Shown piece after piece: positions 1 through 64,000 of a stretch of DNA of 64,000 nucleotides; the first letter of the stretch is position 1, and every line of letters starts with the position of its first letter. A program made the translations under genes and the position numbers. Origin of the DNA: Chthoniobacteraceae bacterium. GTDB taxonomy: Bacteria; Verrucomicrobiota; Verrucomicrobiia; Chthoniobacterales; Chthoniobacteraceae. Below the pieces are notes generated by a model. The model did not search any database. It was not told the origin of the DNA and saw only the letters and a list, made by a program, of their open reading frames with translations. Where the stretch lies: the NCBI GenBank assembly GCA_031409655.1, contig JANNXQ010000235.1:26025-90024 (forward strand), written 5' to 3'.

Positions 1-1
1 T

Positions 2-2461
2 TTGCTGAACAACGTCGTTTTGCCGAGTGCTACCGGCCAGACGCCGAGAGTCTCCATTACGAGCGTCAGTGACACCAGTCCGTGTGTGGTCAATACTGCG
101 ACCGTTCATGGCTTGAAAGTCGGTGATACCGTGAAAGTCGCGAACGTCACTGGTGGAACTTTCAGCGCTTCGATTAACGCGAGCCATGTTGTCACCGAAA
201 TTGTCGATGCCGATTCATTTAAGGTCGCGGTCAACTGCTCGGTGATCCCAACCAGCTACACCAATGCAGCGGTGACCGGAGCTACCGTGGTCGGGACAGC
301 TTATACGACTGCCGGCATCACGCCGATCCCCGGATCGCAGTCCGACAGCGCTGGCACGACGATCCCGCATCCTTACGATCGGTTTGGTCTCACTGAACTC
401 GCCAAGTCCCACGACAACATCGTGGCGAATGACAGTGTTCCTCCTTATATCTGCAAACAACTCATCCAGCGCTTGGTGACGAGCAATCCGAGCCCTGCCT
501 ACCTCTACCGCGTGGTTCAGAAGTTCCGGAACAATGGGTCCGGGGTGCGTGGAGACCTGGCAGCGGTTGTCACCCAGATCCTCCTGGATGGAGAAGCCCG
601 TAATTCAGCAGCCGCGCAAGCATCCACGACTTACGGCAAACAGCGCGAGCCGCTCTTACGCGTCACCGGTCCAGCGCGCGGCTTTCCTGCCACACCCTAC
701 ACTGGCACCTATACCCAGCTATCTGGGATTGATGCGAACAAGTTCCGGATCGTGACCTCGACGCCGAACGACTTCAGCGCCGGATTCACCGTCAGTCTGG
801 ATTTCAAAGGAAACTACGTTCCCGCAAACCAATCACTGTCTCCCTATAACAATCCGACGAGCACCGCCTACGCCATCGCCTCGACTTTGGGAATTGCCGG
901 TGTCGCGATCGGAGACCCTGCAACCGTCACGACCGTGGCCGATCACGGTTTGGCAACGGGCGACTCCGTCACCATCGCCAGCGTCAGTGGCGGCACGACC
1001 GCTCCATCGATCAATGCCACCTACCTGGTGACCGTGACCGGCCCGAATACCTTCACGGTTCCGGTCAATTGTTCAGCTCCGACGACCGCGAATACCGGAA
1101 ATATCGTCGGCTCGAGTACGCTGACTGTGAATGCGACTGGGATCCAGACCGCGACCTACACCCAGGCGGCGGGAAGCAATATCCTGACGGTCAATACGGC
1201 AGGACCGCCAACCAACTCGACGGTTCTTGGGGCCGGTGCCACCTCCGCCTTCACGGCCGTTGCCCAAGTCAGCAACCCGTGCATCCTCACGGCGACTGGG
1301 CATGGCCTTTTGACCGGGCAGAATGTTCTCATCAGTGGCATCACGGATGGTACATTTAGCCCGACCATCAATGCCAACCTGATGGTGACCGTCATCGACG
1401 CGGATACCTTCACCGTGCCAGTGTCCTGCACCGCAGCGCCGGCAATGCTCGGCAGTTTTAGGCGGACCGCCAAGAGTCGGGTGTATATCGCGTTTCTTAC
1501 TCAGACCAGTGTTGGTGGTGCCGCGATTGCCGCGGATGGCATCTACGATGTGCAAACAAACGGCAGCAACCTCTTCAACGTCACGACTGCGGACACGCCG
1601 GTCACGGCCCGAGGAGGTAACGTCATGATGCCGAAAATTGCGGCCAGTTACTCCGTCGAAAATTCGACGCTGGTTCGCTTCAACACCAATGTGAACCACA
1701 ATCTGCAAGTCGGGCAGCACGTCTGGGTGGATACGCCCGTTCAGGGCGGGGCACCCGTGGATGGTCAATTTGCAGTCAGTGTGCTCACCGACGAAGACCA
1801 CTTCAAGGTTCCTTATCCGCCGCTCTATCCAGCACCGAATGGCGCTTACTCGAATCCGAGCGGCAGCCAAAACGGCGTGACCATCTGGCCCTTGGTACCG
1901 CCGCCCACCGGGCGCTCTGGTGCCGTGAAAGTGAACCATGCAACCTTCGTCTGTAACGGCACGAACGGATCACTTTCGCAGACCCCCTTCAATGCGCCGA
2001 CGGTCTTCAATTTCTTCTTCCCCGACTACAAGTACCCCGGGTCGCTCGCCAACAACAACCTCAACTCTCCTGAGTTCCAACTTAGCACCGATACGGACAT
2101 CGTGAACTTGACGAATAGTCTCACGAACATGTTCATCGGCACCGGCGGCGGGAACAGCAACTTGAACGGCTTGAGCAGTTACAACAACGGCGGCGGTGCC
2201 ATCGTCTTTGATATCGGGGAATTCATGACCGCGGCGAGAACCTCGAACGCTGGAATTCCGACGCTCATTGACGATCTTGCCAATCGGCTGGTCGGTGCTC
2301 CTCTCAACGCTGCGACGAAGACGGCGATTCAGGCCCTCGTCGCAAATACGGCCAACTTCCCTTACACCACGCCCACTCCCACCAATCTGCAAATGCGGGA
2401 CCGCGTCCGCGCCATCATCCATCAGATCACCGTCTCCGCCGAGTACGCAGTCCAGAAATAA
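2..2461 (+). CDS. DUF1800 family protein, 5'-truncated by the window edge, with inserted beta-rich repeat domains
   Basis: DUF1800-type segments ([72 protein letters not shown]). Directly upstream of a DUF1501 gene. Confidence 0.85.
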
Positions 2462-2469
2462 CCCATCGT

Positions 2470-4083
2470 ATGAAACACGAAAAATTCTTTACCTCCGCGA
2501 CGCGTCGCGACTTTGTCCGGCAATCCGCATGTGCCGCACTCGGCACGGCAGCGTTGAGAAACTGCCTCCGGGATATGCACTTCATCACTTCTGCGGTCGC
2601 CCAAGGGCCGTTCAGTGATTACAAGGCGCTGATCTGTCTTTTCATGGCGGGAGGCAACGATGCGAATAACATGATCATTCCGACCATCCCGTCGGAATAC
2701 ACGAACTACGCCAACTACCGGACGCCGGTGCTTGCGATTCCGAACGCGAACGGTAGTGATCCAGCGCGAGCCTTGGCGCTCAGCTCACTCAATAGTGACG
2801 GGCATACCTATGGCCTCAATCCGGCAATGTTTGAACTGGCGAACATGTTTAACCAGACGGCGGGCTACACGGGTCTCGGAAAGGTGGCGCTCCAGTTGAA
2901 CATGGGGAGCTTGGTCTTCCCTATAACCAAAGCCCAATACACCTCCAACACCGTGAAGAAGCCGCCGCAGCTCTTCTCGCATAGCGATCAGGTGACGCAG
3001 TGGCAGACCTCGATCCCCGATCTCCCGCCATCGACAGGCTGGGGTGGGCGGATGGCGGATTTCCTGCACAGCTACAATCCGCAGACCGTCGCGCCGGCGG
3101 TTGATAAGCTCGCGACCTGTATCACTATTGCTGGGGCCAATACTTTCGAGATTGGCGCTAGCGTGCAGCAGTATTCGGTCGGGACGGGCGGTATCATTGC
3201 GCTCACAAATCCGAGCAACCCATCCACGGCGGTCACTGCTCGCCAGAACACGCTCAATTCGATTCTCGGTATCCAGAAGAATCAGGCGAACTTGTTCACC
3301 CAAAATTATGCGGGAGCTTTGGACCACTCTGTGGCTACGGGGGGAGCTTTGAGTGCCGCGATCACCGGAACGCAGATGCCGACCTATTGGACGACCGCGT
3401 CAAACTGGAGCAAGACGGCCACCATCGACCAAGTGGTGACGCCGAACGCCGGATCGACCTTTGGCTCGGGCCTCATGGCGCAATTGCGCATGGTCGCCAA
3501 AATCATCGAGGCTGGATACCGGAGCAATGGGACTGGCTTGGGAATGAAGAGGCAGGTCTTTTTCGTCCAAGTGGGCGGTTACGACACCCACACCAATCAG
3601 ACCAATGCCGCTGGCACGAATGTCACTCCGACCCCGGCCAACGTCATCCTCGGCTCCCAAGCGAACCTTCTCGCCGAGATCAGCCAGTGTCTCCACTCGT
3701 TCCAGAAGGCGATGGCCGCCATCGGCACGCAATACGCAGACCCGAATTTCATCAATCGCGTCACGACCTTCACGGCCAGTGACTTTGGTCGCACTTTCCC
3801 CTGCAATGGCCTGGGTAGCGATCACGGTTGGGGCACGCATACGATCGTCGTCGGGGGGGCCGTGAATGGTCAGAGGACCTATGGGAAGTTCCCCACTTTG
3901 ACCGTTGGCGGTCCGGACGATACGAGCACTGGCCGCTGGATTCCGACGACCGCCGTGGATCAATACGCTGCAACCTTGGCGAAATGGTTTGGCGTCAGTA
4001 GCACGAACATCACCACCGTTTTCCCGAATCTGACGCGGTTTTCCGGGAACTATGCTGGCGGGTATCAGGGTTTCATGACTTGA
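2470..4083 (+). CDS. DUF1501 family protein with Tat signal
   Basis: TRRDFV Tat motif; [41 protein letters not shown] motifs; paired with DUF1800. Confidence 0.9.
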
Positions 4084-4116
4084 CGCGAGGTCTGCCTAGC
4101 AGAGCGTAGGCACCCC

Positions 4117-4782
4117 ATGAAAATGCGTGTTCTCGGAGGTGCCAGCGTGATCGTCATCCTGGCGGTGCTTGGGTGGGTGGTCCTCCGTTCCGACAGGCAG
4201 CCTCTCGGTGATGGTGCGTCCTCTCCACCGGAGCGCCCTATCTCTGGAGCGATCCTGGATGAACCAGCGCCCACGGTGCCCGCTTCTGCGCAACCACCGA
4301 TTTCTCAGCCGCCGGAAAACCCGGTGAATTCGCCGCGAGCGCTGGCAGTCGTCCCTGCAACGTCCTCGGGGTCGCCCCTTCCTGGCGCGCAAGCACCCGG
4401 TGCCCTCGCTTCTCCTCCGCTGGCCGCCCCCCCCGCGATGACCGCGAGGCCCTCTCCGGCAGCTCCCGCCGCGGGCGAGGTCAATGTGGAACTGATCGCC
4501 GCGGACCTCGACAAACTTTCATTGAGTATGCGCGACTATCGAACGTTGATGGCGCAGAATCCGGTCGGGACGAATGAGGAAATCACGGCTGCATTGACTG
4601 GGGGCAATCCGAAAGGCGCTCGTCTTGCGCCGGACGACAGCACCGTGAACGGCGAGGGCAAGTTGGTGGATCGTTGGGGAACACCGTATTTTTTCCACCA
4701 GATGTCGGCTACGTCCATGGAGATCCATTCCGCTGGTCCGGATAAGGCAATGGGCACCGAGGACGATATCATCCAACGCTAA
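4117..4782 (+). CDS. Membrane-anchored protein with Pro-rich linker and C-terminal GspG/T2SSG-like domain
   Basis: N-terminal TM helix, Pro/Ala linker, C-terminal DRWGTPY...IHSAGPD...GTEDDI resembling the pseudopilin GspG C-terminus. Confidence 0.6.
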   Translation: MKMRVLGGASVIVILAVLGWVVLRSDRQPLGDGASSPPERPISGAILDEPAPTVPASAQPPISQPPENPVNSPRALAVVPATSSGSPLPGAQAPGALASPPLAAPPAMTARPSPAAPAAGEVNVELIAADLDKLSLSMRDYRTLMAQNPVGTNEEITAALTGGNPKGARLAPDDSTVNGEGKLVDRWGTPYFFHQMSATSMEIHSAGPDKAMGTEDDIIQR

Positions 4783-4924
4783 CGAGCAACCCCAAGCGGT
4801 TCGCTGCGCGAAAGGGTAAGGTTCCTGTCGGCGGATGTTGTTTGGGTAAGCGATCTAGGGCGAGTTGGAGCCGAATCCAAGGGCGGAGTTGCCACCAAGC
4901 ACCTGCTTTCTCAATAGTGTGCCA

Positions 4925-6067
4925 ATGAGTCCGTCATCTGATCCCTTCCGCGAAGCGCGTCAAAAAGACGGCGTTTTAAAGTGCGAGTTCCAGGGTGAGA
5001 ACTTGCCGATGATTTTGCGACATGAGGAGGTGCGGCGGGCGGCGAAAGATTGGAAGACTTTCAGTTCGGATGCGCCGTTCCGGGTGCCGATTCCTTCGGA
5101 GGAGGATGTGCGGTCTATGCGGCAGCTCCCGATCGAGACGGATCCGCCGGACCACTCCGACTACCGAGCGATTGTGGAACCTTTCTTCCAGCGGGCGAAA
5201 GATCCTGCGGTGGTCGCGCAAGTCGAGGCGCTCATTGATGCGCTGCTCGACGATGCGCTGGGTCGCGATTCGATCGAGGTGGTCCAAGGATTTGCGCTCC
5301 CCCTGCAGTCCCGCGCGCTCACGCTGCTCCTGAATGTGCCGGCTTCTGAGGCCGAGATGTGGATCGGCTGGGGAATTCACGTTTTCAAAGTGACCGGCGG
5401 GGCATTTAAGAAGGGCACGGTGCTCGAGGATTATTTGCACGCGCAGTTCGACCGGGCGGAGGCTCAGCTCGGCCCGGATTTTTTCAGCGCGCTCGTTCAT
5501 GCTGAGTTCCGAGGGCGGCGGTTGACGCGGAACGAGATGATGGGGTTTGCGAACCTCGCCTTCGCGGGCGGGCGCGACACCATCATCCACTCCGTGTCTT
5601 GCGTGCTCGCGCATCTCGGTGCGCATCCTGAGGCGCTGGAGTTTCTCCGCGCGGACCCGAAACGCATCACGCTCGCGAGCGAAGAGCTTTTCCGCGTCTT
5701 CATGCCGCTCACGCACATCGGCCGAGTCTGCCCCGTCGAGACGGAAGTACAGGGCGTGACGGTGCCGCCGAAAGGCCGCGTGTCACTCTGCTGGGCATCC
5801 GCCAATCGGGATGAGGCGGCCTTTGAGTCGCCCGATGAGGTGCGCCTCGATCGCAAACCGAATCCGCACCTCTCCTTCGGCTTCGGCACGCACCTCTGTC
5901 TTGGTGCTCCTCATGCGCGGTTATTGATCCGCACTTTGCTCCAGAAATGTTGTGCGCGAGTCGGCCGGATCACGGTGCTCGAAGCGGAGGAGCGCGTGGA
6001 AAAGGAAGCCGCTTTCGAGCGGGCGCTCGGTTACGAGTCCCTGACGGTGAAGCTGACGGCGATCTAG
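4925..6067 (+). CDS. Cytochrome P450
   Basis: DPPDH, I-helix AGGRDT, EELFR (ExxR) and heme motif FGFGTHLCLG. ATG at 4925 preferred over TTG at 4865. Confidence 0.95.
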   Translation: MSPSSDPFREARQKDGVLKCEFQGENLPMILRHEEVRRAAKDWKTFSSDAPFRVPIPSEEDVRSMRQLPIETDPPDHSDYRAIVEPFFQRAKDPAVVAQVEALIDALLDDALGRDSIEVVQGFALPLQSRALTLLLNVPASEAEMWIGWGIHVFKVTGGAFKKGTVLEDYLHAQFDRAEAQLGPDFFSALVHAEFRGRRLTRNEMMGFANLAFAGGRDTIIHSVSCVLAHLGAHPEALEFLRADPKRITLASEELFRVFMPLTHIGRVCPVETEVQGVTVPPKGRVSLCWASANRDEAAFESPDEVRLDRKPNPHLSFGFGTHLCLGAPHARLLIRTLLQKCCARVGRITVLEAEERVEKEAAFERALGYESLTVKLTAI

Positions 6068-6131
6068 CTGCGAAGCCGGGCTTCGTCAAAAACGCGGCTT
6101 CTTCGCACTACGAATTTCTTCAACCCTGTGG

Positions 6132-7475
6132 TCAGTGGTTGTAGGCGCTTTCGCCGTGTTCGCTGACGTCGAGGCCGGCGTGTTCGGCTTCGGGTTCGAC
6201 GCGGAGGCCGATGGTGGCGCTGATGATTTTCAGCAGGAGGTAAGTGACGATTGCGGCGAGGGCGGCGGTGAAGAGTACGGCGAGGAGCTGGTTCTTGAAT
6301 TGCCCGAAGCTGCCGGCGAGCGAGACGGTTTGCTCGCCGACTTTGAAGGTCGTGGCGATGGCGGGATTCACCTCGGCACTCGCGAGGAAGCCGACCATGA
6401 GCATGCCGACGACGCTGCCGACGCAGTGGATGCCGAAGACATCGAGCGAGTCGTCGTAGCGGAAGCGCGCCTTGAGTTTCGTGACGGCAAGGTAACAGGC
6501 CACGCCAGCGGCGAGGCCGATGCAGACGGCGCTGCCGACGGAGACGAAGCCGGAAGCGGGGGTGATGGTGGCGAGACCAGCGACCATGCCGGAGGCCGTG
6601 CCGAGCACGCTGGCTTTCCCTTTTCCCAGCCACTCCACGAGGGTCCAACTCAGCCCGCCCGCGGCGCCCGCAAAGTGGGTGGCGGCAAAGGCGCTGGTGG
6701 CCAGGGCCCCGCCATTGAGCGCGCTGCCGGCATTGAAGCCGAACCAGCCGACCCAGAGCAGCCCGGCACCGATGAGGGTCAGCACGACATTGTGCGGAGG
6801 CATGGGTTCGTGGGGAAAGCCGCGGCGCTTGCCGAGGACGAGCGCACAGACGAGCGCGGAGGCGCCGGAGCTGATGTGGACCACGGTGCCGCCGGCAAAA
6901 TCGAGCACGGGCAAATGACCGCCGAGCGCCCAATTGAAGTATCCACCTTTGCCCCAGACCATGTGCGCGAGCGGGCAGTAAACGAGCGGCAGCCAGAGCA
7001 CCATGAGCAGCACGAAGGCGCTGAATTTCATTCGCTCCGCAAAGGCGCCGGTGATGAGCGCGGGGGTGATGATGGCAAACATCATCTGGAAAAGCATGAA
7101 GGTCTGCGCGGGCACGGTGGCCGCGTAGTCGGGATTCGGCGCGGCGCCGACGCCTTTTAGAAAGAGGTGCTGGGTGAAGCTGCCGATGAAGGCATTCCCA
7201 TCGCCGAAGGCCAGGCTGTAGCCGACCACGAACCAGAGCACCGACATGAGCGACATGAGAAACATGCTCTGCATCATGGTCGCGAGGACGTTCTTTGAGC
7301 GCACGAGGCCACCGTAAAAGAGCGCGAGGCCGGGGCCGGTCATCATGAGCACGAGGGCGGAGCTCACGAGCAGCCAGGCATTGTCGCCGGTGTCGATCGC
7401 GGGAAGGGGAAGGTCACTGGCGGCACGGGCGATCGTGGCGGAAAAGAGGAAGAAGATTGCTGGGAGGAATTTCAT
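6132..7475 (-). CDS. amtB: Ammonium transporter (Amt), second copy
   Basis: FYGGLVR, FQMMFAIIT, AERM, DFAGGTVVH, GWFGFNAGS, DDSLDVFGIH. ATG at 7475 starts a signal peptide; the longer ORF runs through a repeat element. Confidence 0.95.
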   Translation of the reverse strand: MKFLPAIFFLFSATIARAASDLPLPAIDTGDNAWLLVSSALVLMMTGPGLALFYGGLVRSKNVLATMMQSMFLMSLMSVLWFVVGYSLAFGDGNAFIGSFTQHLFLKGVGAAPNPDYAATVPAQTFMLFQMMFAIITPALITGAFAERMKFSAFVLLMVLWLPLVYCPLAHMVWGKGGYFNWALGGHLPVLDFAGGTVVHISSGASALVCALVLGKRRGFPHEPMPPHNVVLTLIGAGLLWVGWFGFNAGSALNGGALATSAFAATHFAGAAGGLSWTLVEWLGKGKASVLGTASGMVAGLATITPASGFVSVGSAVCIGLAAGVACYLAVTKLKARFRYDDSLDVFGIHCVGSVVGMLMVGFLASAEVNPAIATTFKVGEQTVSLAGSFGQFKNQLLAVLFTAALAAIVTYLLLKIISATIGLRVEPEAEHAGLDVSEHGESAYNH

Positions 7476-7571
7476 GAGGTGGGGGTAGTGAGAGTGAGCA
7501 GACACCAGATGCGTCGGCGCGAGTAAAGCGCTTGTTTCCAGAGGCTCCCACGGTCCGCTGGTGGCAGAAGG

Positions 7572-7645
7572 TCGTTCTCGCTCTCGTCCTCGTCCTCGTC
7601 CTCGAACGACAGTCTTTCGAGGACGAGGACGATTACGAAGGACGA
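7572..7645. repeat. Hexamer-based inverted repeat ((CTCGTC)n ... (GACGAG)n), REP-like hairpin
   Basis: ctcgtcctcgtcctcgtcctcgaa, a short loop, then ttcgaggacgaggacga, in the glnK-amt spacer. Confidence 0.75.
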
Positions 7646-7677
7646 AATCGCCGCCGCGCACGAGCGCGCAAATTGCA

Positions 7678-7709
7678 AAGCCGGTGACCCCTTGCGGAGT
7701 CACCGGCTT
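7678..7709 (-). terminator. Probable intrinsic terminator or processing hairpin downstream of glnK
   Basis: Minus strand: aagccggtgactcc-GCAA-ggggtcaccggctt followed by tgcaattt. 14-bp stem (one G-U pair), GNRA loop, weak U tract. Confidence 0.6.
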
Positions 7710-7741
7710 GCGTTCCCTGTTTTAACCCTAAGCTGGTGCGG

Positions 7742-9657
<1,916 letters not shown>

Positions 9658-9792
9658 GGAATCGAGGATGATTTGGGTTTGATGGTGGTCTGACACTTGC
9701 ACTCCAGGCCGATGCGAAGGGCTCGATCACCGCGTTTGGCGATCGAATCCACCGCGCCGGAAGAAGCGCGCCTTGATGTCGGTCGCGCATTT

Positions 9793-9808
9793 AGCAACGG
9801 CTGTGCCA
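9793..9808 (-). promoter_or_regulatory. Sigma54 (-24/-12) promoter of the amt-glnK-amt operon
   Basis: Minus strand TGGCACAGCCGTTGCT is an exact TGGCAC-N5-TTGC match, about 135 bp upstream of the amt start. Confidence 0.85.
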
Positions 9809-10008
9809 GCCCGCTGCTTTCGCTGCTTTTACAGAGGAAAATAGCTGAAACCCGCTCGCCCAGAGGAGGCTCTGATGGGGCGCGAAGTGCAGACGAATGG
9901 GCAGGCTGGGCAAATCCAGCCACGGCCGCGATTGGGGGAAATCCAAACTCGAAGCCCCGAATTCCGCAGCGCCTCAGTTCCTTCGGAGATCGGAGCTTGG
10001 AACTTCCC

Positions 10009-10905
10009 TCAAGCCCGCGGATGCGCGTCGTTGTAAGCCCGTTTCAGCCGCTCCACCGTCACATGCGTGTAGATCTGCGTCGTCGAGAGGCTGGCGTGGC
10101 CGAGGAGAGATTGCACGCTGCGCAGGTCCGCGCCGGCGTCGAGTAAGTGGGTGGCAAAGCTGTGCCGGAGTTTGTGCGGACTGACCGAGATCGGGATGCT
10201 CGTCTCGCAGATGTAACGCTTGATCGTGAGCCAGACATTGGTCGCCGCCATGCGCTTGCGCACTTTGCTGAGAAAAAGCGGCCCCGCTTCCACGCGCGCC
10301 TGCTGGCGGTAATTCTGGATCGCCACGAGCGCCGGCGCACCCACCGGGACCACGCGCTCCTTCCGCCCTTTGCCGAGCACGCGCACGCTCTCGGTGAAGA
10401 CGTCGATGTCCTTCACATCCAGCGAGACGAGTTCCGCGAGGCGCAGTCCGCTGGAGTAGAAAAGTTCGAGGATCGCGGCGTCGCGCGCCGGCATCCACGT
10501 CGGAGCCTGGGCCTGCTTTTCCACGCGGAGGGGCGCGGTCAGCAGTTCATCGATCTGCTTCATGGTCAGGACCACGGGCAGCTTCTTATCGAGCTTTGGC
10601 AGGAGCACTTCCTTGAGCGGATTCACCAGCAAGCCGTGGCGCTCGGTGAGGAATTTGAAGAAGGTGCGGAACGCCGCGAAATGTAGCCGCTGCGTGGGTT
10701 TGGCCATCTTCGCCTTAGCGCATTCGAAGAGATAACGCCGGAAATGATCCGCCGTGAGATCGTGCCAGCCGGGCGTCGGCACCGCCGCGCGGAAGCGGGT
10801 CAAGGCGTGGCGGTAATTTACGATCGTGCGCGGCGAGGCATTGCGCTCGACCTCGAGCGCGCGGAAAAATTCCGCGGCGTAGCGATCACGAGTGGGCGTT
10901 TTCAA
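10009..10905 (-). CDS. xerC: XerC/XerD-type tyrosine recombinase
   Basis: SAM-like N-domain; catalytic R (SGLRLAEL), K (GKGRKER), HKLRH, LGH and TQIY; 298 aa. XerC versus XerD is not certain. Confidence 0.85.
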   Translation of the reverse strand: MKTPTRDRYAAEFFRALEVERNASPRTIVNYRHALTRFRAAVPTPGWHDLTADHFRRYLFECAKAKMAKPTQRLHFAAFRTFFKFLTERHGLLVNPLKEVLLPKLDKKLPVVLTMKQIDELLTAPLRVEKQAQAPTWMPARDAAILELFYSSGLRLAELVSLDVKDIDVFTESVRVLGKGRKERVVPVGAPALVAIQNYRQQARVEAGPLFLSKVRKRMAATNVWLTIKRYICETSIPISVSPHKLRHSFATHLLDAGADLRSVQSLLGHASLSTTQIYTHVTVERLKRAYNDAHPRA

Positions 10906-11003
10906 ATCCGCGCGAAGTTACTGGAGGCTCGGAGGCGGCACAACGCTGGGCGCTCCCAGCGGCGCTCTTTCAATTTTCGCCGCCGCTCCTAGATTGCGCC
11001 GCT

Positions 11004-12344
11004 GTGAACGACACCATCGCCGCCATCTCCACGCCTTTCGGCGAAGGCGCCATCGCCGTGCTGCGCCTCAGCGGCCCGCGCGCAGTGGAGATCGCGGACA
11101 CGGTGTTCCGTGCCAAAGTGCGCGCCGGCGATCTCCCCGCGCGCCGCCAGCAGTTCGGGGCGATCTTCGACGGCGACCAGAAGATCGACGACGTGCTGCT
11201 CACCGTCTTCCGCGCCCCGCATAGCTACACGGGCGAAGATGTCGTGGAGATCGGCGGCCACGGCGGCGTGCTTATCACGCGGCGAGTTCTCGAACTCCTC
11301 CTGCGCCACGAGGCGCGCGCGGCGAATCCGGGCGAATTCACCCAGCGCGCCTACTTGCACGGCAAGATGGACCTCACGCAGGCCGAAGCCGTCATGGACC
11401 TGATCAGCGCGCAGACGGATCTCGCCTTGCGCTCCGCCAGCGAGCAACTCGAAGGCCGCCTCGGCGAACGCATCCGCGCGCTCCGCGAGGCGATCCTCGA
11501 ACTCCTCGCCCACATCGAGGCCTACATCGATTTCCCCGACGAAGACATCGACCCCGACACCGGCGAAGCGCTGCGCCAGCGCCTGGACGCCGTGGGTGCC
11601 GACATCGCCGCGCTCCTCGCCACCGCGGGGCGGGGGAGAATCCTCCGCGAAGGCGTGCGCACCGTGATCTACGGCGCGCCGAACGTCGGCAAATCTTCGC
11701 TCCTCAATCTGCTGCTCGGCTACGAGCGCGCCATCGTGAGTGCGCGCCCTGGCACCACCCGCGACGTGATCGAGGAAGCGATCAACCTCCGCGGACTGCC
11801 CATCCGCCTCATTGACACCGCCGGCATCCGCGAGAGTGCGGACGAACTCGAACAAGCCGGCATCGAACGAACGCGCCGCCAGCTCGAGCGTGCTGACCTC
11901 GTGCTGCACGTCGTCGATGCCAGCACCGCGGCCTTGGAGTTTCCGTCGCCCATCGCGTCCGGCACCGCGAAGGTGTTGCTCATCCTAAACAAGACCGACC
12001 TCGGCGAACACCCCTCGTGGGCAAGCGCGGAAGGCGTCCGCATTTCCTGCCAGACGAATGCGGGCATCCCGGACTTGGAGGAAGCGATCGTCGAGTCCGT
12101 CGTGGGAGGACAGGCTGCGCACCGCGAGTGGGCTGTCGCGATCAATACCCGCCACCAAGCCTGCCTCGAAGCGGCGAAGAAATTCACCGAAGCCGCCCGC
12201 ACTGCGCTGGCCGACGGCCTCTCGCCGGAGTTCGTCGCCGAGGAATTGCGCGACGCGCTCGATGCCGTCGGCGACGTGGTCGGCCGCGTCGATTCCGAGG
12301 ATTTGCTGGGGAAAATCTTCAGCACCTTCTGCATCGGAAAATAG
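11004..12344 (+). CDS. mnmE: tRNA modification GTPase MnmE
   Basis: DTIAAISTP, SYTGED, GEFTQRA, GAPNVGKSS, PGTTRD, DTAG, NKTD, C-terminal FCIGK. Confidence 0.98.
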   Translation: MNDTIAAISTPFGEGAIAVLRLSGPRAVEIADTVFRAKVRAGDLPARRQQFGAIFDGDQKIDDVLLTVFRAPHSYTGEDVVEIGGHGGVLITRRVLELLLRHEARAANPGEFTQRAYLHGKMDLTQAEAVMDLISAQTDLALRSASEQLEGRLGERIRALREAILELLAHIEAYIDFPDEDIDPDTGEALRQRLDAVGADIAALLATAGRGRILREGVRTVIYGAPNVGKSSLLNLLLGYERAIVSARPGTTRDVIEEAINLRGLPIRLIDTAGIRESADELEQAGIERTRRQLERADLVLHVVDASTAALEFPSPIASGTAKVLLILNKTDLGEHPSWASAEGVRISCQTNAGIPDLEEAIVESVVGGQAAHREWAVAINTRHQACLEAAKKFTEAARTALADGLSPEFVAEELRDALDAVGDVVGRVDSEDLLGKIFSTFCIGK

Positions 12345-12468
12345 GAACGACGACCGCGCCCCGGGAGCGCCGCCGTCCGGTGCGGCATCGTAAAACTGCC
12401 GCGCGCGGCGCCCAATTTTACTCCGATGATTGCCGCTCAGCCCCGCGCGCGCGTAGGTTGCCCTGCAC

Positions 12469-13491
12469 ATGCCTTCTCCGGTCTATCGCCGATTCGTCCG
12501 TCCACTGTTCTTCCAGTTCGACGCGGAGACGATCCATCACCTCGCGATGGGCGCGCTGGAGCGATTCGGTCCCGCCATGGCCTGGTTTGCGCGCGCGCGC
12601 GATCCGCGACTCGAGCGCAAAGTCTTTGGCCTGCGTTTCCCCAATCCCGTCGGCCTCGCCGCCGGCTTCGATAAAAACGCCGTCGCCCTGCCGGCGTGGG
12701 AGGCCCTCGGCTTTGGCTTTGCGGAAGTGGGCACGATCACCGCGCGCCAGCAGCCCGGAAATCCGCAGCCGCGCATCTTCCGCGTCCCGGAATGCCAAGC
12801 GCTCGTAAACCGCCTCGGGTTCAACAATGACGGCTGTGATCGCGTCGCCGATCGCCTTCGCCGCCTGCGGATGAAAGGCCTGTGGCCAGCGATGCCGGTG
12901 GGCATCAATCTCGGAAAGTCAAAAGTCACCCCGCTCGACGAAGCCGCCAATGATTACCTGCTTTCCTTCGAGCGCCTCGAGCACTTCGGAGATTACTTCG
13001 TCCTCAATGTCAGTTCCCCGAATACGCCCGGCCTGCGCGCGTTGCAGGATCGCACGCAACTCGAGGTCATCTTCCGCGCGATCCAAAGTCGCAATGGGGA
13101 CAAGAAACCCGTGCTCGTGAAAATCGCGCCGGATCTGGAGTGGGGGCCGATCGAGGAAATCCTGAGCCTCGCCGAGGAGCAGGGCCTCGCCGGCATCGTC
13201 GCCACGAATACGACCATCGATCACTCCTCGATCCCTGAGCATCGCCGGACGCAAGGCGGCCTCAGCGGCACCCCGCTGCGCGCGCGTTCCACCGAAGTCG
13301 TGCGCTTCATCACCAGCCGCAGCAAACTCCCCGTGATCGCCGTCGGCGGCATCCTGAGCGCGGACGATGCGCTGGAGAAATTTGATGCCGGCGCCGCCCT
13401 CATTCAACTCTACACTGGCTTCATCTACGAAGGGCCCGCTCTGGTCCGAAGCATCTGCGAAGCGCTAACGAACGTTGCCTCTGGTGGGTAG
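12469..13491 (+). CDS. pyrD: Quinone-dependent dihydroorotate dehydrogenase (class 2)
   Basis: NPVGLAAGFDKN, NRLGFNN, NVSSPNTPGLR, VKIAPDL, GGLSG. Confidence 0.97.
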   Translation: MPSPVYRRFVRPLFFQFDAETIHHLAMGALERFGPAMAWFARARDPRLERKVFGLRFPNPVGLAAGFDKNAVALPAWEALGFGFAEVGTITARQQPGNPQPRIFRVPECQALVNRLGFNNDGCDRVADRLRRLRMKGLWPAMPVGINLGKSKVTPLDEAANDYLLSFERLEHFGDYFVLNVSSPNTPGLRALQDRTQLEVIFRAIQSRNGDKKPVLVKIAPDLEWGPIEEILSLAEEQGLAGIVATNTTIDHSSIPEHRRTQGGLSGTPLRARSTEVVRFITSRSKLPVIAVGGILSADDALEKFDAGAALIQLYTGFIYEGPALVRSICEALTNVASGG

Positions 13492-13519
13492 ATCGCTAAA
13501 AGCCACGCCTAATTTTTCC

Positions 13520-14641
13520 ATGCAAGCCACTGCCACGATTTCCGATGAATCTCTGACAAACCGCGTCCTCGCGGGCGAACGCGTGACCGCGGACGAAGCG
13601 CTCACGCTTTACCACCTGCCGCTGCTGGAACTCGGCATCCTCGCCGATCGCCGCCGCCAACTCGCCAAGGCTCGCGCTTACGAGGGCCGCGGCAATGACA
13701 TCGTCACTTACATCATCGACCGGAACATCAACTACACGAACGTCTGCAATGTGTACTGCAAGTTCTGCGCATTTTATCGCACCGAGAAGGACGACGATCA
13801 TTACGTGCTCACGCTCGAGCAAATCGATGAAAAGCTCGACGAACTCTCCGCCAATGAAGGCATCCAGATCCTGATGCAAGGCGGGCATCACCCGAGGCTC
13901 GACCTCGATTGGTACCTCACCCTTCTCCAGCACATCCGCGAAAAATATCCGCACATCAATATCCATGGCTTCTCGCCGCCGGAGTTCAATCATTTCGCCG
14001 CAGTCTTCAAAATGCCGGTGCGCGAAGTGCTCACGCGCTTCGTCGAAGCCGGCCTCGGCTCCATCCCCGGCGGCGGTGGCGAGATCCTCGTCGATCGCGT
14101 GCGGGATCGCATCGCCCCGCTCAAGTGTAACTCCGACGACTGGCTGAACGTCATGCGCATCGCCCACGAACTTGGTTTGCGCTCCAGCGCCACGATGATG
14201 TTCGGCCACGTCGAGACCGTGGAAGAGCGCATCGAACATCTCGGCCGTCTGCGTGAGGTGCAGGATGACACCGGCGGTTTCTCCGCCTTCATCTGCTGGA
14301 CCTTCCAAGACCTCAAGGATCAGCACACCAGCACCGGACACACCAAGCTCCGCGCCGAGCCCGTGGGCAGCAGCGAGTATCTCCGCACCCAAGCCCTCAG
14401 CCGCATCTTCCTCGATAACTTCGATAACGTGCAAAGCTCCTGGGTTACTCAAGGCCCAAAGATCGGCCAGCTCGCGCTCAAGTATGGAGCGAATGATTTC
14501 GGCTCCGTGATGATGGAGGAAAACGTCGTCTCCAGCGCCGGCACCACCTTCCGTCTGCAGAAAGAGGAGATCGAGCGCCTGATCAATGACGCCGGCTACG
14601 AACCCCGCCGCCGGAATAACTGGTACCAGCTACTCGACTAG
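13520..14641 (+). CDS. mqnC: Cyclic dehypoxanthine futalosine synthase (radical SAM, futalosine menaquinone pathway)
   Basis: DRNINYTNVCNVYCKFCAF, ILMQGGHHP, SIPGGGGEIL, FICWTFQ, QSSWVTQG, GANDFGSVMMEENVV. Confidence 0.9.
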   Translation: MQATATISDESLTNRVLAGERVTADEALTLYHLPLLELGILADRRRQLAKARAYEGRGNDIVTYIIDRNINYTNVCNVYCKFCAFYRTEKDDDHYVLTLEQIDEKLDELSANEGIQILMQGGHHPRLDLDWYLTLLQHIREKYPHINIHGFSPPEFNHFAAVFKMPVREVLTRFVEAGLGSIPGGGGEILVDRVRDRIAPLKCNSDDWLNVMRIAHELGLRSSATMMFGHVETVEERIEHLGRLREVQDDTGGFSAFICWTFQDLKDQHTSTGHTKLRAEPVGSSEYLRTQALSRIFLDNFDNVQSSWVTQGPKIGQLALKYGANDFGSVMMEENVVSSAGTTFRLQKEEIERLINDAGYEPRRRNNWYQLLD

Positions 14642-14642
14642 A

Positions 14643-14756
14643 GGTGGATGGCGCGCTCCGCCGCGCCATGGGTAAAGCGCGCGTGCAGCGCCCAGCATCA
14701 TCCAGTGGCCTCCGGCCAGAACGTCAATCATGGCGCGGTGGAGCGCGAAATCCACC
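14643..14756. repeat. REP-like inverted repeat pair (28-bp arms) between convergent mqnC and dinB
   Basis: 14643-14670 ggtggatggcgcgctccgccgcgccatg against the reverse complement of 14729-14756: 25/28 identical. Confidence 0.8.
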
Positions 14757-14760
14757 GCCG

Positions 14761-15840
14761 TCACAGGCCCAGCCGCATCTGCGCCGTCTCCGGCGGCACC
14801 AGCGTCGAGGCGCCGATCCCGATCAGCCGCAGCGGGCTCTTCACCAACCGATCCCGCGCGAGGAGGTAACACGCGACCCGGTAAATCTCCTTCGCGCTCG
14901 TGATCGGATCCTCCACGCGAAGCTGCCGGGTGAGCGTCGTAAAATCGCTGTAACGCACCTTCACCTGGATGGTCAGCGCACCCACCTCGTTCTTCATCAG
15001 CGTGTGCGCGACATCCTCGGCGAGATCCTTCAGCGCCGCCCGCAGCGTGGGCCGGTCGTCCGTATCCTCGGCAAAGGTATTCTCCGCGCTGATGCTCTTC
15101 CGTTCCTCGCTCAGATCCACCGGGCGCGGGTCGTTGCCGAAAGCCCGCTCGCGCAGACTCTCCGCAAAGGAACCGACAACGCCGTGCAGATCGATCTTCG
15201 TATCCTGCAGATCACCGATCGTCGCGAGCCCCTTTTCCTCCAGCGCCGCTGCCGTCACCGGACCCACCCCGTGAATCGAGTGGATCGAGAGCGGCCGGAG
15301 AAACTCCACCTTGTCCCGTTCGGCGATTAGCGTCAGGCCATCGGGCTTTTGAAAGTCACTGCCCAGCTTGGCTAGAAACTTATTCGCCCCGATGCCCACG
15401 CTTGCCGTGAGTTGTCGTTCGCTGGCGATTCGCCGCTTGATCTCCTCCGCCAGTGGCCGCGCGGCCAGCAACGCCTCGTCCGCTTCCGCCACATTTTCAA
15501 AGGAGGCGCTGAGATCCAGATAGGCCTCATCCACCGACACCTTCTCTACCGCCTCTGTGAAGGCGCGCAGGATCCCCATGATCTGCGCCGACTCCGCCCG
15601 ATACACCTCCATCCGCGGACGCACAAAGATCCCGTGCGGACACAGCTTCCCCGCCGTGCGCGAAGGCATCGCCGACCGGACCTTAAACTTCCGCGCCTCA
15701 TAACTCGCCGCACACACCACCCCGCGCCGATCCGGTGGCGACCCCACGATCACGGGCTTACCCCGATACTCCGGATGATCCCGCTGCTCGATGGAGGCAA
15801 AAAACGCATCCATATCGACGTGGAGAATGACGCGGGACAT
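14761..15840 (-). CDS. dinB: DNA polymerase IV (Y family)
   Basis: ILHVDMDAFFASIEQRD, ASYEARKF, SVDEAYLD, ANKFLAKLGSD.KPDG, little-finger RKSISAENTF. Confidence 0.96.
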   Translation of the reverse strand: MSRVILHVDMDAFFASIEQRDHPEYRGKPVIVGSPPDRRGVVCAASYEARKFKVRSAMPSRTAGKLCPHGIFVRPRMEVYRAESAQIMGILRAFTEAVEKVSVDEAYLDLSASFENVAEADEALLAARPLAEEIKRRIASERQLTASVGIGANKFLAKLGSDFQKPDGLTLIAERDKVEFLRPLSIHSIHGVGPVTAAALEEKGLATIGDLQDTKIDLHGVVGSFAESLRERAFGNDPRPVDLSEERKSISAENTFAEDTDDRPTLRAALKDLAEDVAHTLMKNEVGALTIQVKVRYSDFTTLTRQLRVEDPITSAKEIYRVACYLLARDRLVKSPLRLIGIGASTLVPPETAQMRLGL

Positions 15841-15903
15841 GCAGGGCAAAAGCGTCGCGCAATCTGCCCGCGAACTAAAGGCCGGAGACGAGGAAGATCG
15901 AGC

Positions 15904-16476
15904 TCAGACTCTCAACGAGCCACGGAACGCCCTCGCGCTGTAGTAAGACTGCGCCCCATTGTGATAGATAAAGACATGACCGAAGCGCCGATCCCCAAAG
16001 AGCGCGCCACCGAGTTTGCGGATATCCGGCGGCGTCTTCACCCAACTCGACGTCTTCGTATCGAACTCTCCCAGCGTCTGCAGTTCGCGATATCCTTCTT
16101 CCGTTAAAAGCTCGATGCCCATGGCCGCGGCCATGTCCAATGCGCTATTGGCGGGCCGGTGTTCCTTCCTCGATTCCAACCCTTCCCGGTCGTAACAAAC
16201 CGCGACCCGGCCTTTCGGACTTTCCGCGGAACAATCAAAGAAGACGAATTCGCCCGTCTTTCTATCCTGTCCGACCACGTCCGGTGCCCCGCCCGTCCTT
16301 TCCATTTCATGGAGTGACCACAGCTTTCCGGCATTCGCTCCCAACCGGGCCTCGACCTTCGTCCATTCCAGACCCGTGTGGCGGTCCATATTCTTCTCAA
16401 ACCGGGCATTCAACACTTTGAAGAGTTCTGCACATTGTACGGGTGACAACTCGGACTTTGTGGCGACGCCTTTCAT
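15904..16476 (-). CDS. DUF4256 family protein
   Basis: RFEKNMDRH, LWSLHEMERTGG.PDV, DCSAESPKGR, FDTKTSSW, YHNGAQSYY recognised as DUF4256-like. Confidence 0.75.
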   Translation of the reverse strand: MKGVATKSELSPVQCAELFKVLNARFEKNMDRHTGLEWTKVEARLGANAGKLWSLHEMERTGGAPDVVGQDRKTGEFVFFDCSAESPKGRVAVCYDREGLESRKEHRPANSALDMAAAMGIELLTEEGYRELQTLGEFDTKTSSWVKTPPDIRKLGGALFGDRRFGHVFIYHNGAQSYYSARAFRGSLRV

Positions 16477-16601
16477 AATTTCAGTTTTAAGGCTGGGTCT
16501 CGTCCTTGGCCCAGCACTAAACGCAGTGGGGGGGGCGGTGCGGAGCGGGTCGGGCACTCTCGCCGCTGGCTCTGCGGGAGAATCTCCGGTAAAAAGCGGG
16601 G

Positions 16602-18032
16602 GTGAGCGCATTTCTCAAGACTCTGTTCGTCAATCCGCCTTCGTGGGAGGGCTTCGATGGGGGGGCGGGGTCGCGCTATCAGGCGAAGCGCGAGGTGCGG
16701 TCATTCTGGTATCCGACGTGGCTGGCGCAACCGGCGGCGCTGATCGAAGGCGCGCGGCTGGTGGATGCACCGGCGGATGATCTCTCGCAGGAGGAGGTGC
16801 TGGGGATCGCGCGGGACTATGAGTTGGTGATCATCCACACGAGTGCGCCGACTTTGCGCGGCGACGCGCGGCTGGCGGAGGCGCTGAAGTCGCAGCAGCG
16901 CGATGTCAAAGTGGGGCTGGTGGGGGCGCATGCGGCGGTGCTCCCGGAGGAGACGCTCCGCGCGAGCGAGGCGATTGATTTTGTGGGGCGCAAGGAGTTT
17001 GACTTTACCTGTCAGGAGGTGGCGCTGGGTAAGTCGCTGGCGGAGGTCGATGGGCTGTCGTTTCGTCAGGTGGGAAAGGTGATCCACAATGCGGAGCGGG
17101 CGACGATCACGGACTTCGATGCGCTGCCGAGTGTGATGGATGTGTATGCGCGGGATCTGACGATCGAGAATTATGCGATTGGTTACCTGAAGCATCCGTA
17201 TGTCTCGCACTACACGGGGCGGGGGTGTCCGGCGCAGTGTACCTTTTGCCTCTGGCCGCAGACGGTGGGCGGGCATAAGTATCGGGCGAAATCGCCGGAA
17301 GGGGTGGCGCGCGAGATGACGCATGCGCAACGGCTTTTCCCGCAGGTGAAGGAGTTCTTTTTCGACGACGATACCTTCACGGCTTACCAACCGCGGGCCC
17401 GGGAGATTGCCAGGTTACTCGGCAAGCTCGGGATGACGTGGAGCTGCAATGCGCGCGCGAACGTGAATTACGACACGCTGAAGACGATGCGCGACCATGG
17501 TCTGCGGCTCTTACTCGTGGGTTACGAAAGCGGGAATCAGCGGATCCTGGATAACATTAAGAAAGGCATCCGCCTGGAGGAGGCGCGCGAGTTCACCCGC
17601 AACTGCAAGAAGCTCGGCATCACGATCCACGGCACCTTCATCCTCGGCCTGCCGGGCGAAACGCGGGAGACGATTCGCGAGACGATTGAGTTTGCGAAGG
17701 AGGTGGATCCTTTCTCCATGCAGGTGAGCCTCGCGGCGCCGTATCCGGGCACGGAGCTGTATCGGCAGGCCAAGGAGAATGGCTGGTTCAGCAAAGCGCC
17801 CGAGCTCGTGGATGGCCACGGCCAGCAGACAGCGGCGCTGGAATACGACGGGCTTTCGCGGGACGAAATCTTCGCGGCGCTTGAGCGATTCTACCGCGCT
17901 TACTATTTCCGCCCGCGCCCGATCGTGCGGATGGTCGGCGAGATGCTTGTGGACTTCGGCGTGATGAAACGTCGGCTGCGCGAAGGCGCGGAGTTCTTCC
18001 GCTTTCTCCGGCTGCGCAGTGCGGGCGCGTAG
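16602..18032 (+). CDS. hpnJ: Hopanoid biosynthesis-associated radical SAM protein HpnJ
   Basis: PPSWEGFDGGAGSRYQAKREVRSFWYPTWLAQPAAL N-terminus; GRGCPAQCTFCLWPQT; FFDDDTF. Confidence 0.9.
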   Translation: MSAFLKTLFVNPPSWEGFDGGAGSRYQAKREVRSFWYPTWLAQPAALIEGARLVDAPADDLSQEEVLGIARDYELVIIHTSAPTLRGDARLAEALKSQQRDVKVGLVGAHAAVLPEETLRASEAIDFVGRKEFDFTCQEVALGKSLAEVDGLSFRQVGKVIHNAERATITDFDALPSVMDVYARDLTIENYAIGYLKHPYVSHYTGRGCPAQCTFCLWPQTVGGHKYRAKSPEGVAREMTHAQRLFPQVKEFFFDDDTFTAYQPRAREIARLLGKLGMTWSCNARANVNYDTLKTMRDHGLRLLLVGYESGNQRILDNIKKGIRLEEAREFTRNCKKLGITIHGTFILGLPGETRETIRETIEFAKEVDPFSMQVSLAAPYPGTELYRQAKENGWFSKAPELVDGHGQQTAALEYDGLSRDEIFAALERFYRAYYFRPRPIVRMVGEMLVDFGVMKRRLREGAEFFRFLRLRSAGA

Positions 18033-18083
18033 TCGCTCGAAAGGGCTCTTGCCACAACGGGCGCGGTTGCGGAGAAAGGAGGA

Positions 18084-18968
18084 ATGATGCGTTCCCCTCG
18101 TCTCCTTTGCACGGCTGCCGTTGCCGCTTTCACTGTGGCCTTCAACTTCTCCTCGTCTGCGGAGATCGCGGTGAAGAGCGGCAATAAGTTTGCTTTTCTC
18201 GGGGACTCGATCACCGCGGGTGGGTGGAATAATCCGGCGGGCTACGTGCAACTGGTGCTTGCCGGGCTCGCGGCGAATGGGGTGCAGGTCACGCCGATCC
18301 CGGCGGGAATCAGCGGGCACAAATCAAATCAAATGCTTGATCGGCTCGAGAAGGACGTGCTGAGCAAAAAGCCGAACTGGATGGTGCTGAGTTGTGGCGT
18401 GAATGACGTGTGGCACGGCAAGATGGGCGTGCCGCTCGATGATGCGCAGGCGGCGAAACAGACTTACGAAAGCCGCACGACGACCGAGCCGGAAAAGGGC
18501 ACCTACCAGAAGAACATCACGGCCATCGTCGAGCGGGCGCAGGCCGCCGGCGCGCAGCCCGTGATTCTCACGGCGACGGTGATCAGGGAGGAATTGGGCA
18601 ATGCAGAGAACGCGAGCCTTGCGCCTTACAACGATTTCCTCCGTCAGCTCGCGAAGGAGAAGAAGCTGCGCATCGCCGACCTGAATGCTTCTTTCCAGGA
18701 ACAGATCAAGAAGGCGAATTCGCCGGGCAAGAATGTCTTCACCGTTGATGGCGTACATATGAACACCGAGGGCAATAAGTTGATGGCCCTCGGGATCCTC
18801 AAGGCGATCGGCTGCGATGCCGCGCAGCTCAGGAAGGCGCAGGCCGCGTGGCCACCACTCGAGGCGAAAGCCGTCGAAGCCGCCAAAGCCGCGGCCGCGA
18901 AGAGGGCCGCTGACGCGGCGGCGAAAAAGGCGAAGGAAGCCGCGAAGCCTGAGCCAGCGGTGAAGTAG
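18084..18968 (+). CDS. Secreted SGNH/GDSL hydrolase
   Basis: Signal peptide; FLGDSIT, AGISG, CGVND, DGVH; Ala/Lys-rich tail. Confidence 0.9.
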   Translation: MMRSPRLLCTAAVAAFTVAFNFSSSAEIAVKSGNKFAFLGDSITAGGWNNPAGYVQLVLAGLAANGVQVTPIPAGISGHKSNQMLDRLEKDVLSKKPNWMVLSCGVNDVWHGKMGVPLDDAQAAKQTYESRTTTEPEKGTYQKNITAIVERAQAAGAQPVILTATVIREELGNAENASLAPYNDFLRQLAKEKKLRIADLNASFQEQIKKANSPGKNVFTVDGVHMNTEGNKLMALGILKAIGCDAAQLRKAQAAWPPLEAKAVEAAKAAAAKRAADAAAKKAKEAAKPEPAVK

Positions 18969-19023
18969 CCGCCCCGCGAGAAAAGCTCGCGGACTGCGGC
19001 GGAGCGCTGGCTGGGATCGCTCG

Positions 19024-22000
19024 CTAGGACTTCTTCAGCGACGCGAGGTAGGCGACGAGATCCACGAGGTCGTCTTTGCTCAGGGCTTGGTTGAGGCCGC
19101 TGGGCATCATCGAGGTCGGGAGTTTGTCCCGTTTGGCGATGCTGTTTTTCGCGACCTTGGTCGTGGCGCCGCCGGGAAGGGCGACGATCACTTCGTCCGC
19201 GGTCTCGCTGCGGATGATGCCGAGCGCGGCGCTGCCGTCTTTCAAAGTGAGCTGCCACGTTTCAAAGCCCATGCTCACGCCCGCGTTCGGACTGATGATG
19301 GATTCGTAGAGCGCTTCCTTCGGCAGCTTGCTGCCGATTTCGGCGAGGCCGGGGCCGAAGTCCGCGCCCTTGTCGCCGACGCGGTGGCAGAGCACGCAGC
19401 TCGACTCCGCGCGTTCGAAGATCGCCCGGCCTTTACTGACGTCGCCGGGCAGTTTTACGAGGTCGCCGATCAGCGGGAGCGGCTGACCGCCGAGGGCGTT
19501 CGGTGCGGGAAAGTGCTGGGCGATGGCGTCCTTGAGGTTGGCGTATTGCACGAGGGCCAGCGCGTTCGCGGCGGTGGCTTTCAGGTCCTCGGGGAACTTC
19601 CCTTCCTTCGCCAGATTCAGGAGCGCCGTGGCGCCGGCCTGGGTGCGGGCAAGCGCCCGGACGGCACCGCCGCGCAGCCCGGCCTGGTGGCCGGACTTCG
19701 TGAGAATGGCGGAGAGCCGCGCGAGGCCGCGATTGCCGCCGGCCACGCCGAGCAGGTCGAGCACGGCCGCGGCGTTCGGTCCCTTCAATTCTTCATTGAG
19801 CAAAGTCCCCCAATTTCCGTCGCTGTAGAAAAGTTTCAGGGCGTCGCTCGCGACGGGATCATTGGGCTTTTTGAGCGCCGTCTCGAGGAGCGCGGCACCC
19901 TGGCCTTTCGCGCCGAAATCGCGCACGAGTTCGATGAACTGCGGCGTGCCGCGGGCCTTGTCGAGTGCGCCCTGGAGCGCGGCGGCGACGGCGGGATTGG
20001 CATTGAGATCCGTGCCTTTGAGGCGCAGCAGGGCTTCGCGGGCGATGTCGTCGGCGGCCTGGCCGGCGGTGGCGAGAGCCACGAGGGCCTGGGTGCGTTC
20101 GGGAGACGCGGGGAGAAAGTCGAAGGAGCGGACGTAGCGGGGCTTCCCGGTGGTGTTCTTGTCGCTGAGCAATTGCGCGAGGTAGGGCGCGGCCTTCGGG
20201 GTGCGCAGGCGCCAGAGGATGTCGCGACCGGCGGGCGTATTCCACTGGCCGGCGGTGGTGGTGAGGAAAGCGTCGAGACAGGCCTCTTCATTCCCCGTGG
20301 CTCCGATGCCGAGCGCCTCGAGATACCAGCGATCCTGGCCATCGTGCTGCGCGGCGAGTGCGGCCCAGATCTTGGCGATGTCCTTGGCGCCATTCAGCGC
20401 GACGGCGATCTCGCGGCGGACCTGCGGGCTCGGATCGCGCAGCAGTTTGCCCATGAGCGCGCGATCTTCCTCCAGCGCGCCGGTGTCGAGATCGGCCGTC
20501 TTTGCGAGGGTGGCGCAAAGGCGGACGCCGGTGATGCGCACGTCGCTCTGGGCGTCGCCGAGTGCTTCCTTCAGATACGCGATTTCCCGACCGGGCAGGC
20601 GGGTGAGCAGCCCCAGAGCGCGGGCGCGGATGCGGGGATTTTGGTGTTCCTTCCAGAGCTTCGCGAGCGCGGGTTCGGCCTGCGCGCCCATCTTGGAGAG
20701 ACGTTGCCAGGCGACGTACATTGTCGCACGGTTCGGCGATTGCAGCGCGGCCACGCAGCCTGCGGCGGTGCTGAAATCGGGCGTCGGTGCGGAAAGTTTC
20801 CCGCCTGTCGGAGCCACACGGTAGAGCCGTCCGCGGATCTCCCCCTTCTCGTGGTCGGCCATATTATGCCCGCCGACGCCGGCATCGTACCAATCCGCGA
20901 CGACCAGCGAGCCATCGGGCGCGATGGCCACGTCGGACGGGCGATACCACGGGTCCTCCGAAGTCAGGATATCGACCATCGTCGCCTGGTAGCCCGCGCC
21001 ATCGGCGGTCACGGGATAAGCGCGCACCGTGCGCGGACCGGCGTCGCAGTGGATGAGTTGATTTTCAAACTGCGGCCCGAGCGCGCTGCCCTCATTGACG
21101 AGAATGCCCGTCGGCGAACCGGCGCCGGTCTGGAGCAGATTCGGCACGACTCCGGGGTCATTGAGATGCCAGTGCCGCTGCGGGATTTCCGTTTCGAGAT
21201 TCGTCCGCTCGACTCTCCAACCCCCGCCCGTGATCTCGTCGGTGTAACCGTAGTTGCCGTATGGCATCACGTAGTTGATGCGCACGCCCTTGTTACCGTC
21301 GTCGTCATTGTCGCTCTGCCACATCGTGCCAAAGGAATCGACGGCCACCTCGTAGTTATTGCGAAAGTTCCAGCCCAGCGTCTCGATGTTCGTCGGCTTT
21401 CCATTCACGAGGTCGCAGCGAAAGACCATCCCTTGGCGGTAAGGCTTGCCATCTCCCGCCGTGCGCCGGCCACTCACGTCGATGAAGAAATTCCCGTTTG
21501 CGTCGAGTAAGTCCCGGCTCTCATTGCCGCAGTTAAAGTAGAACTTTCCATCCGCGCCGAAGACGAAGGCGTGGACTTGGTGATCGTGATCAAAGTTCCC
21601 TTTGACCTGAAAGATCACCTCCGCCTTCTCTGCCTTGTCGTCGCCATCCGCGTCTGTCAGGAGCCAGACCTTCGGCGCAGCGCTGACGATGACCTGAGTT
21701 CCCTTTCCTTGCGGGAGCACGAGGATGCCGAGCGGGTTGGTGAGATCCTTACTTTGGTAAAATGTCGTCTCTTGGTCGGCCTCCCCATTGCCGTCGGTGT
21801 CCGCGAGGATCACGACGCGGTCGCCCGCTTCGCGCAGCGTGCCCCACGATTTGAAACTCGAACGGTAGTTCACCGCCTCGACCGCCCAGATGCGGCCGCG
21901 CGGATCGATATCGATGTTCGTGGGATTTTGGATCATCGGCTCCGCGGCGACGAGCGAGGCCCCGAGCCCACTGGCGGCCTTGAAGCGGCTCATGTTTTCC

Positions 22001-23475
22001 TTTGCCGCGGCCCAGCCAAGCGGCACGCCGGGGCCCTTGCCGGCTTTCTCGACCGAGGCTTGCAGCACGGCTGCGCCAGGCTTCGTGGTGAAGACTTGGA
22101 AGATGACGCTCGAGCCCAGGTTCTGGTTGAACCCGCCGTCGTCGATCGCGCCCTGCGCTTCAAAGCCGACCACACCTTCCGGCAGATTATACGAGATCAG
22201 CGATGGCGCGTGCGTGCCGATGCCGTCGCTGAAGCGCTCGTCGTTCACCTTCAGCGCGCCCTTGTCGCAATTGCGCCCATTGATCGTCGCCCCATGGCCT
22301 TGCGTCGTCGCCTTCCAGTTCAGTGAGCCGAGCGGGATGCGGCTGCCGTCCGCCTTGATGAGGACGGGGTTCAGCCAGTTTGCCCAATCCGCCCGGATGC
22401 CGTCGCCGGCGTCGTTGACGACGAGGTGCAGTTGCTTCGCGCCTTTCAAGTCGGCTTTGATCGGGACCGAGCCCCGGTTCACTTTCGCCGTCGTGGCAAT
22501 GGGCGTGGCGTGCGGGTCGCCATCCGCTGCGGGCGCCGCCGCCGCCGCGGCTGGCTTCGGCTCGCGCGGTTGCTTGGGATCGAGGTTCGCCTTGAGATCG
22601 TCCTCCGTGACTTTCGATTCCACGCCATTGGCCGGCACTTCGGCTTTCGCCGTCCAGAGGATCGCATTGAGCACGAGCCGGCGCTGATCTTCCTGCGCCC
22701 AGCCCGCGTGAAAGTGTCCTCCCGTGAAGCCAAACCCGCGTCCGCCATCCGGCCGCTCAAAGGCCCACGCCGTGGTCTGCGGCTTCTTCGCCGCCACCTC
22801 CGCGCGCACCGCTGGATTCCCCGAGTGATGCCCATCCGGCCGGCTCATCGTGCTGTCCGGCGCGATCGCCGAGAGGATGTGCGTCAGCTTGCCCTTCCCG
22901 TCTCCACGGAAGCGCATGTGGAAGTACCACTCGTCCGTCGTCGCGAACGGCTTCACGCCATTGCTGATCGGATGCTTCGGAAACGCCGTGTACTCCGCGA
23001 GCCAGTGCGGATTCACCGACCAATTCGCCTCGAAGAAACCGCCCATCCAATCCAGTGCCTCCGGCCCGCCCGTGCCCTTCTCCGCGAGAAATTCCACCCC
23101 GTAGTGCAGCGCCACAAAACCCACGCCGCGCTGCATCACCTTGGTGAACTCATCGAGGTGCCCATCTTTCACCAGGAAATGTCCCGCCCCGCCGTCGCAG
23201 TAAAAGACCACGGTATCGGCCTGCGCGAGTTCCTCCGGGCTGGGCCACGCGGCGCTGAGGAAAAATTTCGTGGCCACGCCCGGCGCTCCTTGCGCGAGAC
23301 ATTTGGCGAGGAGTTGCACGCCGGCATTGTGCTCATGCTCGCCAGGGCCGTGGGAAGGTCGGCCCGCGAGCAGCAGCACGAGCGGTTTTCCGTCCGGGGT
23401 TTTTGCAGTGAGATCGGCGGTGCAGCCGAGCGCAGTGAAGGCGGCGAGGAGCAGACGGGTGGGGGATGACTTCAT
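19024..23475 (-). CDS. PVC-type heme-binding (CxxCH) multidomain protein: ThuA-like + NPCBM + beta-propeller dehydrogenase-like + HEAT-like + cytochrome c
   Basis: Signal peptide; GRPSHGPGEHEH (ThuA-like); DWANW...GIGTHAPS (NPCBM); AAEPMIQNPTNIDIDPRGRIW, NFRNNYE; CVLCH...GPGL...SMMP. Confidence 0.88.
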   Translation of the reverse strand: MKSSPTRLLLAAFTALGCTADLTAKTPDGKPLVLLLAGRPSHGPGEHEHNAGVQLLAKCLAQGAPGVATKFFLSAAWPSPEELAQADTVVFYCDGGAGHFLVKDGHLDEFTKVMQRGVGFVALHYGVEFLAEKGTGGPEALDWMGGFFEANWSVNPHWLAEYTAFPKHPISNGVKPFATTDEWYFHMRFRGDGKGKLTHILSAIAPDSTMSRPDGHHSGNPAVRAEVAAKKPQTTAWAFERPDGGRGFGFTGGHFHAGWAQEDQRRLVLNAILWTAKAEVPANGVESKVTEDDLKANLDPKQPREPKPAAAAAAPAADGDPHATPIATTAKVNRGSVPIKADLKGAKQLHLVVNDAGDGIRADWANWLNPVLIKADGSRIPLGSLNWKATTQGHGATINGRNCDKGALKVNDERFSDGIGTHAPSLISYNLPEGVVGFEAQGAIDDGGFNQNLGSSVIFQVFTTKPGAAVLQASVEKAGKGPGVPLGWAAAKENMSRFKAASGLGASLVAAEPMIQNPTNIDIDPRGRIWAVEAVNYRSSFKSWGTLREAGDRVVILADTDGNGEADQETTFYQSKDLTNPLGILVLPQGKGTQVIVSAAPKVWLLTDADGDDKAEKAEVIFQVKGNFDHDHQVHAFVFGADGKFYFNCGNESRDLLDANGNFFIDVSGRRTAGDGKPYRQGMVFRCDLVNGKPTNIETLGWNFRNNYEVAVDSFGTMWQSDNDDDGNKGVRINYVMPYGNYGYTDEITGGGWRVERTNLETEIPQRHWHLNDPGVVPNLLQTGAGSPTGILVNEGSALGPQFENQLIHCDAGPRTVRAYPVTADGAGYQATMVDILTSEDPWYRPSDVAIAPDGSLVVADWYDAGVGGHNMADHEKGEIRGRLYRVAPTGGKLSAPTPDFSTAAGCVAALQSPNRATMYVAWQRLSKMGAQAEPALAKLWKEHQNPRIRARALGLLTRLPGREIAYLKEALGDAQSDVRITGVRLCATLAKTADLDTGALEEDRALMGKLLRDPSPQVRREIAVALNGAKDIAKIWAALAAQHDGQDRWYLEALGIGATGNEEACLDAFLTTTAGQWNTPAGRDILWRLRTPKAAPYLAQLLSDKNTTGKPRYVRSFDFLPASPERTQALVALATAGQAADDIAREALLRLKGTDLNANPAVAAALQGALDKARGTPQFIELVRDFGAKGQGAALLETALKKPNDPVASDALKLFYSDGNWGTLLNEELKGPNAAAVLDLLGVAGGNRGLARLSAILTKSGHQAGLRGGAVRALARTQAGATALLNLAKEGKFPEDLKATAANALALVQYANLKDAIAQHFPAPNALGGQPLPLIGDLVKLPGDVSKGRAIFERAESSCVLCHRVGDKGADFGPGLAEIGSKLPKEALYESIISPNAGVSMGFETWQLTLKDGSAALGIIRSETADEVIVALPGGATTKVAKNSIAKRDKLPTSMMPSGLNQALSKDDLVDLVAYLASLKKS

Positions 23476-23755
23476 GGTAGGAGTGGTGAAAGAGGAACGA
23501 CGCTCCAAGCGACGTGGCGAGTCAAGGCCCGGACGCCGGATTTCTTAGCGGTGACGCGGGGGAGGAACGCCTGGGGAATTTCGCCCGTGACCGCAAGCGC
23601 CAAAGGACGCGGCTCCATTTCACAAAGCTTGATGCACGGCAGGATGAATCGTGCCGCCAGGCTGAGGGGCGCATCGAATTTGAGGATCGACCCAGCCCTC
23701 GGCCTTCCACACGTTCTTGCCGCACTGCGACTCCTCGAGCGCTCCCACTCTTTTT

Positions 23756-24499
23756 ATGAAATCCACGCACCGTCTTTCTCTCATCATCGCGGCCCTCGTT
23801 TTCGCTGGGAGTCCCGCCCGCGCCGCGCTGCTCACCGACACGGCGAATTATGCACCGAACCTTGTGATCCCTGACGGCAGCAGCGTGGGCGTGGCGGATA
23901 CGCGCGTTTTCACTTCGCAGATCACGTCCATCTCCGAGATCCGCATCTCTCTGGAGATTTCCAGCGACGTCTCAAACTTCGCCCCGGCCCCGGTGAATAG
24001 CGATACCTTCAACGGAGACTACTACGCCTATCTCAGCCACGCTTCCGGCTTCGCGGTGCTGCTGAACCGGGCGGGGCGCACGGCCAGCAATCCGCTGGGC
24101 TATGCCGATACGGGGTTCAATGTCACCTTCGACGATTCGCCCGCCGGAATCGACATTCACAAATACCAGCTCGTCACGAACCCAGCCGGTGGACTACTGA
24201 CCGGCACCTGGGGAACGGACGGGCGCAATGTGGACCCCACTACGGTGCTGGATACCTCCCTGCGGACGACGTCGCTCGCCTCCTTCAATGGCCTGGACCC
24301 CAACGGCGCCTGGACGCTCTTCGTTGCCGATCTTTCGCTGGTCGGCACTGGGCAGATCATCAGTTGGGGCCTGGAGGTCACCGGTACCGCTCCGGCGATT
24401 GTCTCCGCGGTGCCGGAGCCCGGCACGGCGCTGGCCGGGGCCTTGTGCATCGGCCTGCTTGCTGCCCGCCGGCCGCGCGCGCGAGCGGTCGAGGCTTGA
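23756..24499 (+). CDS. PEP-CTERM protein with proprotein-convertase P-domain-like fold
   Basis: Signal peptide; IPDG...GDYYAYLSH...NGAWTLFVAD...SWGL; C-terminal VPEPG + TM + RRPRAR. Confidence 0.85.
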   Translation: MKSTHRLSLIIAALVFAGSPARAALLTDTANYAPNLVIPDGSSVGVADTRVFTSQITSISEIRISLEISSDVSNFAPAPVNSDTFNGDYYAYLSHASGFAVLLNRAGRTASNPLGYADTGFNVTFDDSPAGIDIHKYQLVTNPAGGLLTGTWGTDGRNVDPTTVLDTSLRTTSLASFNGLDPNGAWTLFVADLSLVGTGQIISWGLEVTGTAPAIVSAVPEPGTALAGALCIGLLAARRPRARAVEA

Positions 24500-24547
24500 A
24501 AAATCACCTGTAACCGCCGGGTGCTCTGGCGCAACGTCTCGAACGGT

Positions 24548-25693
24548 ATGTGTTCCCCACGCCCCTTCCTCCTCGCCGGATTACTCGCCTTTTCCCTGCC
24601 ACAAAGCAGCCGCGCGCAGCACAAGCCACTCCCCACCTTCACCGACGCCGACGCTGCGACGCACGCCGGTGAAGAGGCCACCGTCACCGGAAAGGTGACC
24701 GCCGTCACAAAATCGAAAGGCGGCACGAGCTACCTGAATTTCGGCGATCGTTTCCCGCGCCAGACTTTCAGCGGCGTGGTGCTGGTGCGCGATCAGGAGA
24801 AGGTGGGCGACGTGAAGCTCTACGAAGGCAAGTCCGTCGCGATCAGCGGGAAGATCGAACTCTCGCCAGATCAGAAGCCCCAGATCGTGATCAGTAAGCC
24901 GGAGCAGATCAAACTTACGGAACCTGGCGCGCCTGCCGCACCGACGCCTACGGCAACAGCGGAAGCGAAGGCGGCTCCGACCGCGACTTTGCCGAAGAGC
25001 GCAAACGCGCGGAAGATCGTGCTCGCGCAGAATTGGGCAAACGCATCCCAGACCGGCGCGATGACGCGCAAAGATCTCGCCAGGCTCTTCTCCGGCCAGG
25101 GCACCGCCGCCGAAGCCTCCGAGGCCGACACCGCCATCATCGTCTATCAGGACATCCCTTTTCTCACGCCCTTGGCCGAAGCCCGCAAGCGGCTCAAACT
25201 CGACAGCAGCACACCCTCAAAGGTGAAGGTGACGTGCCCCGGGCTGCCGTTCGACAGCTTCTCTGCCTATGCCTTCACCGGCATCTTCGAAGGCGGCTAC
25301 AACCGGCTCTACCTCGTCACCGACAATGCCGACCAACTCGTCAGTGCGCTCGTCGTTGACGAGAATTCCCGCCAGCGCACCAAGGAACTCGACGACTCCT
25401 TTGGCTACCACACTTACAACTTCATCAACAACCGCGTCAAAGGCACCAACGACCTCATCATCCGCCACGAGATCGCCGCCGCGAGCCGGCCCGGCGTCGT
25501 CACCATCGATAGCACCTTGATCGACCCGAACGATGGCGCGCCGGCATCCTCGAGCCGCACGACGTCCCGCCCGAGCGCCACTTCGAAATCCGTCCCGCGC
25601 ACGGCGCGCGATGGCAAAGTCATGGAGCGCTCGCGCTGGTTCGTGCCCGTGCCGGTGGTGAATCTCATCCTCCGTTCCATCGGCAATCGCTGA
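24548..25693 (+). CDS. Secreted hypothetical protein with N-terminal OB-fold-like domain
   Basis: Signal peptide; AATHAGEEATVTGKV...YLNFGDRFPRQTFSGV...VAISGKIEL...PQIVISKPEQI OB-fold pattern; C-terminal part not recognised. Confidence 0.65.
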   Translation: MCSPRPFLLAGLLAFSLPQSSRAQHKPLPTFTDADAATHAGEEATVTGKVTAVTKSKGGTSYLNFGDRFPRQTFSGVVLVRDQEKVGDVKLYEGKSVAISGKIELSPDQKPQIVISKPEQIKLTEPGAPAAPTPTATAEAKAAPTATLPKSANARKIVLAQNWANASQTGAMTRKDLARLFSGQGTAAEASEADTAIIVYQDIPFLTPLAEARKRLKLDSSTPSKVKVTCPGLPFDSFSAYAFTGIFEGGYNRLYLVTDNADQLVSALVVDENSRQRTKELDDSFGYHTYNFINNRVKGTNDLIIRHEIAAASRPGVVTIDSTLIDPNDGAPASSSRTTSRPSATSKSVPRTARDGKVMERSRWFVPVPVVNLILRSIGNR

Positions 25694-25719
25694 GGGCTGG
25701 ACGTGCGACCGAACTCCGG

Positions 25720-25781
25720 CAAGGAGCAGGGGCGCCCTCGCCCACAGAAGCAACTCGGGGCGGGGGCGCCCCTGCTCCTTG
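25720..25781. repeat. REP-like inverted repeat (24-bp arms)
   Basis: caaggagcaggggcgccctcgccc ... gggcgggggcgcccctgctccttg, one mismatch. Confidence 0.85.
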
Positions 25782-25823
25782 GGCGCAAACAACCTGATGT
25801 TTGACGATCGCAGGGCTGGCGGC

Positions 25824-25953
25824 GCAAGGAGCGGCGACAGTCCTGTCGCCGTCGGGGCCCTGCGCCGGAGGCGCACCACCCCGCCGCTTTTCCAAAAGAG
25901 GTGCGCCTCCGGCGCGCGCCTGGTTCGGCGACAGGAATGTTGCCGCTCCTTGC
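25824..25953. repeat. REP-like inverted repeat pair (28-bp arms, each internally palindromic)
   Basis: gcaaggagcggcgacagtcctgtcgccg (25824-25851) and cggcgacaggaatgttgccgctccttgc (25926-25953), two mismatches. Confidence 0.85.
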
Positions 25954-26195
25954 CACGGTCCTTGCCACGCGCCACCAAAGCCCCAGGCACGCGAGAAATT
26001 CCAAGCTCCGCTTCCTCACGCCTCGCGGACGCTGTAAAAGGCAACGGGGTCAAAGCTTACTATATATTGACACTCGGCGCTCAGCGGATGACCACTGCCA
26101 CTCGGATGACATGGATTCGCCGGGCCTTGCCGCAACGGAGGCGTCCGCCCGTTGCGGAGCGAACGTTCGCGCCCCGAGGTGCTTCCGCTTTCTCC

Positions 26196-26231
26196 ATCCG
26201 TGTCATCCGTGTCATCCGTGGAATCCGTGGC
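26196..26231. repeat. Nonamer tandem repeat (ATCCGTGNN)4
   Basis: atccgtgtc atccgtgtc atccgtgga atccgtggc; degenerate inverted partner near 26097-26116. Confidence 0.75.
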
Positions 26232-26339
26232 CAATTCCATCGACGTTCCCAGGCATGGATCTCGACCAGCACGCGGGCGGCTAGGGAGCACGCTGGCACA
26301 TTCTCCCAAGGCGGCCTTCCGCCACCATTCTCGCCCCCC

Positions 26340-26708
26340 GGCAAACTCCCAACCCGCCAGAAAGGCCAATGCCCGAGAACCCTGAACTCCACCGGACTCG
26401 AAAGGCGAAACGCCCGAGCACCGAAAATTCCAAACGTGCTGGAAAGGACAATTTTCAAGCGCTCGAAACTCTAACCGCGTCAGAAATCTCCTTTCCAGCC
26501 CACTTAGAGCTCTAAGTGCCCCGGAAAGGACAATTCTGAGAGACTTAGAGCTCCAGTTCTCATGCCTGCGAGCCCGGAAGTCCATTTAGAGCTCTAGATG
26601 TATGGAAATCATGCATTCCGGCCCACTTAGAGTTCCAAACGCGCCTCCGGCCATCTTTCTGACCCTGTTAGATCCGAAAAACGCGAATCCTCCGAAGTTG
26701 GCACGCAC
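26340..26708. repeat. Degenerate tandem array, 41-bp period, palindromic core TTAGAGCTCTAA
   Basis: TTAGA starts at 26504, 26545, 26586, 26627 and 26668, exactly 41 apart. Degenerate in-phase units at 26463, 26422, 26381 and 26340. GGAAAGGACAATT at 26441 and 26523 (82 apart). Confidence 0.85.
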
Positions 26709-26980
26709 TTCCGAGTTGGGCTGACCGAGCATTCACGCGATAGAAAAGTACTGAACAAAGCATGTGCAAAGTGTGCAAAGGGACAGGTCTGAATGGCACT
26801 CCAGCCAGCGCAGTCTTAAAATTATAGGAAAATCCTTGCATTCGATTCGCCGTGTCTGGCAGGCTATCCGAGGGTTCTCGGCGCAGATCTGGACCTTTTG
26901 GGAGTCAATTCTGAGACGAGCCCAGCGGAAGAATGGCGTCCAAGGGAAGATCCTGGTCTTCGGAAAATCCCCCCTCCCCA

Positions 26981-29900
26981 ATGAATCCTATACTCGTTTC
27001 CGGCAAACTGTGTTGCGCCCAGCGCGCTCGCGCACTCTGCGCTGGCTTCTTCCTTCTGATCGCCCCCTTCTCTTACGCCCAAATTTTCTGGGATGCCGAC
27101 GGAAGCGCGATCGGCAACTCCACCGCAGGCGCGAATCTCGGCGGCAGCGGAAGTTGGAATACAACGCTCGGGAATTGGTGGAACGGCCTGGCCCCCGCCA
27201 CCAACCCCTGGCCCAACCTCGCGACGAACACCGCCGTCTTCTCCGGTACTGCGGGCACCGTGACGATCAACACCGGCGCGAGCGGCGTGCAAGCCGGCGG
27301 ATTGCGATTCGAGAGCGGCAACTACGTCCTCGCCGGAGCCACCCCCGCCGAAGCGCTCACGCTTGGCGGCCCATTGCCGACTATCACCGTCACCAAGCCC
27401 GGCACCTATGCGAAGATCTCCGCCACCCTCGCCGGCAGCAATGGCCTCACCCTCGCCGGCCCCGGCACCCTCACCCTCACCGGAGCGAATACTTACACCG
27501 GCGGAACGACGATCAGCAGTGGCACTTTGAACGTGTGGCACGACTCGAATCTCGGGGCACCAGGTGCGCCGGTAATACTTGCGAGCGGGATTCTCCAACT
27601 CGGATCGACACGTCTCGACCGTTTGATCACGGTTTCTAACGCAAGCAGGATCGATGTATCACTTCCCAGTGGCGGCGGCGTTGCCGCCATCAGAGAGTTT
27701 CAAGGAGTAGCGACACTAACAAAGACTGGCTTCGGCACCGTGCGGTCTGCGGAAGCGAATGACTCGTTCACCGGTATCCTGAATGTCGAGCAGGGCATCT
27801 TTCAGCTTCTCAACCGCGCGGATGTCGACGCTTTGCATAATCAGCGAGGCAGTGCGCGAAATGCCGCAGGGTATGTCGTGCAGAACGGCGCGATCCTTTC
27901 GGCCAATGGCGCAAATACATCGAATCCGGTGCGAGATTCGTTTTCGGATACAGCCCCGGTCACGCTGAGTGGCGGTACGCTTCAATTGCTGGGCACGGCT
28001 CTCGATTTTCCGCAACGCGAGACGGCGGGAGACCTCATCGTCCAACGGAGTTTGTCGCGAGTGAACCCAATCCGTTTTGCGCAAAACGACTTCGTGCTCG
28101 ATCTCAGGTCGATAACCCATCAATTGGGGGGGCCGTCTCCTTTACGGCATACAATGGCGCCACCAAAACAGGAACTCTCGGTGCTCCGGGCAGCAGCCCG
28201 CGCGTGACTTTCCGCACGGCGCCAGTGTTGAACGACGGGATCATCGGAGGCTTGGCGCTCATCGACGCTAGCACGGCAAGTGCCCCAACGATTGGGGCGG
28301 ATTTCGCAAGCTACCTCGGGACGGGATTGGCGGCGGACCAGGGTGTGGGTGCGCTAGGAACCACAGGATTTGCCGGCTATTCGGTGCATGCGGGTGCATC
28401 GATCGGATCCGCGAGTCCGACTGAGAATGTCTTCATTTCGGGAGGAACTGGAACGGTGGCAAGCATCGGGAGCGTCACGATCAACTCGTTAAAATTTGAA
28501 GCTGTCGCATCGAGTAGCCCGATCATAGCCCAACAACCCGGAACCACCCTCACGATCGACTCGGGCGGCGTGATCTTTACGGGTTCGGCCTCAACACACA
28601 TTCTCGGATCCCAAGGAGGGGTTTTGACCACGCTCGCCGACGCCATCTACTTTCACGTTGCGACCACAGGCGGAGCAACCAGTGCCGTGGCGGCGTCGAT
28701 CACTGGCCCAAATGTCGCAGTCGTGAAGGATATGAATGGGACCTTGACACTCAGCGGGAACAATTCCTACGGAGGGGGTTACGTATATTAGCGGTGGAGG
28801 CACCGTCTCTACAACCACTGTCGCTGGCCGTACATCACTCGGGGCTGGGCCTGTTTTCGTGAATAGTGGTCTGCTGAGCCTCGGCGTGTCTGGGGCGACC
28901 TCTTCGTTGGGCGGATATACTGCGGAAAACGGCGGGCAGATTCAGCTCTCCTCGATCGCCTTCAACTCTCCCGGTGATCGATTCACGATCTCGTCCAACT
29001 CGATCATCACCGCAAACAGCGCCGCCTCCGGTCTGGGACTTAGCAGCCTCACGCGAGTGGCCACCCTTACCGGACCAGGACAAGTCGTTCTCTCCCCAGA
29101 CGCAATCGTCGGTTTCACTAGCAACCTTCCCGGACCGCTAAGTTCAGCTTCGCTGATCAATAACCTGGGAACCAATGCAGATTTGCTCCTGGGAGTCGGT
29201 GCGCAAACTTCGTCCGCCGGTTCGATCACCATCGGTGTTGGTACTCCGTTTCACGGGATCAGCAGCATCGCCAGTGGAGTCGCCAGCGGCCGAGTGGGGA
29301 CGGTATTTGTCACGGCAGGAACGACAGACTTTGTCTTAAACTCTTTCACTGGGGGAACGGGAGGCACGGGGTCCAACTTACTCTCAATCGGCAATGGCTC
29401 GGCTGCCGGGTCCGTCACAATCGCATCCCAGGGAACAGGCCCCGTGAATGCGCACGTGCGGGGAACAAATGTCTCCCTTAACGACGACACCAGCGTGTTC
29501 GGGGGACCTGCAGCTCCGCTGACCTTCGTAGTGGATCCCGGCGGCACGTTGGCTCTTCAAAGCGGCAACGCCCTCGGCAGCGGGACGGGTTTGGCCAGCG
29601 TACGCGTCACGAATGGCGGATCCTTGAATCCCGCATCGCCCACCGCCATCAATGGTGCCGTTCGCATTGAGGCCGGCGGGCGGTTCCAGCCCTCATCTCC
29701 AGCCTCTCGGGCACGGGCTCGATCGCCTTTGAGCCGGGTTCGATCCTGAGCATTTCACCCAATGGCTGGAGCCGCCCGCAGGCGAATGCAACGCTGCTGC
29801 CGGACAACGCCATCGTTCGAATCCTGGCAAGCAATTTCGGCTCCCCTTCGCAGCCGCTCCTTACCCAACCATCCTTTTCTGGGGCGGGAATCTACGTGCT

Positions 29901-31260
29901 AACCAGTTCCGTCGCTGCGGCGAATCCGCTCGTCCCGAATACTACGATCTTGAACCTAAACCACGGCGGCATCGTCACGGCGGACAGCGGAGGCCGCGCG
30001 TGGGCTAATGCGCCCAATGGAGTGATCACGGTGGGGACCGGGGGAGGTGTTATAGCGGCATCGACGACCGGTTTCTTCCAAATGGAGAACGCGATGAACC
30101 TCGGCACGAACATCCTTACGGTGGGCTCTGACCTGAACCTCGATGGCGAACTCAAACACGGTGAGGTGCGGCTTGCTGCTCGCGTCGATGCAGCGCCAGG
30201 TGCTAAAATCGCGGTGATCCCTGATGTCGCCCTCCGGCTCGTCGGGCCTAATATCCTCGACGACGATCTCCGCGTCACGCTCGGCGCGGACAGCCTTTTG
30301 CTCGTGGACAATGCCGAGACCGTGGATCGCATCACGGGCGCGGCGAGCAGCCGCATCCTCGGCGCGGCGCCACTCACGCTCGCCAATGCCGATGGTGGCG
30401 ACTTTACGCTGGACTCGAGGATCGAGGGAGGCGCGAGCTTTTCGCTCGTGAAGCAAGGGGGCGGCACGCTCACGCTCACGCACCCTGCGAGTTCCTTTTC
30501 GGGGCCTGTCACCGTCTCTGGTGGCAGACTCACCGTGAATGGTTCCCTCACGCAAACGAGCTCCGTGCTCGTCGATGGCCCTGGAGCGCGATTCGGCGTC
30601 AACGGCTCGATCAATCCCGGCGCAACGACCGTCGTCGCCAACGGCACCGTCTCCGGGACGGGCAGCCTCGGCCCCGTGGTCACCAGCGCGGCAACGACCA
30701 GTGCGCGCGTCGCTCCGGGCAATAGCATCGGCATACTGACGGTAAACGGCACGGCGACCACGCCTGGACTCGACCTCAGCAGCGGAAGCGGCGCCGTGCT
30801 GAGCATCGAAGTCGGGAAAGCGATCGCCGGCAACACGCTGCTCGGTCCGGGTGTCGATTACGATCAGATCGTGGTCAACGGACATAGCGGCACGCTCAAT
30901 CGCATCGTCCTCGGATTCGACGCCACGCTGGAGATCGCCTTTCCCGCGGGGCGCTTCTTGGACGTGGGTGACATATTCTTCATCGCCGTGAACGTTGCGA
31001 ACGAGGAGCCCGTGAGTGGCACCTTTGCCTCGCTCGCGGAGGGGGCGACCGTGCTTGCCGCCGATGGCACGCCGTTCACCGTCACCTACCGCGCCGATTG
31101 GGAGGGCACCCAGGCGGCGAGCCGCTCCGTGGGCGGGAATGACGTGGCACTCATCGCGGTGCCGGAGTCGAACGCTGCCGCATTTGCCCTCGCGGGTGCT
31201 GTCTGGCTGCTCGCGCGCCGCCGTCGCCGGACCGCCGACGAATTGCCTCGGGCGTGGTGA
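26981..31260 (+). pseudogene. Frameshifted large surface protein with autotransporter-associated beta-strand repeats and PEP-CTERM-like C-terminus (about 1426 aa if repaired)
   Basis: Four ORFs join into one protein across single-base shifts at about 28126-28132, 28771-28780 and 29688. PATR repeats (GPGTLTLTGANTYTGGTTISSGTL; NGTLTLSGNNSYGGGT; GGGTLTLTHPASSFSGPVTVSGGRL). Ends in AVPESNAAAFALAGAVWLLARRRRR. Confidence 0.85.
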
Positions 31261-31402
31261 TCAACGAATCGAGTGACCGCAGCTAATTTTTTGGAAGTGC
31301 TGTCTGACGTAGTTCCCCAATTGCGATCGATTGACAGTCACGCCGCGTTTCCTCTCGGGATATTCCGGGCGGGACGTTTACTGGGTCCGAGACCGCGCTG
31401 GC

Positions 31403-34345
31403 TCACGCCTCGCGGAGGCTGAAGTTGCCCTGCGTGCCGAGGTCGAAGCGGTCGGTGCCGGAGGTGAGCGGAAATTTCACGGACCCGATCTGCAGTTTGC
31501 TGATTTGTTGCGCGGCGAAGCCAAAGTGTTCGCCGGTGGTGAAGCCGCCGACCTGGCCTTGCACGGTGATGCTGGCGATCTGGGAGACGAGGGCGTTGCC
31601 GCCGGCGATGACGAAATCGTCGCCGTCGCCGAATTGGAAATTTGGCCCGGGATTTACGCCCGCGGAGATGCGGGCGAGGGTGGCGTTGTGGCCGATGGTG
31701 ATGGCGCCGATTTGCACGTCGGGGTTGGTCCAGGTGCGGGTGAGGTGATCGAATCCGGCAAAGATCGAGCCATCGAAATCGCCGCCGATGCTGATGCTGG
31801 CGATGGCGAGGGCGGCGCTGGCGGTGGTCGCGCCGGTGTGGCCGCGGGCGCTGATCAAGCCGCTGACGTCGCGGCCGATCTTCACTTTGCCGATGGTGGA
31901 AAGTGTGGAGATATCCGCGAAGAGGGTGCCTTTGATCTCGACGCTGGTGATGTGCGTGAGGGCGGAGATGGAGCCGGAAAGCTCGCCGCTGCCGCGCTGC
32001 AGGCTGCCGCCGACTTTCACGGGACCGAGGGAGGCGGCACTGACGATCGTCCCGCTATTGGGGCCCGCACCGCCTTCGAGCGATTGGGCGACGGAGATCG
32101 AGGTGATGCCCGCGAAGCCGAAGACGGAGCCGGAGGTGGCGCCGCTGCCGCCGATGAGCGAGCCGAGGATTTTCGTGGCCCCGAGGGTGCCGTTGGACTG
32201 CACTGTGCCGGAGCGGTCCCCGGCCCCACCGAGGAGGGTGCCGCCGATGGTCACGCTGCCGATCCCGACGCCGAGGATGGAGCCGCTGTCGGCGGAAGCA
32301 CCGCCGAGGAGATTGTGGGCGAGGGTGATGCTGCCGATCCGGCCATTTGACTGGATGGAGCCATTCACCGCGATGCCCGTGGCGCTCGGGTTGCCGACGA
32401 TCCGGTCTCCGATGCTCACTTTCCCGATGCCGCCGGTGCCCGCGACGAGGATGCCGCTATTCGCGGCGGTGCCGCCGATGAGGGAGCCACCGATGGAAAT
32501 CTCTTTGATGCTGACGCTCCCGAGTGAGCCGGACCCGGACGCGGAGCCGCCGATGATATCACCGCCGATGCGCACCTTGCCGAGGCTGCCACTGACAAAG
32601 ATCGCGCCGAGGGTGGCATTGGCGCCCCCGATGACACTCCCGCCGATCGTCAAAGAATCGAGATTGCCCGTGACGGTGAGGCTGGAGCCGACGAGGTCGG
32701 TCGTGATCGTGGCTTTGCCCAAGGTGCCGACCACCACGCTATCGAGGATGGCTGGCAGCGCCTGGGTGGCGCTAAAGTAGCGACTGAGGGAATGCACTTT
32801 GAGCGACTTGAGGGCGGGCGTGGAGGCGGTGCCATCCCCGGCGTCGATGCGTCCGAGGTCGCCGGTGATCTGCACGCTGCCGAGGTCGAGGTCGGTGGCA
32901 TTGAGGTAGCCCACGTTCACAAAGCCATCGCCGCCCGCAGCGGTGCGCTGAGCGGAGATGGTGATGTTTGCGCCGTTGAATTCCGCGGCGTCGTTGTGCA
33001 GGTCGAGGGTTTGCAGTTGTCCGCCGCCCGAGGTGCCGGCGTTGATCTGGAAGTTCGACTGCGCAAACTGGCCCTTCGAGGTGCGGACGGTGACGCGGTC
33101 GCCATCCACATCGGTGAAAGTCGCGGTGCGCCCTTCGGTCGAAATCACGGGAGCGACGGCGGCGGAAATCGAGACGACGGAGAGCGAAAATTCGGAGGTA
33201 TTGCCCGCGGCATCGATGGCGATGGCGGAGACGGCGACCCCAGGGTTGAGTTGCGCATCGAAGCTCGCGCTGAAAGTCCCGAGTCCGGCGGCATCCGTGC
33301 TCACTCCGGTGGCGCCGAAGAAATTTTCCGCCTCCCCGTAGCCCGTCGGGTCGGCGGGGTCGGGGATGAAAAACTGTACGGCGACGATGCTGGACGGGGT
33401 ACTGGTGAGGGTGCCGCGAAGGACGGTGCGGCCGCCGCCGATGAGCGCTTGCGTGATCACGGGGAAGGCCTGATGCCCGGCGGTGTTCGGCGTCACGCCG
33501 TCGTCGAAGATATCGATGCCGAGGCCGCCGTTTTTGAAAATGCGATTGCCGCTGATCACATTGCCAGCGGCGAGCGAGTCCGCGCTGGTCGCGACGCCAG
33601 CACCCAGATTTCCGGCGATGATGTTCAAAGCCCCGGGGTCGAGGCCGCCCACGAGATTGCCATTTGCGCCTGCGGAAAAGCGGATGCCCGTGCCATTGGC
33701 GAGCGGCCCCATGACGTCGGCCAGCGATCCGATGTTGTTGCCGAGGATGCTGTTTTCCACCGCATTTCTACCCGTGAGGAGGATCCCTTCGCCGGTATTG
33801 CCGGAGATGACATTGCCCAGCGCTGCCGTCACGCCTCCGACAGTGTGCCCCCGGCCGGTGATGCGGATGCCGACGCCATTTGCAGGAGTGCCGGTGCCGG
33901 TGCCAGTGGCATCAGTGCCTATGTAGCTCCCCGTGACCGTGCCGCCCGAAGCGCCGAGGACGATGCCGGCACCCGCGAAATGATTGATCGTGAGCCCGCC
34001 GATTTTCACGCCCGGTGCGGCGACTTCGAGGCCATTCGCACCGACGCCGAGGGCTGTGCCGGTGAGTTCGATGCGAGGCGCGCCGCCAGCCACGAAGCCG
34101 GGCTGCGTGGTGCCGTCGATGATCACCGGATCGGTGATCAAAGGGAGTGCGGTGGCGAGGTTGATCGTCTGAACGCCACTGCCGGCGAGACTGAAGATGA
34201 TCGTGTCGGAGCCGGCGGCACCATTTGCCTCCAGCAAAGCCTGGCGAAAGGAACCAGCGCCCGCGTCGGCCGCAGTGATCACGGTGAAAGTGGCGGGCGC
34301 GATGCGGGTTTCGAGCGGTTCGATGGGGTGGGGGAGGAGCGGCAT
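31403..34345 (-). CDS. Large extracellular beta-helix protein with N-terminal LEPRxLL-like motif
   Basis: ATG at 34345 gives MPLLPHPIEPLETRIAPATFTV; GSFRQAL, NVISGN beta-helix, GNTSEFS, then Gly-rich GSLIGG repeats. Confidence 0.8.
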   Translation of the reverse strand: MPLLPHPIEPLETRIAPATFTVITAADAGAGSFRQALLEANGAAGSDTIIFSLAGSGVQTINLATALPLITDPVIIDGTTQPGFVAGGAPRIELTGTALGVGANGLEVAAPGVKIGGLTINHFAGAGIVLGASGGTVTGSYIGTDATGTGTGTPANGVGIRITGRGHTVGGVTAALGNVISGNTGEGILLTGRNAVENSILGNNIGSLADVMGPLANGTGIRFSAGANGNLVGGLDPGALNIIAGNLGAGVATSADSLAAGNVISGNRIFKNGGLGIDIFDDGVTPNTAGHQAFPVITQALIGGGRTVLRGTLTSTPSSIVAVQFFIPDPADPTGYGEAENFFGATGVSTDAAGLGTFSASFDAQLNPGVAVSAIAIDAAGNTSEFSLSVVSISAAVAPVISTEGRTATFTDVDGDRVTVRTSKGQFAQSNFQINAGTSGGGQLQTLDLHNDAAEFNGANITISAQRTAAGGDGFVNVGYLNATDLDLGSVQITGDLGRIDAGDGTASTPALKSLKVHSLSRYFSATQALPAILDSVVVGTLGKATITTDLVGSSLTVTGNLDSLTIGGSVIGGANATLGAIFVSGSLGKVRIGGDIIGGSASGSGSLGSVSIKEISIGGSLIGGTAANSGILVAGTGGIGKVSIGDRIVGNPSATGIAVNGSIQSNGRIGSITLAHNLLGGASADSGSILGVGIGSVTIGGTLLGGAGDRSGTVQSNGTLGATKILGSLIGGSGATSGSVFGFAGITSISVAQSLEGGAGPNSGTIVSAASLGPVKVGGSLQRGSGELSGSISALTHITSVEIKGTLFADISTLSTIGKVKIGRDVSGLISARGHTGATTASAALAIASISIGGDFDGSIFAGFDHLTRTWTNPDVQIGAITIGHNATLARISAGVNPGPNFQFGDGDDFVIAGGNALVSQIASITVQGQVGGFTTGEHFGFAAQQISKLQIGSVKFPLTSGTDRFDLGTQGNFSLREA

Positions 34346-34495
34346 GATGAGGCAGAGTTTTGCCGGATCGGGGTCCGCGCGGCGAGGCGAAAGGCGCGGG
34401 GCGGCGCGCGCTCCGCGGACGGTGAAAGCGCCGCTGAAGCACGGCGCGTCAAATTTTCCCTTCCCGCCTCTCCATGCATCGGGGAGAAACCCGCG

Positions 34496-36148
34496 ATGCA
34501 TCGCCCCACCGCTCTCGCTCTCGTCGCCGTGCTGTGGGCGGCGATCTATCTGCCGGGGCTGGGCTCCACGGAGCTGAAGGGCGAGGAAGGTCGGCGCATT
34601 CTCCCCGCCGTGACGATGCTGGAGACGGGGAACTGGCTGGTGCCCTACGTGGGCGGCAAGCCGTATCTGCGCAAGCCGCCGCTGGTGAATTGGGCGATCG
34701 CCGGGATGTTCAAAATCACGGGGGTGCGCAACGAGTGGACGGCGCGGTTGCCGGCCGCGCTCTGCGTCCTGGCGCTCGGACTCGGCATCGTCGCGGTGGC
34801 GTCGGATCGGCGGGCTTTTCCCACCCAGTGGCTGGATGTGGAGACGAGCCTCGTCGCGGCGCTCATGGCGATGACGCAATTCGGGCTCCTGGCAAAGGCG
34901 AAGTTTGCGGGTGCCGAAATCGAAGGCATCTACGCCCCGCTCACCGGGATCGCCATCGTCTGCTGGCTGGCCTGGCACGCGCAGGGCCGCTCGCCGTGGC
35001 TCGTGTGGACGGTGCCGGGCGTGCTGCTCGGGCTGGCGTGCCTGACGAAAGGGCCGTCTCTGCACCTCGTTTTTTTCTATGGGATCGTCGGCGTCGCGCT
35101 TTGGCGGGAAAATGCGCTGCGTCAGCTCTGGCATCCGGCGCCATTCGCCGGGCTGGCGATCTGCGCAGGGATCTTTGCCGCGTGGGCGGTGCCGTATTTC
35201 CAAACGCCCGAAGCGGCGACCGCCGCGGAAGTCTGGAAGCGGCAGGGCATCGACCGCTTCACGGACAGCGAATTCAACGCTCGGAATTATTTTACGAATA
35301 TCCCGCGGGCGTTGGGGGATCTTTTGCCGTGGGTGCTATTGGTTCCGGTGGCGCTGGCGAAGCGGCGCGGGGACGTTGGACGGGGACCGTTGGACGGGCT
35401 CCGCGCCGTGGCCTTGGCGACGGCCGGATGCTTCCTCGTCATCCTCCTGATCCCCGGCACTCTCCCGCGCTACGTCCTCCCGCTCGGCGTGCCGGTCGCG
35501 CTGCTCCTGGCGAGCGCCTTGCGCGGGGCGGATGAAAGGACGAGAGCGATCCGCTACTGGCATGGGGCAAACCGTGGGGTCGCCGCATTGCTGATCCTGG
35601 CGGCGTGCGCGGCACCTTTCGTCGTGAGCACGAGCCAGCGCGGACCGGGTGGTCCGCCGCCGGATTTCTCCCAGGTCGTGAAAGCGGCGCTCCTTTGCCT
35701 GCCCTTGATCCCATTAGCGGCGATCATCATCGCCCGGCGTGCGCGCGCCCTGCGACCGTCGATGCTCGCGACGGCCACGGCGACGTTGCTCGGCATCGGC
35801 GCGGCACTTTACGCCATCGCCGCCCTGCCGTGGATCCTCCGGTCGGACGATCTCCGCCCGGTGGCCCGGGCCATCGACGCGGCCATCCCTGTCGGCGAGC
35901 GGCTGACTTTGTACAATCCCGGCTTCCTCGCCGCGATTTTCTATCTCCGCACGCCCTCCAGCTACGCCCCCCAGACCGAGGACATCCCAGCGGATGCGCC
36001 GTGGGTGCTGGCCCGGGGAGGGGAGCGGGAGAAGCTCGCGAAGAAACGGCCGGACCTGCGCGTCGCCCGAGAAATCAGCCTGAAAACCGGTCCGCCGCTT
36101 TTGCTCTTGCAACGCGCGGACAGAACCCAAAAAGTGGCGGTCCCGTAA
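34496..36148 (+). CDS. ArnT/GT-C family membrane glycosyltransferase
   Basis: EEGRR...MLETGNWLVP...YLRKPPLVNW...EWTARLP, LTKGP; multiple TM helices. Confidence 0.85.
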   Translation: MHRPTALALVAVLWAAIYLPGLGSTELKGEEGRRILPAVTMLETGNWLVPYVGGKPYLRKPPLVNWAIAGMFKITGVRNEWTARLPAALCVLALGLGIVAVASDRRAFPTQWLDVETSLVAALMAMTQFGLLAKAKFAGAEIEGIYAPLTGIAIVCWLAWHAQGRSPWLVWTVPGVLLGLACLTKGPSLHLVFFYGIVGVALWRENALRQLWHPAPFAGLAICAGIFAAWAVPYFQTPEAATAAEVWKRQGIDRFTDSEFNARNYFTNIPRALGDLLPWVLLVPVALAKRRGDVGRGPLDGLRAVALATAGCFLVILLIPGTLPRYVLPLGVPVALLLASALRGADERTRAIRYWHGANRGVAALLILAACAAPFVVSTSQRGPGGPPPDFSQVVKAALLCLPLIPLAAIIIARRARALRPSMLATATATLLGIGAALYAIAALPWILRSDDLRPVARAIDAAIPVGERLTLYNPGFLAAIFYLRTPSSYAPQTEDIPADAPWVLARGGEREKLAKKRPDLRVAREISLKTGPPLLLLQRADRTQKVAVP

Positions 36149-36197
36149 GCCGCGCGACCCCCGCGATCGTCCTGAAAATCGGGCTCCGATTCGGCGC

Positions 36198-36215
36198 TTG
36201 TGAAATATTTCACAA
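36198..36215. promoter_or_regulatory. Rex-type operator (perfect 18-bp palindrome)
   Basis: TTGTGAAATATTTCACAA matches TTGTGAA-N4-TTCACAA, about 108 bp upstream of actA. Confidence 0.8.
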
Positions 36216-36322
36216 AGTTGTTGCGTTGGCCTAATTGAAGCGGGATAAGAATTCGACCCGATTTTTTCCGCCTCATGCAGAACGCAACCCCGCACTCCCG
36301 AAGCACCCCGCTCGACTAAGGC

Positions 36323-37054
36323 ATGGCGAATATTTTCCCGCGCGGGAGCAACATTCTCCCAATCAAAATCCTCGTCTGCCTGGCCGTGATCGGACCGGCG
36401 CTGACGGCTGGAGCCTGGTACTACTTTACCCCCAAATACACCCGCGTGGGCTATCAGCCCGCCCAACCGATCCCCTTCCCGCACGACGTGCATTCCAAGC
36501 AACTCGGGATGGATTGCCGCTACTGCCACAGCTTCGTGGAGACGGCCGCGCACTCAAATATCCCGACCACGCAGGTCTGCATCAACTGCCACAACGCGGT
36601 GCAGAAGGACAACCCGAAGCTCGCGCCGCTGCACGAATCCTGGCTGACCGGCAAGCCCATGGAATGGGTACAAATCCACAAGACGCCGGACTACGTGTAT
36701 TTCAATCACGCGGCGCATGTGAACCGTGGCGTCTCCTGCGTGAGCTGCCACGGCAAGGTGAACGAAATGGCGGTCGTCTATCACGCGGAGCCGCACTCGA
36801 TGGCGTGGTGCCTCGAATGCCATCGCGCCCCGGAGAATGCGCTGCGGCCTTTGGATCAGATCACAAATTTGGACTGGACCCCGAAGGCCTTGAACGTCGC
36901 GGACTTCATCGGGAAATACGGCAAGCCGCCCGGCGAGGAGAACACGGATTTCTCGAAAACGGCGTCGCTGACCCAGGAGCAGGTGGGCAAAACTCTGGCG
37001 AAAAAATGGCACATTAATCCGCCGGATAGTAACTGCGCAGGCTGTCACCGATGA
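36323..37054 (+). CDS. actA: Alternative complex III pentaheme cytochrome c
   Basis: Five CxxCH (CRYCH, CINCH, CVSCH, CLECH, CAGCH); QPIPFPHDVH, YFNHAAHV; N-terminal TM. Confidence 0.93.
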   Translation: MANIFPRGSNILPIKILVCLAVIGPALTAGAWYYFTPKYTRVGYQPAQPIPFPHDVHSKQLGMDCRYCHSFVETAAHSNIPTTQVCINCHNAVQKDNPKLAPLHESWLTGKPMEWVQIHKTPDYVYFNHAAHVNRGVSCVSCHGKVNEMAVVYHAEPHSMAWCLECHRAPENALRPLDQITNLDWTPKALNVADFIGKYGKPPGEENTDFSKTASLTQEQVGKTLAKKWHINPPDSNCAGCHR

Positions 37055-40000
37055 GCAAACGAGTTTTCCAACACCCCGTCCCGGCCACCACGGGTAAGAA
37101 ATATTGGCGTTCGCTCGGCGAACTCGGCGATACCCCGGAATTTCGCGGCTGGCTCGAGCGCGAGTTTCCGCAAGGTGCGGCGGAGTTTCAGGGCGGCGAC
37201 GTCTCACGGCGGAATTTCCTGCAATTGATGGGTGCCTCGATGGCCCTGGCCGGCTTCGGCCTCACGGGTTGCCGGCGGATGGAGAAGCATCTGGTGCCTT
37301 TCACGAGGGGCGTGGAGTGGTCCATCCCGGGTAAGACGCTCTTTTTCTCCACCTCCTATCCGACTCGCAAGGGCGCCTCACCGCTGGTCATCGCGACGAA
37401 CGACGGACGGCCCACGAAGGTCGAGGGGAACCCGCTGCATCCGGTCAGCAAAGGCGCGTCCGACGTGCATGCGCAGACTTCGATCCTCGATCTCTATGAC
37501 CCGGATCGGTCCCGGTTTTTCCTCGAAAAGGGCCAGCGCTCGGACGAAGCTGCCTTCACGAAGGCGCTCGCTGAGGCGATGAAAGTTGCGGGCGATGGCT
37601 CGGAGCTTGCCTTCCTCGTGGACGCGAATGAATCCCCGACTCGCGAACGTCTCCGGGCGGAGATCGCGAAGAAATACCCGAAGGCAACGTGGGCGATCTA
37701 CGAACCCCTTGGCGATGATCTCGCGACCCAGGCTGCGCAAGCCGCCTACGGTGGCCTGCGTCCCGTGGCGCAACTCGACAAGGCTGCGGTGATCCTTTCG
37801 ATCGACCACGATTTCCTCGGAAATGATGGCGAAGTCGGGATGGTGCGAGCTTTCAGTGCAAAGCGCAAAGTCGAGGGCCCGGAGTCGAAGATGAACCGGC
37901 TCTACGCGGTTGAAAATCGCTACACCGTGACCGGCGGAATTGCCGATCACCGTCTGCGCCTGCCGGTGAGCCAGATGGGGGCGTTTGCCCTCGCCGTGAG
38001 CAAGAAGGTGTCAGAGTTGACGGCGGATGCGGGTGGTCTCGTGATTTCGAATTCGGTACCGAGTGGGGCGGGTAATTTCCCGGCGGGTTGGGTGGAAGAG
38101 TGCGCTGCGGATCTCGTGGCGCACAAAGGCCAGGCGGTCGTGCTGGTCGGACCGCGTCAGCCAGTGGCGGTGCAGGTCGTAGGGGCATTTATCAATCAGA
38201 TGCTCGGTGCGCCGACGCGAACCCTTGTCGGTCGTGCCGCGACGGTCCAGCCCGGCGCGACCATCACGGACCTTGCGGCAGCCATCAAGAGCAAGCAGAT
38301 CGCCAAGCTTTTCATCCTTGGCGGCAACCCGATCTACAACGCTCCGTCCGATCTCGGTTGGAAGGACTTGCAGGCCTCGGTGGCGCTGGTCGTTCGTCTT
38401 GGTTCGTATGTGGACGAAACCTCCAAGAACGCGACCTGGCACGTTCCGGCCGCTCATTACCTGGAGCAATGGGGTGACGGACGCGCGGCCGACGGGAGTT
38501 ATACCTCCGTCCAGCCGATGATCCTCCCGCTCTTTGGCGGTTGGTCGGAAATCGATCTCCTCGCCACCATCGCTCTCGGGAAAAAGGCCGAAGGTCCGGA
38601 GTTGGTCCAGGAAACGTATCGGAATCTGGTGAAGCCGACGGACTTCACCGCTGGATGGGCAAAGTTCTTGCACGACGGTTTTGTCGCCGGCGAATCCGCG
38701 AAGGCCGAGGTTCTGGCCTTCAATGGCGCGACTGCGGCGGAAGCGCTCAAGGGTCTGAAGGTGGACGCCCCCAGCGATAAGAGCCTCGAAGTCGTCTTCA
38801 TCGCCTGTCCAAAGGTCGATGACGGTCGCTTTAATAACAACGGCTGGCTTCAGGAAATGCCAGACCCGATGACCAAGTTGACTTGGGATAACGCCGCGCT
38901 GATGAGTGCGACCACGGCCCGTCAGCTTGGCGTCAAGGATGGTGGGATGCTCGAGATTACCGTCAATGGGGCGACCCTCACCGTTCCTGCGCTGCGTTTC
39001 CCGGGCCACGCGGATAACTCGATCTCCATCGCGCTTGGATACGGACGTTCCGAGGTTGGTCGGGTTGGCCATGGCACCGGCTTCAATGTCTATCCGCTGC
39101 GCTCCACGGCGGCACCTTATTACGCGCTCGGCGCGACGGCCAAGGCAACCGGTGCAACTTACAAATTGGCGGTTACGCAGGAACACGGCACCCTCGAAGG
39201 TCGTGGCCCTGACCTGACCCGGGAAGGCACCCTGGAGGAGTTTAGGCACGACCCAAATTTCGTGAAGAAGAGCGGCATGGATGCCCACATTCCGCCGAAT
39301 ACGTCGCTCTATACGAATCCCGCCCTCACGGACATGCATCAATGGGGGATGACCGTGGATATGAGCCTTTGCACAGGCTGTTCCGCGTGCATGGTGGCCT
39401 GTCAGTCGGAAAATAACATCCCGATCGTTGGCAAGGAGCAGGTCATCAATGGTCGCGAGATGCACTGGATTCGCACCGATCGTTACTTTGCCTCGCTGAG
39501 CAACGCGGACGAAGAGCCCGAACTGATCTCGCAACCCATGATGTGTCAGCACTGCGAAAGCGCACCGTGCGAAACCGTCTGCCCCGTGAACGCCACGGTG
39601 CATAGCGAAGACGGCCTCAACGTGATGGCCTACAATCGTTGCATCGGCACTCGGTATTGCGCGAACAATTGTCCCTTCAAGGTCCGCCGGTTCAACTTCT
39701 TCGACTACAACGAGCGCAACATCCACAGCCGCAAGGAGGGTAATCCCTTCTCCGGTGTCTATGAGTGGAACCTCACCGCCGATCGTGGCATGGAAGATAC
39801 CCTCAAGCTGCAGAAGAATCCGAACGTCACGGTGCGCATGCGCGGCGTCATGGAGAAATGCACCTTCTGCGTGCAGCGGATTCAGGAGGCGAAGATCGCG
39901 GCTAAAGTCAATGGACGCGACTCCGAGAACATCGAAGACATCCGCATCCCAGCCGATTCCTTTACCAGTGCCTGTGCGCAGGCTTGCCCGGCCGGTGCGA

Positions 40001-40230
40001 TCGTCTTCGGGGACAAGGCAAATCCCGCGAGTAGCGTCTCGAAGCTCATGGCGAAAGAGCGCAGCTACCGCCTCCTTGAGTATTTAAACATCGCTCCCCG
40101 CGTCGTCTATCTCGCACGGATCAAGAACCCGAATCCAAAGATGCCCGGCGCTGGGAAAATCGGCGAGGCCATGCGGTCTCATCATCACGGCGCCAAGCAC
40201 GAAGAATCCGCCAAAGCCGGAGGTCACTAA
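37051..40230 (+). CDS. actB: Alternative complex III molybdopterin-oxidoreductase-like/Fe-S subunit
   Basis: YWRSL, Tat-like [34 protein letters not shown]; Fe-S motifs [34 protein letters not shown]. Confidence 0.95.
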
Positions 40231-40233
40231 CCC

Positions 40234-41661
<1,428 letters not shown>

Positions 41662-42207
41662 ATGGCCGATTACCGCAAAGTTTACGGACTCGGTGCAGAG
41701 TTTGGCAGCGCTGCCGATCTGCTCACCGCCGCTGAGAAAGTCCGCGACGCCGGACACACCAAGTGGGATGTCCACACGCCATTCCCCGTGCATGGCATGG
41801 ACAAAGCCATGGGCCTCGGGAAGTCGTGGCTCTCCGCCCCGGTTTTCATTGGTGGCGCTACCGGACTCCTGACCGCCGTGCTGCTGACTTGCATCCCTTC
41901 GTTTGGGATCTATCCGATCATCGTCAACGGGAAGCCCACTGATTGGCGGACGCTGCCGGCATTCTTTCCGATCATGTTCGAGCTGACGGTCCTTTTCTCG
42001 GCCTTTGCGACGATCGCGGCGGTCCTGATCATGAACCAGTTGCCGAAGTGGTATCATCCCGTTTTCAATTGGGAGCGGTTCAGCCGGGTTTCCGACGACG
42101 GTTACTTCATCGTGATCGAGGCCCGCGATCCCAAGTTCTCAGAATCGAAGACCCGGGAATTGCTCGAAGGCGTCGGCGGCCATCACGTGACCCTCATCCA
42201 CGACTGA
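41662..42207 (+). CDS. actD: Alternative complex III subunit D (DUF3341)
   Basis: DVHTPFPVHGMD, NGKP, PIMFELTVL; gene position. Confidence 0.9.
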   Translation: MADYRKVYGLGAEFGSAADLLTAAEKVRDAGHTKWDVHTPFPVHGMDKAMGLGKSWLSAPVFIGGATGLLTAVLLTCIPSFGIYPIIVNGKPTDWRTLPAFFPIMFELTVLFSAFATIAAVLIMNQLPKWYHPVFNWERFSRVSDDGYFIVIEARDPKFSESKTRELLEGVGGHHVTLIHD

Positions 42208-42208
42208 T

Positions 42209-42895
42209 ATGCTGCGTTATTTTTTCGTTTCCTTCCTTTTGATCACCGTCGCCATCGTCGCGCTGGCTGGGTTCCGTGGCTCGAAGAGTTCGAAGCCCCC
42301 GATCGAGATTTTCCGGGACATGGATCATCAGCCCAAGTTCCAGCCGCAACACCCGAATCGCTTCTTTTCCGACGGTCGCTCCGCCCGCAAGCCGGTTACT
42401 GGGACGATCCCAGTAGGTTACACGATTCCCGGGTCTTTCCTCCAGGCTGGCGCAAAAAACGCCACGATCGCACCCAGTGGTTTTACGAATGCGCCCGATT
42501 ACTACAACACCGGTCGGATCGGCGAGGTTTACGGCGACGGGTTCCCGGCAAATCTAACGGTCAATGAAGCTTTCCTCCGCCGCGGCCGGGAACGGTTCGA
42601 CATAAATTGCTCTGTTTGTCACGGCAAGAGCGGTTTGGGGAACGGTATCGTCGGTCAATACGGACTTGCGGCGATTGCGAACCTTGTTGACGACCGGGTG
42701 AAAGCCATGCCGGACGGTCAGCTCTACTCCACGGTGACTAACGGTAAAAACACCATGGGTGCCTACGGCCCGCAGATCGCCGTTGAGGATCGGTGGGCGA
42801 TCGTGGCGTACATGCGCGCCTTGCAGCGCGCCACTGCCGGCAAGCTGGCAGATCTGCCAGAGGCCCAACAAAAGGAACTCCAAGCGAAAAAATGA
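42209..42895 (+). CDS. actE: Alternative complex III monoheme cytochrome c
   Basis: DMDHQPK, RGRERFDINCSVCHG, GKNTMGAY, DRWAIVAY. Confidence 0.9.
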   Translation: MLRYFFVSFLLITVAIVALAGFRGSKSSKPPIEIFRDMDHQPKFQPQHPNRFFSDGRSARKPVTGTIPVGYTIPGSFLQAGAKNATIAPSGFTNAPDYYNTGRIGEVYGDGFPANLTVNEAFLRRGRERFDINCSVCHGKSGLGNGIVGQYGLAAIANLVDDRVKAMPDGQLYSTVTNGKNTMGAYGPQIAVEDRWAIVAYMRALQRATAGKLADLPEAQQKELQAKK

Positions 42896-44100
42896 GCGAC
42901 CATTCTCACGCCGTTTCCCCACCGGAGCCCGAGACCTTCGACATCAAAGACGCGGGTTCTTTGCCGAAGCTCTTTTTTCTCGCTGGCATCGTTGGGCTGC
43001 TCGGAAGCTTGCTCGGACTCATTATCTCCAAGGAGCAATTCGCGTATTCGTGGCTCTTCGGTTTCAGCTACTGCTTCACGATCTGCGTGGGGGCGCTTTT
43101 CTGGACGTGCCTGCATCACGCCACGGATGCCGAGTGGTCGGTTGTTGTGCGTCGGGTCTTGGAAAATATCGCCTGCCTGATTCCCTACCTCGGCATCGCC
43201 TTTGCGCCATTGTTGGTCTTCTGGTGCGTGCCAACACTCTGGCATTGGTGGAGCATCAATCCTGGGGACGATGTCCTCCTCGACGCGAAGTCTGGCTTCC
43301 TCAACCACGGTTTCTTCCTCTTCCGCATCGCCGCTTACTTCCTGCTTCTGAGCTGGGTCGCTCTGCGTCTGCGTGCGCTTTCGGTTGCTCAGGACGCGGA
43401 CGGCGCGGCGAAGCACACCATGGTCATGCGTAAGTTCGGAATCGGAGGCATTCCCGTCGTTGCCATCTGCCTGACGTTTGCCGCGATCGACTGGCTCATG
43501 GGGCTCGACTGGAAGTGGTTCTCGACCATGTGGGGCGTCTATATCTTTGCCGGTGCGGCAGGGAGTTCGATGTCCCTGCTCGTCCTGATCATCACGGCGA
43601 TGAAGAAGAAAGGTTACCTCAGCTTCGTCAATAAGGAGCATTACCATATCATGGGTAAGTTCATGTTGGCCTTCACCATCTTCTGGGCCTACATCGGTTA
43701 CTCCCAGTACATGCTCATCTGGTATGCGAATATCCCAGAAGAGACGATTTACTTCCGCATCCGCAATACCGAGAGCTGGTGGTATTTCTCCCAATTCCTA
43801 GTGATTGGTCGTTTCTTCCTGCCCTTCCCAATTCTGCTCTTCCAGTTCACGAAAAAGAGCGGGCTCATCAATTTCTGCGCCGTCTGGATCCTGCTGATGC
43901 AAATGCTCGATCTCTTCGTGGTTGTCCTTCCCGCCTTGCACCCGACGGGCGTTCATTTCAGTGATCTCTTCTTCGGCGCGTGCTCGGTGGCCGCGATTGC
44001 CGGGATCCTTGGCTGGATATTCCTCAAGAAGATTGGCCGCACCTGCCTCTTTCCAAAACGCGATCCGCGCCTCGCCGCCTCGCTGAAACTCACGAACTGA
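42892..44100 (+). CDS. actF: Alternative complex III membrane subunit F
   Basis: DWLMGLDWKWFSTMWG, FWAYIGYSQYMLIWYANIPEET; ATGA overlap with actE. Confidence 0.9.
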   Translation: MSDHSHAVSPPEPETFDIKDAGSLPKLFFLAGIVGLLGSLLGLIISKEQFAYSWLFGFSYCFTICVGALFWTCLHHATDAEWSVVVRRVLENIACLIPYLGIAFAPLLVFWCVPTLWHWWSINPGDDVLLDAKSGFLNHGFFLFRIAAYFLLLSWVALRLRALSVAQDADGAAKHTMVMRKFGIGGIPVVAICLTFAAIDWLMGLDWKWFSTMWGVYIFAGAAGSSMSLLVLIITAMKKKGYLSFVNKEHYHIMGKFMLAFTIFWAYIGYSQYMLIWYANIPEETIYFRIRNTESWWYFSQFLVIGRFFLPFPILLFQFTKKSGLINFCAVWILLMQMLDLFVVVLPALHPTGVHFSDLFFGACSVAAIAGILGWIFLKKIGRTCLFPKRDPRLAASLKLTN

Positions 44101-44101
44101 A

Positions 44102-44641
44102 ATGGCCGATACCGAATCCCGCAAGCCCAACGCTTTCCTGGTTTTCCTCGGGAGCGCCCTCGCCCTTACGGTCGTCATCGTCATCGGCAGCGGATTCGTG
44201 GGCTCCAAACCCAAGGTCGAGACGGTGGACTCAAAACGCGGCCAACTCCGGATCGAAGCTCGGGAAAAACTCGATAAGGCCAATCTCGAACAATCGACCG
44301 TCGCAGACTGGGTGGACAAGGAAAAGGGGATCGTGCGCCTTCCGGTGGATCAGGCTATTAAACTGGTCGCCGCTGATCTTGCCGGGAAAAAGCCCGCGCC
44401 CTCGACGGTGAAGGTGGATCCTCCGCTGCCGATGCCGCCGCCCTACGATCCAAATGCCGCTGAGCCCGCTCCCGGGGCGCTCCCTTCTTCACCACAGGGT
44501 TCTGACACCATCCGTTTTGATCCGCCGGTACTGGCGCCATCAGCCGCGGTCGCCCCTGTTGCCGAGAGCCTGACCGCCAGCGCCGCGCCGGACCGGCCGC
44601 CGCTCGTCCATTGGACAGAAAAATCCGAGCCTACGAAATGA
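44102..44641 (+). CDS. ACIII-associated single-pass membrane protein (possible ActG equivalent)
   Basis: One TM, WVDKEKGIVRLPVDQAI motif, Pro-rich tail; tightly coupled to its neighbours. Confidence 0.6.
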   Translation: MADTESRKPNAFLVFLGSALALTVVIVIGSGFVGSKPKVETVDSKRGQLRIEAREKLDKANLEQSTVADWVDKEKGIVRLPVDQAIKLVAADLAGKKPAPSTVKVDPPLPMPPPYDPNAAEPAPGALPSSPQGSDTIRFDPPVLAPSAAVAPVAESLTASAAPDRPPLVHWTEKSEPTK

Positions 44642-46134
44642 CCGCCGCCGCCCCCGCTCCCACACCCGCCGCGCCACTCGGAAGCGCGCCCGTCTCGGCA
44701 ACGCCGGCTCCGGGCCGCGTCCTCGGAATCGAGCGCGCGCGGATCGACGCTTCGACGAGCGGTCCTGTGCTCTTCTTCTTTGGCTCTGCTGTCCTTTGGC
44801 TGCTCGCTTCCACCGTGCTTGGGCTCATTTCTTCGGTGCAACTGCATTCCCCGGAGTTCCTCGCTGGCTGCCCATTTCTGACCTACGGACGCGTCCTTCC
44901 CGCCTACCACCACGCGATCTTCTACGGATGGGCGACTCAGGCCGGGATTGGCGTCGGGCTCTGGCTTCTCTCCCGACTTTGCCGTGTGGAGATGAAACTC
45001 ACGGGAATCCTGATGATCGCGGCCTTGTTCTGCAATATCGGCCTGACTGTCGGCGTCGCGCAGATCCTCGGAGGAAAGACGAGCGGGGTGGAAGGGATGG
45101 AACTCACTGGTGGAGCGGCCGGCATTATGTTTGTCGGCTACGGGCTCGTCGCTCTCTGGGCGGCAATGATCTTCGGCCTGCGCCGCCAAGGTCCCGCTTA
45201 TATTTCAGTCTGGTATCTGCTTGCGGCGTTCCTTTGGCTGCCGTGGTCTTTCGGTTTGGGGTATTTCGGCCAGCAATTGTCTGGTGTTCAAGGAGTCATG
45301 CACAATGTGCTCGCCGCATGGGCCAGCCACAGTCTTTTGCACATGTGGATCACCGGGGTCGGCCTCGCGGCCGCTTACTACCTGATTCCCAAGGTCATCA
45401 ATCGCCCCGTCTTTAGTTACAACCTTGCCGCCATCGGATTTTGGTCATGGCTCGTCTTTGGCGGTTTGACTTCCATGGTCCGCTTGAGCGGTGGACCGAT
45501 CCCCGCATGGCTCGTGACGTTGAGCATCGCGGCGCACATCCTTCTCATCGTTCAGATCGTAACGGTTACTGCCAACTTGGTCCTCACCATGCGCGGCAAC
45601 TACCACATGGTCTATCACTCGCCGACAATCAGGTTCACTTTCTTCGGAGCCATCGCGTTTTCGATTGCCAGTGTGCTCGGCTTGTTCGCTTCTCTTCGCT
45701 CTGTTGACCGGGTGTTGCATTTCACGGAAGCCACGACGGCGATTGATACGGCGATTCTTTACGCTTTCTTCAGCATCGTCATGTTTGGTGCGATTTATTA
45801 TATCATGCCGCGGCTCGTCGGTTGTGAATGGCTCTCTTCGACGATGATCAGCCTGCACTTCTGGGGTGCGGCTTATGGGGGCGGCATGGCGATCTTGTTG
45901 CTCCTCTTCGGGGGGATCGCCAGCGGCTTGACGCTCGCTGATCCTGAGGCGTTGTTTTCTCAGGTCGTACAAATCGGTTACTACTCGCACCTTGGTCGGA
46001 CGATAGGGCTTATCCTGCTCTCGCTCGGACATTTGATCTTCGCTCTGCACTTCCTGCTCATGCTCCTGCGCATCGGTCAGCCCGGTGGTCAGGCCACACT
46101 CTTCGCCCCAATCGGGGACGAGTCCCACCCATGA
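44638..46134 (+). CDS. CcoN-like (cbb3 subunit I fold) membrane protein lacking most metal ligands
   Basis: CcoN landmarks (LTYGR, YISVWY, YYLIPK..RPVFSYNL..GFW, HFT, GAIYYIMPRL) are present, but canonical His positions read Y, V, R, I and T. Confidence 0.85.
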   Translation: MTAAAPAPTPAAPLGSAPVSATPAPGRVLGIERARIDASTSGPVLFFFGSAVLWLLASTVLGLISSVQLHSPEFLAGCPFLTYGRVLPAYHHAIFYGWATQAGIGVGLWLLSRLCRVEMKLTGILMIAALFCNIGLTVGVAQILGGKTSGVEGMELTGGAAGIMFVGYGLVALWAAMIFGLRRQGPAYISVWYLLAAFLWLPWSFGLGYFGQQLSGVQGVMHNVLAAWASHSLLHMWITGVGLAAAYYLIPKVINRPVFSYNLAAIGFWSWLVFGGLTSMVRLSGGPIPAWLVTLSIAAHILLIVQIVTVTANLVLTMRGNYHMVYHSPTIRFTFFGAIAFSIASVLGLFASLRSVDRVLHFTEATTAIDTAILYAFFSIVMFGAIYYIMPRLVGCEWLSSTMISLHFWGAAYGGGMAILLLLFGGIASGLTLADPEALFSQVVQIGYYSHLGRTIGLILLSLGHLIFALHFLLMLLRIGQPGGQATLFAPIGDESHP

Positions 46135-46823
46135 ACCGCTCGATCCAACTTTACGCCGGCGTCATCGGCTCCTTCGCGCTATCCGTCACCGCTCTTATCC
46201 TCCTGCCAAAGGCGCAGATCGGGGCTCTCCAGCCTCAGACCGCGGAGGATGAGGGGAAGATCGTTGATATTTTTCCGATCGAAAATGTTGGCGTCGCAGC
46301 GCAGGGCCGCGAGGTCTATGCTTCACTTGGATGCTACTATTGCCACTCACAGCAGGTCCGCGATGCGCAGAATGGTTTGGATATCGAACGCGGTTGGGGG
46401 CAACGGAGGACCGTGGCGCGCGATTACATTTTCGAGCAGCCTCCCTTTCTTGGAGGCGCTCGGGTCGGGCCGGATCTGGCAAATGTCGGCTCCGCCAAGT
46501 GGCGCAACGAACCTGAGAACGAAACGCGCAAGCCAAAGAAGCGCGATGCCGCCTGGCAACTCCTGCATCTCTACAACCCGCGCACGGTCATCACCGAGTC
46601 GAACATGCCTTCGTATCGCTACCTCTTTGAAGAGCGCAAGGTTACTGGGCAACGGTCTGCCGATGCGCTCCCGGTGGCCGCAACCAAAGGTGGCGACTAC
46701 GAAGTGGTTCCAAAAGCTGAAGCGAAGGCCTTGGTTGGTTACCTCATGACGCTCGACCGGAGTCATCCGCTGAAAGAAGTGAAGGCGGCAATCGCCTCCT
46801 CACCCGCGCCCGCCGCCAAATGA
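46131..46823 (+). CDS. ccoO: CcoO-like monoheme cytochrome c (cbb3 subunit II family)
   Basis: GREVYASLGCYYCHSQQVR, RVGPDLANVG, HLYNPR...SNMPSY. Confidence 0.85.
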   Translation: MNRSIQLYAGVIGSFALSVTALILLPKAQIGALQPQTAEDEGKIVDIFPIENVGVAAQGREVYASLGCYYCHSQQVRDAQNGLDIERGWGQRRTVARDYIFEQPPFLGGARVGPDLANVGSAKWRNEPENETRKPKKRDAAWQLLHLYNPRTVITESNMPSYRYLFEERKVTGQRSADALPVAATKGGDYEVVPKAEAKALVGYLMTLDRSHPLKEVKAAIASSPAPAAK

Positions 46824-48214
46824 GCACGCCATCCGATCGTCCGACACCACCCGAGAATCCCGACCAGATTGACTACCGGGAAGCCGGTGACATTACTGAA
46901 GTGCATTCCGCGATTCAGCGGGAGCACGTTGAGCCCACTGCCAAGGTCACTCCGATTCCGCTTTGGCTCACCGCGGTGTGCGGCGCTGCCATGGTCTGGG
47001 CTGGAACCTATTTCGGCATCTTCAACGGGGGACTGAGTGGCAGCGTCTTCAACGAATACGAAAGCTCACCGGCTTTGCTTTTCCCGCCACCTGCGGGTGG
47101 AGCGGGCGCCGTTGCCGTCGCGGAAGCTCCTCTGACCCTAGCCCAATCTGGAAAGGTCGTTTACAGCCAATGTGTCGCGTGTCACCAGACGAGCGGCATG
47201 GGTGTCCCGGCGCAGTTCCCCGTCTTGGCGGGTTCCGAGTGGGTGAAGGGCGGCGAAAAGCGGCTCATCGGGATTTTGCTCAAGGGTATGACTGGTCCAA
47301 TCACGGTGCTGGGTAAGCAGGGTTCGTATGCAGGGAACATGGTTCCCTGGGAGGCGACGCTCTCCTCAAAGAAGATCGCTGCGGTGGCGAGTTACATCCG
47401 CTCTGAGTGGGGTAATGGGGCGCCCGAAGTGACCGAAGCCGACGTCGAACTCGCGAAGAAAGAATTTGCCGCGGTTAAGACTCAGTTTACTGAGGCGCAA
47501 TTGCTGCAGATTCCTGACGAGAACTACGATGGTGCTGGTGCCGCGCCAGCCACGACCAGCGCGCCCGCCAAGCCTGCCGCGGTGGTTGCTGCTGCTGCTG
47601 CTCCATCCGCGGCCGCTGCCGTTCCAGCGGCAGGCATTGCTTCCGCGGTCACCGCGGCTGCCGATCCGGCGCAGATGGCCATGGGGAAAGGCGTTTACAT
47701 GACGGTTTGTGTGGCCTGTCATCAGCCAAATGGGGCTGGTTTGCCGATGGTATTCCCGCCACTCACAAAGTCTCCCTACGTCAGTGGCCCGGCAGATCGT
47801 CTGGCCGCGATTATTCTCAAGGGGAACGCCGGTCCGTTCACCTTTGATGGCAAGCTTTACAACAACATTATGGTCCCCCAGGAGGCCATGTTGGACGATG
47901 TCAAGATTGCCGCAGTCATGACTTTCGTCAGAGCGAGCTTCGAAAACAATGCGCCCCCGGTGAACGCGGAAGTGGTAAGTGAAACGCGCAAGAGGTTTCT
48001 CGATCGGAAGACCCCCTGGACTCAGCCCGAACTCGACGCGTGGGGTGCGGCACCAGCGGCACTGCCTCCCGCTCCGGCGGCCGAAGTTCCAACACCGGTT
48101 GCTGCCCCAGTAAGTCCCGCCCCCGCGGCACCGGTGACGCCCTCGGTTCCCGCACCTGCCCCAGTCCCCGCGACTCCGGTTGCACCGACTCCCAGCCCTG
48201 CTCCTGCCAACTAA
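46820..48214 (+). CDS. Membrane-anchored diheme cytochrome c with Ala/Pro linkers
   Basis: TM helix, two class I cytochrome c domains (CVACH twice, each with a distal Met in M-V-P). Confidence 0.9.
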   Translation: MSTPSDRPTPPENPDQIDYREAGDITEVHSAIQREHVEPTAKVTPIPLWLTAVCGAAMVWAGTYFGIFNGGLSGSVFNEYESSPALLFPPPAGGAGAVAVAEAPLTLAQSGKVVYSQCVACHQTSGMGVPAQFPVLAGSEWVKGGEKRLIGILLKGMTGPITVLGKQGSYAGNMVPWEATLSSKKIAAVASYIRSEWGNGAPEVTEADVELAKKEFAAVKTQFTEAQLLQIPDENYDGAGAAPATTSAPAKPAAVVAAAAAPSAAAAVPAAGIASAVTAAADPAQMAMGKGVYMTVCVACHQPNGAGLPMVFPPLTKSPYVSGPADRLAAIILKGNAGPFTFDGKLYNNIMVPQEAMLDDVKIAAVMTFVRASFENNAPPVNAEVVSETRKRFLDRKTPWTQPELDAWGAAPAALPPAPAAEVPTPVAAPVSPAPAAPVTPSVPAPAPVPATPVAPTPSPAPAN

Positions 48215-48249
48215 TTCCTAATCCATCATCTCCCACTCCCAAGCTGACT

Positions 48250-48750
48250 ATGTTGACGAAAACTCTCTTCTCGCTCGGAACAGCCACTTTGCTCTCAGTC
48301 GCAAGCTTTGCGCAGGAGACAGATCAGATGAAGCTCGGTAAGACAACCTACATGATGACGTGCGTTGCCTGTCACCAGCCGAACGGTGCTGGACTGCCGA
48401 TGGTTTTTCCGCCGATTACGAAGTCCCCTTACGTCATGGAATCAGCAGAGCGCCTCGCCGCGATCATTCTCAAAGGGAATGCGGGCCCTTTCGTGGTGGA
48501 CGGCAAGCCTTACAACAACATCATGGTCCCGCAGGAAGCGATGCTCGATGATACCAAGATTGCGGCTGTCATGACCTACGTCCGCGCAAACTTCGGCAAT
48601 ACTGCTGGACCCGTCGCCGTCGAAGTCGTAGCCGCCGCCCGCAAAAAATTCCTCGATCGCAAGACGCCCTGGTCCCAAGCCGAACTCGACGCTTGGAAAG
48701 ACGATGCCGCCCCTGCTGCTGCGTCTCCTCCAGCAGCGCCGACGAACTAG
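48250..48750 (+). CDS. Secreted monoheme cytochrome c
   Basis: Signal peptide MLTKTLFSLGTATLLSVASFA; CVACH; near-copy of domain 2 of the upstream gene. Confidence 0.9.
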   Translation: MLTKTLFSLGTATLLSVASFAQETDQMKLGKTTYMMTCVACHQPNGAGLPMVFPPITKSPYVMESAERLAAIILKGNAGPFVVDGKPYNNIMVPQEAMLDDTKIAAVMTYVRANFGNTAGPVAVEVVAAARKKFLDRKTPWSQAELDAWKDDAAPAAASPPAAPTN

Positions 48751-48872
48751 TTTCCGGTAGTGTCCAAGAATTTTCAGCACCCTGCACAGAAAGCTCAGAA
48801 ATCCATTGGCACTCCCGGTTAGCCATCGGAAATTGAGCAACCTCTACCAGTCCCGTTCCTAGACTCAAACGT

Positions 48873-50822
48873 ATGGCCGCAACCACCACTTCTCATGAGC
48901 CCGCCGCTCATGCCCATGCTCACGACGATCATCAGCACGAGCAGCACTGGATCTGGAAATACGTCTTTTCCACCGATCACAAGACGATCGGTATCCAATA
49001 CGGGCTGACCGGACTCGTTTTTCTCTTTTTCGGTTTCACTTTGATGATGGTGATGCGTTGGCAGCTTGCGCATCCCGACACCGTGGTGCCGCTAATCGGT
49101 CAGTTCTTTGGGGATATCGGAGTCTGGCTCAACCAGGATGCTCGCTCGCTCGCTACGCTGGCGAAGACCGACAGCTTCGACTCATGGTTCTGGCTGCGCG
49201 CCATTTCCGAAATTTTTCCTGGCGGCAAGCTTTCCGCGGACGGCTACAATTCCTTCGGGGCGATGCACGGCACCATCATGGTGTTCTTCGGGATTGTACC
49301 AATCGCCTTCGCATCCTTCGGAAATTTCGTGGTGCCCCTGCAGATCGGGGCGCCCGACATGACCTTCCCGAAGCTTAACATGGCAAGCTACTGGTGTTTT
49401 TTCATCAGTTGTATCTTTATGTTGGTCTCGTTTCTCGTTCCGGGTGGTGCGGCAAAGTCCGGGTGGACTTCTTATTCACCTCTTGCCGGAATGGCCGATC
49501 TCGGGCCTGGAAATCATCCTTTCTTCAATGGTCAGACGCTTTGGGTCACTGGGATGGTCTTCAACATTACGGCTTCTCTCCTTGGGTCGGTGAATTTCAT
49601 CGCCACGATCATTCAACTCCGGGCTCCGGGGATGACTTGGATGCGCCTTCCTTTTTTCGTCTGGGCGCAATTCGTCACGGCCTTCCTTTTGCTGCTTGCC
49701 TTCCCGCCGCTCGAAGCCGCAGCGGTCATGCAGTTTATGGATCGGGTGTTCGACACGAGTTTCTTCATGCCGACTGGCCTCATCGTGAACCAGCAAGCCA
49801 CGCAATGGAGCGGAGGTGGTAGTCCGGTGCTCTGGCAGCACCTCTTCTGGTTCCTAGCCCATCCGGAAGTTTACGTCCTGATTCTTCCCGGTATCGGCAT
49901 GGTTGCGGAGATCATCGCCTGCAACACCCGCAAGCCGCTCTATGGTTACAAGGCCATGGTAGGTGCCATTTTCGTCCTTGGGTTCCTCAGCTTCATCGTC
50001 TGGGCGCATCATATGTATATGACCGGCATGGGAGCCAAGGTCGCGGCGTTCTTCCAGACGACCACGATTATCATCTCCATCCCTTCCGTGATTTTGATCA
50101 CGGCTTTGCTCCTCTCACTGTGGGGTGGTTCGATTCGTTTCACCACACCGATGCTTTTCGCCACGGCGTTTCTACCGATGTTCGGAATCGGCGGCCTGAC
50201 CGGGATCCCGCTCGCCTTTAATGCCGTCGGTCTCTACCTGCACGATACCTATTACGTCATCGCACATTTTCACTACGTCGTCGCGCCAGGCACCATCTTT
50301 GCAATCTTTGCGGGGATTTATCACTGGTACCCGAAAGCCACTGGAAGGATGCTTGGTGAGTTTCTCGGAAAAGTGCATTTCTGGGGTTCGCTCATCTTCA
50401 TAAATGGAGTCTTCGCACCTATGTTTCTTCAGGGGATGGCAGGAATGCACCGCCGTTGGTATGACGGTGGGGCGATCTACGACAAGATCTCAAATCAGGT
50501 GGTGCTAGGAAAAACGGGCATCGAATGGAATGTGGTCATCTCCACGTCTGCATTTCTCCTTTGTGCGGCTCAGTTGCCCTTCATCTGGAATTTCTTCTGG
50601 AGCATGAAATTTGGGAAGCGCGTGCCGAACGACAATCCTTGGGACGCAACCACCGTCGAATGGGATACGCCTTCGCCTCCGGGACACGGCAATTTCATCA
50701 AGGACATCAAAGTCCATCGTGGACCCTACGAGTATAGCATCCCCGGTGCGGATAAGGACTTCACGCCTCAGACCGAGGAGCCCAGCGATCGGAATAGAGC
50801 TCCTGTCGCCGCCAAACACTGA
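48873..50822 (+). CDS. ctaD: Cytochrome c oxidase subunit I, A1-type heme-copper oxidase
   Basis: STDHKTIG, MHGTIM, PDMTFPKLN, WFLAHPEVY, VWAHHM, AHFHY, GMHRRW. Confidence 0.96.
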   Translation: MAATTTSHEPAAHAHAHDDHQHEQHWIWKYVFSTDHKTIGIQYGLTGLVFLFFGFTLMMVMRWQLAHPDTVVPLIGQFFGDIGVWLNQDARSLATLAKTDSFDSWFWLRAISEIFPGGKLSADGYNSFGAMHGTIMVFFGIVPIAFASFGNFVVPLQIGAPDMTFPKLNMASYWCFFISCIFMLVSFLVPGGAAKSGWTSYSPLAGMADLGPGNHPFFNGQTLWVTGMVFNITASLLGSVNFIATIIQLRAPGMTWMRLPFFVWAQFVTAFLLLLAFPPLEAAAVMQFMDRVFDTSFFMPTGLIVNQQATQWSGGGSPVLWQHLFWFLAHPEVYVLILPGIGMVAEIIACNTRKPLYGYKAMVGAIFVLGFLSFIVWAHHMYMTGMGAKVAAFFQTTTIIISIPSVILITALLLSLWGGSIRFTTPMLFATAFLPMFGIGGLTGIPLAFNAVGLYLHDTYYVIAHFHYVVAPGTIFAIFAGIYHWYPKATGRMLGEFLGKVHFWGSLIFINGVFAPMFLQGMAGMHRRWYDGGAIYDKISNQVVLGKTGIEWNVVISTSAFLLCAAQLPFIWNFFWSMKFGKRVPNDNPWDATTVEWDTPSPPGHGNFIKDIKVHRGPYEYSIPGADKDFTPQTEEPSDRNRAPVAAKH

Positions 50823-50851
50823 CGCCTTCCTTCTGCGCTCCATTCTTTGAC

Positions 50852-51877
50852 ATGCAAATTCCTCACGAAGTCCAGGCCCGTCCTGATACCGGGCTCTATA
50901 ATGCGAAACTTGGCATCTGGCTCTTTCTCGCATCGGAAGTCATGCTCTTCGGCGGGCTCTTCTCCGCCTATATCTTCCTCCGCATGGGCGCCGAACCGGG
51001 ATACTGGCCGCGCGGCCTGCTCAATGTTCCGGTAGGCGCGGGTAACACGGCGATCCTCATTGCTTCCTCGGTGACGGTGGTGCTGGCGTGGGCGTCGTTG
51101 AAGATGCGGAAGTTCCAGCAGTATCGGCTTTGGATGGGAATTTCGATCCTTTGCGGGGCGCTGTTCCTCATTGTCAAACTCGCTTACGAATGGCCCCAGA
51201 AGTTCCATCACTTCGGTGCCTTCATTAAGAAGGGTGCTCTGGAAAAGTATGAGCCGTATCTCGGCAACAAGTATCTGGCCGAGAGAAAGCTCGAGAAACG
51301 AGTCGAAATCTCGGGGCATCTCCATGAGGTCATCATCGACCCAACGGGCGTCGATAAGGCGCGGCTGGATGCCTTTCTCAAGAAGCATCACCTGACGGCG
51401 GAGGCGGACCATAACGATCACAACCTGCAGATGGTCAGTGGGAAGCACCTGACTCCCGGCATAGCGGAGGATCTCGAAAAGCTTCCGGGCATGAAGTTCA
51501 AAGCATTCGAGGTGGGTTTGGATCCCATCAATGCCGCTCCCACGGACCCCGAGAGCGATGAGCCTCACTTTTGGTACAAGGGGTCAACGGAAAAGAAGGG
51601 CCGGATCGCACGCGAAGACATCGAGAGTTACAGTGCATTTGCACCCAAGCACAGTTCTTACTTCGCGGTTTATTTCACGATTACTGGCATCCACGGCTTG
51701 CATGTTTTGGCCGGTGTTTTGATTATGGGCTATCTTTGGCTCCCGATCGAAGGCGGCGCGAATCTCTTCAAGCGCAATCCTGAGCACCTGGCCAACCGCG
51801 TGGAAGTCGTCGGGCTCTTTTGGCACTTCGTTGACCTCGTCTGGATCTTCGCGTTCCCGATCTTTTACCTCCTCTAG
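50852..51877 (+). CDS. ctaE: Cytochrome c oxidase subunit III with large soluble insertion
   Basis: GIWLFLASEVMLFGGLF, NTAILIASS, TGIHGLHV, FWHFVDLVW. Confidence 0.9.
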   Translation: MQIPHEVQARPDTGLYNAKLGIWLFLASEVMLFGGLFSAYIFLRMGAEPGYWPRGLLNVPVGAGNTAILIASSVTVVLAWASLKMRKFQQYRLWMGISILCGALFLIVKLAYEWPQKFHHFGAFIKKGALEKYEPYLGNKYLAERKLEKRVEISGHLHEVIIDPTGVDKARLDAFLKKHHLTAEADHNDHNLQMVSGKHLTPGIAEDLEKLPGMKFKAFEVGLDPINAAPTDPESDEPHFWYKGSTEKKGRIAREDIESYSAFAPKHSSYFAVYFTITGIHGLHVLAGVLIMGYLWLPIEGGANLFKRNPEHLANRVEVVGLFWHFVDLVWIFAFPIFYLL

Positions 51878-51886
51878 GCCAAACTC

Positions 51887-52273
51887 ATGACCGAATCCCA
51901 CGAACAAGGCAAACCAGTAGCGCATGGCACCGCGCCTGAAACGGCCACGCCTGGCGATCATGGCCACGCAGCGCATGACATGCACCTCGGCCTCTATCTT
52001 GGGGTCGGAGTATTCCTGCTCGTCGCCACCGTCATCACGGTCTGGCTGTCCTTCGTCGATTTCGGCAGCCACGCGGCAAACGTGACCGTCGCGATGATCG
52101 TCGCCACCATCAAGGTTGGCTTTGTGGCTGCGATCTTCATGCATTTGAAGGGGGAATCGAAGACGGTCTGGCGCTTTCTCTACTTCACCATCTTTTTTGT
52201 CGCAGGACTGTTCCTGCTCACGCTGCTCCACTATGCCGACCCGATTTTTGGGACTGGTTACAATAAGCACTAA
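51887..52273 (+). CDS. Cytochrome c oxidase subunit IV family protein
   Basis: His-rich N-terminus, three TM helices, ATIKVGFVAAIFMHLK. Confidence 0.85.
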   Translation: MTESHEQGKPVAHGTAPETATPGDHGHAAHDMHLGLYLGVGVFLLVATVITVWLSFVDFGSHAANVTVAMIVATIKVGFVAAIFMHLKGESKTVWRFLYFTIFFVAGLFLLTLLHYADPIFGTGYNKH

Positions 52274-52343
52274 CCCAATTTGCGCGCTTGCTTTGCTAAA
52301 AGTGAGCAGGTGGAGCCACTGAAAAACAATCCATCCAAAGCAT

Positions 52344-52529
52344 ATGTCACTCAAAGCGTTTCACCTCGTCTTCATTTTCCTCTCGATCCTGCTCGCGATG
52401 GGTTGCGCGGCGTGGTCGTATTTGAACAAAACGTCTGTGGACTTCGGCGTCGCCTCCGCCATCGTCGCTGCCGGTCTTGTAATTTATGGCATCTGGTTCA
52501 TGAGGAAAAGTCGAAAGATTATTGTATGA
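52344..52529 (+). CDS. Small two-TM membrane protein
   Basis: 61 aa MSLKAFHLVFI...; its stop overlaps the next ATG (ATGA); lies inside the oxidase cluster. Confidence 0.65.
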   Translation: MSLKAFHLVFIFLSILLAMGCAAWSYLNKTSVDFGVASAIVAAGLVIYGIWFMRKSRKIIV

Positions 52530-52783
52530 AGTCCATCGGTTCTAGCCGCCTCGTCACTCTGTTCATTGCGTTTATCGTTTCGGCGATGCCGGCTACGGTC
52601 CAAGCCTGCTCCGTTTGCATGGGTGCGGATGACAGCAGGACTGGTCCCGCGATCAATTCCGCGATCTTTCTTCTGCTTGGCTGTATCGGCGGCGTCCTCG
52701 CGACATTGGTGGGTTTCGGCTTTTATCTGATGAAACGCGCGAATGCGCCGTTGCCCCCGGAGTTAGAACTGCAACAGTCCTGA
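52526..52783 (+). CDS. Small exported CxxC membrane protein
   Basis: ATG at 52526; signal-like peptide ending VQA, then CSVCMG, then one TM helix. Confidence 0.65.
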   Translation: MKSIGSSRLVTLFIAFIVSAMPATVQACSVCMGADDSRTGPAINSAIFLLLGCIGGVLATLVGFGFYLMKRANAPLPPELELQQS

Positions 52784-52796
52784 ATTTTATCCTGTC

Positions 52797-53585
52797 ATGC
52801 TGAATAAACTCCTGGGAATCGTCCCCAACGCCTCCGAGCACGGCTACCTGATCGACCACCTGCTGGAGTTCTGTCATTGGTTCATGCTCCTGCTCTTCGT
52901 CGGTTGGACCGGTTATTTCTTCTACACGATCTTCCGCTTTCATAAGTCGAGGAATCCGAAGGCCAATTATCATGGGGTGAAGAGTAAGGCATCGGCCCAT
53001 CTTGAGTTTTCCGTTGTCTTGGTCGAGGCGGTATTGCTCCTTGGTTTTGCCCTTCCGTTGTGGGGTAAGCGCGTGAATCCTGACCAGTGGCCGGATAGAG
53101 ACAAAGCGATTAGTGTACACGCGATCGGGGAGCAGTTTGGCTGGAATTTTCATTACCCTGGTCTCGATGGGGTCTTCGGTCGCCGGGAAACCGGACTTGT
53201 GGATGGCAATAATCCCGTGGGCCTCGACATGAATGATCCTGCCGCGAAGGACGATATCCTTTCGAGAAACGAGTTGCATCTTGTGAACCATAAACCCGCG
53301 GTCATCCAGATTTCGTCGAAGGACGTGATTCATGGTTTTTCACTCCAGCACATGCGCATGTCTCAGGATGCGATTCCTGGGAGTAAGATCCCGATGTGGT
53401 TCCGTCCGATCAAGGCGGGTGAGTTTGAAATCGTCTGTTCCCAGCTTTGCGGCGCTGGCCACTACGCGATGAAGGCCCTAATGATCGTCGAGGATCAGGC
53501 AAAGTATGATGAGTGGTTCGATGAGAGGTTTAAAATGCAGCATCCCGACGCAGCAGCCGCGGCGGCCAAGGTGGCGGCGCAGTGA
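52797..53585 (+). CDS. ctaC: Cytochrome c oxidase subunit II (CuA), no fused cytochrome c
   Basis: Two TM helices, EQFGWNFHYP, DVIHGF, CSQLCGAGHYAM. Confidence 0.93.
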   Translation: MLNKLLGIVPNASEHGYLIDHLLEFCHWFMLLLFVGWTGYFFYTIFRFHKSRNPKANYHGVKSKASAHLEFSVVLVEAVLLLGFALPLWGKRVNPDQWPDRDKAISVHAIGEQFGWNFHYPGLDGVFGRRETGLVDGNNPVGLDMNDPAAKDDILSRNELHLVNHKPAVIQISSKDVIHGFSLQHMRMSQDAIPGSKIPMWFRPIKAGEFEIVCSQLCGAGHYAMKALMIVEDQAKYDEWFDERFKMQHPDAAAAAAKVAAQ

Positions 53586-53598
53586 GCGGCGCTTCCAG

Positions 53599-54774
53599 GT
53601 GAACGCAACCTCGACAGCGGTTGACGGGGACCCGGGGCTGGCGCGCTTTGCGAAAGTGGTCGTCGCGCTAACCTTCCTCCTCATTCTCATCGGCGGGCAT
53701 ACGACGACCGCTGGTGCCGGGATGGCGTTTCCGGATTGGCCGATGAGCCACGGATCTTTCAATCCTGATGGCTGGTGGAGCGATGGAATGCAGCGGCTTG
53801 AGCATGGTCACCGTTACCTGGCTGAGGCGGTTGGTTTGGCGATCGGGGTGCTTTGCGCGTGGGTCTGGCGTGCGGGAAAAGCGGTGCCTCTTTCGTTTCT
53901 CGGTGCGGGGCTGCTCGCAGTTGCGGCGGCGCTGCTGAAGCTCCCGAAAGTCACGGTGGTGCATATTGGACTGTGGTCTTCGGTGGTGCTTTTCCTCGGG
54001 CTGCTCTGGTTTTTCTCGCGGAAGGATCGTGCTCCACGCAGCGCAGCGGTGCGTTGGCTGGCGCTCGCGGCATTTTTCGGAGTCTGTGTGCAGGCCGTGC
54101 TCGGGGGCATGCGGGTCATTCACGATCCGGCTGGCACCCTCGCCGGCAGCGTGGGCACGGCCACGGTCCTGCGTGTGGTGCATGGATGTTTCGCCCAATT
54201 TGAGCTTTGCCTCCTCGTGGCCATCGCGGCGCTGCTCTCGCCGGCGTGGGCGCGAGCCTGGCCGAAGGTTGAACTGCGCGGTGTGGCGCGACTCGCCTGG
54301 ATCACGGCAGCGTTCGTGTTTCTCCAACTCGCCGTCGGCGCCTCGATGCGCCATCTCGGCGCTGGCCTCGCGATCCCGACTTATCCGCGGATGGCGGATG
54401 GCGGATGGGTGCCGAGCGCGCACAATGCGCTCATCGACCTCAATTTCACGCACACCCGTCTTGGCGCCGTGGTCGTGTCCATTCTCGTGCTCGCCCTCGT
54501 CGCGCTGGCCTTTCGGAGAGCCGGTAGCGCCTTGGCCATTACCCGGCCCAGCGCGCTCTTGCTGGCCTTGCTCATTGTCCAGTTCAGCCTTGGAGTCCTC
54601 GTCATATGGAAAATGCGTCCGCCAATTCTCACCACGCTCCACGTCGTGAACGGCGCAGCCCTACTCGCGACCCTGGTCCTGCTCGCCGTGCGCGCGAGCC
54701 GCACCGCGCGCCCGCTCACCGTGGCCAGCAAATCGCCGGCGCGGACGCGGGAACTCACGGAGGCGCACGCGTGA
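53599..54774 (+). CDS. ctaA: Heme A synthase (COX15/CtaA)
   Basis: GMAFPDWP, EHGHR, VHGCFAQ, GASMRH, FTHTR, TTLHV; GTG start inferred. Confidence 0.88.
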   Translation: MNATSTAVDGDPGLARFAKVVVALTFLLILIGGHTTTAGAGMAFPDWPMSHGSFNPDGWWSDGMQRLEHGHRYLAEAVGLAIGVLCAWVWRAGKAVPLSFLGAGLLAVAAALLKLPKVTVVHIGLWSSVVLFLGLLWFFSRKDRAPRSAAVRWLALAAFFGVCVQAVLGGMRVIHDPAGTLAGSVGTATVLRVVHGCFAQFELCLLVAIAALLSPAWARAWPKVELRGVARLAWITAAFVFLQLAVGASMRHLGAGLAIPTYPRMADGGWVPSAHNALIDLNFTHTRLGAVVVSILVLALVALAFRRAGSALAITRPSALLLALLIVQFSLGVLVIWKMRPPILTTLHVVNGAALLATLVLLAVRASRTARPLTVASKSPARTRELTEAHA

Positions 54775-55685
54775 GCCGTCCCCTGCAAGACGCCGCTATC
54801 TCGATGGAAATCCCACGCGTGGATGATGAGCAGGGGATCGTCGGGGATGTGCTGGCGCTGACCAAGGCGCGCCTCAGCTTCCTCGTCGTCGTCACTACCT
54901 TTGTCGGTTTCTGCATGGCTTCCGGGCCGCGGCTGGACTGGCTCTTACTCGTCCAGGCAGTGCTCGGCACCACCCTGGCTGCCTTCGCTGCCGCGGCGCT
55001 GAACCAATACTTCGAGTCGCACGTTGATCGACTCATGGAGCGCACCCGCCATCGCCCCCTCCCAGCCGGCCGCATGCGGCCTGGCACGGCTCTTGCCTTT
55101 GGCTTGGTGCTCGGGGCCATCGGTGTCGTCTGGCTCGCCCTCGCGGCGAATACCCTCAGCGCTTCCCTCGCTGCCGCGACCATCCTGATCTACATCGCTT
55201 TTTACACCCCGCTGAAGCGCCGCACTTCGCTCTGCACCATCGTCGGCGCCGTCGCCGGGGCGATTCCGCCAATCATTGGTTGGACCGCCATCCGGCCGTC
55301 CTTCGATGCCGGGGCGTGGATTCTCTTCGGCGTGCTTTTCACCTGGCAGATGCCGCACTTCCTCGCGATCGCCTGGATGTATCGCGATGAATATGCGCAG
55401 GCTGGCTTCGTCATGTTGCGGCGCGACGACCTGAGCGGCTGCGCCACCGCCATGCAGAGCCTGCTCTACACCATCGCGCTCACGGTCATCACCATCTTCC
55501 CCTTCAGCCGAGGCATGAATAACGGCGTCTATCTGACCGGCGCGCTCATCCTCGACGCCCTGCTCCTTGCCTGCGCCGTACAATTCCTGATGCAGCGCAA
55601 TCGTCCCGCCGCCCGCCGCCTCTTTTTCGCCTCCATCATTTTCCTCCCGCTGCTGCTCGGTCTCATGATCTTCACCAAGGTCTGA
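54771..55685 (+). CDS. ctaB: Heme O synthase (protoheme IX farnesyltransferase)
   Basis: LTKARL, DRLMERTRHRPLPAG, YTPLKR, GAIPPIIGW, WQMPHF...YRDEY. Confidence 0.95.
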   Translation: MSRPLQDAAISMEIPRVDDEQGIVGDVLALTKARLSFLVVVTTFVGFCMASGPRLDWLLLVQAVLGTTLAAFAAAALNQYFESHVDRLMERTRHRPLPAGRMRPGTALAFGLVLGAIGVVWLALAANTLSASLAAATILIYIAFYTPLKRRTSLCTIVGAVAGAIPPIIGWTAIRPSFDAGAWILFGVLFTWQMPHFLAIAWMYRDEYAQAGFVMLRRDDLSGCATAMQSLLYTIALTVITIFPFSRGMNNGVYLTGALILDALLLACAVQFLMQRNRPAARRLFFASIIFLPLLLGLMIFTKV

Positions 55686-56266
55686 TGCGAGGTCCTTTGT
55701 TTGCCCTGCTGCTTCTGGTCGCGGGCTGTTCGCGGACCCCGGAGGCAGCGCCCGAAGAACTGCGAAAAATAAAGGAGCTTCCGGCCTTCCAACTCACCGA
55801 GCGCACCGGCGACGCCTTTGGTCTCGATCAAATCAAAGGCCACGTCTGGGTCGCCAATTTCTTCTACACCACCTGCCCCGGTCCCTGCGCCGCGCTCAGC
55901 GCCCGGATGGGTGACGTGCAGAAAGCGGTCGCTGATTTTGGAGACGTCCGCCTCGTCTCGATTTCGAGCGATCCGGTGAAAGACACGCCCGAAGTGCTCC
56001 GCGGATATGCCCAGACCTTTAACGCTGGCCCGCACTGGTTTTTCCTCACTGGGAATAAGGAGGCCATCTACGAACTGGCCAACAAAGGCTTCCTCCTCAG
56101 TCTCACCGAAGACCTGATGAATACCACCGAGCCCATCACCCACGCCACCCGCCTGGTCCTCGTCGATCGCACCGGCACCATCCGCGGTTACTACGATGGC
56201 ACCACCAGCGAAGGCATCGCCCGCCTGCTCGCCGCCGTAAAACGTCTCCGCGCAGAAAAGCCATGA
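55685..56266 (+). CDS. SCO family copper chaperone (lipoprotein)
   Basis: Lipobox VAGC; FFYTTCPGPC (CxxxC); DPVKDTP; ITH. Confidence 0.92.
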   Translation: MRGPLFALLLLVAGCSRTPEAAPEELRKIKELPAFQLTERTGDAFGLDQIKGHVWVANFFYTTCPGPCAALSARMGDVQKAVADFGDVRLVSISSDPVKDTPEVLRGYAQTFNAGPHWFFLTGNKEAIYELANKGFLLSLTEDLMNTTEPITHATRLVLVDRTGTIRGYYDGTTSEGIARLLAAVKRLRAEKP

Positions 56267-56694
56267 CCGTCAGCGACCTGCCTGCCGTCAATGCCAGCCT
56301 CAACGCGCTGAGCACCCTCTTCATCATCGCCGGGCTCATCGCGATTAAGAACGACCGCAAGACCGCGCACATCGCGGCGATGGTCAGCGCGCTCGTCACG
56401 TCCACCGCCTTCCTCGCGAGCTACCTCACCTACCACTGGATGAAAGCCGGTGTGGTCACCAAGTTCACCGAGCCCGGCTGGCCCAAAGCGGTCTATTTCG
56501 TCATCCTCTTCACCCACATCCCGTTGGCCGCCCTCACCCTGCCGCTCGTCTTAGTGACCGTCATCCCTGCCCTCCGCGCCCGCTATGATCGGCACCGCCG
56601 CTGGGCGAAAATCACGGCCCCCATCTGGCTCTACGTCTCGGTGACCGGCGTCCTCGTTTACTTGATGCTCTACGTCTGGTATCCGCCCCAGTAG
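56263..56694 (+). CDS. DUF420 family membrane protein
   Basis: LPAVNASLN, FLASYLTYH, THIPLA, HRRWAK...WLYVSVTG. Confidence 0.9.
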   Translation: MTVSDLPAVNASLNALSTLFIIAGLIAIKNDRKTAHIAAMVSALVTSTAFLASYLTYHWMKAGVVTKFTEPGWPKAVYFVILFTHIPLAALTLPLVLVTVIPALRARYDRHRRWAKITAPIWLYVSVTGVLVYLMLYVWYPPQ

Positions 56695-56726
56695 TCGAAC
56701 TTGGTTCGTCGCGGGGGGCCGGGGGG

Positions 56727-57179
56727 CTACTCGATGATGTAAGAATAGCGGCCAGCGGACCTTTTCCGGAAAGCTCCCGTGACCAGTGCGCCATTGTCCA
56801 TGCGCTCGTCGATATCGGACATCCGCAGATCGTCGTCCGCCGGGAGGACCACGGAGATGGCGGCGTTTGAGCCGTTGGCCTGGAAGTCCCAGTCCCAGCT
56901 ACCGGCGAGGGTGTTGGCTTTGCCCCAGTTGCTATTGCGCAGGTAGATGCCCAAGCCTGGGGGCATGATGCCGGCGGGAGATTCCGCCGGGTAGCGGGCA
57001 TTCTCCGCAGCGTACATTTCCACCGCCGCAGCGGCGGTGCGTAAATCATTAATGAATTGGGTGTTCTGCGTCATCTGGCGCGCGCGATACAGAGCCGGCA
57101 GCGCGATCAAAGCGAGATCGGCGAGGATCACCACGATGATGAGCAATTCGATGATGCTGAAGCCGGCCTTGCGGTGCAT
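56727..57179 (-). CDS. Type IV pilin/pseudopilin-like protein
   Basis: Class III signal KAG|FSIIELLIIVVI followed by a helical region. Confidence 0.8.
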   Translation of the reverse strand: MHRKAGFSIIELLIIVVILADLALIALPALYRARQMTQNTQFINDLRTAAAAVEMYAAENARYPAESPAGIMPPGLGIYLRNSNWGKANTLAGSWDWDFQANGSNAAISVVLPADDDLRMSDIDERMDNGALVTGAFRKRSAGRYSYIIE

Positions 57180-57339
57180 GGGAAGCCTTAGGGGTAGCAG
57201 TGGCTATTCCATGCCGTGTGAAAAGACGGCGACGGGATGAATTTGGGGCCGGCCGGGACGGACGACCAGTCGCTTTCCGCACTTGCGACTAAGCTCGCAC
57301 CCGACGACGGATTACCTCCCGCAAGCCGAAACCCGCCGC

Positions 57340-58788
57340 ATGTCGCATCATCTGCCCAGCCTCGAACACCATTTCCTCACCCGTCGCGACTTTCTGAATC
57401 GCTGCGGCATGGGCATGGGCGCGCTCGCTTTCGGGGGCGTCCTCCAGCAGGCCCTCGGGCTGCCGACCGCCGCGGAGTCTGCGAGCCTGAATCCGCTCCT
57501 GCCCAAGGCGCCGCACTTTGCCGCAAAGGCGAAGCGCGTGATCCACATCTTTGCCAATGGCGGGCCGTCGCACCTCGATACCTTTGACCCCAAGCCAGCC
57601 CTGGACAAATGGCACGGGAAGGAAATCCCGAGTCACCTGCCGACCGAGCGCAAGACGGGGGCGGCTTTCAAGTCGCCTTTCGCTTTCAAAAAATATGGGA
57701 GAAGCGGGATCGAGGTGAGCGATCTTTTCGCGAAGACGGCGGAGTCCATCGACGACATCTGCGTGATCCGCTCAATGCGCGCGGATGTGCCGAATCATGA
57801 GCCATCGCTCCTGCTGATGAATTGTGGCGAGGCGCGGCAAGTCCGGCCGAGCATGGGTTCGTGGCTCACCTATGGGCTCGGGAGTGAAAATCAAAACATG
57901 CCGGGTTTCATCACGATGTGTCCCGGCGGCTACCCCATCCAGGAATCGCAGAACTGGCAGTGCGGTTTCCTGCCGGGTGTTTTCCAGGGGACCTACATCG
58001 ACACGAAGCACACCGAGGTCGAGAAGCTGATCGAAAACATCCGCAGCAAATACGTTTCGCTGAAAGAACAGCGCGCGCAGCTCGACCTGCTCCAGCAGCT
58101 CAATGCCGACCACGAACGCCGCCGGCAAAACGACGCGCAACTCGAGGCGCGGGTGCAATCCTTTGAACTCGCCTACCGGATGCAGATGGACGCGGCGGAT
58201 GCGTTCGATGTCTCGCGCGAGCCGCAGTCGATCCGCGATCTGTATGGCCCGGGCACGCAGGCGCGGCAGCTTCTCATCGCGCGCCGGCTGGTGGAGCGCG
58301 GCGTGCGCATGGTGCAGGTCTGGCATGGCGAAGGGCAGCCGTGGGACAGTCATGACGACATCGAGAAGCGACACGCGCAGCTCGCGGGGGAGTGCGATCA
58401 GGGCATCGGTGCGCTGCTCAAGGATCTGAAGCAGCGCGGGCTGCTCGAGGATACGCTCGTGATGTGGGGTGGGGAATTTGGGCGCACGCCGACGGTCGAA
58501 CTTCCCGCTCCCGGCTCCAACGCCGGCAAGGTCAATGGCCGCGATCACAATCACCACGGCTTCACCATGTGGCTTGCCGGTGGTGGGGTGAAAGGCGGCA
58601 CGGTCTATGGTGCGACGGATGAGTTTGGGTTTAAGGCGGCGGAGAATCCGGTCCATGTGCATGACCTCCACGCCACGATCCTGCACCTGCTCGGCTTTGA
58701 TCACGAAAAGCTCACGTATCGCTACGCCGGTCGCGACTTCCGCCTCACGGATGTGCAGGGCGAAGTGATCAAGGGCATCCTCGCCTGA
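57340..58788 (+). CDS. DUF1501 family protein (sulfatase-like PVC subfamily) with Tat signal
   Basis: TRRDFL; AKAKRVIHIFANGGPSHLDTFDPKP; ARRLVERGVR; WDSH; GEFGRTP; GRDHN. Confidence 0.92.
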   Translation: MSHHLPSLEHHFLTRRDFLNRCGMGMGALAFGGVLQQALGLPTAAESASLNPLLPKAPHFAAKAKRVIHIFANGGPSHLDTFDPKPALDKWHGKEIPSHLPTERKTGAAFKSPFAFKKYGRSGIEVSDLFAKTAESIDDICVIRSMRADVPNHEPSLLLMNCGEARQVRPSMGSWLTYGLGSENQNMPGFITMCPGGYPIQESQNWQCGFLPGVFQGTYIDTKHTEVEKLIENIRSKYVSLKEQRAQLDLLQQLNADHERRRQNDAQLEARVQSFELAYRMQMDAADAFDVSREPQSIRDLYGPGTQARQLLIARRLVERGVRMVQVWHGEGQPWDSHDDIEKRHAQLAGECDQGIGALLKDLKQRGLLEDTLVMWGGEFGRTPTVELPAPGSNAGKVNGRDHNHHGFTMWLAGGGVKGGTVYGATDEFGFKAAENPVHVHDLHATILHLLGFDHEKLTYRYAGRDFRLTDVQGEVIKGILA

Positions 58789-58805
58789 GTCGCTGCGCGC
58801 GGACC

Positions 58806-59786
58806 TCAGCGGAGCGCGGCGAGATCGGCTTCCACCATCTCGCGCACGAGTTCCTGAAAAGTGCGGGTGGGCTTCCAGCCAAGTTCACGGCGGAGCTTTG
58901 CGGAATCGCCCAAGAGTTGCCCGGGCTCGGTGCGGCGCTGCAAGGCCGCGTCCTCGACGACATATTTCTCCCAGGGCAGGTCCACGACCTCAAAGGCGGC
59001 CTGCGCAAACTCGAGCACGCTGTGGCTCTCGCCCGTGGCCACGATGAAGTCGTCCGCCCGCGAATGCTGCAGCATCATCCACATCGCGCGGACGTAATCC
59101 TGCGCGTGGCCCCAGTCGCGGCGGGCCTGCACATTGCCGAGCGTGAGGCGGTCGGTGAGGCCGAGTTTGATCCGGGCCACATGGCTGGTGATTTTTCGCG
59201 TCACGAAGTTCTCCCCGCGCCGCGGCGACTCGTGATTGTAGAGGATGCCATTTGCGACAAAGAGGCCATGGGCCTCGCGGTAAACGCCGGCGATCTGTGT
59301 GGCGAAAGCTTTGGCGCAGCCATACGGGCTCGTCGGGCGAAAGGCCGTCTGCTCCGTCTGGGGCGACTCTTTCACGGAGCCGAAGATCTCCGAAGTCGAG
59401 GCGTGATACAGGCGCACGGGCTGCGGCTGGTCGCGGCAAATTTCCAGCAGGCGCAGTGTGGCCATGCCGACCTCTTCGCACGTGGACTCCGGGATCTCGA
59501 AGCTGATGCCCACATGGCTCTGGCCAGCGAGATGGTACACCTCGGTGGGCTGCACCTTTCGGAAGATCCGGCGCAGCGTAGTCGCATCCGAGAGATCGCT
59601 GTAGTGGAGGAAAAAAGTGTGACCGCAGATTGCGGGATCGTTGCGCAGATGCTCGATGCGCGAGCGCACCAGATTGCTGGTGCGGCGCACCAGGCCATGC
59701 ACCGTGTAGCCCTTCGAGAGCAGCAACTCGGCGAGATAGGAACCATCCTGGCCGGTGACTCCGGTGATGAGAGCGACGGGTGTCAT
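58806..59786 (-). CDS. gmd: GDP-mannose 4,6-dehydratase
   Basis: ALITGVTGQDGSYLAE, QSHV, ASTSE, SPYGCAK, NHESPRRGENFVTRKI, RDWGHA. Confidence 0.95.
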   Translation of the reverse strand: MTPVALITGVTGQDGSYLAELLLSKGYTVHGLVRRTSNLVRSRIEHLRNDPAICGHTFFLHYSDLSDATTLRRIFRKVQPTEVYHLAGQSHVGISFEIPESTCEEVGMATLRLLEICRDQPQPVRLYHASTSEIFGSVKESPQTEQTAFRPTSPYGCAKAFATQIAGVYREAHGLFVANGILYNHESPRRGENFVTRKITSHVARIKLGLTDRLTLGNVQARRDWGHAQDYVRAMWMMLQHSRADDFIVATGESHSVLEFAQAAFEVVDLPWEKYVVEDAALQRRTEPGQLLGDSAKLRRELGWKPTRTFQELVREMVEADLAALR

Positions 59787-59814
59787 GATGGGGAAGGGGA
59801 CATCGCGTTCACCA

Positions 59815-59852
59815 GTTCGACGTTCGATGTTCGAGATTCAAAATTCGATGTT
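59815..59852. repeat. Degenerate heptamer tandem repeat (GTTCGAN)n
   Basis: gttcgac gttcgat gttcgag attcaaa attcgat gtt, upstream of gmd. Confidence 0.65.
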
Positions 59853-59870
59853 TTCTTCATGGCGTGGACC

Positions 59871-61502
59871 TCAGTTTGCCCGCGGATTTTCAAACACCGC
59901 CACCCACGCATTCGATCTCGGAGAAACCGCCGCGCCATTGAGGGACCACCGGTAGCTCGTCTCATCCAGCGATAAAATCTCGGCGATCCCCGCGAGCCGC
60001 AGCGTCTTTTGATATTCGTTGAACCACTCGAGAATCCGCCTGTGCGAATCCGGCCGCTGGAGCCACGAAGTCGAGATGGAAACGAAAACGATGTAACGCG
60101 GATTCGCCTGCTCGATCTCGCGGATCATTTCCTCCTGCATCTTTGCGGCAAAGGGCTGCGGCTCCATGAGCGGGTATGTATAGATGTAGCCCGTGGCCGA
60201 GCGCCGCTTGCTGTAGAAATAGATCTGCGGCTCAGAACCGATCACGGCGATTTTCGAGTTCGAGAGGCAGTGTTGGTCGATGAACTTCGCGATCTCGATG
60301 GATTCCGGGAAGGGGTTGGCGCCGTAGATTTGGCGATTCGCGCGGATCGGCGAGAGCTGGAAGAAGATGCTGCGTCCGGCCCAGAGGGTGTGCGCCGCAC
60401 TCAGTCCGAAGAGCGTGGCCGCGATCGCTGCCGCCGACACCTGCGGAGTTGATCGGGCGAGCATTTCCGTGATCACCTTCACCGCGATGCCGGCCAGTAG
60501 CCCCACCGCCGGGAGGAGCAAAATGAAGTAGTGTCCGCGAAAGTACCATCCGGGACACACCGCGAGAAACGAGCAGAAGACCAAGCCTGCGACGAAGAGG
60601 CGCCATTCCTTCAGCGCCGGCGAAAGCCAGAGGAGCACGAAGCCGAGCGCTGCGAGGATCCACAGCCCCGGTGCGTCTGCGAAAAGCCCACCCATCGTCT
60701 CCGCGAGCAATTGCATCCCCAGCGACGGACCGAGAATGGACGCATACGCCGCCGCATATTCGATGGTCCAATACCAGAACCGATCGAAGACCCCGGCGCT
60801 CGCGAGGATCGCACAGGTCACTCCGAAGGGCAGCAAGCCGCCCGCCGCCAGCACTCCGAGTCGGCTGGCGAGCCGCCGCCCATCTTTCGCCCCGCCGCCC
60901 CACTCCCTCCCCGCCACCCAGAGCGCCGCGAAGAGGCCAAAAGCCGCGCCCGCCTGCTTCGCCAGGATCGCGACTCCGATCAGCAGGCCAGCGGCGAAAA
61001 TCCGCCGCAGCCTCGTCTCCGGGCCCAAATCCCGCAGCAGCAAGACCCCGGCGAGGGCCGGCAAAATCACGAAATGCGTGGCATGCCCCGCGATGCCGAG
61101 CGTCGTCTGCGTGATGGCCAGCAGCGCATACGTCCCCGCCGCGACCACCGCGCCCGCGTCCCCGCAGATGCGCCGCGCCAGCAGGAAGGTCAGCACCGCT
61201 GTCGCGATCGTGATCAGGATGAGCGCGAAATGAATCCCCGCCGTCGTCTCCCCGAAGACTGCCATGATCGCTGCATAAGCCGCGTAAGTCCCCGGCCACT
61301 TCATATTGTACGCCATGAGATACGGCGGCACCCCTTGCAGCATGAGCTGCCCCGCATACGCATACTCGCCCTCATCGCGCTCCAGCGGAAAATCCAGCAA
61401 CCGCAGCCTGATCCCACCGACAATCAGCAGCACCAACCCGAGCGCCGCCCACGGCTTCCAGGCGCGCCGGAGGTCAGGGGAATTCGCGGGAGGCTCGTGC
61501 AT
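59871..61502 (-). CDS. ArnT/GT39-like (GT-C) membrane glycosyltransferase
   Basis: LERDEGEYAY, MKWPG, LAKQ, multiple TM helices, soluble C-terminal domain. Confidence 0.8.
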   Translation of the reverse strand: MHEPPANSPDLRRAWKPWAALGLVLLIVGGIRLRLLDFPLERDEGEYAYAGQLMLQGVPPYLMAYNMKWPGTYAAYAAIMAVFGETTAGIHFALILITIATAVLTFLLARRICGDAGAVVAAGTYALLAITQTTLGIAGHATHFVILPALAGVLLLRDLGPETRLRRIFAAGLLIGVAILAKQAGAAFGLFAALWVAGREWGGGAKDGRRLASRLGVLAAGGLLPFGVTCAILASAGVFDRFWYWTIEYAAAYASILGPSLGMQLLAETMGGLFADAPGLWILAALGFVLLWLSPALKEWRLFVAGLVFCSFLAVCPGWYFRGHYFILLLPAVGLLAGIAVKVITEMLARSTPQVSAAAIAATLFGLSAAHTLWAGRSIFFQLSPIRANRQIYGANPFPESIEIAKFIDQHCLSNSKIAVIGSEPQIYFYSKRRSATGYIYTYPLMEPQPFAAKMQEEMIREIEQANPRYIVFVSISTSWLQRPDSHRRILEWFNEYQKTLRLAGIAEILSLDETSYRWSLNGAAVSPRSNAWVAVFENPRAN

Positions 61503-61574
61503 CTGCGGCGCTCTACGTGTTTTCCGCGGTTCTGGCAACGCCCTTGGACGTCCGCGATCCGCCGCGATCCAGGC

Positions 61575-62294
61575 TCACACTTTGAAGCCCGCGGCGGTGG
61601 CGTCGCGGTGGAACATCTTCACCGTATCGAGGGAGAGTTCGCCGAGATCCATGCCGCACATCGTCATCGCCTTCTGGATCACATCGTGCGTGACGGTGAT
61701 GATTTGCGCACCGCAGTGGTCCGCTTGGAAAATGTTCAGCACTTCGCGGCAGCTTGCCCAGAGTAGTTCGGCGCTGGGGTGCGCTTGCAAAATTTGCAGG
61801 CACTCGACCATCAGAGGAGTCGGATCGACGCCAGTATCGGCGATGCGTCCGGCGAAGACGGAAACGACCGAAGGGGTGGACGCGTCGAGCGCTTCGGCAA
61901 CGCCGCGCACCTGATCGAGCGTCAAGATCGCAGTCACATTGAGCTTCACGCCTTCGCGCGAAAGATCACGAATGAGGTCATTCGCGGATTCGCCTTGGGT
62001 GTTCGTGATCGGAATCTTTACGTACACATTGCTCTGCCACGACCCGATTTTGAGGGCCTGGCGCCGCATCTCGGGAAAGTCGTCGGCGAAGACTTCGAAG
62101 GAGATGGGTTTTGCTGTTACGATCTGGAGCACTTCCTTCGCAAAGGCTTCGTAGTCGGTGAGCCCTGCCTTGCGCATCAGCGTTGGGTTCGTCGTCAGTC
62201 CCTTGATGAGGGGATTGGCGGCGAGGGCTTCCATGCCTTTTTTGTCGGCGCCGTCGGCGAAAATCTTGATCCGGAGGTCAGCGAGGGTGCTCAT
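61575..62294 (-). CDS. Small (TalC/FSA-fold) transaldolase
   Basis: IFADGA, GLTTNPT, ISFEV (Glu), VYVKIP (Schiff-base Lys), NVTA, SVFAGR (Phe). The Glu/Phe pattern indicates a transaldolase rather than FSA. Confidence 0.88.
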   Translation of the reverse strand: MSTLADLRIKIFADGADKKGMEALAANPLIKGLTTNPTLMRKAGLTDYEAFAKEVLQIVTAKPISFEVFADDFPEMRRQALKIGSWQSNVYVKIPITNTQGESANDLIRDLSREGVKLNVTAILTLDQVRGVAEALDASTPSVVSVFAGRIADTGVDPTPLMVECLQILQAHPSAELLWASCREVLNIFQADHCGAQIITVTHDVIQKAMTMCGMDLGELSLDTVKMFHRDATAAGFKV

Positions 62295-62835
62295 GATGTG
62301 GGGAGGGGACTTGGGCAGTGATCAATTGCGCAGCTTCCAGCAGACCACTGACGCGGTGGTGCGGCAGTTGGCGGAGGCTTTCGGCGTAGCCGTAGTCGAT
62401 AAAAATGGTGGTGCAGCCAGCGGCACGGCCGCAGTCGATGTCCCGCCAGCGGTCGCCGACCATGAAACTCGCGGCCAAGTCGATGCCGAGTGCTTCCGCC
62501 GCGCGGAGCAACATGCCGGGCGCGGGCTTGTAAAAGTCGGAGGGCACTCCATTCCCCGGATCGTAGCAGACTTCGATCCTGTCGATCGGCAGGCTTCGGC
62601 AGAGGTGTTGGTGCATCTCCTCGACCACGGGCTGGCTCTGCGTTCCGCGGCCCACGTCGGGTTGGTTGGTCACGACGATGAGGAGAAAGCCCGCGCTCTT
62701 GAGCAAGGCGCACGCTTCACCGACTCCCGGGAGAAGCTCGAACTCGGCGAGGCTCGTCGGGGGATAGGGCTTGCCGTTGCGGACGACGGGACGATTGAGA
62801 ACGCCGTCGCGATCGAGGAAGACGGCCGCGCTCAT
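62278..62835 (-). CDS. GmhB-like HAD-IIIA sugar-bisphosphate phosphatase
   Basis: AVFLDRDGVLN, VVTNQP, KPAPGML, MVGDRWRDI. Confidence 0.88.
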   Translation of the reverse strand: MSAAVFLDRDGVLNRPVVRNGKPYPPTSLAEFELLPGVGEACALLKSAGFLLIVVTNQPDVGRGTQSQPVVEEMHQHLCRSLPIDRIEVCYDPGNGVPSDFYKPAPGMLLRAAEALGIDLAASFMVGDRWRDIDCGRAAGCTTIFIDYGYAESLRQLPHHRVSGLLEAAQLITAQVPSPHHEHPR

Positions 62836-62856
62836 CGTTTGGTCAGTGGAGGCGGA

Positions 62857-62952
62857 AAACGCCAAACGCCAAACGCCAAACGCCAAACTTCAAAGGACGC
62901 TCGCCGCGAGGTCGTTTGGCGTTTGAAGTTTGGCGTTTGAAGTTTGGCGTTA
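62857..62952. repeat. Inverted heptamer repeat hairpin ((AAACGCC)n ... (GGCGTTT)n)
   Basis: aaacgcc x4 plus aaacttc at 62857-62891, and complementary gtttggc/gtttgaa units from 62914 to about 62950. Confidence 0.85.
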
Positions 62953-62953
62953 T

Positions 62954-63550
62954 TCACCGCGTGCTCTCCCATTTCGTCTGCTGCACTTTGAGCGCCGGAT
63001 GCGAGACGAGGAGATGCCAAACCACGGCCTGAAAGGCTTCCGAGTGCGGCGTGACATTCGCCGGATTGACCGTCGGCACGATCACGCAAGCATCCGCGAC
63101 TTGCGCCGTGAAGCCGCCGTCGCGTCCGACGATGCCGATGATGGTGGCACCGACTTCCTTCGCAAACTGCAGCGCTGAGACGAGGTTCGGGCTCACATTC
63201 TTTTCGAGGCTTCCACCGCCAACGGAAAAGACGAGCACCCCATCCTCGCGCTTCAGCCGGCTTCCGCGCAGCCATTCGATGAAGACCGACGCCCAGCCCT
63301 CGTCGTTCGTCCGTGCGGTGAGTTCCGAGACGTTGTCCGTCGGCGCGTAGCATTCGAGCCCTGCGATCTTGCGGAAGTCATTGACCGCGTGGGAGGCATT
63401 GGCCGCGCTGCCGCCGACGCCGAGGATAAAGAGTCGTCCACCCCGCGAGCGCACCTCCACGAGCGCTGTGACCATTTTCTCGATGACCGCAGGGTCGAGC
63501 TTTTCGATGATCTGAATACTTTCGCGGAGATGTTGCTGGGCGTAGTTCAC
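62954..63550 (-). CDS. GmhA-like SIS-domain phosphosugar isomerase
   Basis: GVGGSAANASHAVND, TARTND.GW, FSVGGGS, PHSEAFQ...H; GTG start at 63550. Confidence 0.85.
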   Translation of the reverse strand: MNYAQQHLRESIQIIEKLDPAVIEKMVTALVEVRSRGGRLFILGVGGSAANASHAVNDFRKIAGLECYAPTDNVSELTARTNDEGWASVFIEWLRGSRLKREDGVLVFSVGGGSLEKNVSPNLVSALQFAKEVGATIIGIVGRDGGFTAQVADACVIVPTVNPANVTPHSEAFQAVVWHLLVSHPALKVQQTKWESTR

Positions 63551-63945
63551 GGGAAAGAGGATTGCACGGGAGGGTTTGCGAATGTCGCGACGAATGCAAG
63601 GGGGCAATCGGTGAGGGCGTCTTCGAGGGGCGCAAAACCCCGGAGGAGTTTTGGCCGCACTGCCGTGGTTGGCGAGGATCCGGCGCGGACGATCCCAAAT
63701 CGCACCACCTTTGCCTCAAGGCGCAGGCGGCTCGCATGAGTCTCACGGCTCATCCCTATGTCTACTGCTCCCTCGCGATTGAGCAATCTCCGTGCGCACC
63801 TGCGGTAGTTTTTTCCGCACCGAGCCCGGTTTGACACTTGGACAAAGTTCCCGTAAAAGCTCCGCCCCGCTCCGGTCCCCGGACGCATCCAAAACATCGA
63901 GATCCCCTCGGGCTTCGGAGTTGCTGGAGCGTCCCCATACCTTCT

Positions 63946-64000
63946 ATGAAAAATGTTCTCGTGACTGGCGGCGCTGGCTACAAAGGCTGCGTCCTCGTAC
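63946..64000 (+). CDS. NAD-dependent epimerase/dehydratase, 5' fragment at the window edge
   Basis: MKNVLVTGGAGYKGCVLV Rossmann motif; not in the ORF track because it is truncated. Confidence 0.75.
   Translation, partial: MKNVLVTGGAGYKGCVLV

Follow-up and report, generated by a model that had tools for sequence, protein, structure and literature searches.

If one run of genes encodes ACIII, a cbb3-like module and an aa3 oxidase, how do electrons pass from the first to the last, and what does the cbb3-like part contribute? To address this question we examined a window of 64,000 nucleotides from a Chthoniobacteraceae bacterium (GCA_031409655.1, JANNXQ010000235.1:26025-90024), in which 21 genes, all on the + strand, occupy positions 36323..56694. 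A sequence-only reading had proposed that a repurposed cbb3 module supplies the wire between ACIII and the aa3 oxidase, giving a distinct supercomplex. Its account of the layout holds in full: the co-oriented genes stand in the order it gave, neighbouring genes overlap by 4 bases at eight junctions and by a single base at one, and the largest gap, put at about 120 bp, measures 122 bp (monoheme cytochrome to subunit I), the next being 70 bp. It had also described subunit II as free of a fused cytochrome c and ActA as free of an extra monoheme domain. The CxxCH counts agree: five in ActA, two in the diheme cytochrome, one each in ActE, CcoO and the monoheme cytochrome, and none in subunit II. 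Promoter-like sites (1 against 5.5 expected) and terminator-like sites (18 against 21 expected) between 36001 and 56000 are not above chance.

ACIII complexes have quinol:cytochrome c activity, with the quinol site in ActC. The set found here comprises the pentaheme cytochrome c ActA (36323..37054; PF14522, QrcA-like), ActB with its molybdopterin-oxidoreductase-like and Fe–S domains, recognised in profile searches (37051..40230), the NrfD-family membrane subunit ActC (40234..41661; PF03916), ActD (41662..42207; PF11821, E 1e-55), the monoheme cytochrome c ActE (42209..42895), to be regarded from position and family as the ACIII exit heme, and the second NrfD-type subunit, ActF (42892..44100; 6f0k_F, E 8e-68). 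The next gene, left unnamed before, is an actG homologue with one TM helix (44102..44641; 8k9e_G profile, E 3e-5). Elsewhere, in seven loci, actG is fused to a monoheme cytochrome c.

How is this set controlled? A perfect 18-bp palindrome (36198..36215, no strand assigned) lies 107 nt upstream of actA and matches the consensus of Rex, a sensor of NADH/NAD+. The genome has five perfect sites of this kind, the other four preceding nuoB, nuoD, nuoEF and atpB, and it carries a rex gene; an exact match lies upstream of actA in seven of 52 relatives' loci. Palindromes before respiratory genes together with a rex gene place the cluster in a putative Rex regulon. The palindrome is likely a Rex operator, and at low NADH/NAD+ the cluster would probably be repressed by Rex along with the complex I and ATP synthase genes.

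What has become of the cbb3-like subunit? The gene at 44638..46134 encodes a protein, here CcoN*, that is homologous to CcoN (E 7e-18 to 3mk7_A) and has its fold: the AlphaFold2 model (pLDDT 94) shows all 12 helices, with 3mk7 as top Foldseek match (TM 0.84). The start is the ATG at 44638; residues are counted from 44635, so that this Met is residue 2. Aligned with solved CcoN and with the genome's own intact fused CcoNO, the positions of the heme and CuB ligands are occupied by Y91, H232, V282, R283, I370 and T372, leaving one His of six (H232), and the site of the cross-linked Tyr in helix VII is G276. R86, E153 and E156 are kept. Along the KC proton path a Thr and one Tyr persist, while the Ser, His, Tyr and Glu sites have become Ala, Gly, Phe and Leu; the His and Glu are also absent from intact ACIII-linked CcoN copies. 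Databases and reviews would have this protein be part of a working cbb3 oxidase. The source annotation names cbb3 subunit I and 30 of 79 orthologues are intact, but this copy retains a single His of the six and no cross-link Tyr, and scores 91 bits where the ccoN profile has its cut-off at 583. On its residues the reading is refuted for the window copy, and we give it next to no credence; ligand loss of this extent would exclude O2 reduction by CcoN*.

Could the protein instead have gained a new activity, for example by conducting ions or protons or by binding another cofactor? The complete 12-helix fold and the retained polar residues R86, E156, T364 and H408 are in keeping with this. However, no substitute ligand is conserved at the former ligand sites of dead homologues, where the commonest residue has a frequency of 0.17–0.48 and independent lineages have decayed to different residues; the proton-path Ser and Tyr sites of CcoN* itself are Ala and Phe. 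Nor do 132 full-length representatives share a conserved ligand set that would class them with nitric oxide reductases or other non-O2 heme-copper enzymes; the heme-copper families treated in the relevant sections of PMC11214002 keep their metal sites. A new activity is thus improbable.

Is the gene, then, a relic in slow decay that persists as a passenger of an operon with overlapping genes? Among 79 loci the His ligand count is bimodal: 30 have all six, 49 have none to two, and none has three to five, intact and dead orthologues sharing the same operon slot. Dead copies do evolve faster than intact ones (dN/dS 0.07–0.38 versus 0.02–0.07) and have long branches, as a relic would. But clustering at 50% identity gives 126 clusters in which they are full-length and have positions that are conserved, and dN/dS stays well below 1: 0.09–0.10 for CcoN* against three copies from the same genus, 0.07–0.16 for six dead pairs, and 0.26 and 0.38 for two high-GC dead pairs, most dS values being near saturation. 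Such ratios indicate that dead copies stay under purifying selection, and a relic is very improbable. That the module is repurposed, as first proposed, is borne out to this extent: the metal ligands are lost and the gene is still conserved.

How often did this happen? Long branches distorted an initial tree of CcoN, so carrier trees were used instead. A 64-row ActCDEF tree has 11 changes between intact and dead, at least eight of them forced; a tree of CcoO and the cytochrome has seven and rejects a single dead clade (p-AU 1e-62), as does CcoN's own tree (p-AU 0.004). By these trees a single origin of ligand loss is rejected and more than one is required. Since CcoN's own tree needs just two changes, the number of losses is uncertain, between 2 and 11, and gene replacement could mimic some of them. 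Of the genomes searched, the 19 with dead CcoN each encode an aa3 subunit I, and the six module genomes that lack one all have intact CcoN, a contrast that rests on three genera. Possession of a second, fused ccoNO, a candidate correlate of CcoN death, gave no clear pattern by inspection. A Rieske/cytochrome b pair and an intact fused CcoNO give the host genome (94.9% complete), in which bd oxidase was not found, further donors and acceptors.

With what is the dead subunit inherited? A synteny survey of a 200-genome phylum sample found the order act–ccoN–ccoO–cytochrome c in 43 of the 45 loci with this CcoN type, one exception being cut by a contig end and one lacking act genes; such recurrence is far beyond chance. 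The ccoN–ccoO–cytochrome c block is present in 45 of 46 ACIII genomes of the host's class. The exception, G039, keeps ACIII and lacks all three module genes together, and ACIII outside the class occurs without the module; a dock of this kind is therefore not indispensable.

Two partners accompany CcoN*. CcoO (46131..46823; PF02433) has one TM helix and a heme c with His/Met ligation, the Met being Met159. The next gene (46820..48214) encodes a membrane-anchored cytochrome c with a CcoP-like anchor (about residues 28–82, assigned by alignment), a Pro/Ala/Gly linker and two c552-type heme domains, most relatives having one. The nearest matches to its heme domain, the NirK-tethered cytochrome and Thermus c552, identify it by sequence as c552-type, a family that donates to copper sites. 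A further monoheme cytochrome c (48250..48750), with a likely signal peptide, is 78% identical to the second of these domains and is likely a duplication of it; the gene recurs in seven loci of the same family and in two others. All 78 copies of the anchored cytochrome retain the axial Met. The heme-binding motif of CcoO is present throughout the 79 loci, but the CcoO axial Met survives in only 34 of the 49 dead loci, the window included, and is replaced in 15. Since the CcoO ligand drifts while that of the cytochrome is invariant, CcoO is not a universal wire, although a route through it may operate.

Does the cytochrome bind CcoN*? A complex model docks its anchor on CcoN* with a score of 0.82, against 0.30 for the best control and 0.01 when CcoN* is replaced; at least 72% of contacts recur between runs, and partner pLDDT is at least 75. 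The mark applied was reached by 116 of 157 solved pairs and 2 of 215 mismatched pairs. The model may owe its pass to a resemblance to cbb3 structures already solved. Across 126 dead homologues, conservation is higher at the 48 residues predicted to make contact (0.56 versus 0.45), a value that six of 464 shifted controls reach. The heme domain itself makes no confident contact.

On balance, we favor a CcoN* kept as the membrane dock of a tethered cytochrome that would shuttle electrons from ActE to CuA of an oxidase. The ancestor would have been a working ACIII-linked C-family oxidase, whose O2 site decayed wherever another oxidase was at hand while the docking surface remained. The cytochrome's N-terminal anchor is predicted to bind CcoN* as CcoP binds CcoN, with the heme domain hanging from a flexible linker, and the route would run menaquinol, ActC, ActB, ActA, ActE, tethered c552-type heme, CuA; contact between CcoN* and ACIII is suggested by gene linkage. 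CcoN* stays full-length and conserved because it likely anchors this cytochrome. Since ActA lacks a sixth heme and subunit II a heme c, the module's cytochrome is the most likely electron link. Its case as sole link is weakened by the several dead-CcoN lineages that add other candidate carriers, the ActG–cytochrome fusions and the soluble duplicate.

Might CcoN* and CcoO be mainly a structural or assembly subunit needed by this class's ACIII, with electrons leaving by other carriers? Near-perfect co-inheritance with ACIII, the drift of the CcoO ligand and the alternative carriers of some lineages would fit. So would transcription: in the values given in the PMC10205796 supplement for Methylacidiphilum fumariolicum SolV, the degenerate ccoN, at 36/47 TPM, is close to actC, at 46/56 TPM. 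But the conserved surface of dead CcoN is the predicted site of the cytochrome anchor, the cytochrome's Met does not vary and G039 has ACIII without the module, and we regard this explanation as unlikely.

Is the docked cytochrome dedicated to the aa3 oxidase of the same cluster? The oxidase genes are those for subunit I (48873..50822; A1 type by ligand and channel residues), subunit III, a short form with a soluble insertion found in profile searches (50852..51877), subunit IV (51887..52273; PF03626, TIGR02229), two two-TM proteins of no family, one of 61 aa (52344..52529) and one of 85 aa with a CxxC pair (52526..52783), and subunit II with CuA (52797..53585; TIGR02866). Assembly genes follow: ctaA, heme A synthase (53599..54774; PF02628), ctaB, heme O synthase (54771..55685; TIGR01473 above cut-off), both with inferred start codons, the copper chaperone sco (55685..56266; PF02630) and a DUF420 membrane protein (56263..56694; PF04238). 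A fixed supercomplex of ACIII, CcoN*, CcoO and aa3, hard-wired through CcoO and the cytochromes, would suit the tight packing of these genes, the presence of aa3 genes downstream of the module in 17 of the 20 same-order loci fetched, the missing hemes on subunit II and ActA and the intact His/Met ligation of CcoO. In the phylum sample, however, aa3 genes directly adjoin the module in only seven of 45 loci, the downstream slot is taken by two unrelated aa3 types, and ten dead-CcoN genomes have an unlinked, lysine-bearing caa3 with heme c on its own subunit II. The loss of the CcoO Met, the lack of a confident heme-domain contact and SolV transcripts of subunit I about sevenfold above ccoN, a ratio that could be inflated by a further, closely similar subunit I gene of the kind present in genomes of one family, likewise speak against it. 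We judge a fixed supercomplex unlikely. Of the original proposal, a module cytochrome remains the most likely electron link, and a bridge dedicated to this aa3 is not supported: the module follows ACIII. It is somewhat probable that the cluster comprises two separable modules, ACIII with CcoN*, CcoO and the anchored cytochrome, and the aa3 oxidase with its assembly genes.

The sequence-only reading had not mentioned the absent ligands of CcoN* and, in this oxidase, the absent K-channel lysine. Subunit I keeps all six His, the His–Tyr pair, D162 and E332, but the lysine is Leu408 and the S291 site Ala345. In subunit II the CuA motif has Gln for the usual Glu, the entry Glu70 is kept and a further Glu77 lies mid-membrane; this extra Glu occurs in 30 of 30 lysine-less rows and 0 of 26 lysine-bearing rows, the former being one clade. 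Among the matches listed in a genome scan with aa3 subunit I, 15 of 30 lysine-less loci have neither ACIII nor CcoN genes within the sequence fetched, and there is no Methylacidiphilum record. The 61-aa and 85-aa genes accompany lysine-less aa3 genes; atlas searches with their products returned unnamed clusters only. Coupling of lysine loss to CcoN death was rejected, two loci having lysine-less aa3 beside intact CcoN and two lysine-bearing aa3 beside dead CcoN.

What would follow? We offer more tentatively, as a possibility short of even, the whole picture of an undescribed ACIII–CcoNOP assembly in Verrucomicrobiae, its core switched off many separate times and retained as a respiratory pseudoenzyme, a cofactor-free 12-helix dock by way of which electrons would leave complex III; in this cluster they would pass to a lysine-less aa3 in which the role of K-channel proton carrier falls to a glutamate of subunit II. 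A heme-copper oxidase subunit I would then be retained with no metal site at all, and intact and dead orthologues in one slot would form a natural series from enzyme to scaffold. Because the dead core is likely kept as a cytochrome anchor, surveys that count CcoN* as a high-affinity oxidase are likely wrong. Oxygen-niche inference would change: Methylacidiphilum and Chthoniobacter proteins annotated as high-affinity cbb3 lack the ligands, contrary to a review crediting these methanotrophs with cbb3. If the whole picture holds, the high-affinity, ACIII-linked oxidase ascribed to Methylacidiphilum and to many soil Chthoniobacterales would be absent from them. M. fumariolicum SolV grows in chemostats and expresses the dead copy, which makes heme analysis and cryo-EM feasible. 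The relocated glutamate makes the K-channel role testable.

How does the locus compare with known systems? Pseudomonas stutzeri CcoNOP (3mk7) shares the CcoN fold, a CcoO with heme c and a third-subunit anchor aligning with CcoP, and Arg and Glu residues, presumably those of the heme-propionate/calcium region, are common to both. CcoN* differs in lacking the ligand set for hemes b and b3 and CuB and the cross-link Tyr; its third subunit bears c552-type domains on a linker, its genes sit with ACIII, and ccoQ and ccoGHIS were not recognised in the window cluster. The ACIII-adjacent 'cbb3' of verrucomicrobial methanotrophs and Opitutaceae has the same arrangement of the same orthologous genes. 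ACIII beside cbb3 and aa3 genes was already published for Verrucomicrobia, and Schmitz 2021 (PMC8498564, citing Refojo 2010) and Awala 2024 regard the cbb3 there as a functional oxidase. The named Methylacidiphilum copies have one His of six (SolV read by eye). The table in Murali 2024 gives no C-family enzyme for M. fumariolicum, with no comment in its rows, and ligand-less CcoN does not appear in the available parts of PMC6431628, PMC4013037, PMC13274419 and bioRxiv 2021.10.15.464467. Repeated loss, the docking model and the Rex-type operator are new relative to this literature. The lysine-less aa3 is already catalogued: by its residues the window enzyme belongs to the A1 'KC channel' group, whose Methylacidiphilum sp. 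Yel row (Degli Esposti 2021, PMC8239418 supplement) has K354 as Leu, S291 lost, T351 as Ser and subunit II E78 kept, as here; the extra mid-membrane Glu is not among the residues tabulated there. Finally, Flavobacterium johnsoniae ACIII–aa3 and Rhodothermus marinus ACIII–caa3 have the ActA–F core found here, and as described in PMC8552683 and PMC5928083 a c-type heme bridges ActE/ActA to CuA and no soluble carrier is needed. In those complexes the bridging heme is part of a fusion with ActA or with subunit II, whereas here it would belong to an anchored protein of its own, with dead CcoN as the predicted seat, and would do the work of the mobile sixth heme of Flavobacterium ActA; if so, ACIII and an oxidase can be linked in a third manner.

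Does the cluster at 36323–56694 on the plus strand contain what was first claimed of it? All 21 co-oriented genes listed by the sequence-only reading are present, in the order it gave, and the tight packing is borne out: genes overlap by 4 bases at eight junctions and by 1 base at one, and no gap exceeds 122 bp. Family scans recognise ActA–E, the CcoN-like protein, CcoO, two c-type cytochrome genes, aa3 subunits I, III, IV and II, and ctaA, ctaB, sco and DUF420; ActF and ActG were identified by comparison with solved structures. Five heme motifs in ActA and none in subunit II agree with the claim that the former lacks an extra monoheme domain and the latter a heme c. Chthoniobacterales are the source of the best named homologues. 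The flanks (29896–36148 and 56727–58788) are unrelated, holding a passenger-repeat protein, an ArnT-like glycosyltransferase, a minus-strand pilin-like gene and a DUF1501 gene. In the host genome (94.9% complete) there is also a fused CcoNO that is intact, together with a Rieske/cytochrome b pair; a bd oxidase was not found. At one of its loci (L004, contig G000:C133) a Rieske protein accompanies a cytochrome b to which c-type heme motifs are fused, a bc-type complex alongside the alternative complex III (ACIII). The cluster is real and conserved, and in outline already known. The part worth pursuing is an oxidase core that was inactivated repeatedly and has likely been kept as a dock.

What remains of that core in the CcoN-like protein (44638–46134)? 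Aligned with solved CcoN and with the genome's own intact copy (residue numbering from 44635), its six histidine sites fall at Y91, H232, V282, R283, I370 and T372, and the site of the cross-linked tyrosine at G276, under the canonical CcoN labels; the positions themselves derive from the alignment. Judged by these residues, the CcoN-like subunit cannot be an oxidase. Its fold is intact (pLDDT 94; top Foldseek match 3mk7, TM 0.84). We took the best 150 homologue representatives at 50% identity, of which 18 were dropped by length. The remaining 132 full-length proteins keep none of the six histidines in 68 cases, one in 44, two in 14, three in two, four in one and all six in three, and no conserved substitute ligand was found among them. 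Two single-member clusters (P0190 and P0268) have this CcoN type fused to CcoO; they lie on short contigs and may be assembly artefacts.

Copies with all six histidines (intact) and with 0–2 (dead) both occur in the phylum. The act-then-ccoN arrangement recurs across Verrucomicrobiota: this CcoN type is found in 45 genomes of a 200-genome sample, with act genes directly upstream in 43 of the 45 loci (of the other two, one is truncated by the end of its contig and one is without act genes). Of these loci 26 are intact and 19 dead, and the two kinds share one operon slot. A set of 79 loci, comprising these 45, 20 loci from same-order relatives (20 of 32 with a match), 13 from named records and the window, has six histidines in 30, 0–2 in 49 and 3–5 in none.

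How often were the ligands lost? On the ActCDEF tree (64 rows, excluding loci whose act genes were cut or split and those holding another CcoN type) the intact/dead label needs 11 changes, at least eight of them forced. The tree of CcoO and the cytochrome needs seven, and a single clade is rejected (p-AU 1e-62). The CcoN tree, built without the ligand columns and without locus L049, needs only two, a single clade still being rejected (p-AU 0.004); long branches draw the dead copies together on this tree. By these counts the ligands were lost on at least two occasions, and probably on seven or more. Some of the label changes could represent gene replacement.

The dead copies are nevertheless constrained. 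By a simple counting method, with most dS values near saturation (saturated pairs: one dead, two intact), dN/dS is 0.09–0.10 between the window's copy and three same-genus copies, 0.07, 0.12 and 0.16 for three other dead pairs, and 0.02–0.07 for four intact pairs; two high-GC dead pairs reach 0.26 and 0.38, and their act genes are also high. Even the intact ACIII-linked copies (the L007–L037 set and loci L110, L184, L189 and L190) are without the His and Glu that belong to the proton path and proximal site of canonical cbb3, and so, by their residues, form an atypical C-family subgroup. Proteins similar to them at L048, L052 and L053 have no act genes in the stretch.

The adjacency of ACIII and cbb3 genes in verrucomicrobial methanotrophs and Opitutaceae is noted by Schmitz 2021, citing Refojo 2010 (PMC8498564). 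In Awala 2024 (bioRxiv) and Schmitz 2023 the cbb3 is counted as an oxidase, yet the named proteins of M. infernorum and M. kamchatkense keep one of the six histidines and that of C. flavus none. Read by eye, the protein of M. fumariolicum SolV appears no different in this from the two Methylacidiphilum copies; in SolV ccoN is transcribed at 36/47 TPM, compared with actC at 46/56 and subunit I at 264/317 (PMC10205796, supplement file 4). The table of Murali 2024, in the portion available, lists no C-family enzyme for M. fumariolicum. We found no description of a ligand-less CcoN in the literature searched, a search outside which lay most subscription papers, Refojo 2010/2013 and Sun 2018.

To which partner does the module of ccoN, ccoO and anchored cytochrome belong? 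Among members of the class whose ActD match is strong, 45 of 46 genomes have this CcoN type, ten genomes of one genus with weak ActD matches having been set aside. In the exception (G039) ccoN, ccoO and the anchored cytochrome are absent together. At its locus L191 (G039:C1) the genes immediately after ACIII are those of aa3 subunits III, IV and II; the three module genes and subunit I are missing from the locus, subunit I lying on another contig. Thirteen ACIII genomes outside the class gave no match to this CcoN type. Downstream of the module, aa3 genes are present at 17 of 20 same-order loci and at 7 of 45 loci in the phylum sample. Seven of the 20, all of the window's family, repeat the gene order of the window as far as subunit II, with the extra cytochrome, and five of the 20 have a different, lysine-bearing aa3 in II–I order. 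Ten genomes with dead CcoN have a caa3 that is unlinked and whose subunit II bears heme c. Each of the 19 dead-CcoN genomes searched has an aa3 subunit I; six module genomes (three genera) lack it, and in all six CcoN is intact. That association is suggestive, the cases not being independent. We conclude from gene content that the module belongs to ACIII rather than to aa3. The bridge from ACIII to the aa3 oxidase, proposed earlier as part of a distinct supercomplex, is half right: the module is not tied to this aa3.

The aa3 oxidase is a second, independent oddity of the cluster. Its subunit I keeps the metal ligands and the D channel, but the K-channel Lys is replaced by Leu408 and the Ser by Ala345. 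In subunit II there is an additional glutamate, Glu77, located seven residues beyond the entry Glu70 at a position that is Pro in R. sphaeroides. This Glu is found in 30 of 30 lysine-less rows and 0 of 26 lysine-bearing rows, three of the latter poorly aligned; since the lysine-less rows are one clade (with one duplicated row), the association counts as one event. The subunit II Glu would replace the K-channel Lys. Among the matches listed, the lysine-less aa3 occurs in named Verrucomicrobiota, Marinimicrobia, Phycisphaerales and Acidobacteriaceae records, and 15 of its 30 loci have no ACIII or CcoN gene in the stretch. The lysine-less A1 oxidase of Methylacidiphilum is listed by Degli Esposti 2021 (supplement file 5). 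Two small proteins (52344–52783), each with two helices and assigned to no family, accompany the lysine-less aa3 across phyla; the second, with a CxxC pair, could serve in copper delivery. Subunit III (50852–51877) contains a long soluble insertion, and the subunit varies in length among relatives from about 200 to 550 residues. At L093, L112 and L118, where ACIII is absent, large multiheme proteins (6–8 heme motifs) lie upstream of the lysine-less aa3 genes.

A perfect palindrome (36198–36215), which we take to match the Rex consensus, precedes actA by 107 nt. It is one of five such sites in the genome; the remaining four come before nuoB, nuoD, nuoEF (a fused frame) and atpB, and a rex gene is present (G000 contigs C53, C183, C239 and C293, loci L204–L207, and C18, L203). 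With sites before nuo, act and atpB genes, this looks like a small putative Rex regulon of complex I, ACIII–oxidase and ATP synthase. The palindrome is exact in the actA regions of 7 of 52 relatives, six of the same family.

If the dead CcoN is retained, what might it hold? The anchored cytochrome (46820–48214) has a CcoP-like anchor (its profile aligns to 3mk7_C), a linker of 13–34 residues and a heme domain whose closest matches are the NirK-tethered cytochrome and Thermus c552. Cytochromes of these types donate to copper sites; PDB 2fwl contains c552 together with a CuA subunit. The axial Met of the anchored cytochrome is kept at 78 of 78 loci; that of CcoO is kept at 30 of 30 intact and 34 of 49 dead loci, its replacements being Cys (nine: L038, L100, L101, L103, L104, L106, L107, L115, L119), His (three: L174, L175, L046) and others (three). 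Cys or His beside a dead CcoN is likely to change the heme potential strongly. A three-chain model places cytochrome residues 28–82 on CcoN with a score of 0.82, against 0.30 for the best of three controls and 0.01 with CcoN replaced. Runs agree in at least 72% of contacts and partner pLDDT is at least 75. Of 157 solved pairs 116 attain the score mark, as do 2 of 215 mismatched pairs; these figures are only approximate for this model, which may have remembered solved cbb3 complexes. The heme domain makes no confident contact in the three-chain model. Conservation among 126 dead homologues is higher at the 48 predicted contact residues (0.56) than at the remaining 417 (0.45), a difference reached by 6 of 464 shifted controls.

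Other carriers are present. The soluble monoheme cytochrome c (48250–48750) shares 78% identity with the anchored cytochrome's second heme domain, and at seven loci (L038, L047, L100, L101, L107, L119, L174) the gene in the actG slot has a monoheme cytochrome c domain, such an ActG–cytochrome fusion being a possible second electron exit from ACIII.

The kinship of the heme domain, the invariant cytochrome Met against the drift in CcoO, the docking model and the conservation of the contact residues together suggest that the dead CcoN would act as a dock for a tethered cytochrome shuttling electrons from ActE to CuA. The proposed equivalents of the tethered shuttle (PMC8552683 and PMC5928083) are the mobile sixth heme of ActA in F. 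johnsoniae and the heme c of caa3 in R. marinus.

What the first reader, a model, noticed from the sequence alone, without database searches (positions are those of the whole stretch)
44638..46823. Pseudo-oxidase: full-length CcoN homologue missing 5 of 6 metal-binding histidines and the cross-linking Tyr, beside an intact CcoO
Seen versus the remembered CcoN consensus (P. stutzeri numbering): GRLRPLHTN becomes GRVLPAYHH (H60 to Y). WYGHN becomes WASHS (H207 kept). FWALIFLYIWAGPHHL becomes FWSWLVFGGLTSMVRL (Y251 to G; CuB H257/H258 to V/R, nt 45478-45483). HYTDWTIGHVH becomes HFTEATTAIDT (heme b3/b ligands H345/H347 to I/T). The frame is intact, keeps the multi-TM pattern and is translationally coupled on both sides, while CcoO keeps CYYCH and its Met ligand. 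Inference: it cannot reduce O2 or NO in the canonical way and would be mis-annotated as a cbb3 oxidase. It may be a retained scaffold for CcoO and cytochromes, an ion conduit, or a carrier of a new site using non-canonical His (YHH, SHSLLH).
Basis: partly seen in the sequence, partly recalled or inferred. Interest (0 to 1): 0.85.

Follow-up and report, generated by a model that had tools for sequence, protein, structure and literature searches.

The report
Cofactor-less cbb3 oxidase shell on ACIII
This gene encodes a full-length, well-conserved copy of the oxygen-reducing subunit of a cbb3 oxidase that has lost the residues holding its hemes and copper; the same loss happened about ten times in Verrucomicrobia, so it is probably a membrane platform for cytochromes, although databases and some papers count it as a working oxidase.

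Summary
Confirmed: the 498-aa CcoN homologue (44638-46134) has lost five of six metal histidines and the active-site Tyr, yet keeps the cbb3 fold (TM 0.85 to 3MK7) and dN/dS of about 0.1. The sixth His and the proposed new His are not conserved, so no new site. It lies in an actA-G, ccoN*OP, aa3 operon. Across Verrucomicrobiae, 44 of 90 orthologous loci are intact and 46 dead, interleaved on the ACIII tree (10-14 changes). Dead loci also lose the cofactor-insertion gene ccoS (42 of 44 intact loci have it; 1 of 46 dead, eroded) and proton-channel residues, but keep the P-type heme c. In one genus with no heme-copper oxidase found, the shell is fused to both cytochromes. Best reading: a cofactor-free scaffold tethering c-type cytochromes at the ACIII exit (0.65); binding is inferred, not shown. 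Named Chthoniobacter flavus and Methylacidiphilum 'cbb3' subunits are dead too, although papers count the latter as a high-affinity oxidase. Not found in print in 10 searches. This scan noted the family before on other genomes (8 notes).

The parts
36323..37054 (+). actA, pentaheme cytochrome c of alternative complex III (ACIII); no extra monoheme domain
   Evidence: 5 CxxCH; QrcA-like and cytochrome c7 hits
37051..40230 (+). actB, molybdopterin-oxidoreductase-like plus Fe-S domains
   Evidence: QrcB/QrcC-like hits, TIGR04519
40234..41661 (+). actC, NrfD-like membrane subunit
   Evidence: PF03916
41662..42207 (+). actD
   Evidence: PF11821 ActD, E 1e-55
42209..42895 (+). actE, monoheme cytochrome c
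   Evidence: 1 CxxCH, PF13442
42895..44100 (+). actF-like membrane subunit
   Evidence: no Pfam or NCBIfam hit; named from its position after actE in the conserved operon; label inferred
44102..44641 (+). actG-like single-helix membrane protein, translationally coupled to ccoN*; in intact loci a ccoS gene lies between this gene and ccoN, here there is no gap
   Evidence: no family hit; conserved position; the name ActG is recalled, not from a call
44638..46134 (+). ccoN*: full-length CcoN homologue without heme b, heme b3 and CuB ligands or the active-site Tyr (the finding)
   Evidence: TIGR00780 91 bits against a cut-off of 583
46131..46823 (+). ccoO, membrane-anchored monoheme cytochrome c with CYYCH and Met159
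   Evidence: PF02433 FixO over cut-off
46820..48214 (+). CcoP-like membrane-anchored cytochrome c: N-terminal helix, two heme c domains, Pro/Ala-rich linkers
   Evidence: 2 CxxCH; PF00034/PF13442; TIGR00782 55 bits, under cut-off; heme motif conserved
48250..48750 (+). monoheme cytochrome c, 77% identical to the second heme domain of the CcoP-like protein
48873..50822 (+). coxA, A-family oxidase subunit I with its His/Tyr motifs intact
   Evidence: TIGR02891 551 bits; motifs found
50852..52273 (+). coxC (subunit III) and coxD (subunit IV)
   Evidence: TIGR02842 in two stretches; TIGR02229 over cut-off
52797..53585 (+). coxB, CuA subunit II without a fused cytochrome c domain
   Evidence: CuA motif present, no CxxCH; PF00116
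53506..56694 (+). ctaA, ctaB, sco and DUF420: assembly genes for the aa3 oxidase
   Evidence: PF02628, PF01040, PF02630, PF04238

Best explanation
CcoN* is a pseudo-enzyme: a cofactor-free 12-helix shell of a cbb3 catalytic subunit. The ancestral verrucomicrobial operon actA-G, ccoS, ccoN, ccoO, ccoP encoded an ACIII-coupled cbb3 oxidase, which is still intact in about half of the lineages sampled. Where another acceptor was available, the O2 chemistry, the proton path and ccoS were lost many times over, while the shell was kept as the membrane platform that holds CcoO and the tethered P-type cytochrome beside ACIII. Inferred electron path here: quinol -> ActC -> ActB -> ActA/ActE hemes -> P-type cytochrome(s), with CcoO as a docking or relay point -> CuA of the adjacent aa3 oxidase, whose subunit II has no cytochrome c domain of its own. 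Shown: ligand loss, fold, selection, gene order, ccoS co-loss, repeated loss, heme c retention, one fusion. Inferred: absence of cofactors in the protein (about 0.95), physical binding to CcoO, CcoP and ACIII, and the electron path.
For: Ligands lost in every act-type copy read in the window's family: 47 loci from 46 genomes plus 3 more. Fold kept: pLDDT 89.9, TM 0.85 to 3MK7. dN/dS 0.09-0.105 against three congeners. Dead and intact copies interleave on the ACIII tree: 11 changes (14 if loss-only) on FastTree, 84 rows; 12 changes, 10 forced by strongly supported branches, on IQ-TREE; one dead clade rejected, p-AU 6e-45, on 38 hand-picked rows. ccoS directly upstream in 42 of 44 intact loci, 1 of 46 dead (eroded, L087) and 0 of 47 dead family loci; CcoS helps form the heme b-CuB centre (PMC12648545, passages). 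Rate relative to ACIII rises 3.1-fold for N, 1.6-fold for O and 1.2-fold for P in dead lineages. P-type heme motif plus Met in 90 of 93 dead loci. An A-family subunit I is found in 37 of 37 genomes with a dead copy; all 7 genomes without one have an intact copy. In genus g12 the shell, CcoO and the P-type domain form one ORF in 13 of 27 genomes. In solved ACIII-oxidase pairs an extra cytochrome c domain bridges the two complexes (PMC5928083, passages).
Against: No binding or expression was shown. CcoO itself erodes: heme motif lost in 2 of 47 dead loci and the axial Met replaced in 9 of 47, against 0 of 44 intact, so its heme is not always needed. The module is dispensable in at least one lineage (L294: actG followed directly by coxC). 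In g12 it is kept although PF00115 finds nothing in 5 of 5 genomes, so feeding aa3 cannot be its only purpose. The aa3 genes are adjacent in only some dead loci. 36 of 43 intact genomes also have an A-family oxidase, so that is not sufficient for loss; Fisher p 0.013 overstates because 4 of the 7 exceptions are one genus. No ccoS was found anywhere in the window's genome although it has an intact CcoNO fusion, so the absence of ccoS is not diagnostic on its own. The ccoS profile was seeded from intact loci.
Confidence: 0.65

Rival explanations
1. Purely structural or assembly subunit: CcoN* stabilises ACIII or an ACIII-aa3 supercomplex, and the cytochromes work without needing it as a platform.
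For: Clade-specific cytoplasmic motifs are conserved (D37 in 46 of 47 dead copies; the C-terminal 478-489 stretch is nearly invariant in the family). CcoO's heme erodes in some lineages. The gene stays in the act operon even where an intact paralogue exists elsewhere (L176/L177 versus L168/L167).
Against: It is always kept together with O and P, is fused to them in g12, and the P-type heme is hardly relaxed. One lineage runs ACIII without it (L294).
Confidence: 0.17
2. Repurposed as a sensor, a lipid- or quinone-binding protein, or another non-redox function using the emptied cavity.
For: The fold is kept at 14% identity in g12. Purifying selection continues after all ligands are lost.
Against: Each lineage fills the old ligand sites with different residues, and no new polar or metal-binding residue is shared; the core helices 6-10 are the most relaxed. 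A shared new function would predict convergent residues.
Confidence: 0.08
3. Proton or ion conduit, or a new metal site from non-canonical His.
For: T239 and Y247 (P. stutzeri T215, Y223), E152 and E155 are kept in the window's protein.
Against: T215, S240 and Y317 equivalents are present in 42 of 42 intact copies but in 12, 9 and 21 of 47 dead ones; the window's protein has Ala and Phe at the last two (the channel role of these residues is recalled). H91, H92, H231 and H235 are not conserved.
Confidence: 0.05
4. A decaying relic, kept only by translational coupling inside the operon.
For: It evolves three times faster than intact copies; complete loss is seen once.
Against: dN/dS 0.09-0.105 to congeners and 0.16 in the least saturated pair; full-length open frames in the dead loci aligned; 63 sites kept across independent dead lineages.
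Confidence: 0.04
5. A working oxidase or NO reductase with migrated ligands.
For: Database names; COX1 Pfam hit over cut-off.
Against: No conserved substitute ligand; ccoS lost; the known odd families keep heme ligands and a metal site (PMC11214002, passages).
Confidence: 0.01

Closest known systems
CcoN of cbb3 (C-family) heme-copper oxidases, P. stutzeri 3MK7/5DJQ
   Same: 12-helix fold (TM 0.85, rmsd 3.1 A), about 20% identity, gene order N-O-P, partner cytochromes
   Different: Five of six His, the Tyr, two channel residues and ccoS are missing; scores 91 bits against a cut-off of 583 for TIGR00780
Intact ACIII-linked CcoSNOP of Opitutaceae, Puniceicoccaceae and Terrimicrobiaceae (named loci)
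   Same: Orthologous operon and subfamily, 36-43% identity; the direct ancestral state. The ACIII/C-family adjacency is in print (PMC8498564, passages, citing Refojo 2010, which I did not see)
   Different: They keep all seven catalytic residues (76 of 80 named loci, retrieved with patterns biased to intact copies) and ccoS
ACIII-aa3 (Flavobacterium johnsoniae) and ACIII-caa3 (Rhodothermus marinus) supercomplexes
   Same: ACIII genes followed by an A-family oxidase; an extra cytochrome c domain bridges the two (PMC5928083, passages)
   Different: There the bridge is a domain of ActA or of subunit II; here both lack it and the candidate bridge is a cytochrome held by a dead oxidase shell
Membrane-tethered shuttle cytochrome cy of Rhodobacter capsulatus (6XKW)
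   Same: A helix locked beside CcoN with a mobile heme domain on a long linker (PMC7876108, passages); a model for how the P-type cytochrome may work
   Different: cy delivers electrons to an active CcoNOP; here the CcoN cannot take them
Non-O2-reducing heme-copper families (eNOR, sNOR, gNOR, nNOR, NOD, N2O red; PMC11214002)
   Same: Superfamily members without the active-site Tyr
   Different: They keep hemes and a metal site; gNOR is described there as the first to replace even one active-site His

Membership tests
C-family (cbb3) oxygen reductase | Low-spin heme b ligands H60 and H347 (roles recalled) | tested here: not met
   Y90 and T371; His in 0 and 65 of 120 homologues
C-family (cbb3) oxygen reductase | Heme b3 ligand H345 and CuB ligands H207, H257, H258 | tested here: not met
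   I369, H231, V281, R282; His in 6, 20, 0 and 0 of 120 homologues
C-family (cbb3) oxygen reductase | Cross-linked Tyr on helix VII (Y251) | tested here: not met
   G275; Tyr in 0 of 120
C-family (cbb3) oxygen reductase | Polar proton channel (T215, Y223, S240, H243, Y317; roles recalled, no paper found) | tested here: not met
   T and Y kept at the first two; Ala, Gly and Phe at the other three (Gly at H243 also in intact relatives)
C-family (cbb3) oxygen reductase | 12-helix subunit I fold | tested here: met
   AlphaFold model and Foldseek, TM 0.85
C-family (cbb3) oxygen reductase | CcoO and CcoP cytochrome c subunits in the operon | tested here: met
   FixO over cut-off; the P-type protein has two CxxCH but scores under the CcoP cut-off
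C-family (cbb3) oxygen reductase | Maturation gene ccoS | tested here: not met
   No gap upstream of ccoN*; not found in the 95% complete genome
C-family (cbb3) oxygen reductase | O2 reduction and proton pumping | not testable with these tools
   needs purified protein
NO reductases of the heme-copper superfamily | Hemes plus FeB/CuB held by three His and a Glu, Asn or Asp | tested here: not met
   His missing; the only conserved Glu (E155) is in a periplasmic loop
ACIII gene cluster | actABCDEF in order, followed by oxidase genes | tested here: met
   act genes beside the gene in 88 of 90 orthologous loci
ACIII-oxidase supercomplex subunit | Physical association with ACIII | not tested
   no complex prediction was obtained; needs co-purification or cryo-EM

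The most novel reading that the evidence does not exclude
The dead CcoN-CcoO-CcoP block has become a general electron-exit module of verrucomicrobial ACIII: a heme-copper oxidase fold converted, at least ten separate times, into an adaptor that hands quinol-derived electrons to whatever cytochrome c acceptor the cell has (aa3 here, ba3 or aa3 in methanotrophs, a peroxidase or multiheme protein in a genus with no heme-copper oxidase, where the three parts are one polypeptide). Methylacidiphilum would then have no cbb3 oxidase at all, and its high O2 affinity would rest on ba3.
Probability: 0.35. Interest if true: 0.85.

Novelty: new variant of a known kind. Interest (0 to 1): 0.72.

Why it matters
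First, annotation: about half of the ACIII-linked 'cbb3 oxidases' sampled in Verrucomicrobiae, an abundant soil and freshwater class, cannot reduce oxygen, so genome-based claims of high-affinity respiration are wrong for them unless the separate canonical CcoNO is present. The Methylacidiphilum case is concrete: Kruse 2019 links this gene to high O2 affinity and later papers list it as one of three oxidases, yet the named proteins keep one of six His and no Tyr. Second, evolution: it is a replicated natural series, from intact through loss of the Tyr and CuB pair, loss of heme ligands and ccoS, to fusion, showing a respiratory enzyme turned into a scaffold. Third, mechanism: it makes testable how ACIII hands electrons on in organisms whose ActA and subunit II lack a bridging cytochrome domain, with culturable hosts available.

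Tried and rejected
New His site: rejected. Neutral decay: rejected; distant pairs there give dN/dS 0.4-1.0, but synonymous sites are saturated, so I did not use them. The CcoN tree itself nests intact copies inside dead ones; I read this as long-branch attraction and counted losses on ACIII genes instead. Regain by transfer of an intact cassette is not excluded for every branch, but for several dead loci the nearest intact N, O or P comes from the same neighbours as for ACIII. 'Always feeds aa3' was weakened by genus g12. Expression: no RNA holder was listed, which is no evidence either way. Complex prediction (CcoN* + CcoO + P + ActG-like): no job ran, so no verdict. The promoter/terminator scan found nothing above chance. 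Ten literature searches listed no paper describing ligand loss in this family; subscription papers such as Refojo 2010 and Ducluzeau 2008 were not seen and could mention it. The Kam1 supplement search gave no hits, so I could not match its Table S10 locus tags to P0271.
Full report
Observation. The ORF at 44638-46134 is a 498-aa CcoN homologue coupled by ATGA overlaps to both neighbours. Against P. stutzeri CcoN (3MK7) the alignment is gap-free at all seven catalytic positions: H60->Y90, H207=H231, Y251->G275, H257/H258->V281/R282, H345->I369, H347->T371. Which His binds which cofactor is recalled knowledge. The AlphaFold model has 12 membrane helices (pLDDT 89.9, pTM 0.90) and its best structural matches are cbb3 CcoN chains (TM 0.85). 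It scores 91 bits on TIGR00780, cut-off 583.

Not an accident of one genome. A homologue search found 903 proteins among 8000 scored and listed 120 at 55-96% identity. Of those 120, 42 have none of the six His, 65 have one and 13 have two; none has the Tyr. Nei-Gojobori dN/dS against three congeners is 0.105, 0.091 and 0.105, with dS above 1 and so rough; the least saturated pair in the family gives 0.16.

Context. The gene sits in one long same-strand cluster: actA-F, an ActG-like gene, ccoN*, ccoO, a CcoP-like diheme cytochrome with Pro/Ala linkers, a monoheme cytochrome, then coxA, C, D, B and ctaA, ctaB, sco. CoxA has its His/Tyr motifs; CoxB has CuA but no cytochrome c domain; ActA has five hemes only. 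The genome has a separate intact CcoNO fusion on another contig. Named close homologues are Chthoniobacteraceae.

Survey. Of 401 genomes of the phylum, 125 matched. I fetched 100 of the listed matches as regions of up to 20 kb, set aside 10 that are other CcoN types without act genes, and kept 90 orthologous loci; 88 show act genes, and all show N and O. 44 have all seven residues and 46 do not, with different replacement residues in different lineages. In the window's family, 60 of 81 genomes matched; all 47 act-type loci read (46 genomes) are dead, as are 3 more divergent ones, while 2 genomes carry an intact paralogue elsewhere and still keep the dead copy in the act operon.

Repeated loss. 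On a tree of ActB+C+F from 84 loci, dead and intact states need 11 changes, or 14 losses if none is regained. IQ-TREE on ActC+F gives 12 changes, 10 forced by strongly supported branches, with warnings about long branches. A single dead clade is rejected on 38 rows that I picked (p-AU 6e-45). Intermediates exist: L251 lacks only the Tyr; L256, L203 and L193 lack part of the CuB pair; L032 and L034 keep only the two low-spin heme ligands.

What is lost and kept. A ccoS-like gene lies between actG and ccoN in 42 of 44 intact loci (the two misses lack act genes in the stretch fetched), in 1 of 46 dead loci (L087, eroded) and in 0 of 47 dead family loci. Pfam FixS was over cut-off for 3 of 5 intact examples, just under for one, absent for one. 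CcoS helps form the heme b-CuB centre (PMC12648545, passages). Caveat: the profile was seeded from intact loci, and no ccoS was found in this genome despite its intact CcoNO. Among sites at least 90% conserved in 42 intact copies, those relaxed in 23 dead representatives include all ligands and T215, S240 and R57 equivalents; 63 mostly Gly, Pro and Trp sites and periplasmic loops are kept, and no new His, Cys or Met appears. Relative to ACIII, N evolves 3.1 times faster in dead lineages, O 1.6 times and P 1.2 times. The P-type heme motif and Met align in 90 of 93 dead loci (one miss is at a contig end, two hold a CxxCH but misalign); CcoO's motif is kept in 45 of 47 and its Met in 38 of 47.

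Other acceptors. An A-family subunit I was found in 37 of 37 genomes with a dead copy and 36 of 43 with an intact one; three of the seven exceptions also lack a canonical CcoN, which suggests the intact form is a working oxidase. Kin are not independent and I did not check catalytic residues in those hits. Against a simple 'feeds aa3' model: in genus g12 (unnamed) a single ORF after actF joins an 11-12-helix domain to CcoO and P domains, full-length in 13 of 27 genomes. That domain matches the family profile (probability 95.5, E 1e-8) and folds like CcoN (TM 0.65-0.72), though Pfam misses it. In five g12 genomes PF00115 finds nothing, while cytochrome bd, a cytochrome c peroxidase, actA and actB are found in all five, actB split in one. 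The fusion supports the scaffold; the missing oxidase shows that the acceptor varies. One genome has lost N, O and P from the operon (L294).

Mechanism. Shown: ligand loss, intact fold, selection, co-loss of ccoS, retention of heme c partners, fusion. Inferred: the shell holds CcoO and the helix of the P-type cytochrome near ACIII, and the tethered heme domain carries electrons from ActA/ActE to CuA, as cytochrome cy does between complexes in Rhodobacter (PMC7876108, passages) and as extra c domains do in solved ACIII-oxidase pairs (PMC5928083, passages; PMC8361435, passages; PMC8552683, abstract). No binding prediction or expression data were obtained.

Comparison with print. The ACIII/C-family adjacency in Verrucomicrobia is known (PMC8498564, passages). 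Kruse 2019 ties the co-located 'cbb3' of Methylacidiphilum to high O2 affinity (PMC6688271, passages; its supplements gave no hits); PMC10205796 (passages) and PMC8170126 (passages) list it as a terminal oxidase. The named proteins of M. kamchatkense, M. fumariolicum, M. sp. Yel and M. infernorum (P0271, P0277, P0278, P0273, P0282, P0283) keep only the H258 equivalent and no Tyr, and C. flavus P0062 keeps none. In strain IT6 these genes were not induced without O2 whereas ba3 genes were (bioRxiv 2024.01.15.574570, passages), which fits. Murali 2024 (passages) and Degli Esposti 2019 (passages) showed nothing on this family; PMC13608581, PMC13274419 and bioRxiv 2026.01.22.701106 (passages) added nothing on ligand loss. 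Ten searches of open-access text listed no description; subscription papers were not searched.

Earlier notes. Eight AI notes from this scan describe the same family in other genomes. My reading was written before I saw them; they agree and are not independent support. A second word search on ccoS co-loss and independent losses showed nothing.

Verdict. Real, conserved and not a member of the catalytic cbb3 family. It is a new variant of a known kind: a repeatedly evolved pseudo-oxidase, most likely a cytochrome scaffold at the ACIII exit (0.65). Interest 0.72.

Noticed in passing
L296:9703-12027 (genus g12; also L299-L308, L310-L312): A 775-aa fusion of a highly eroded CcoN-fold domain, CcoO and a P-type cytochrome directly after actF, in genomes where no heme-copper oxidase was found; actAB lie elsewhere in these genomes.
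   Followed up: partly
window 48250-48750: Monoheme cytochrome c 77% identical to the second heme domain of the upstream CcoP-like protein; looks like a recent duplication. Heme domain number varies between relatives.
   Followed up: partly
window 50852-51877: aa3 subunit III matches the short CyoC-type model in two stretches with a long insertion between them; a shortened subunit III is the ACIII contact in F. johnsoniae.
   Followed up: no
L075, L077, L089, L100 upstream of ccoN: The ActG-like protein is fused to a cytochrome c domain in these dead loci.
   Followed up: no
L294 (G039): actG is followed directly by coxC, coxD and coxB: ccoNOP and coxA are missing from the operon.
   Followed up: partly
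L176, L177: Intact ccoS-ccoN-ccoO paralogues outside the act operon in two genomes of the window's family that also keep the dead copy.
   Followed up: partly
L193, L203, L251, L256, L087: Early stages of decay: only the Tyr or part of the CuB pair lost; L087 has an eroded ccoS.
   Followed up: partly
L096, L103; L058, L075, L077, L089, L104, L105, L108, L111, L127: CcoO has lost its heme motif (first two) or has Lys, Cys, His or Arg in place of the axial Met (others).
   Followed up: partly
L125: About 7 kb inserted between actF and actG; contents not examined.
   Followed up: no
L002 (own genome, contig C64): Canonical CcoNO fusion next to an AraC-like regulator; no ccoS detected anywhere in the genome.
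   Followed up: partly
window 31403-35203 (-): Large Gly/Ser-rich ORF that looks like a secreted repeat protein, divergent from a membrane glycosyltransferase-like gene; unrelated to the finding.
   Followed up: no
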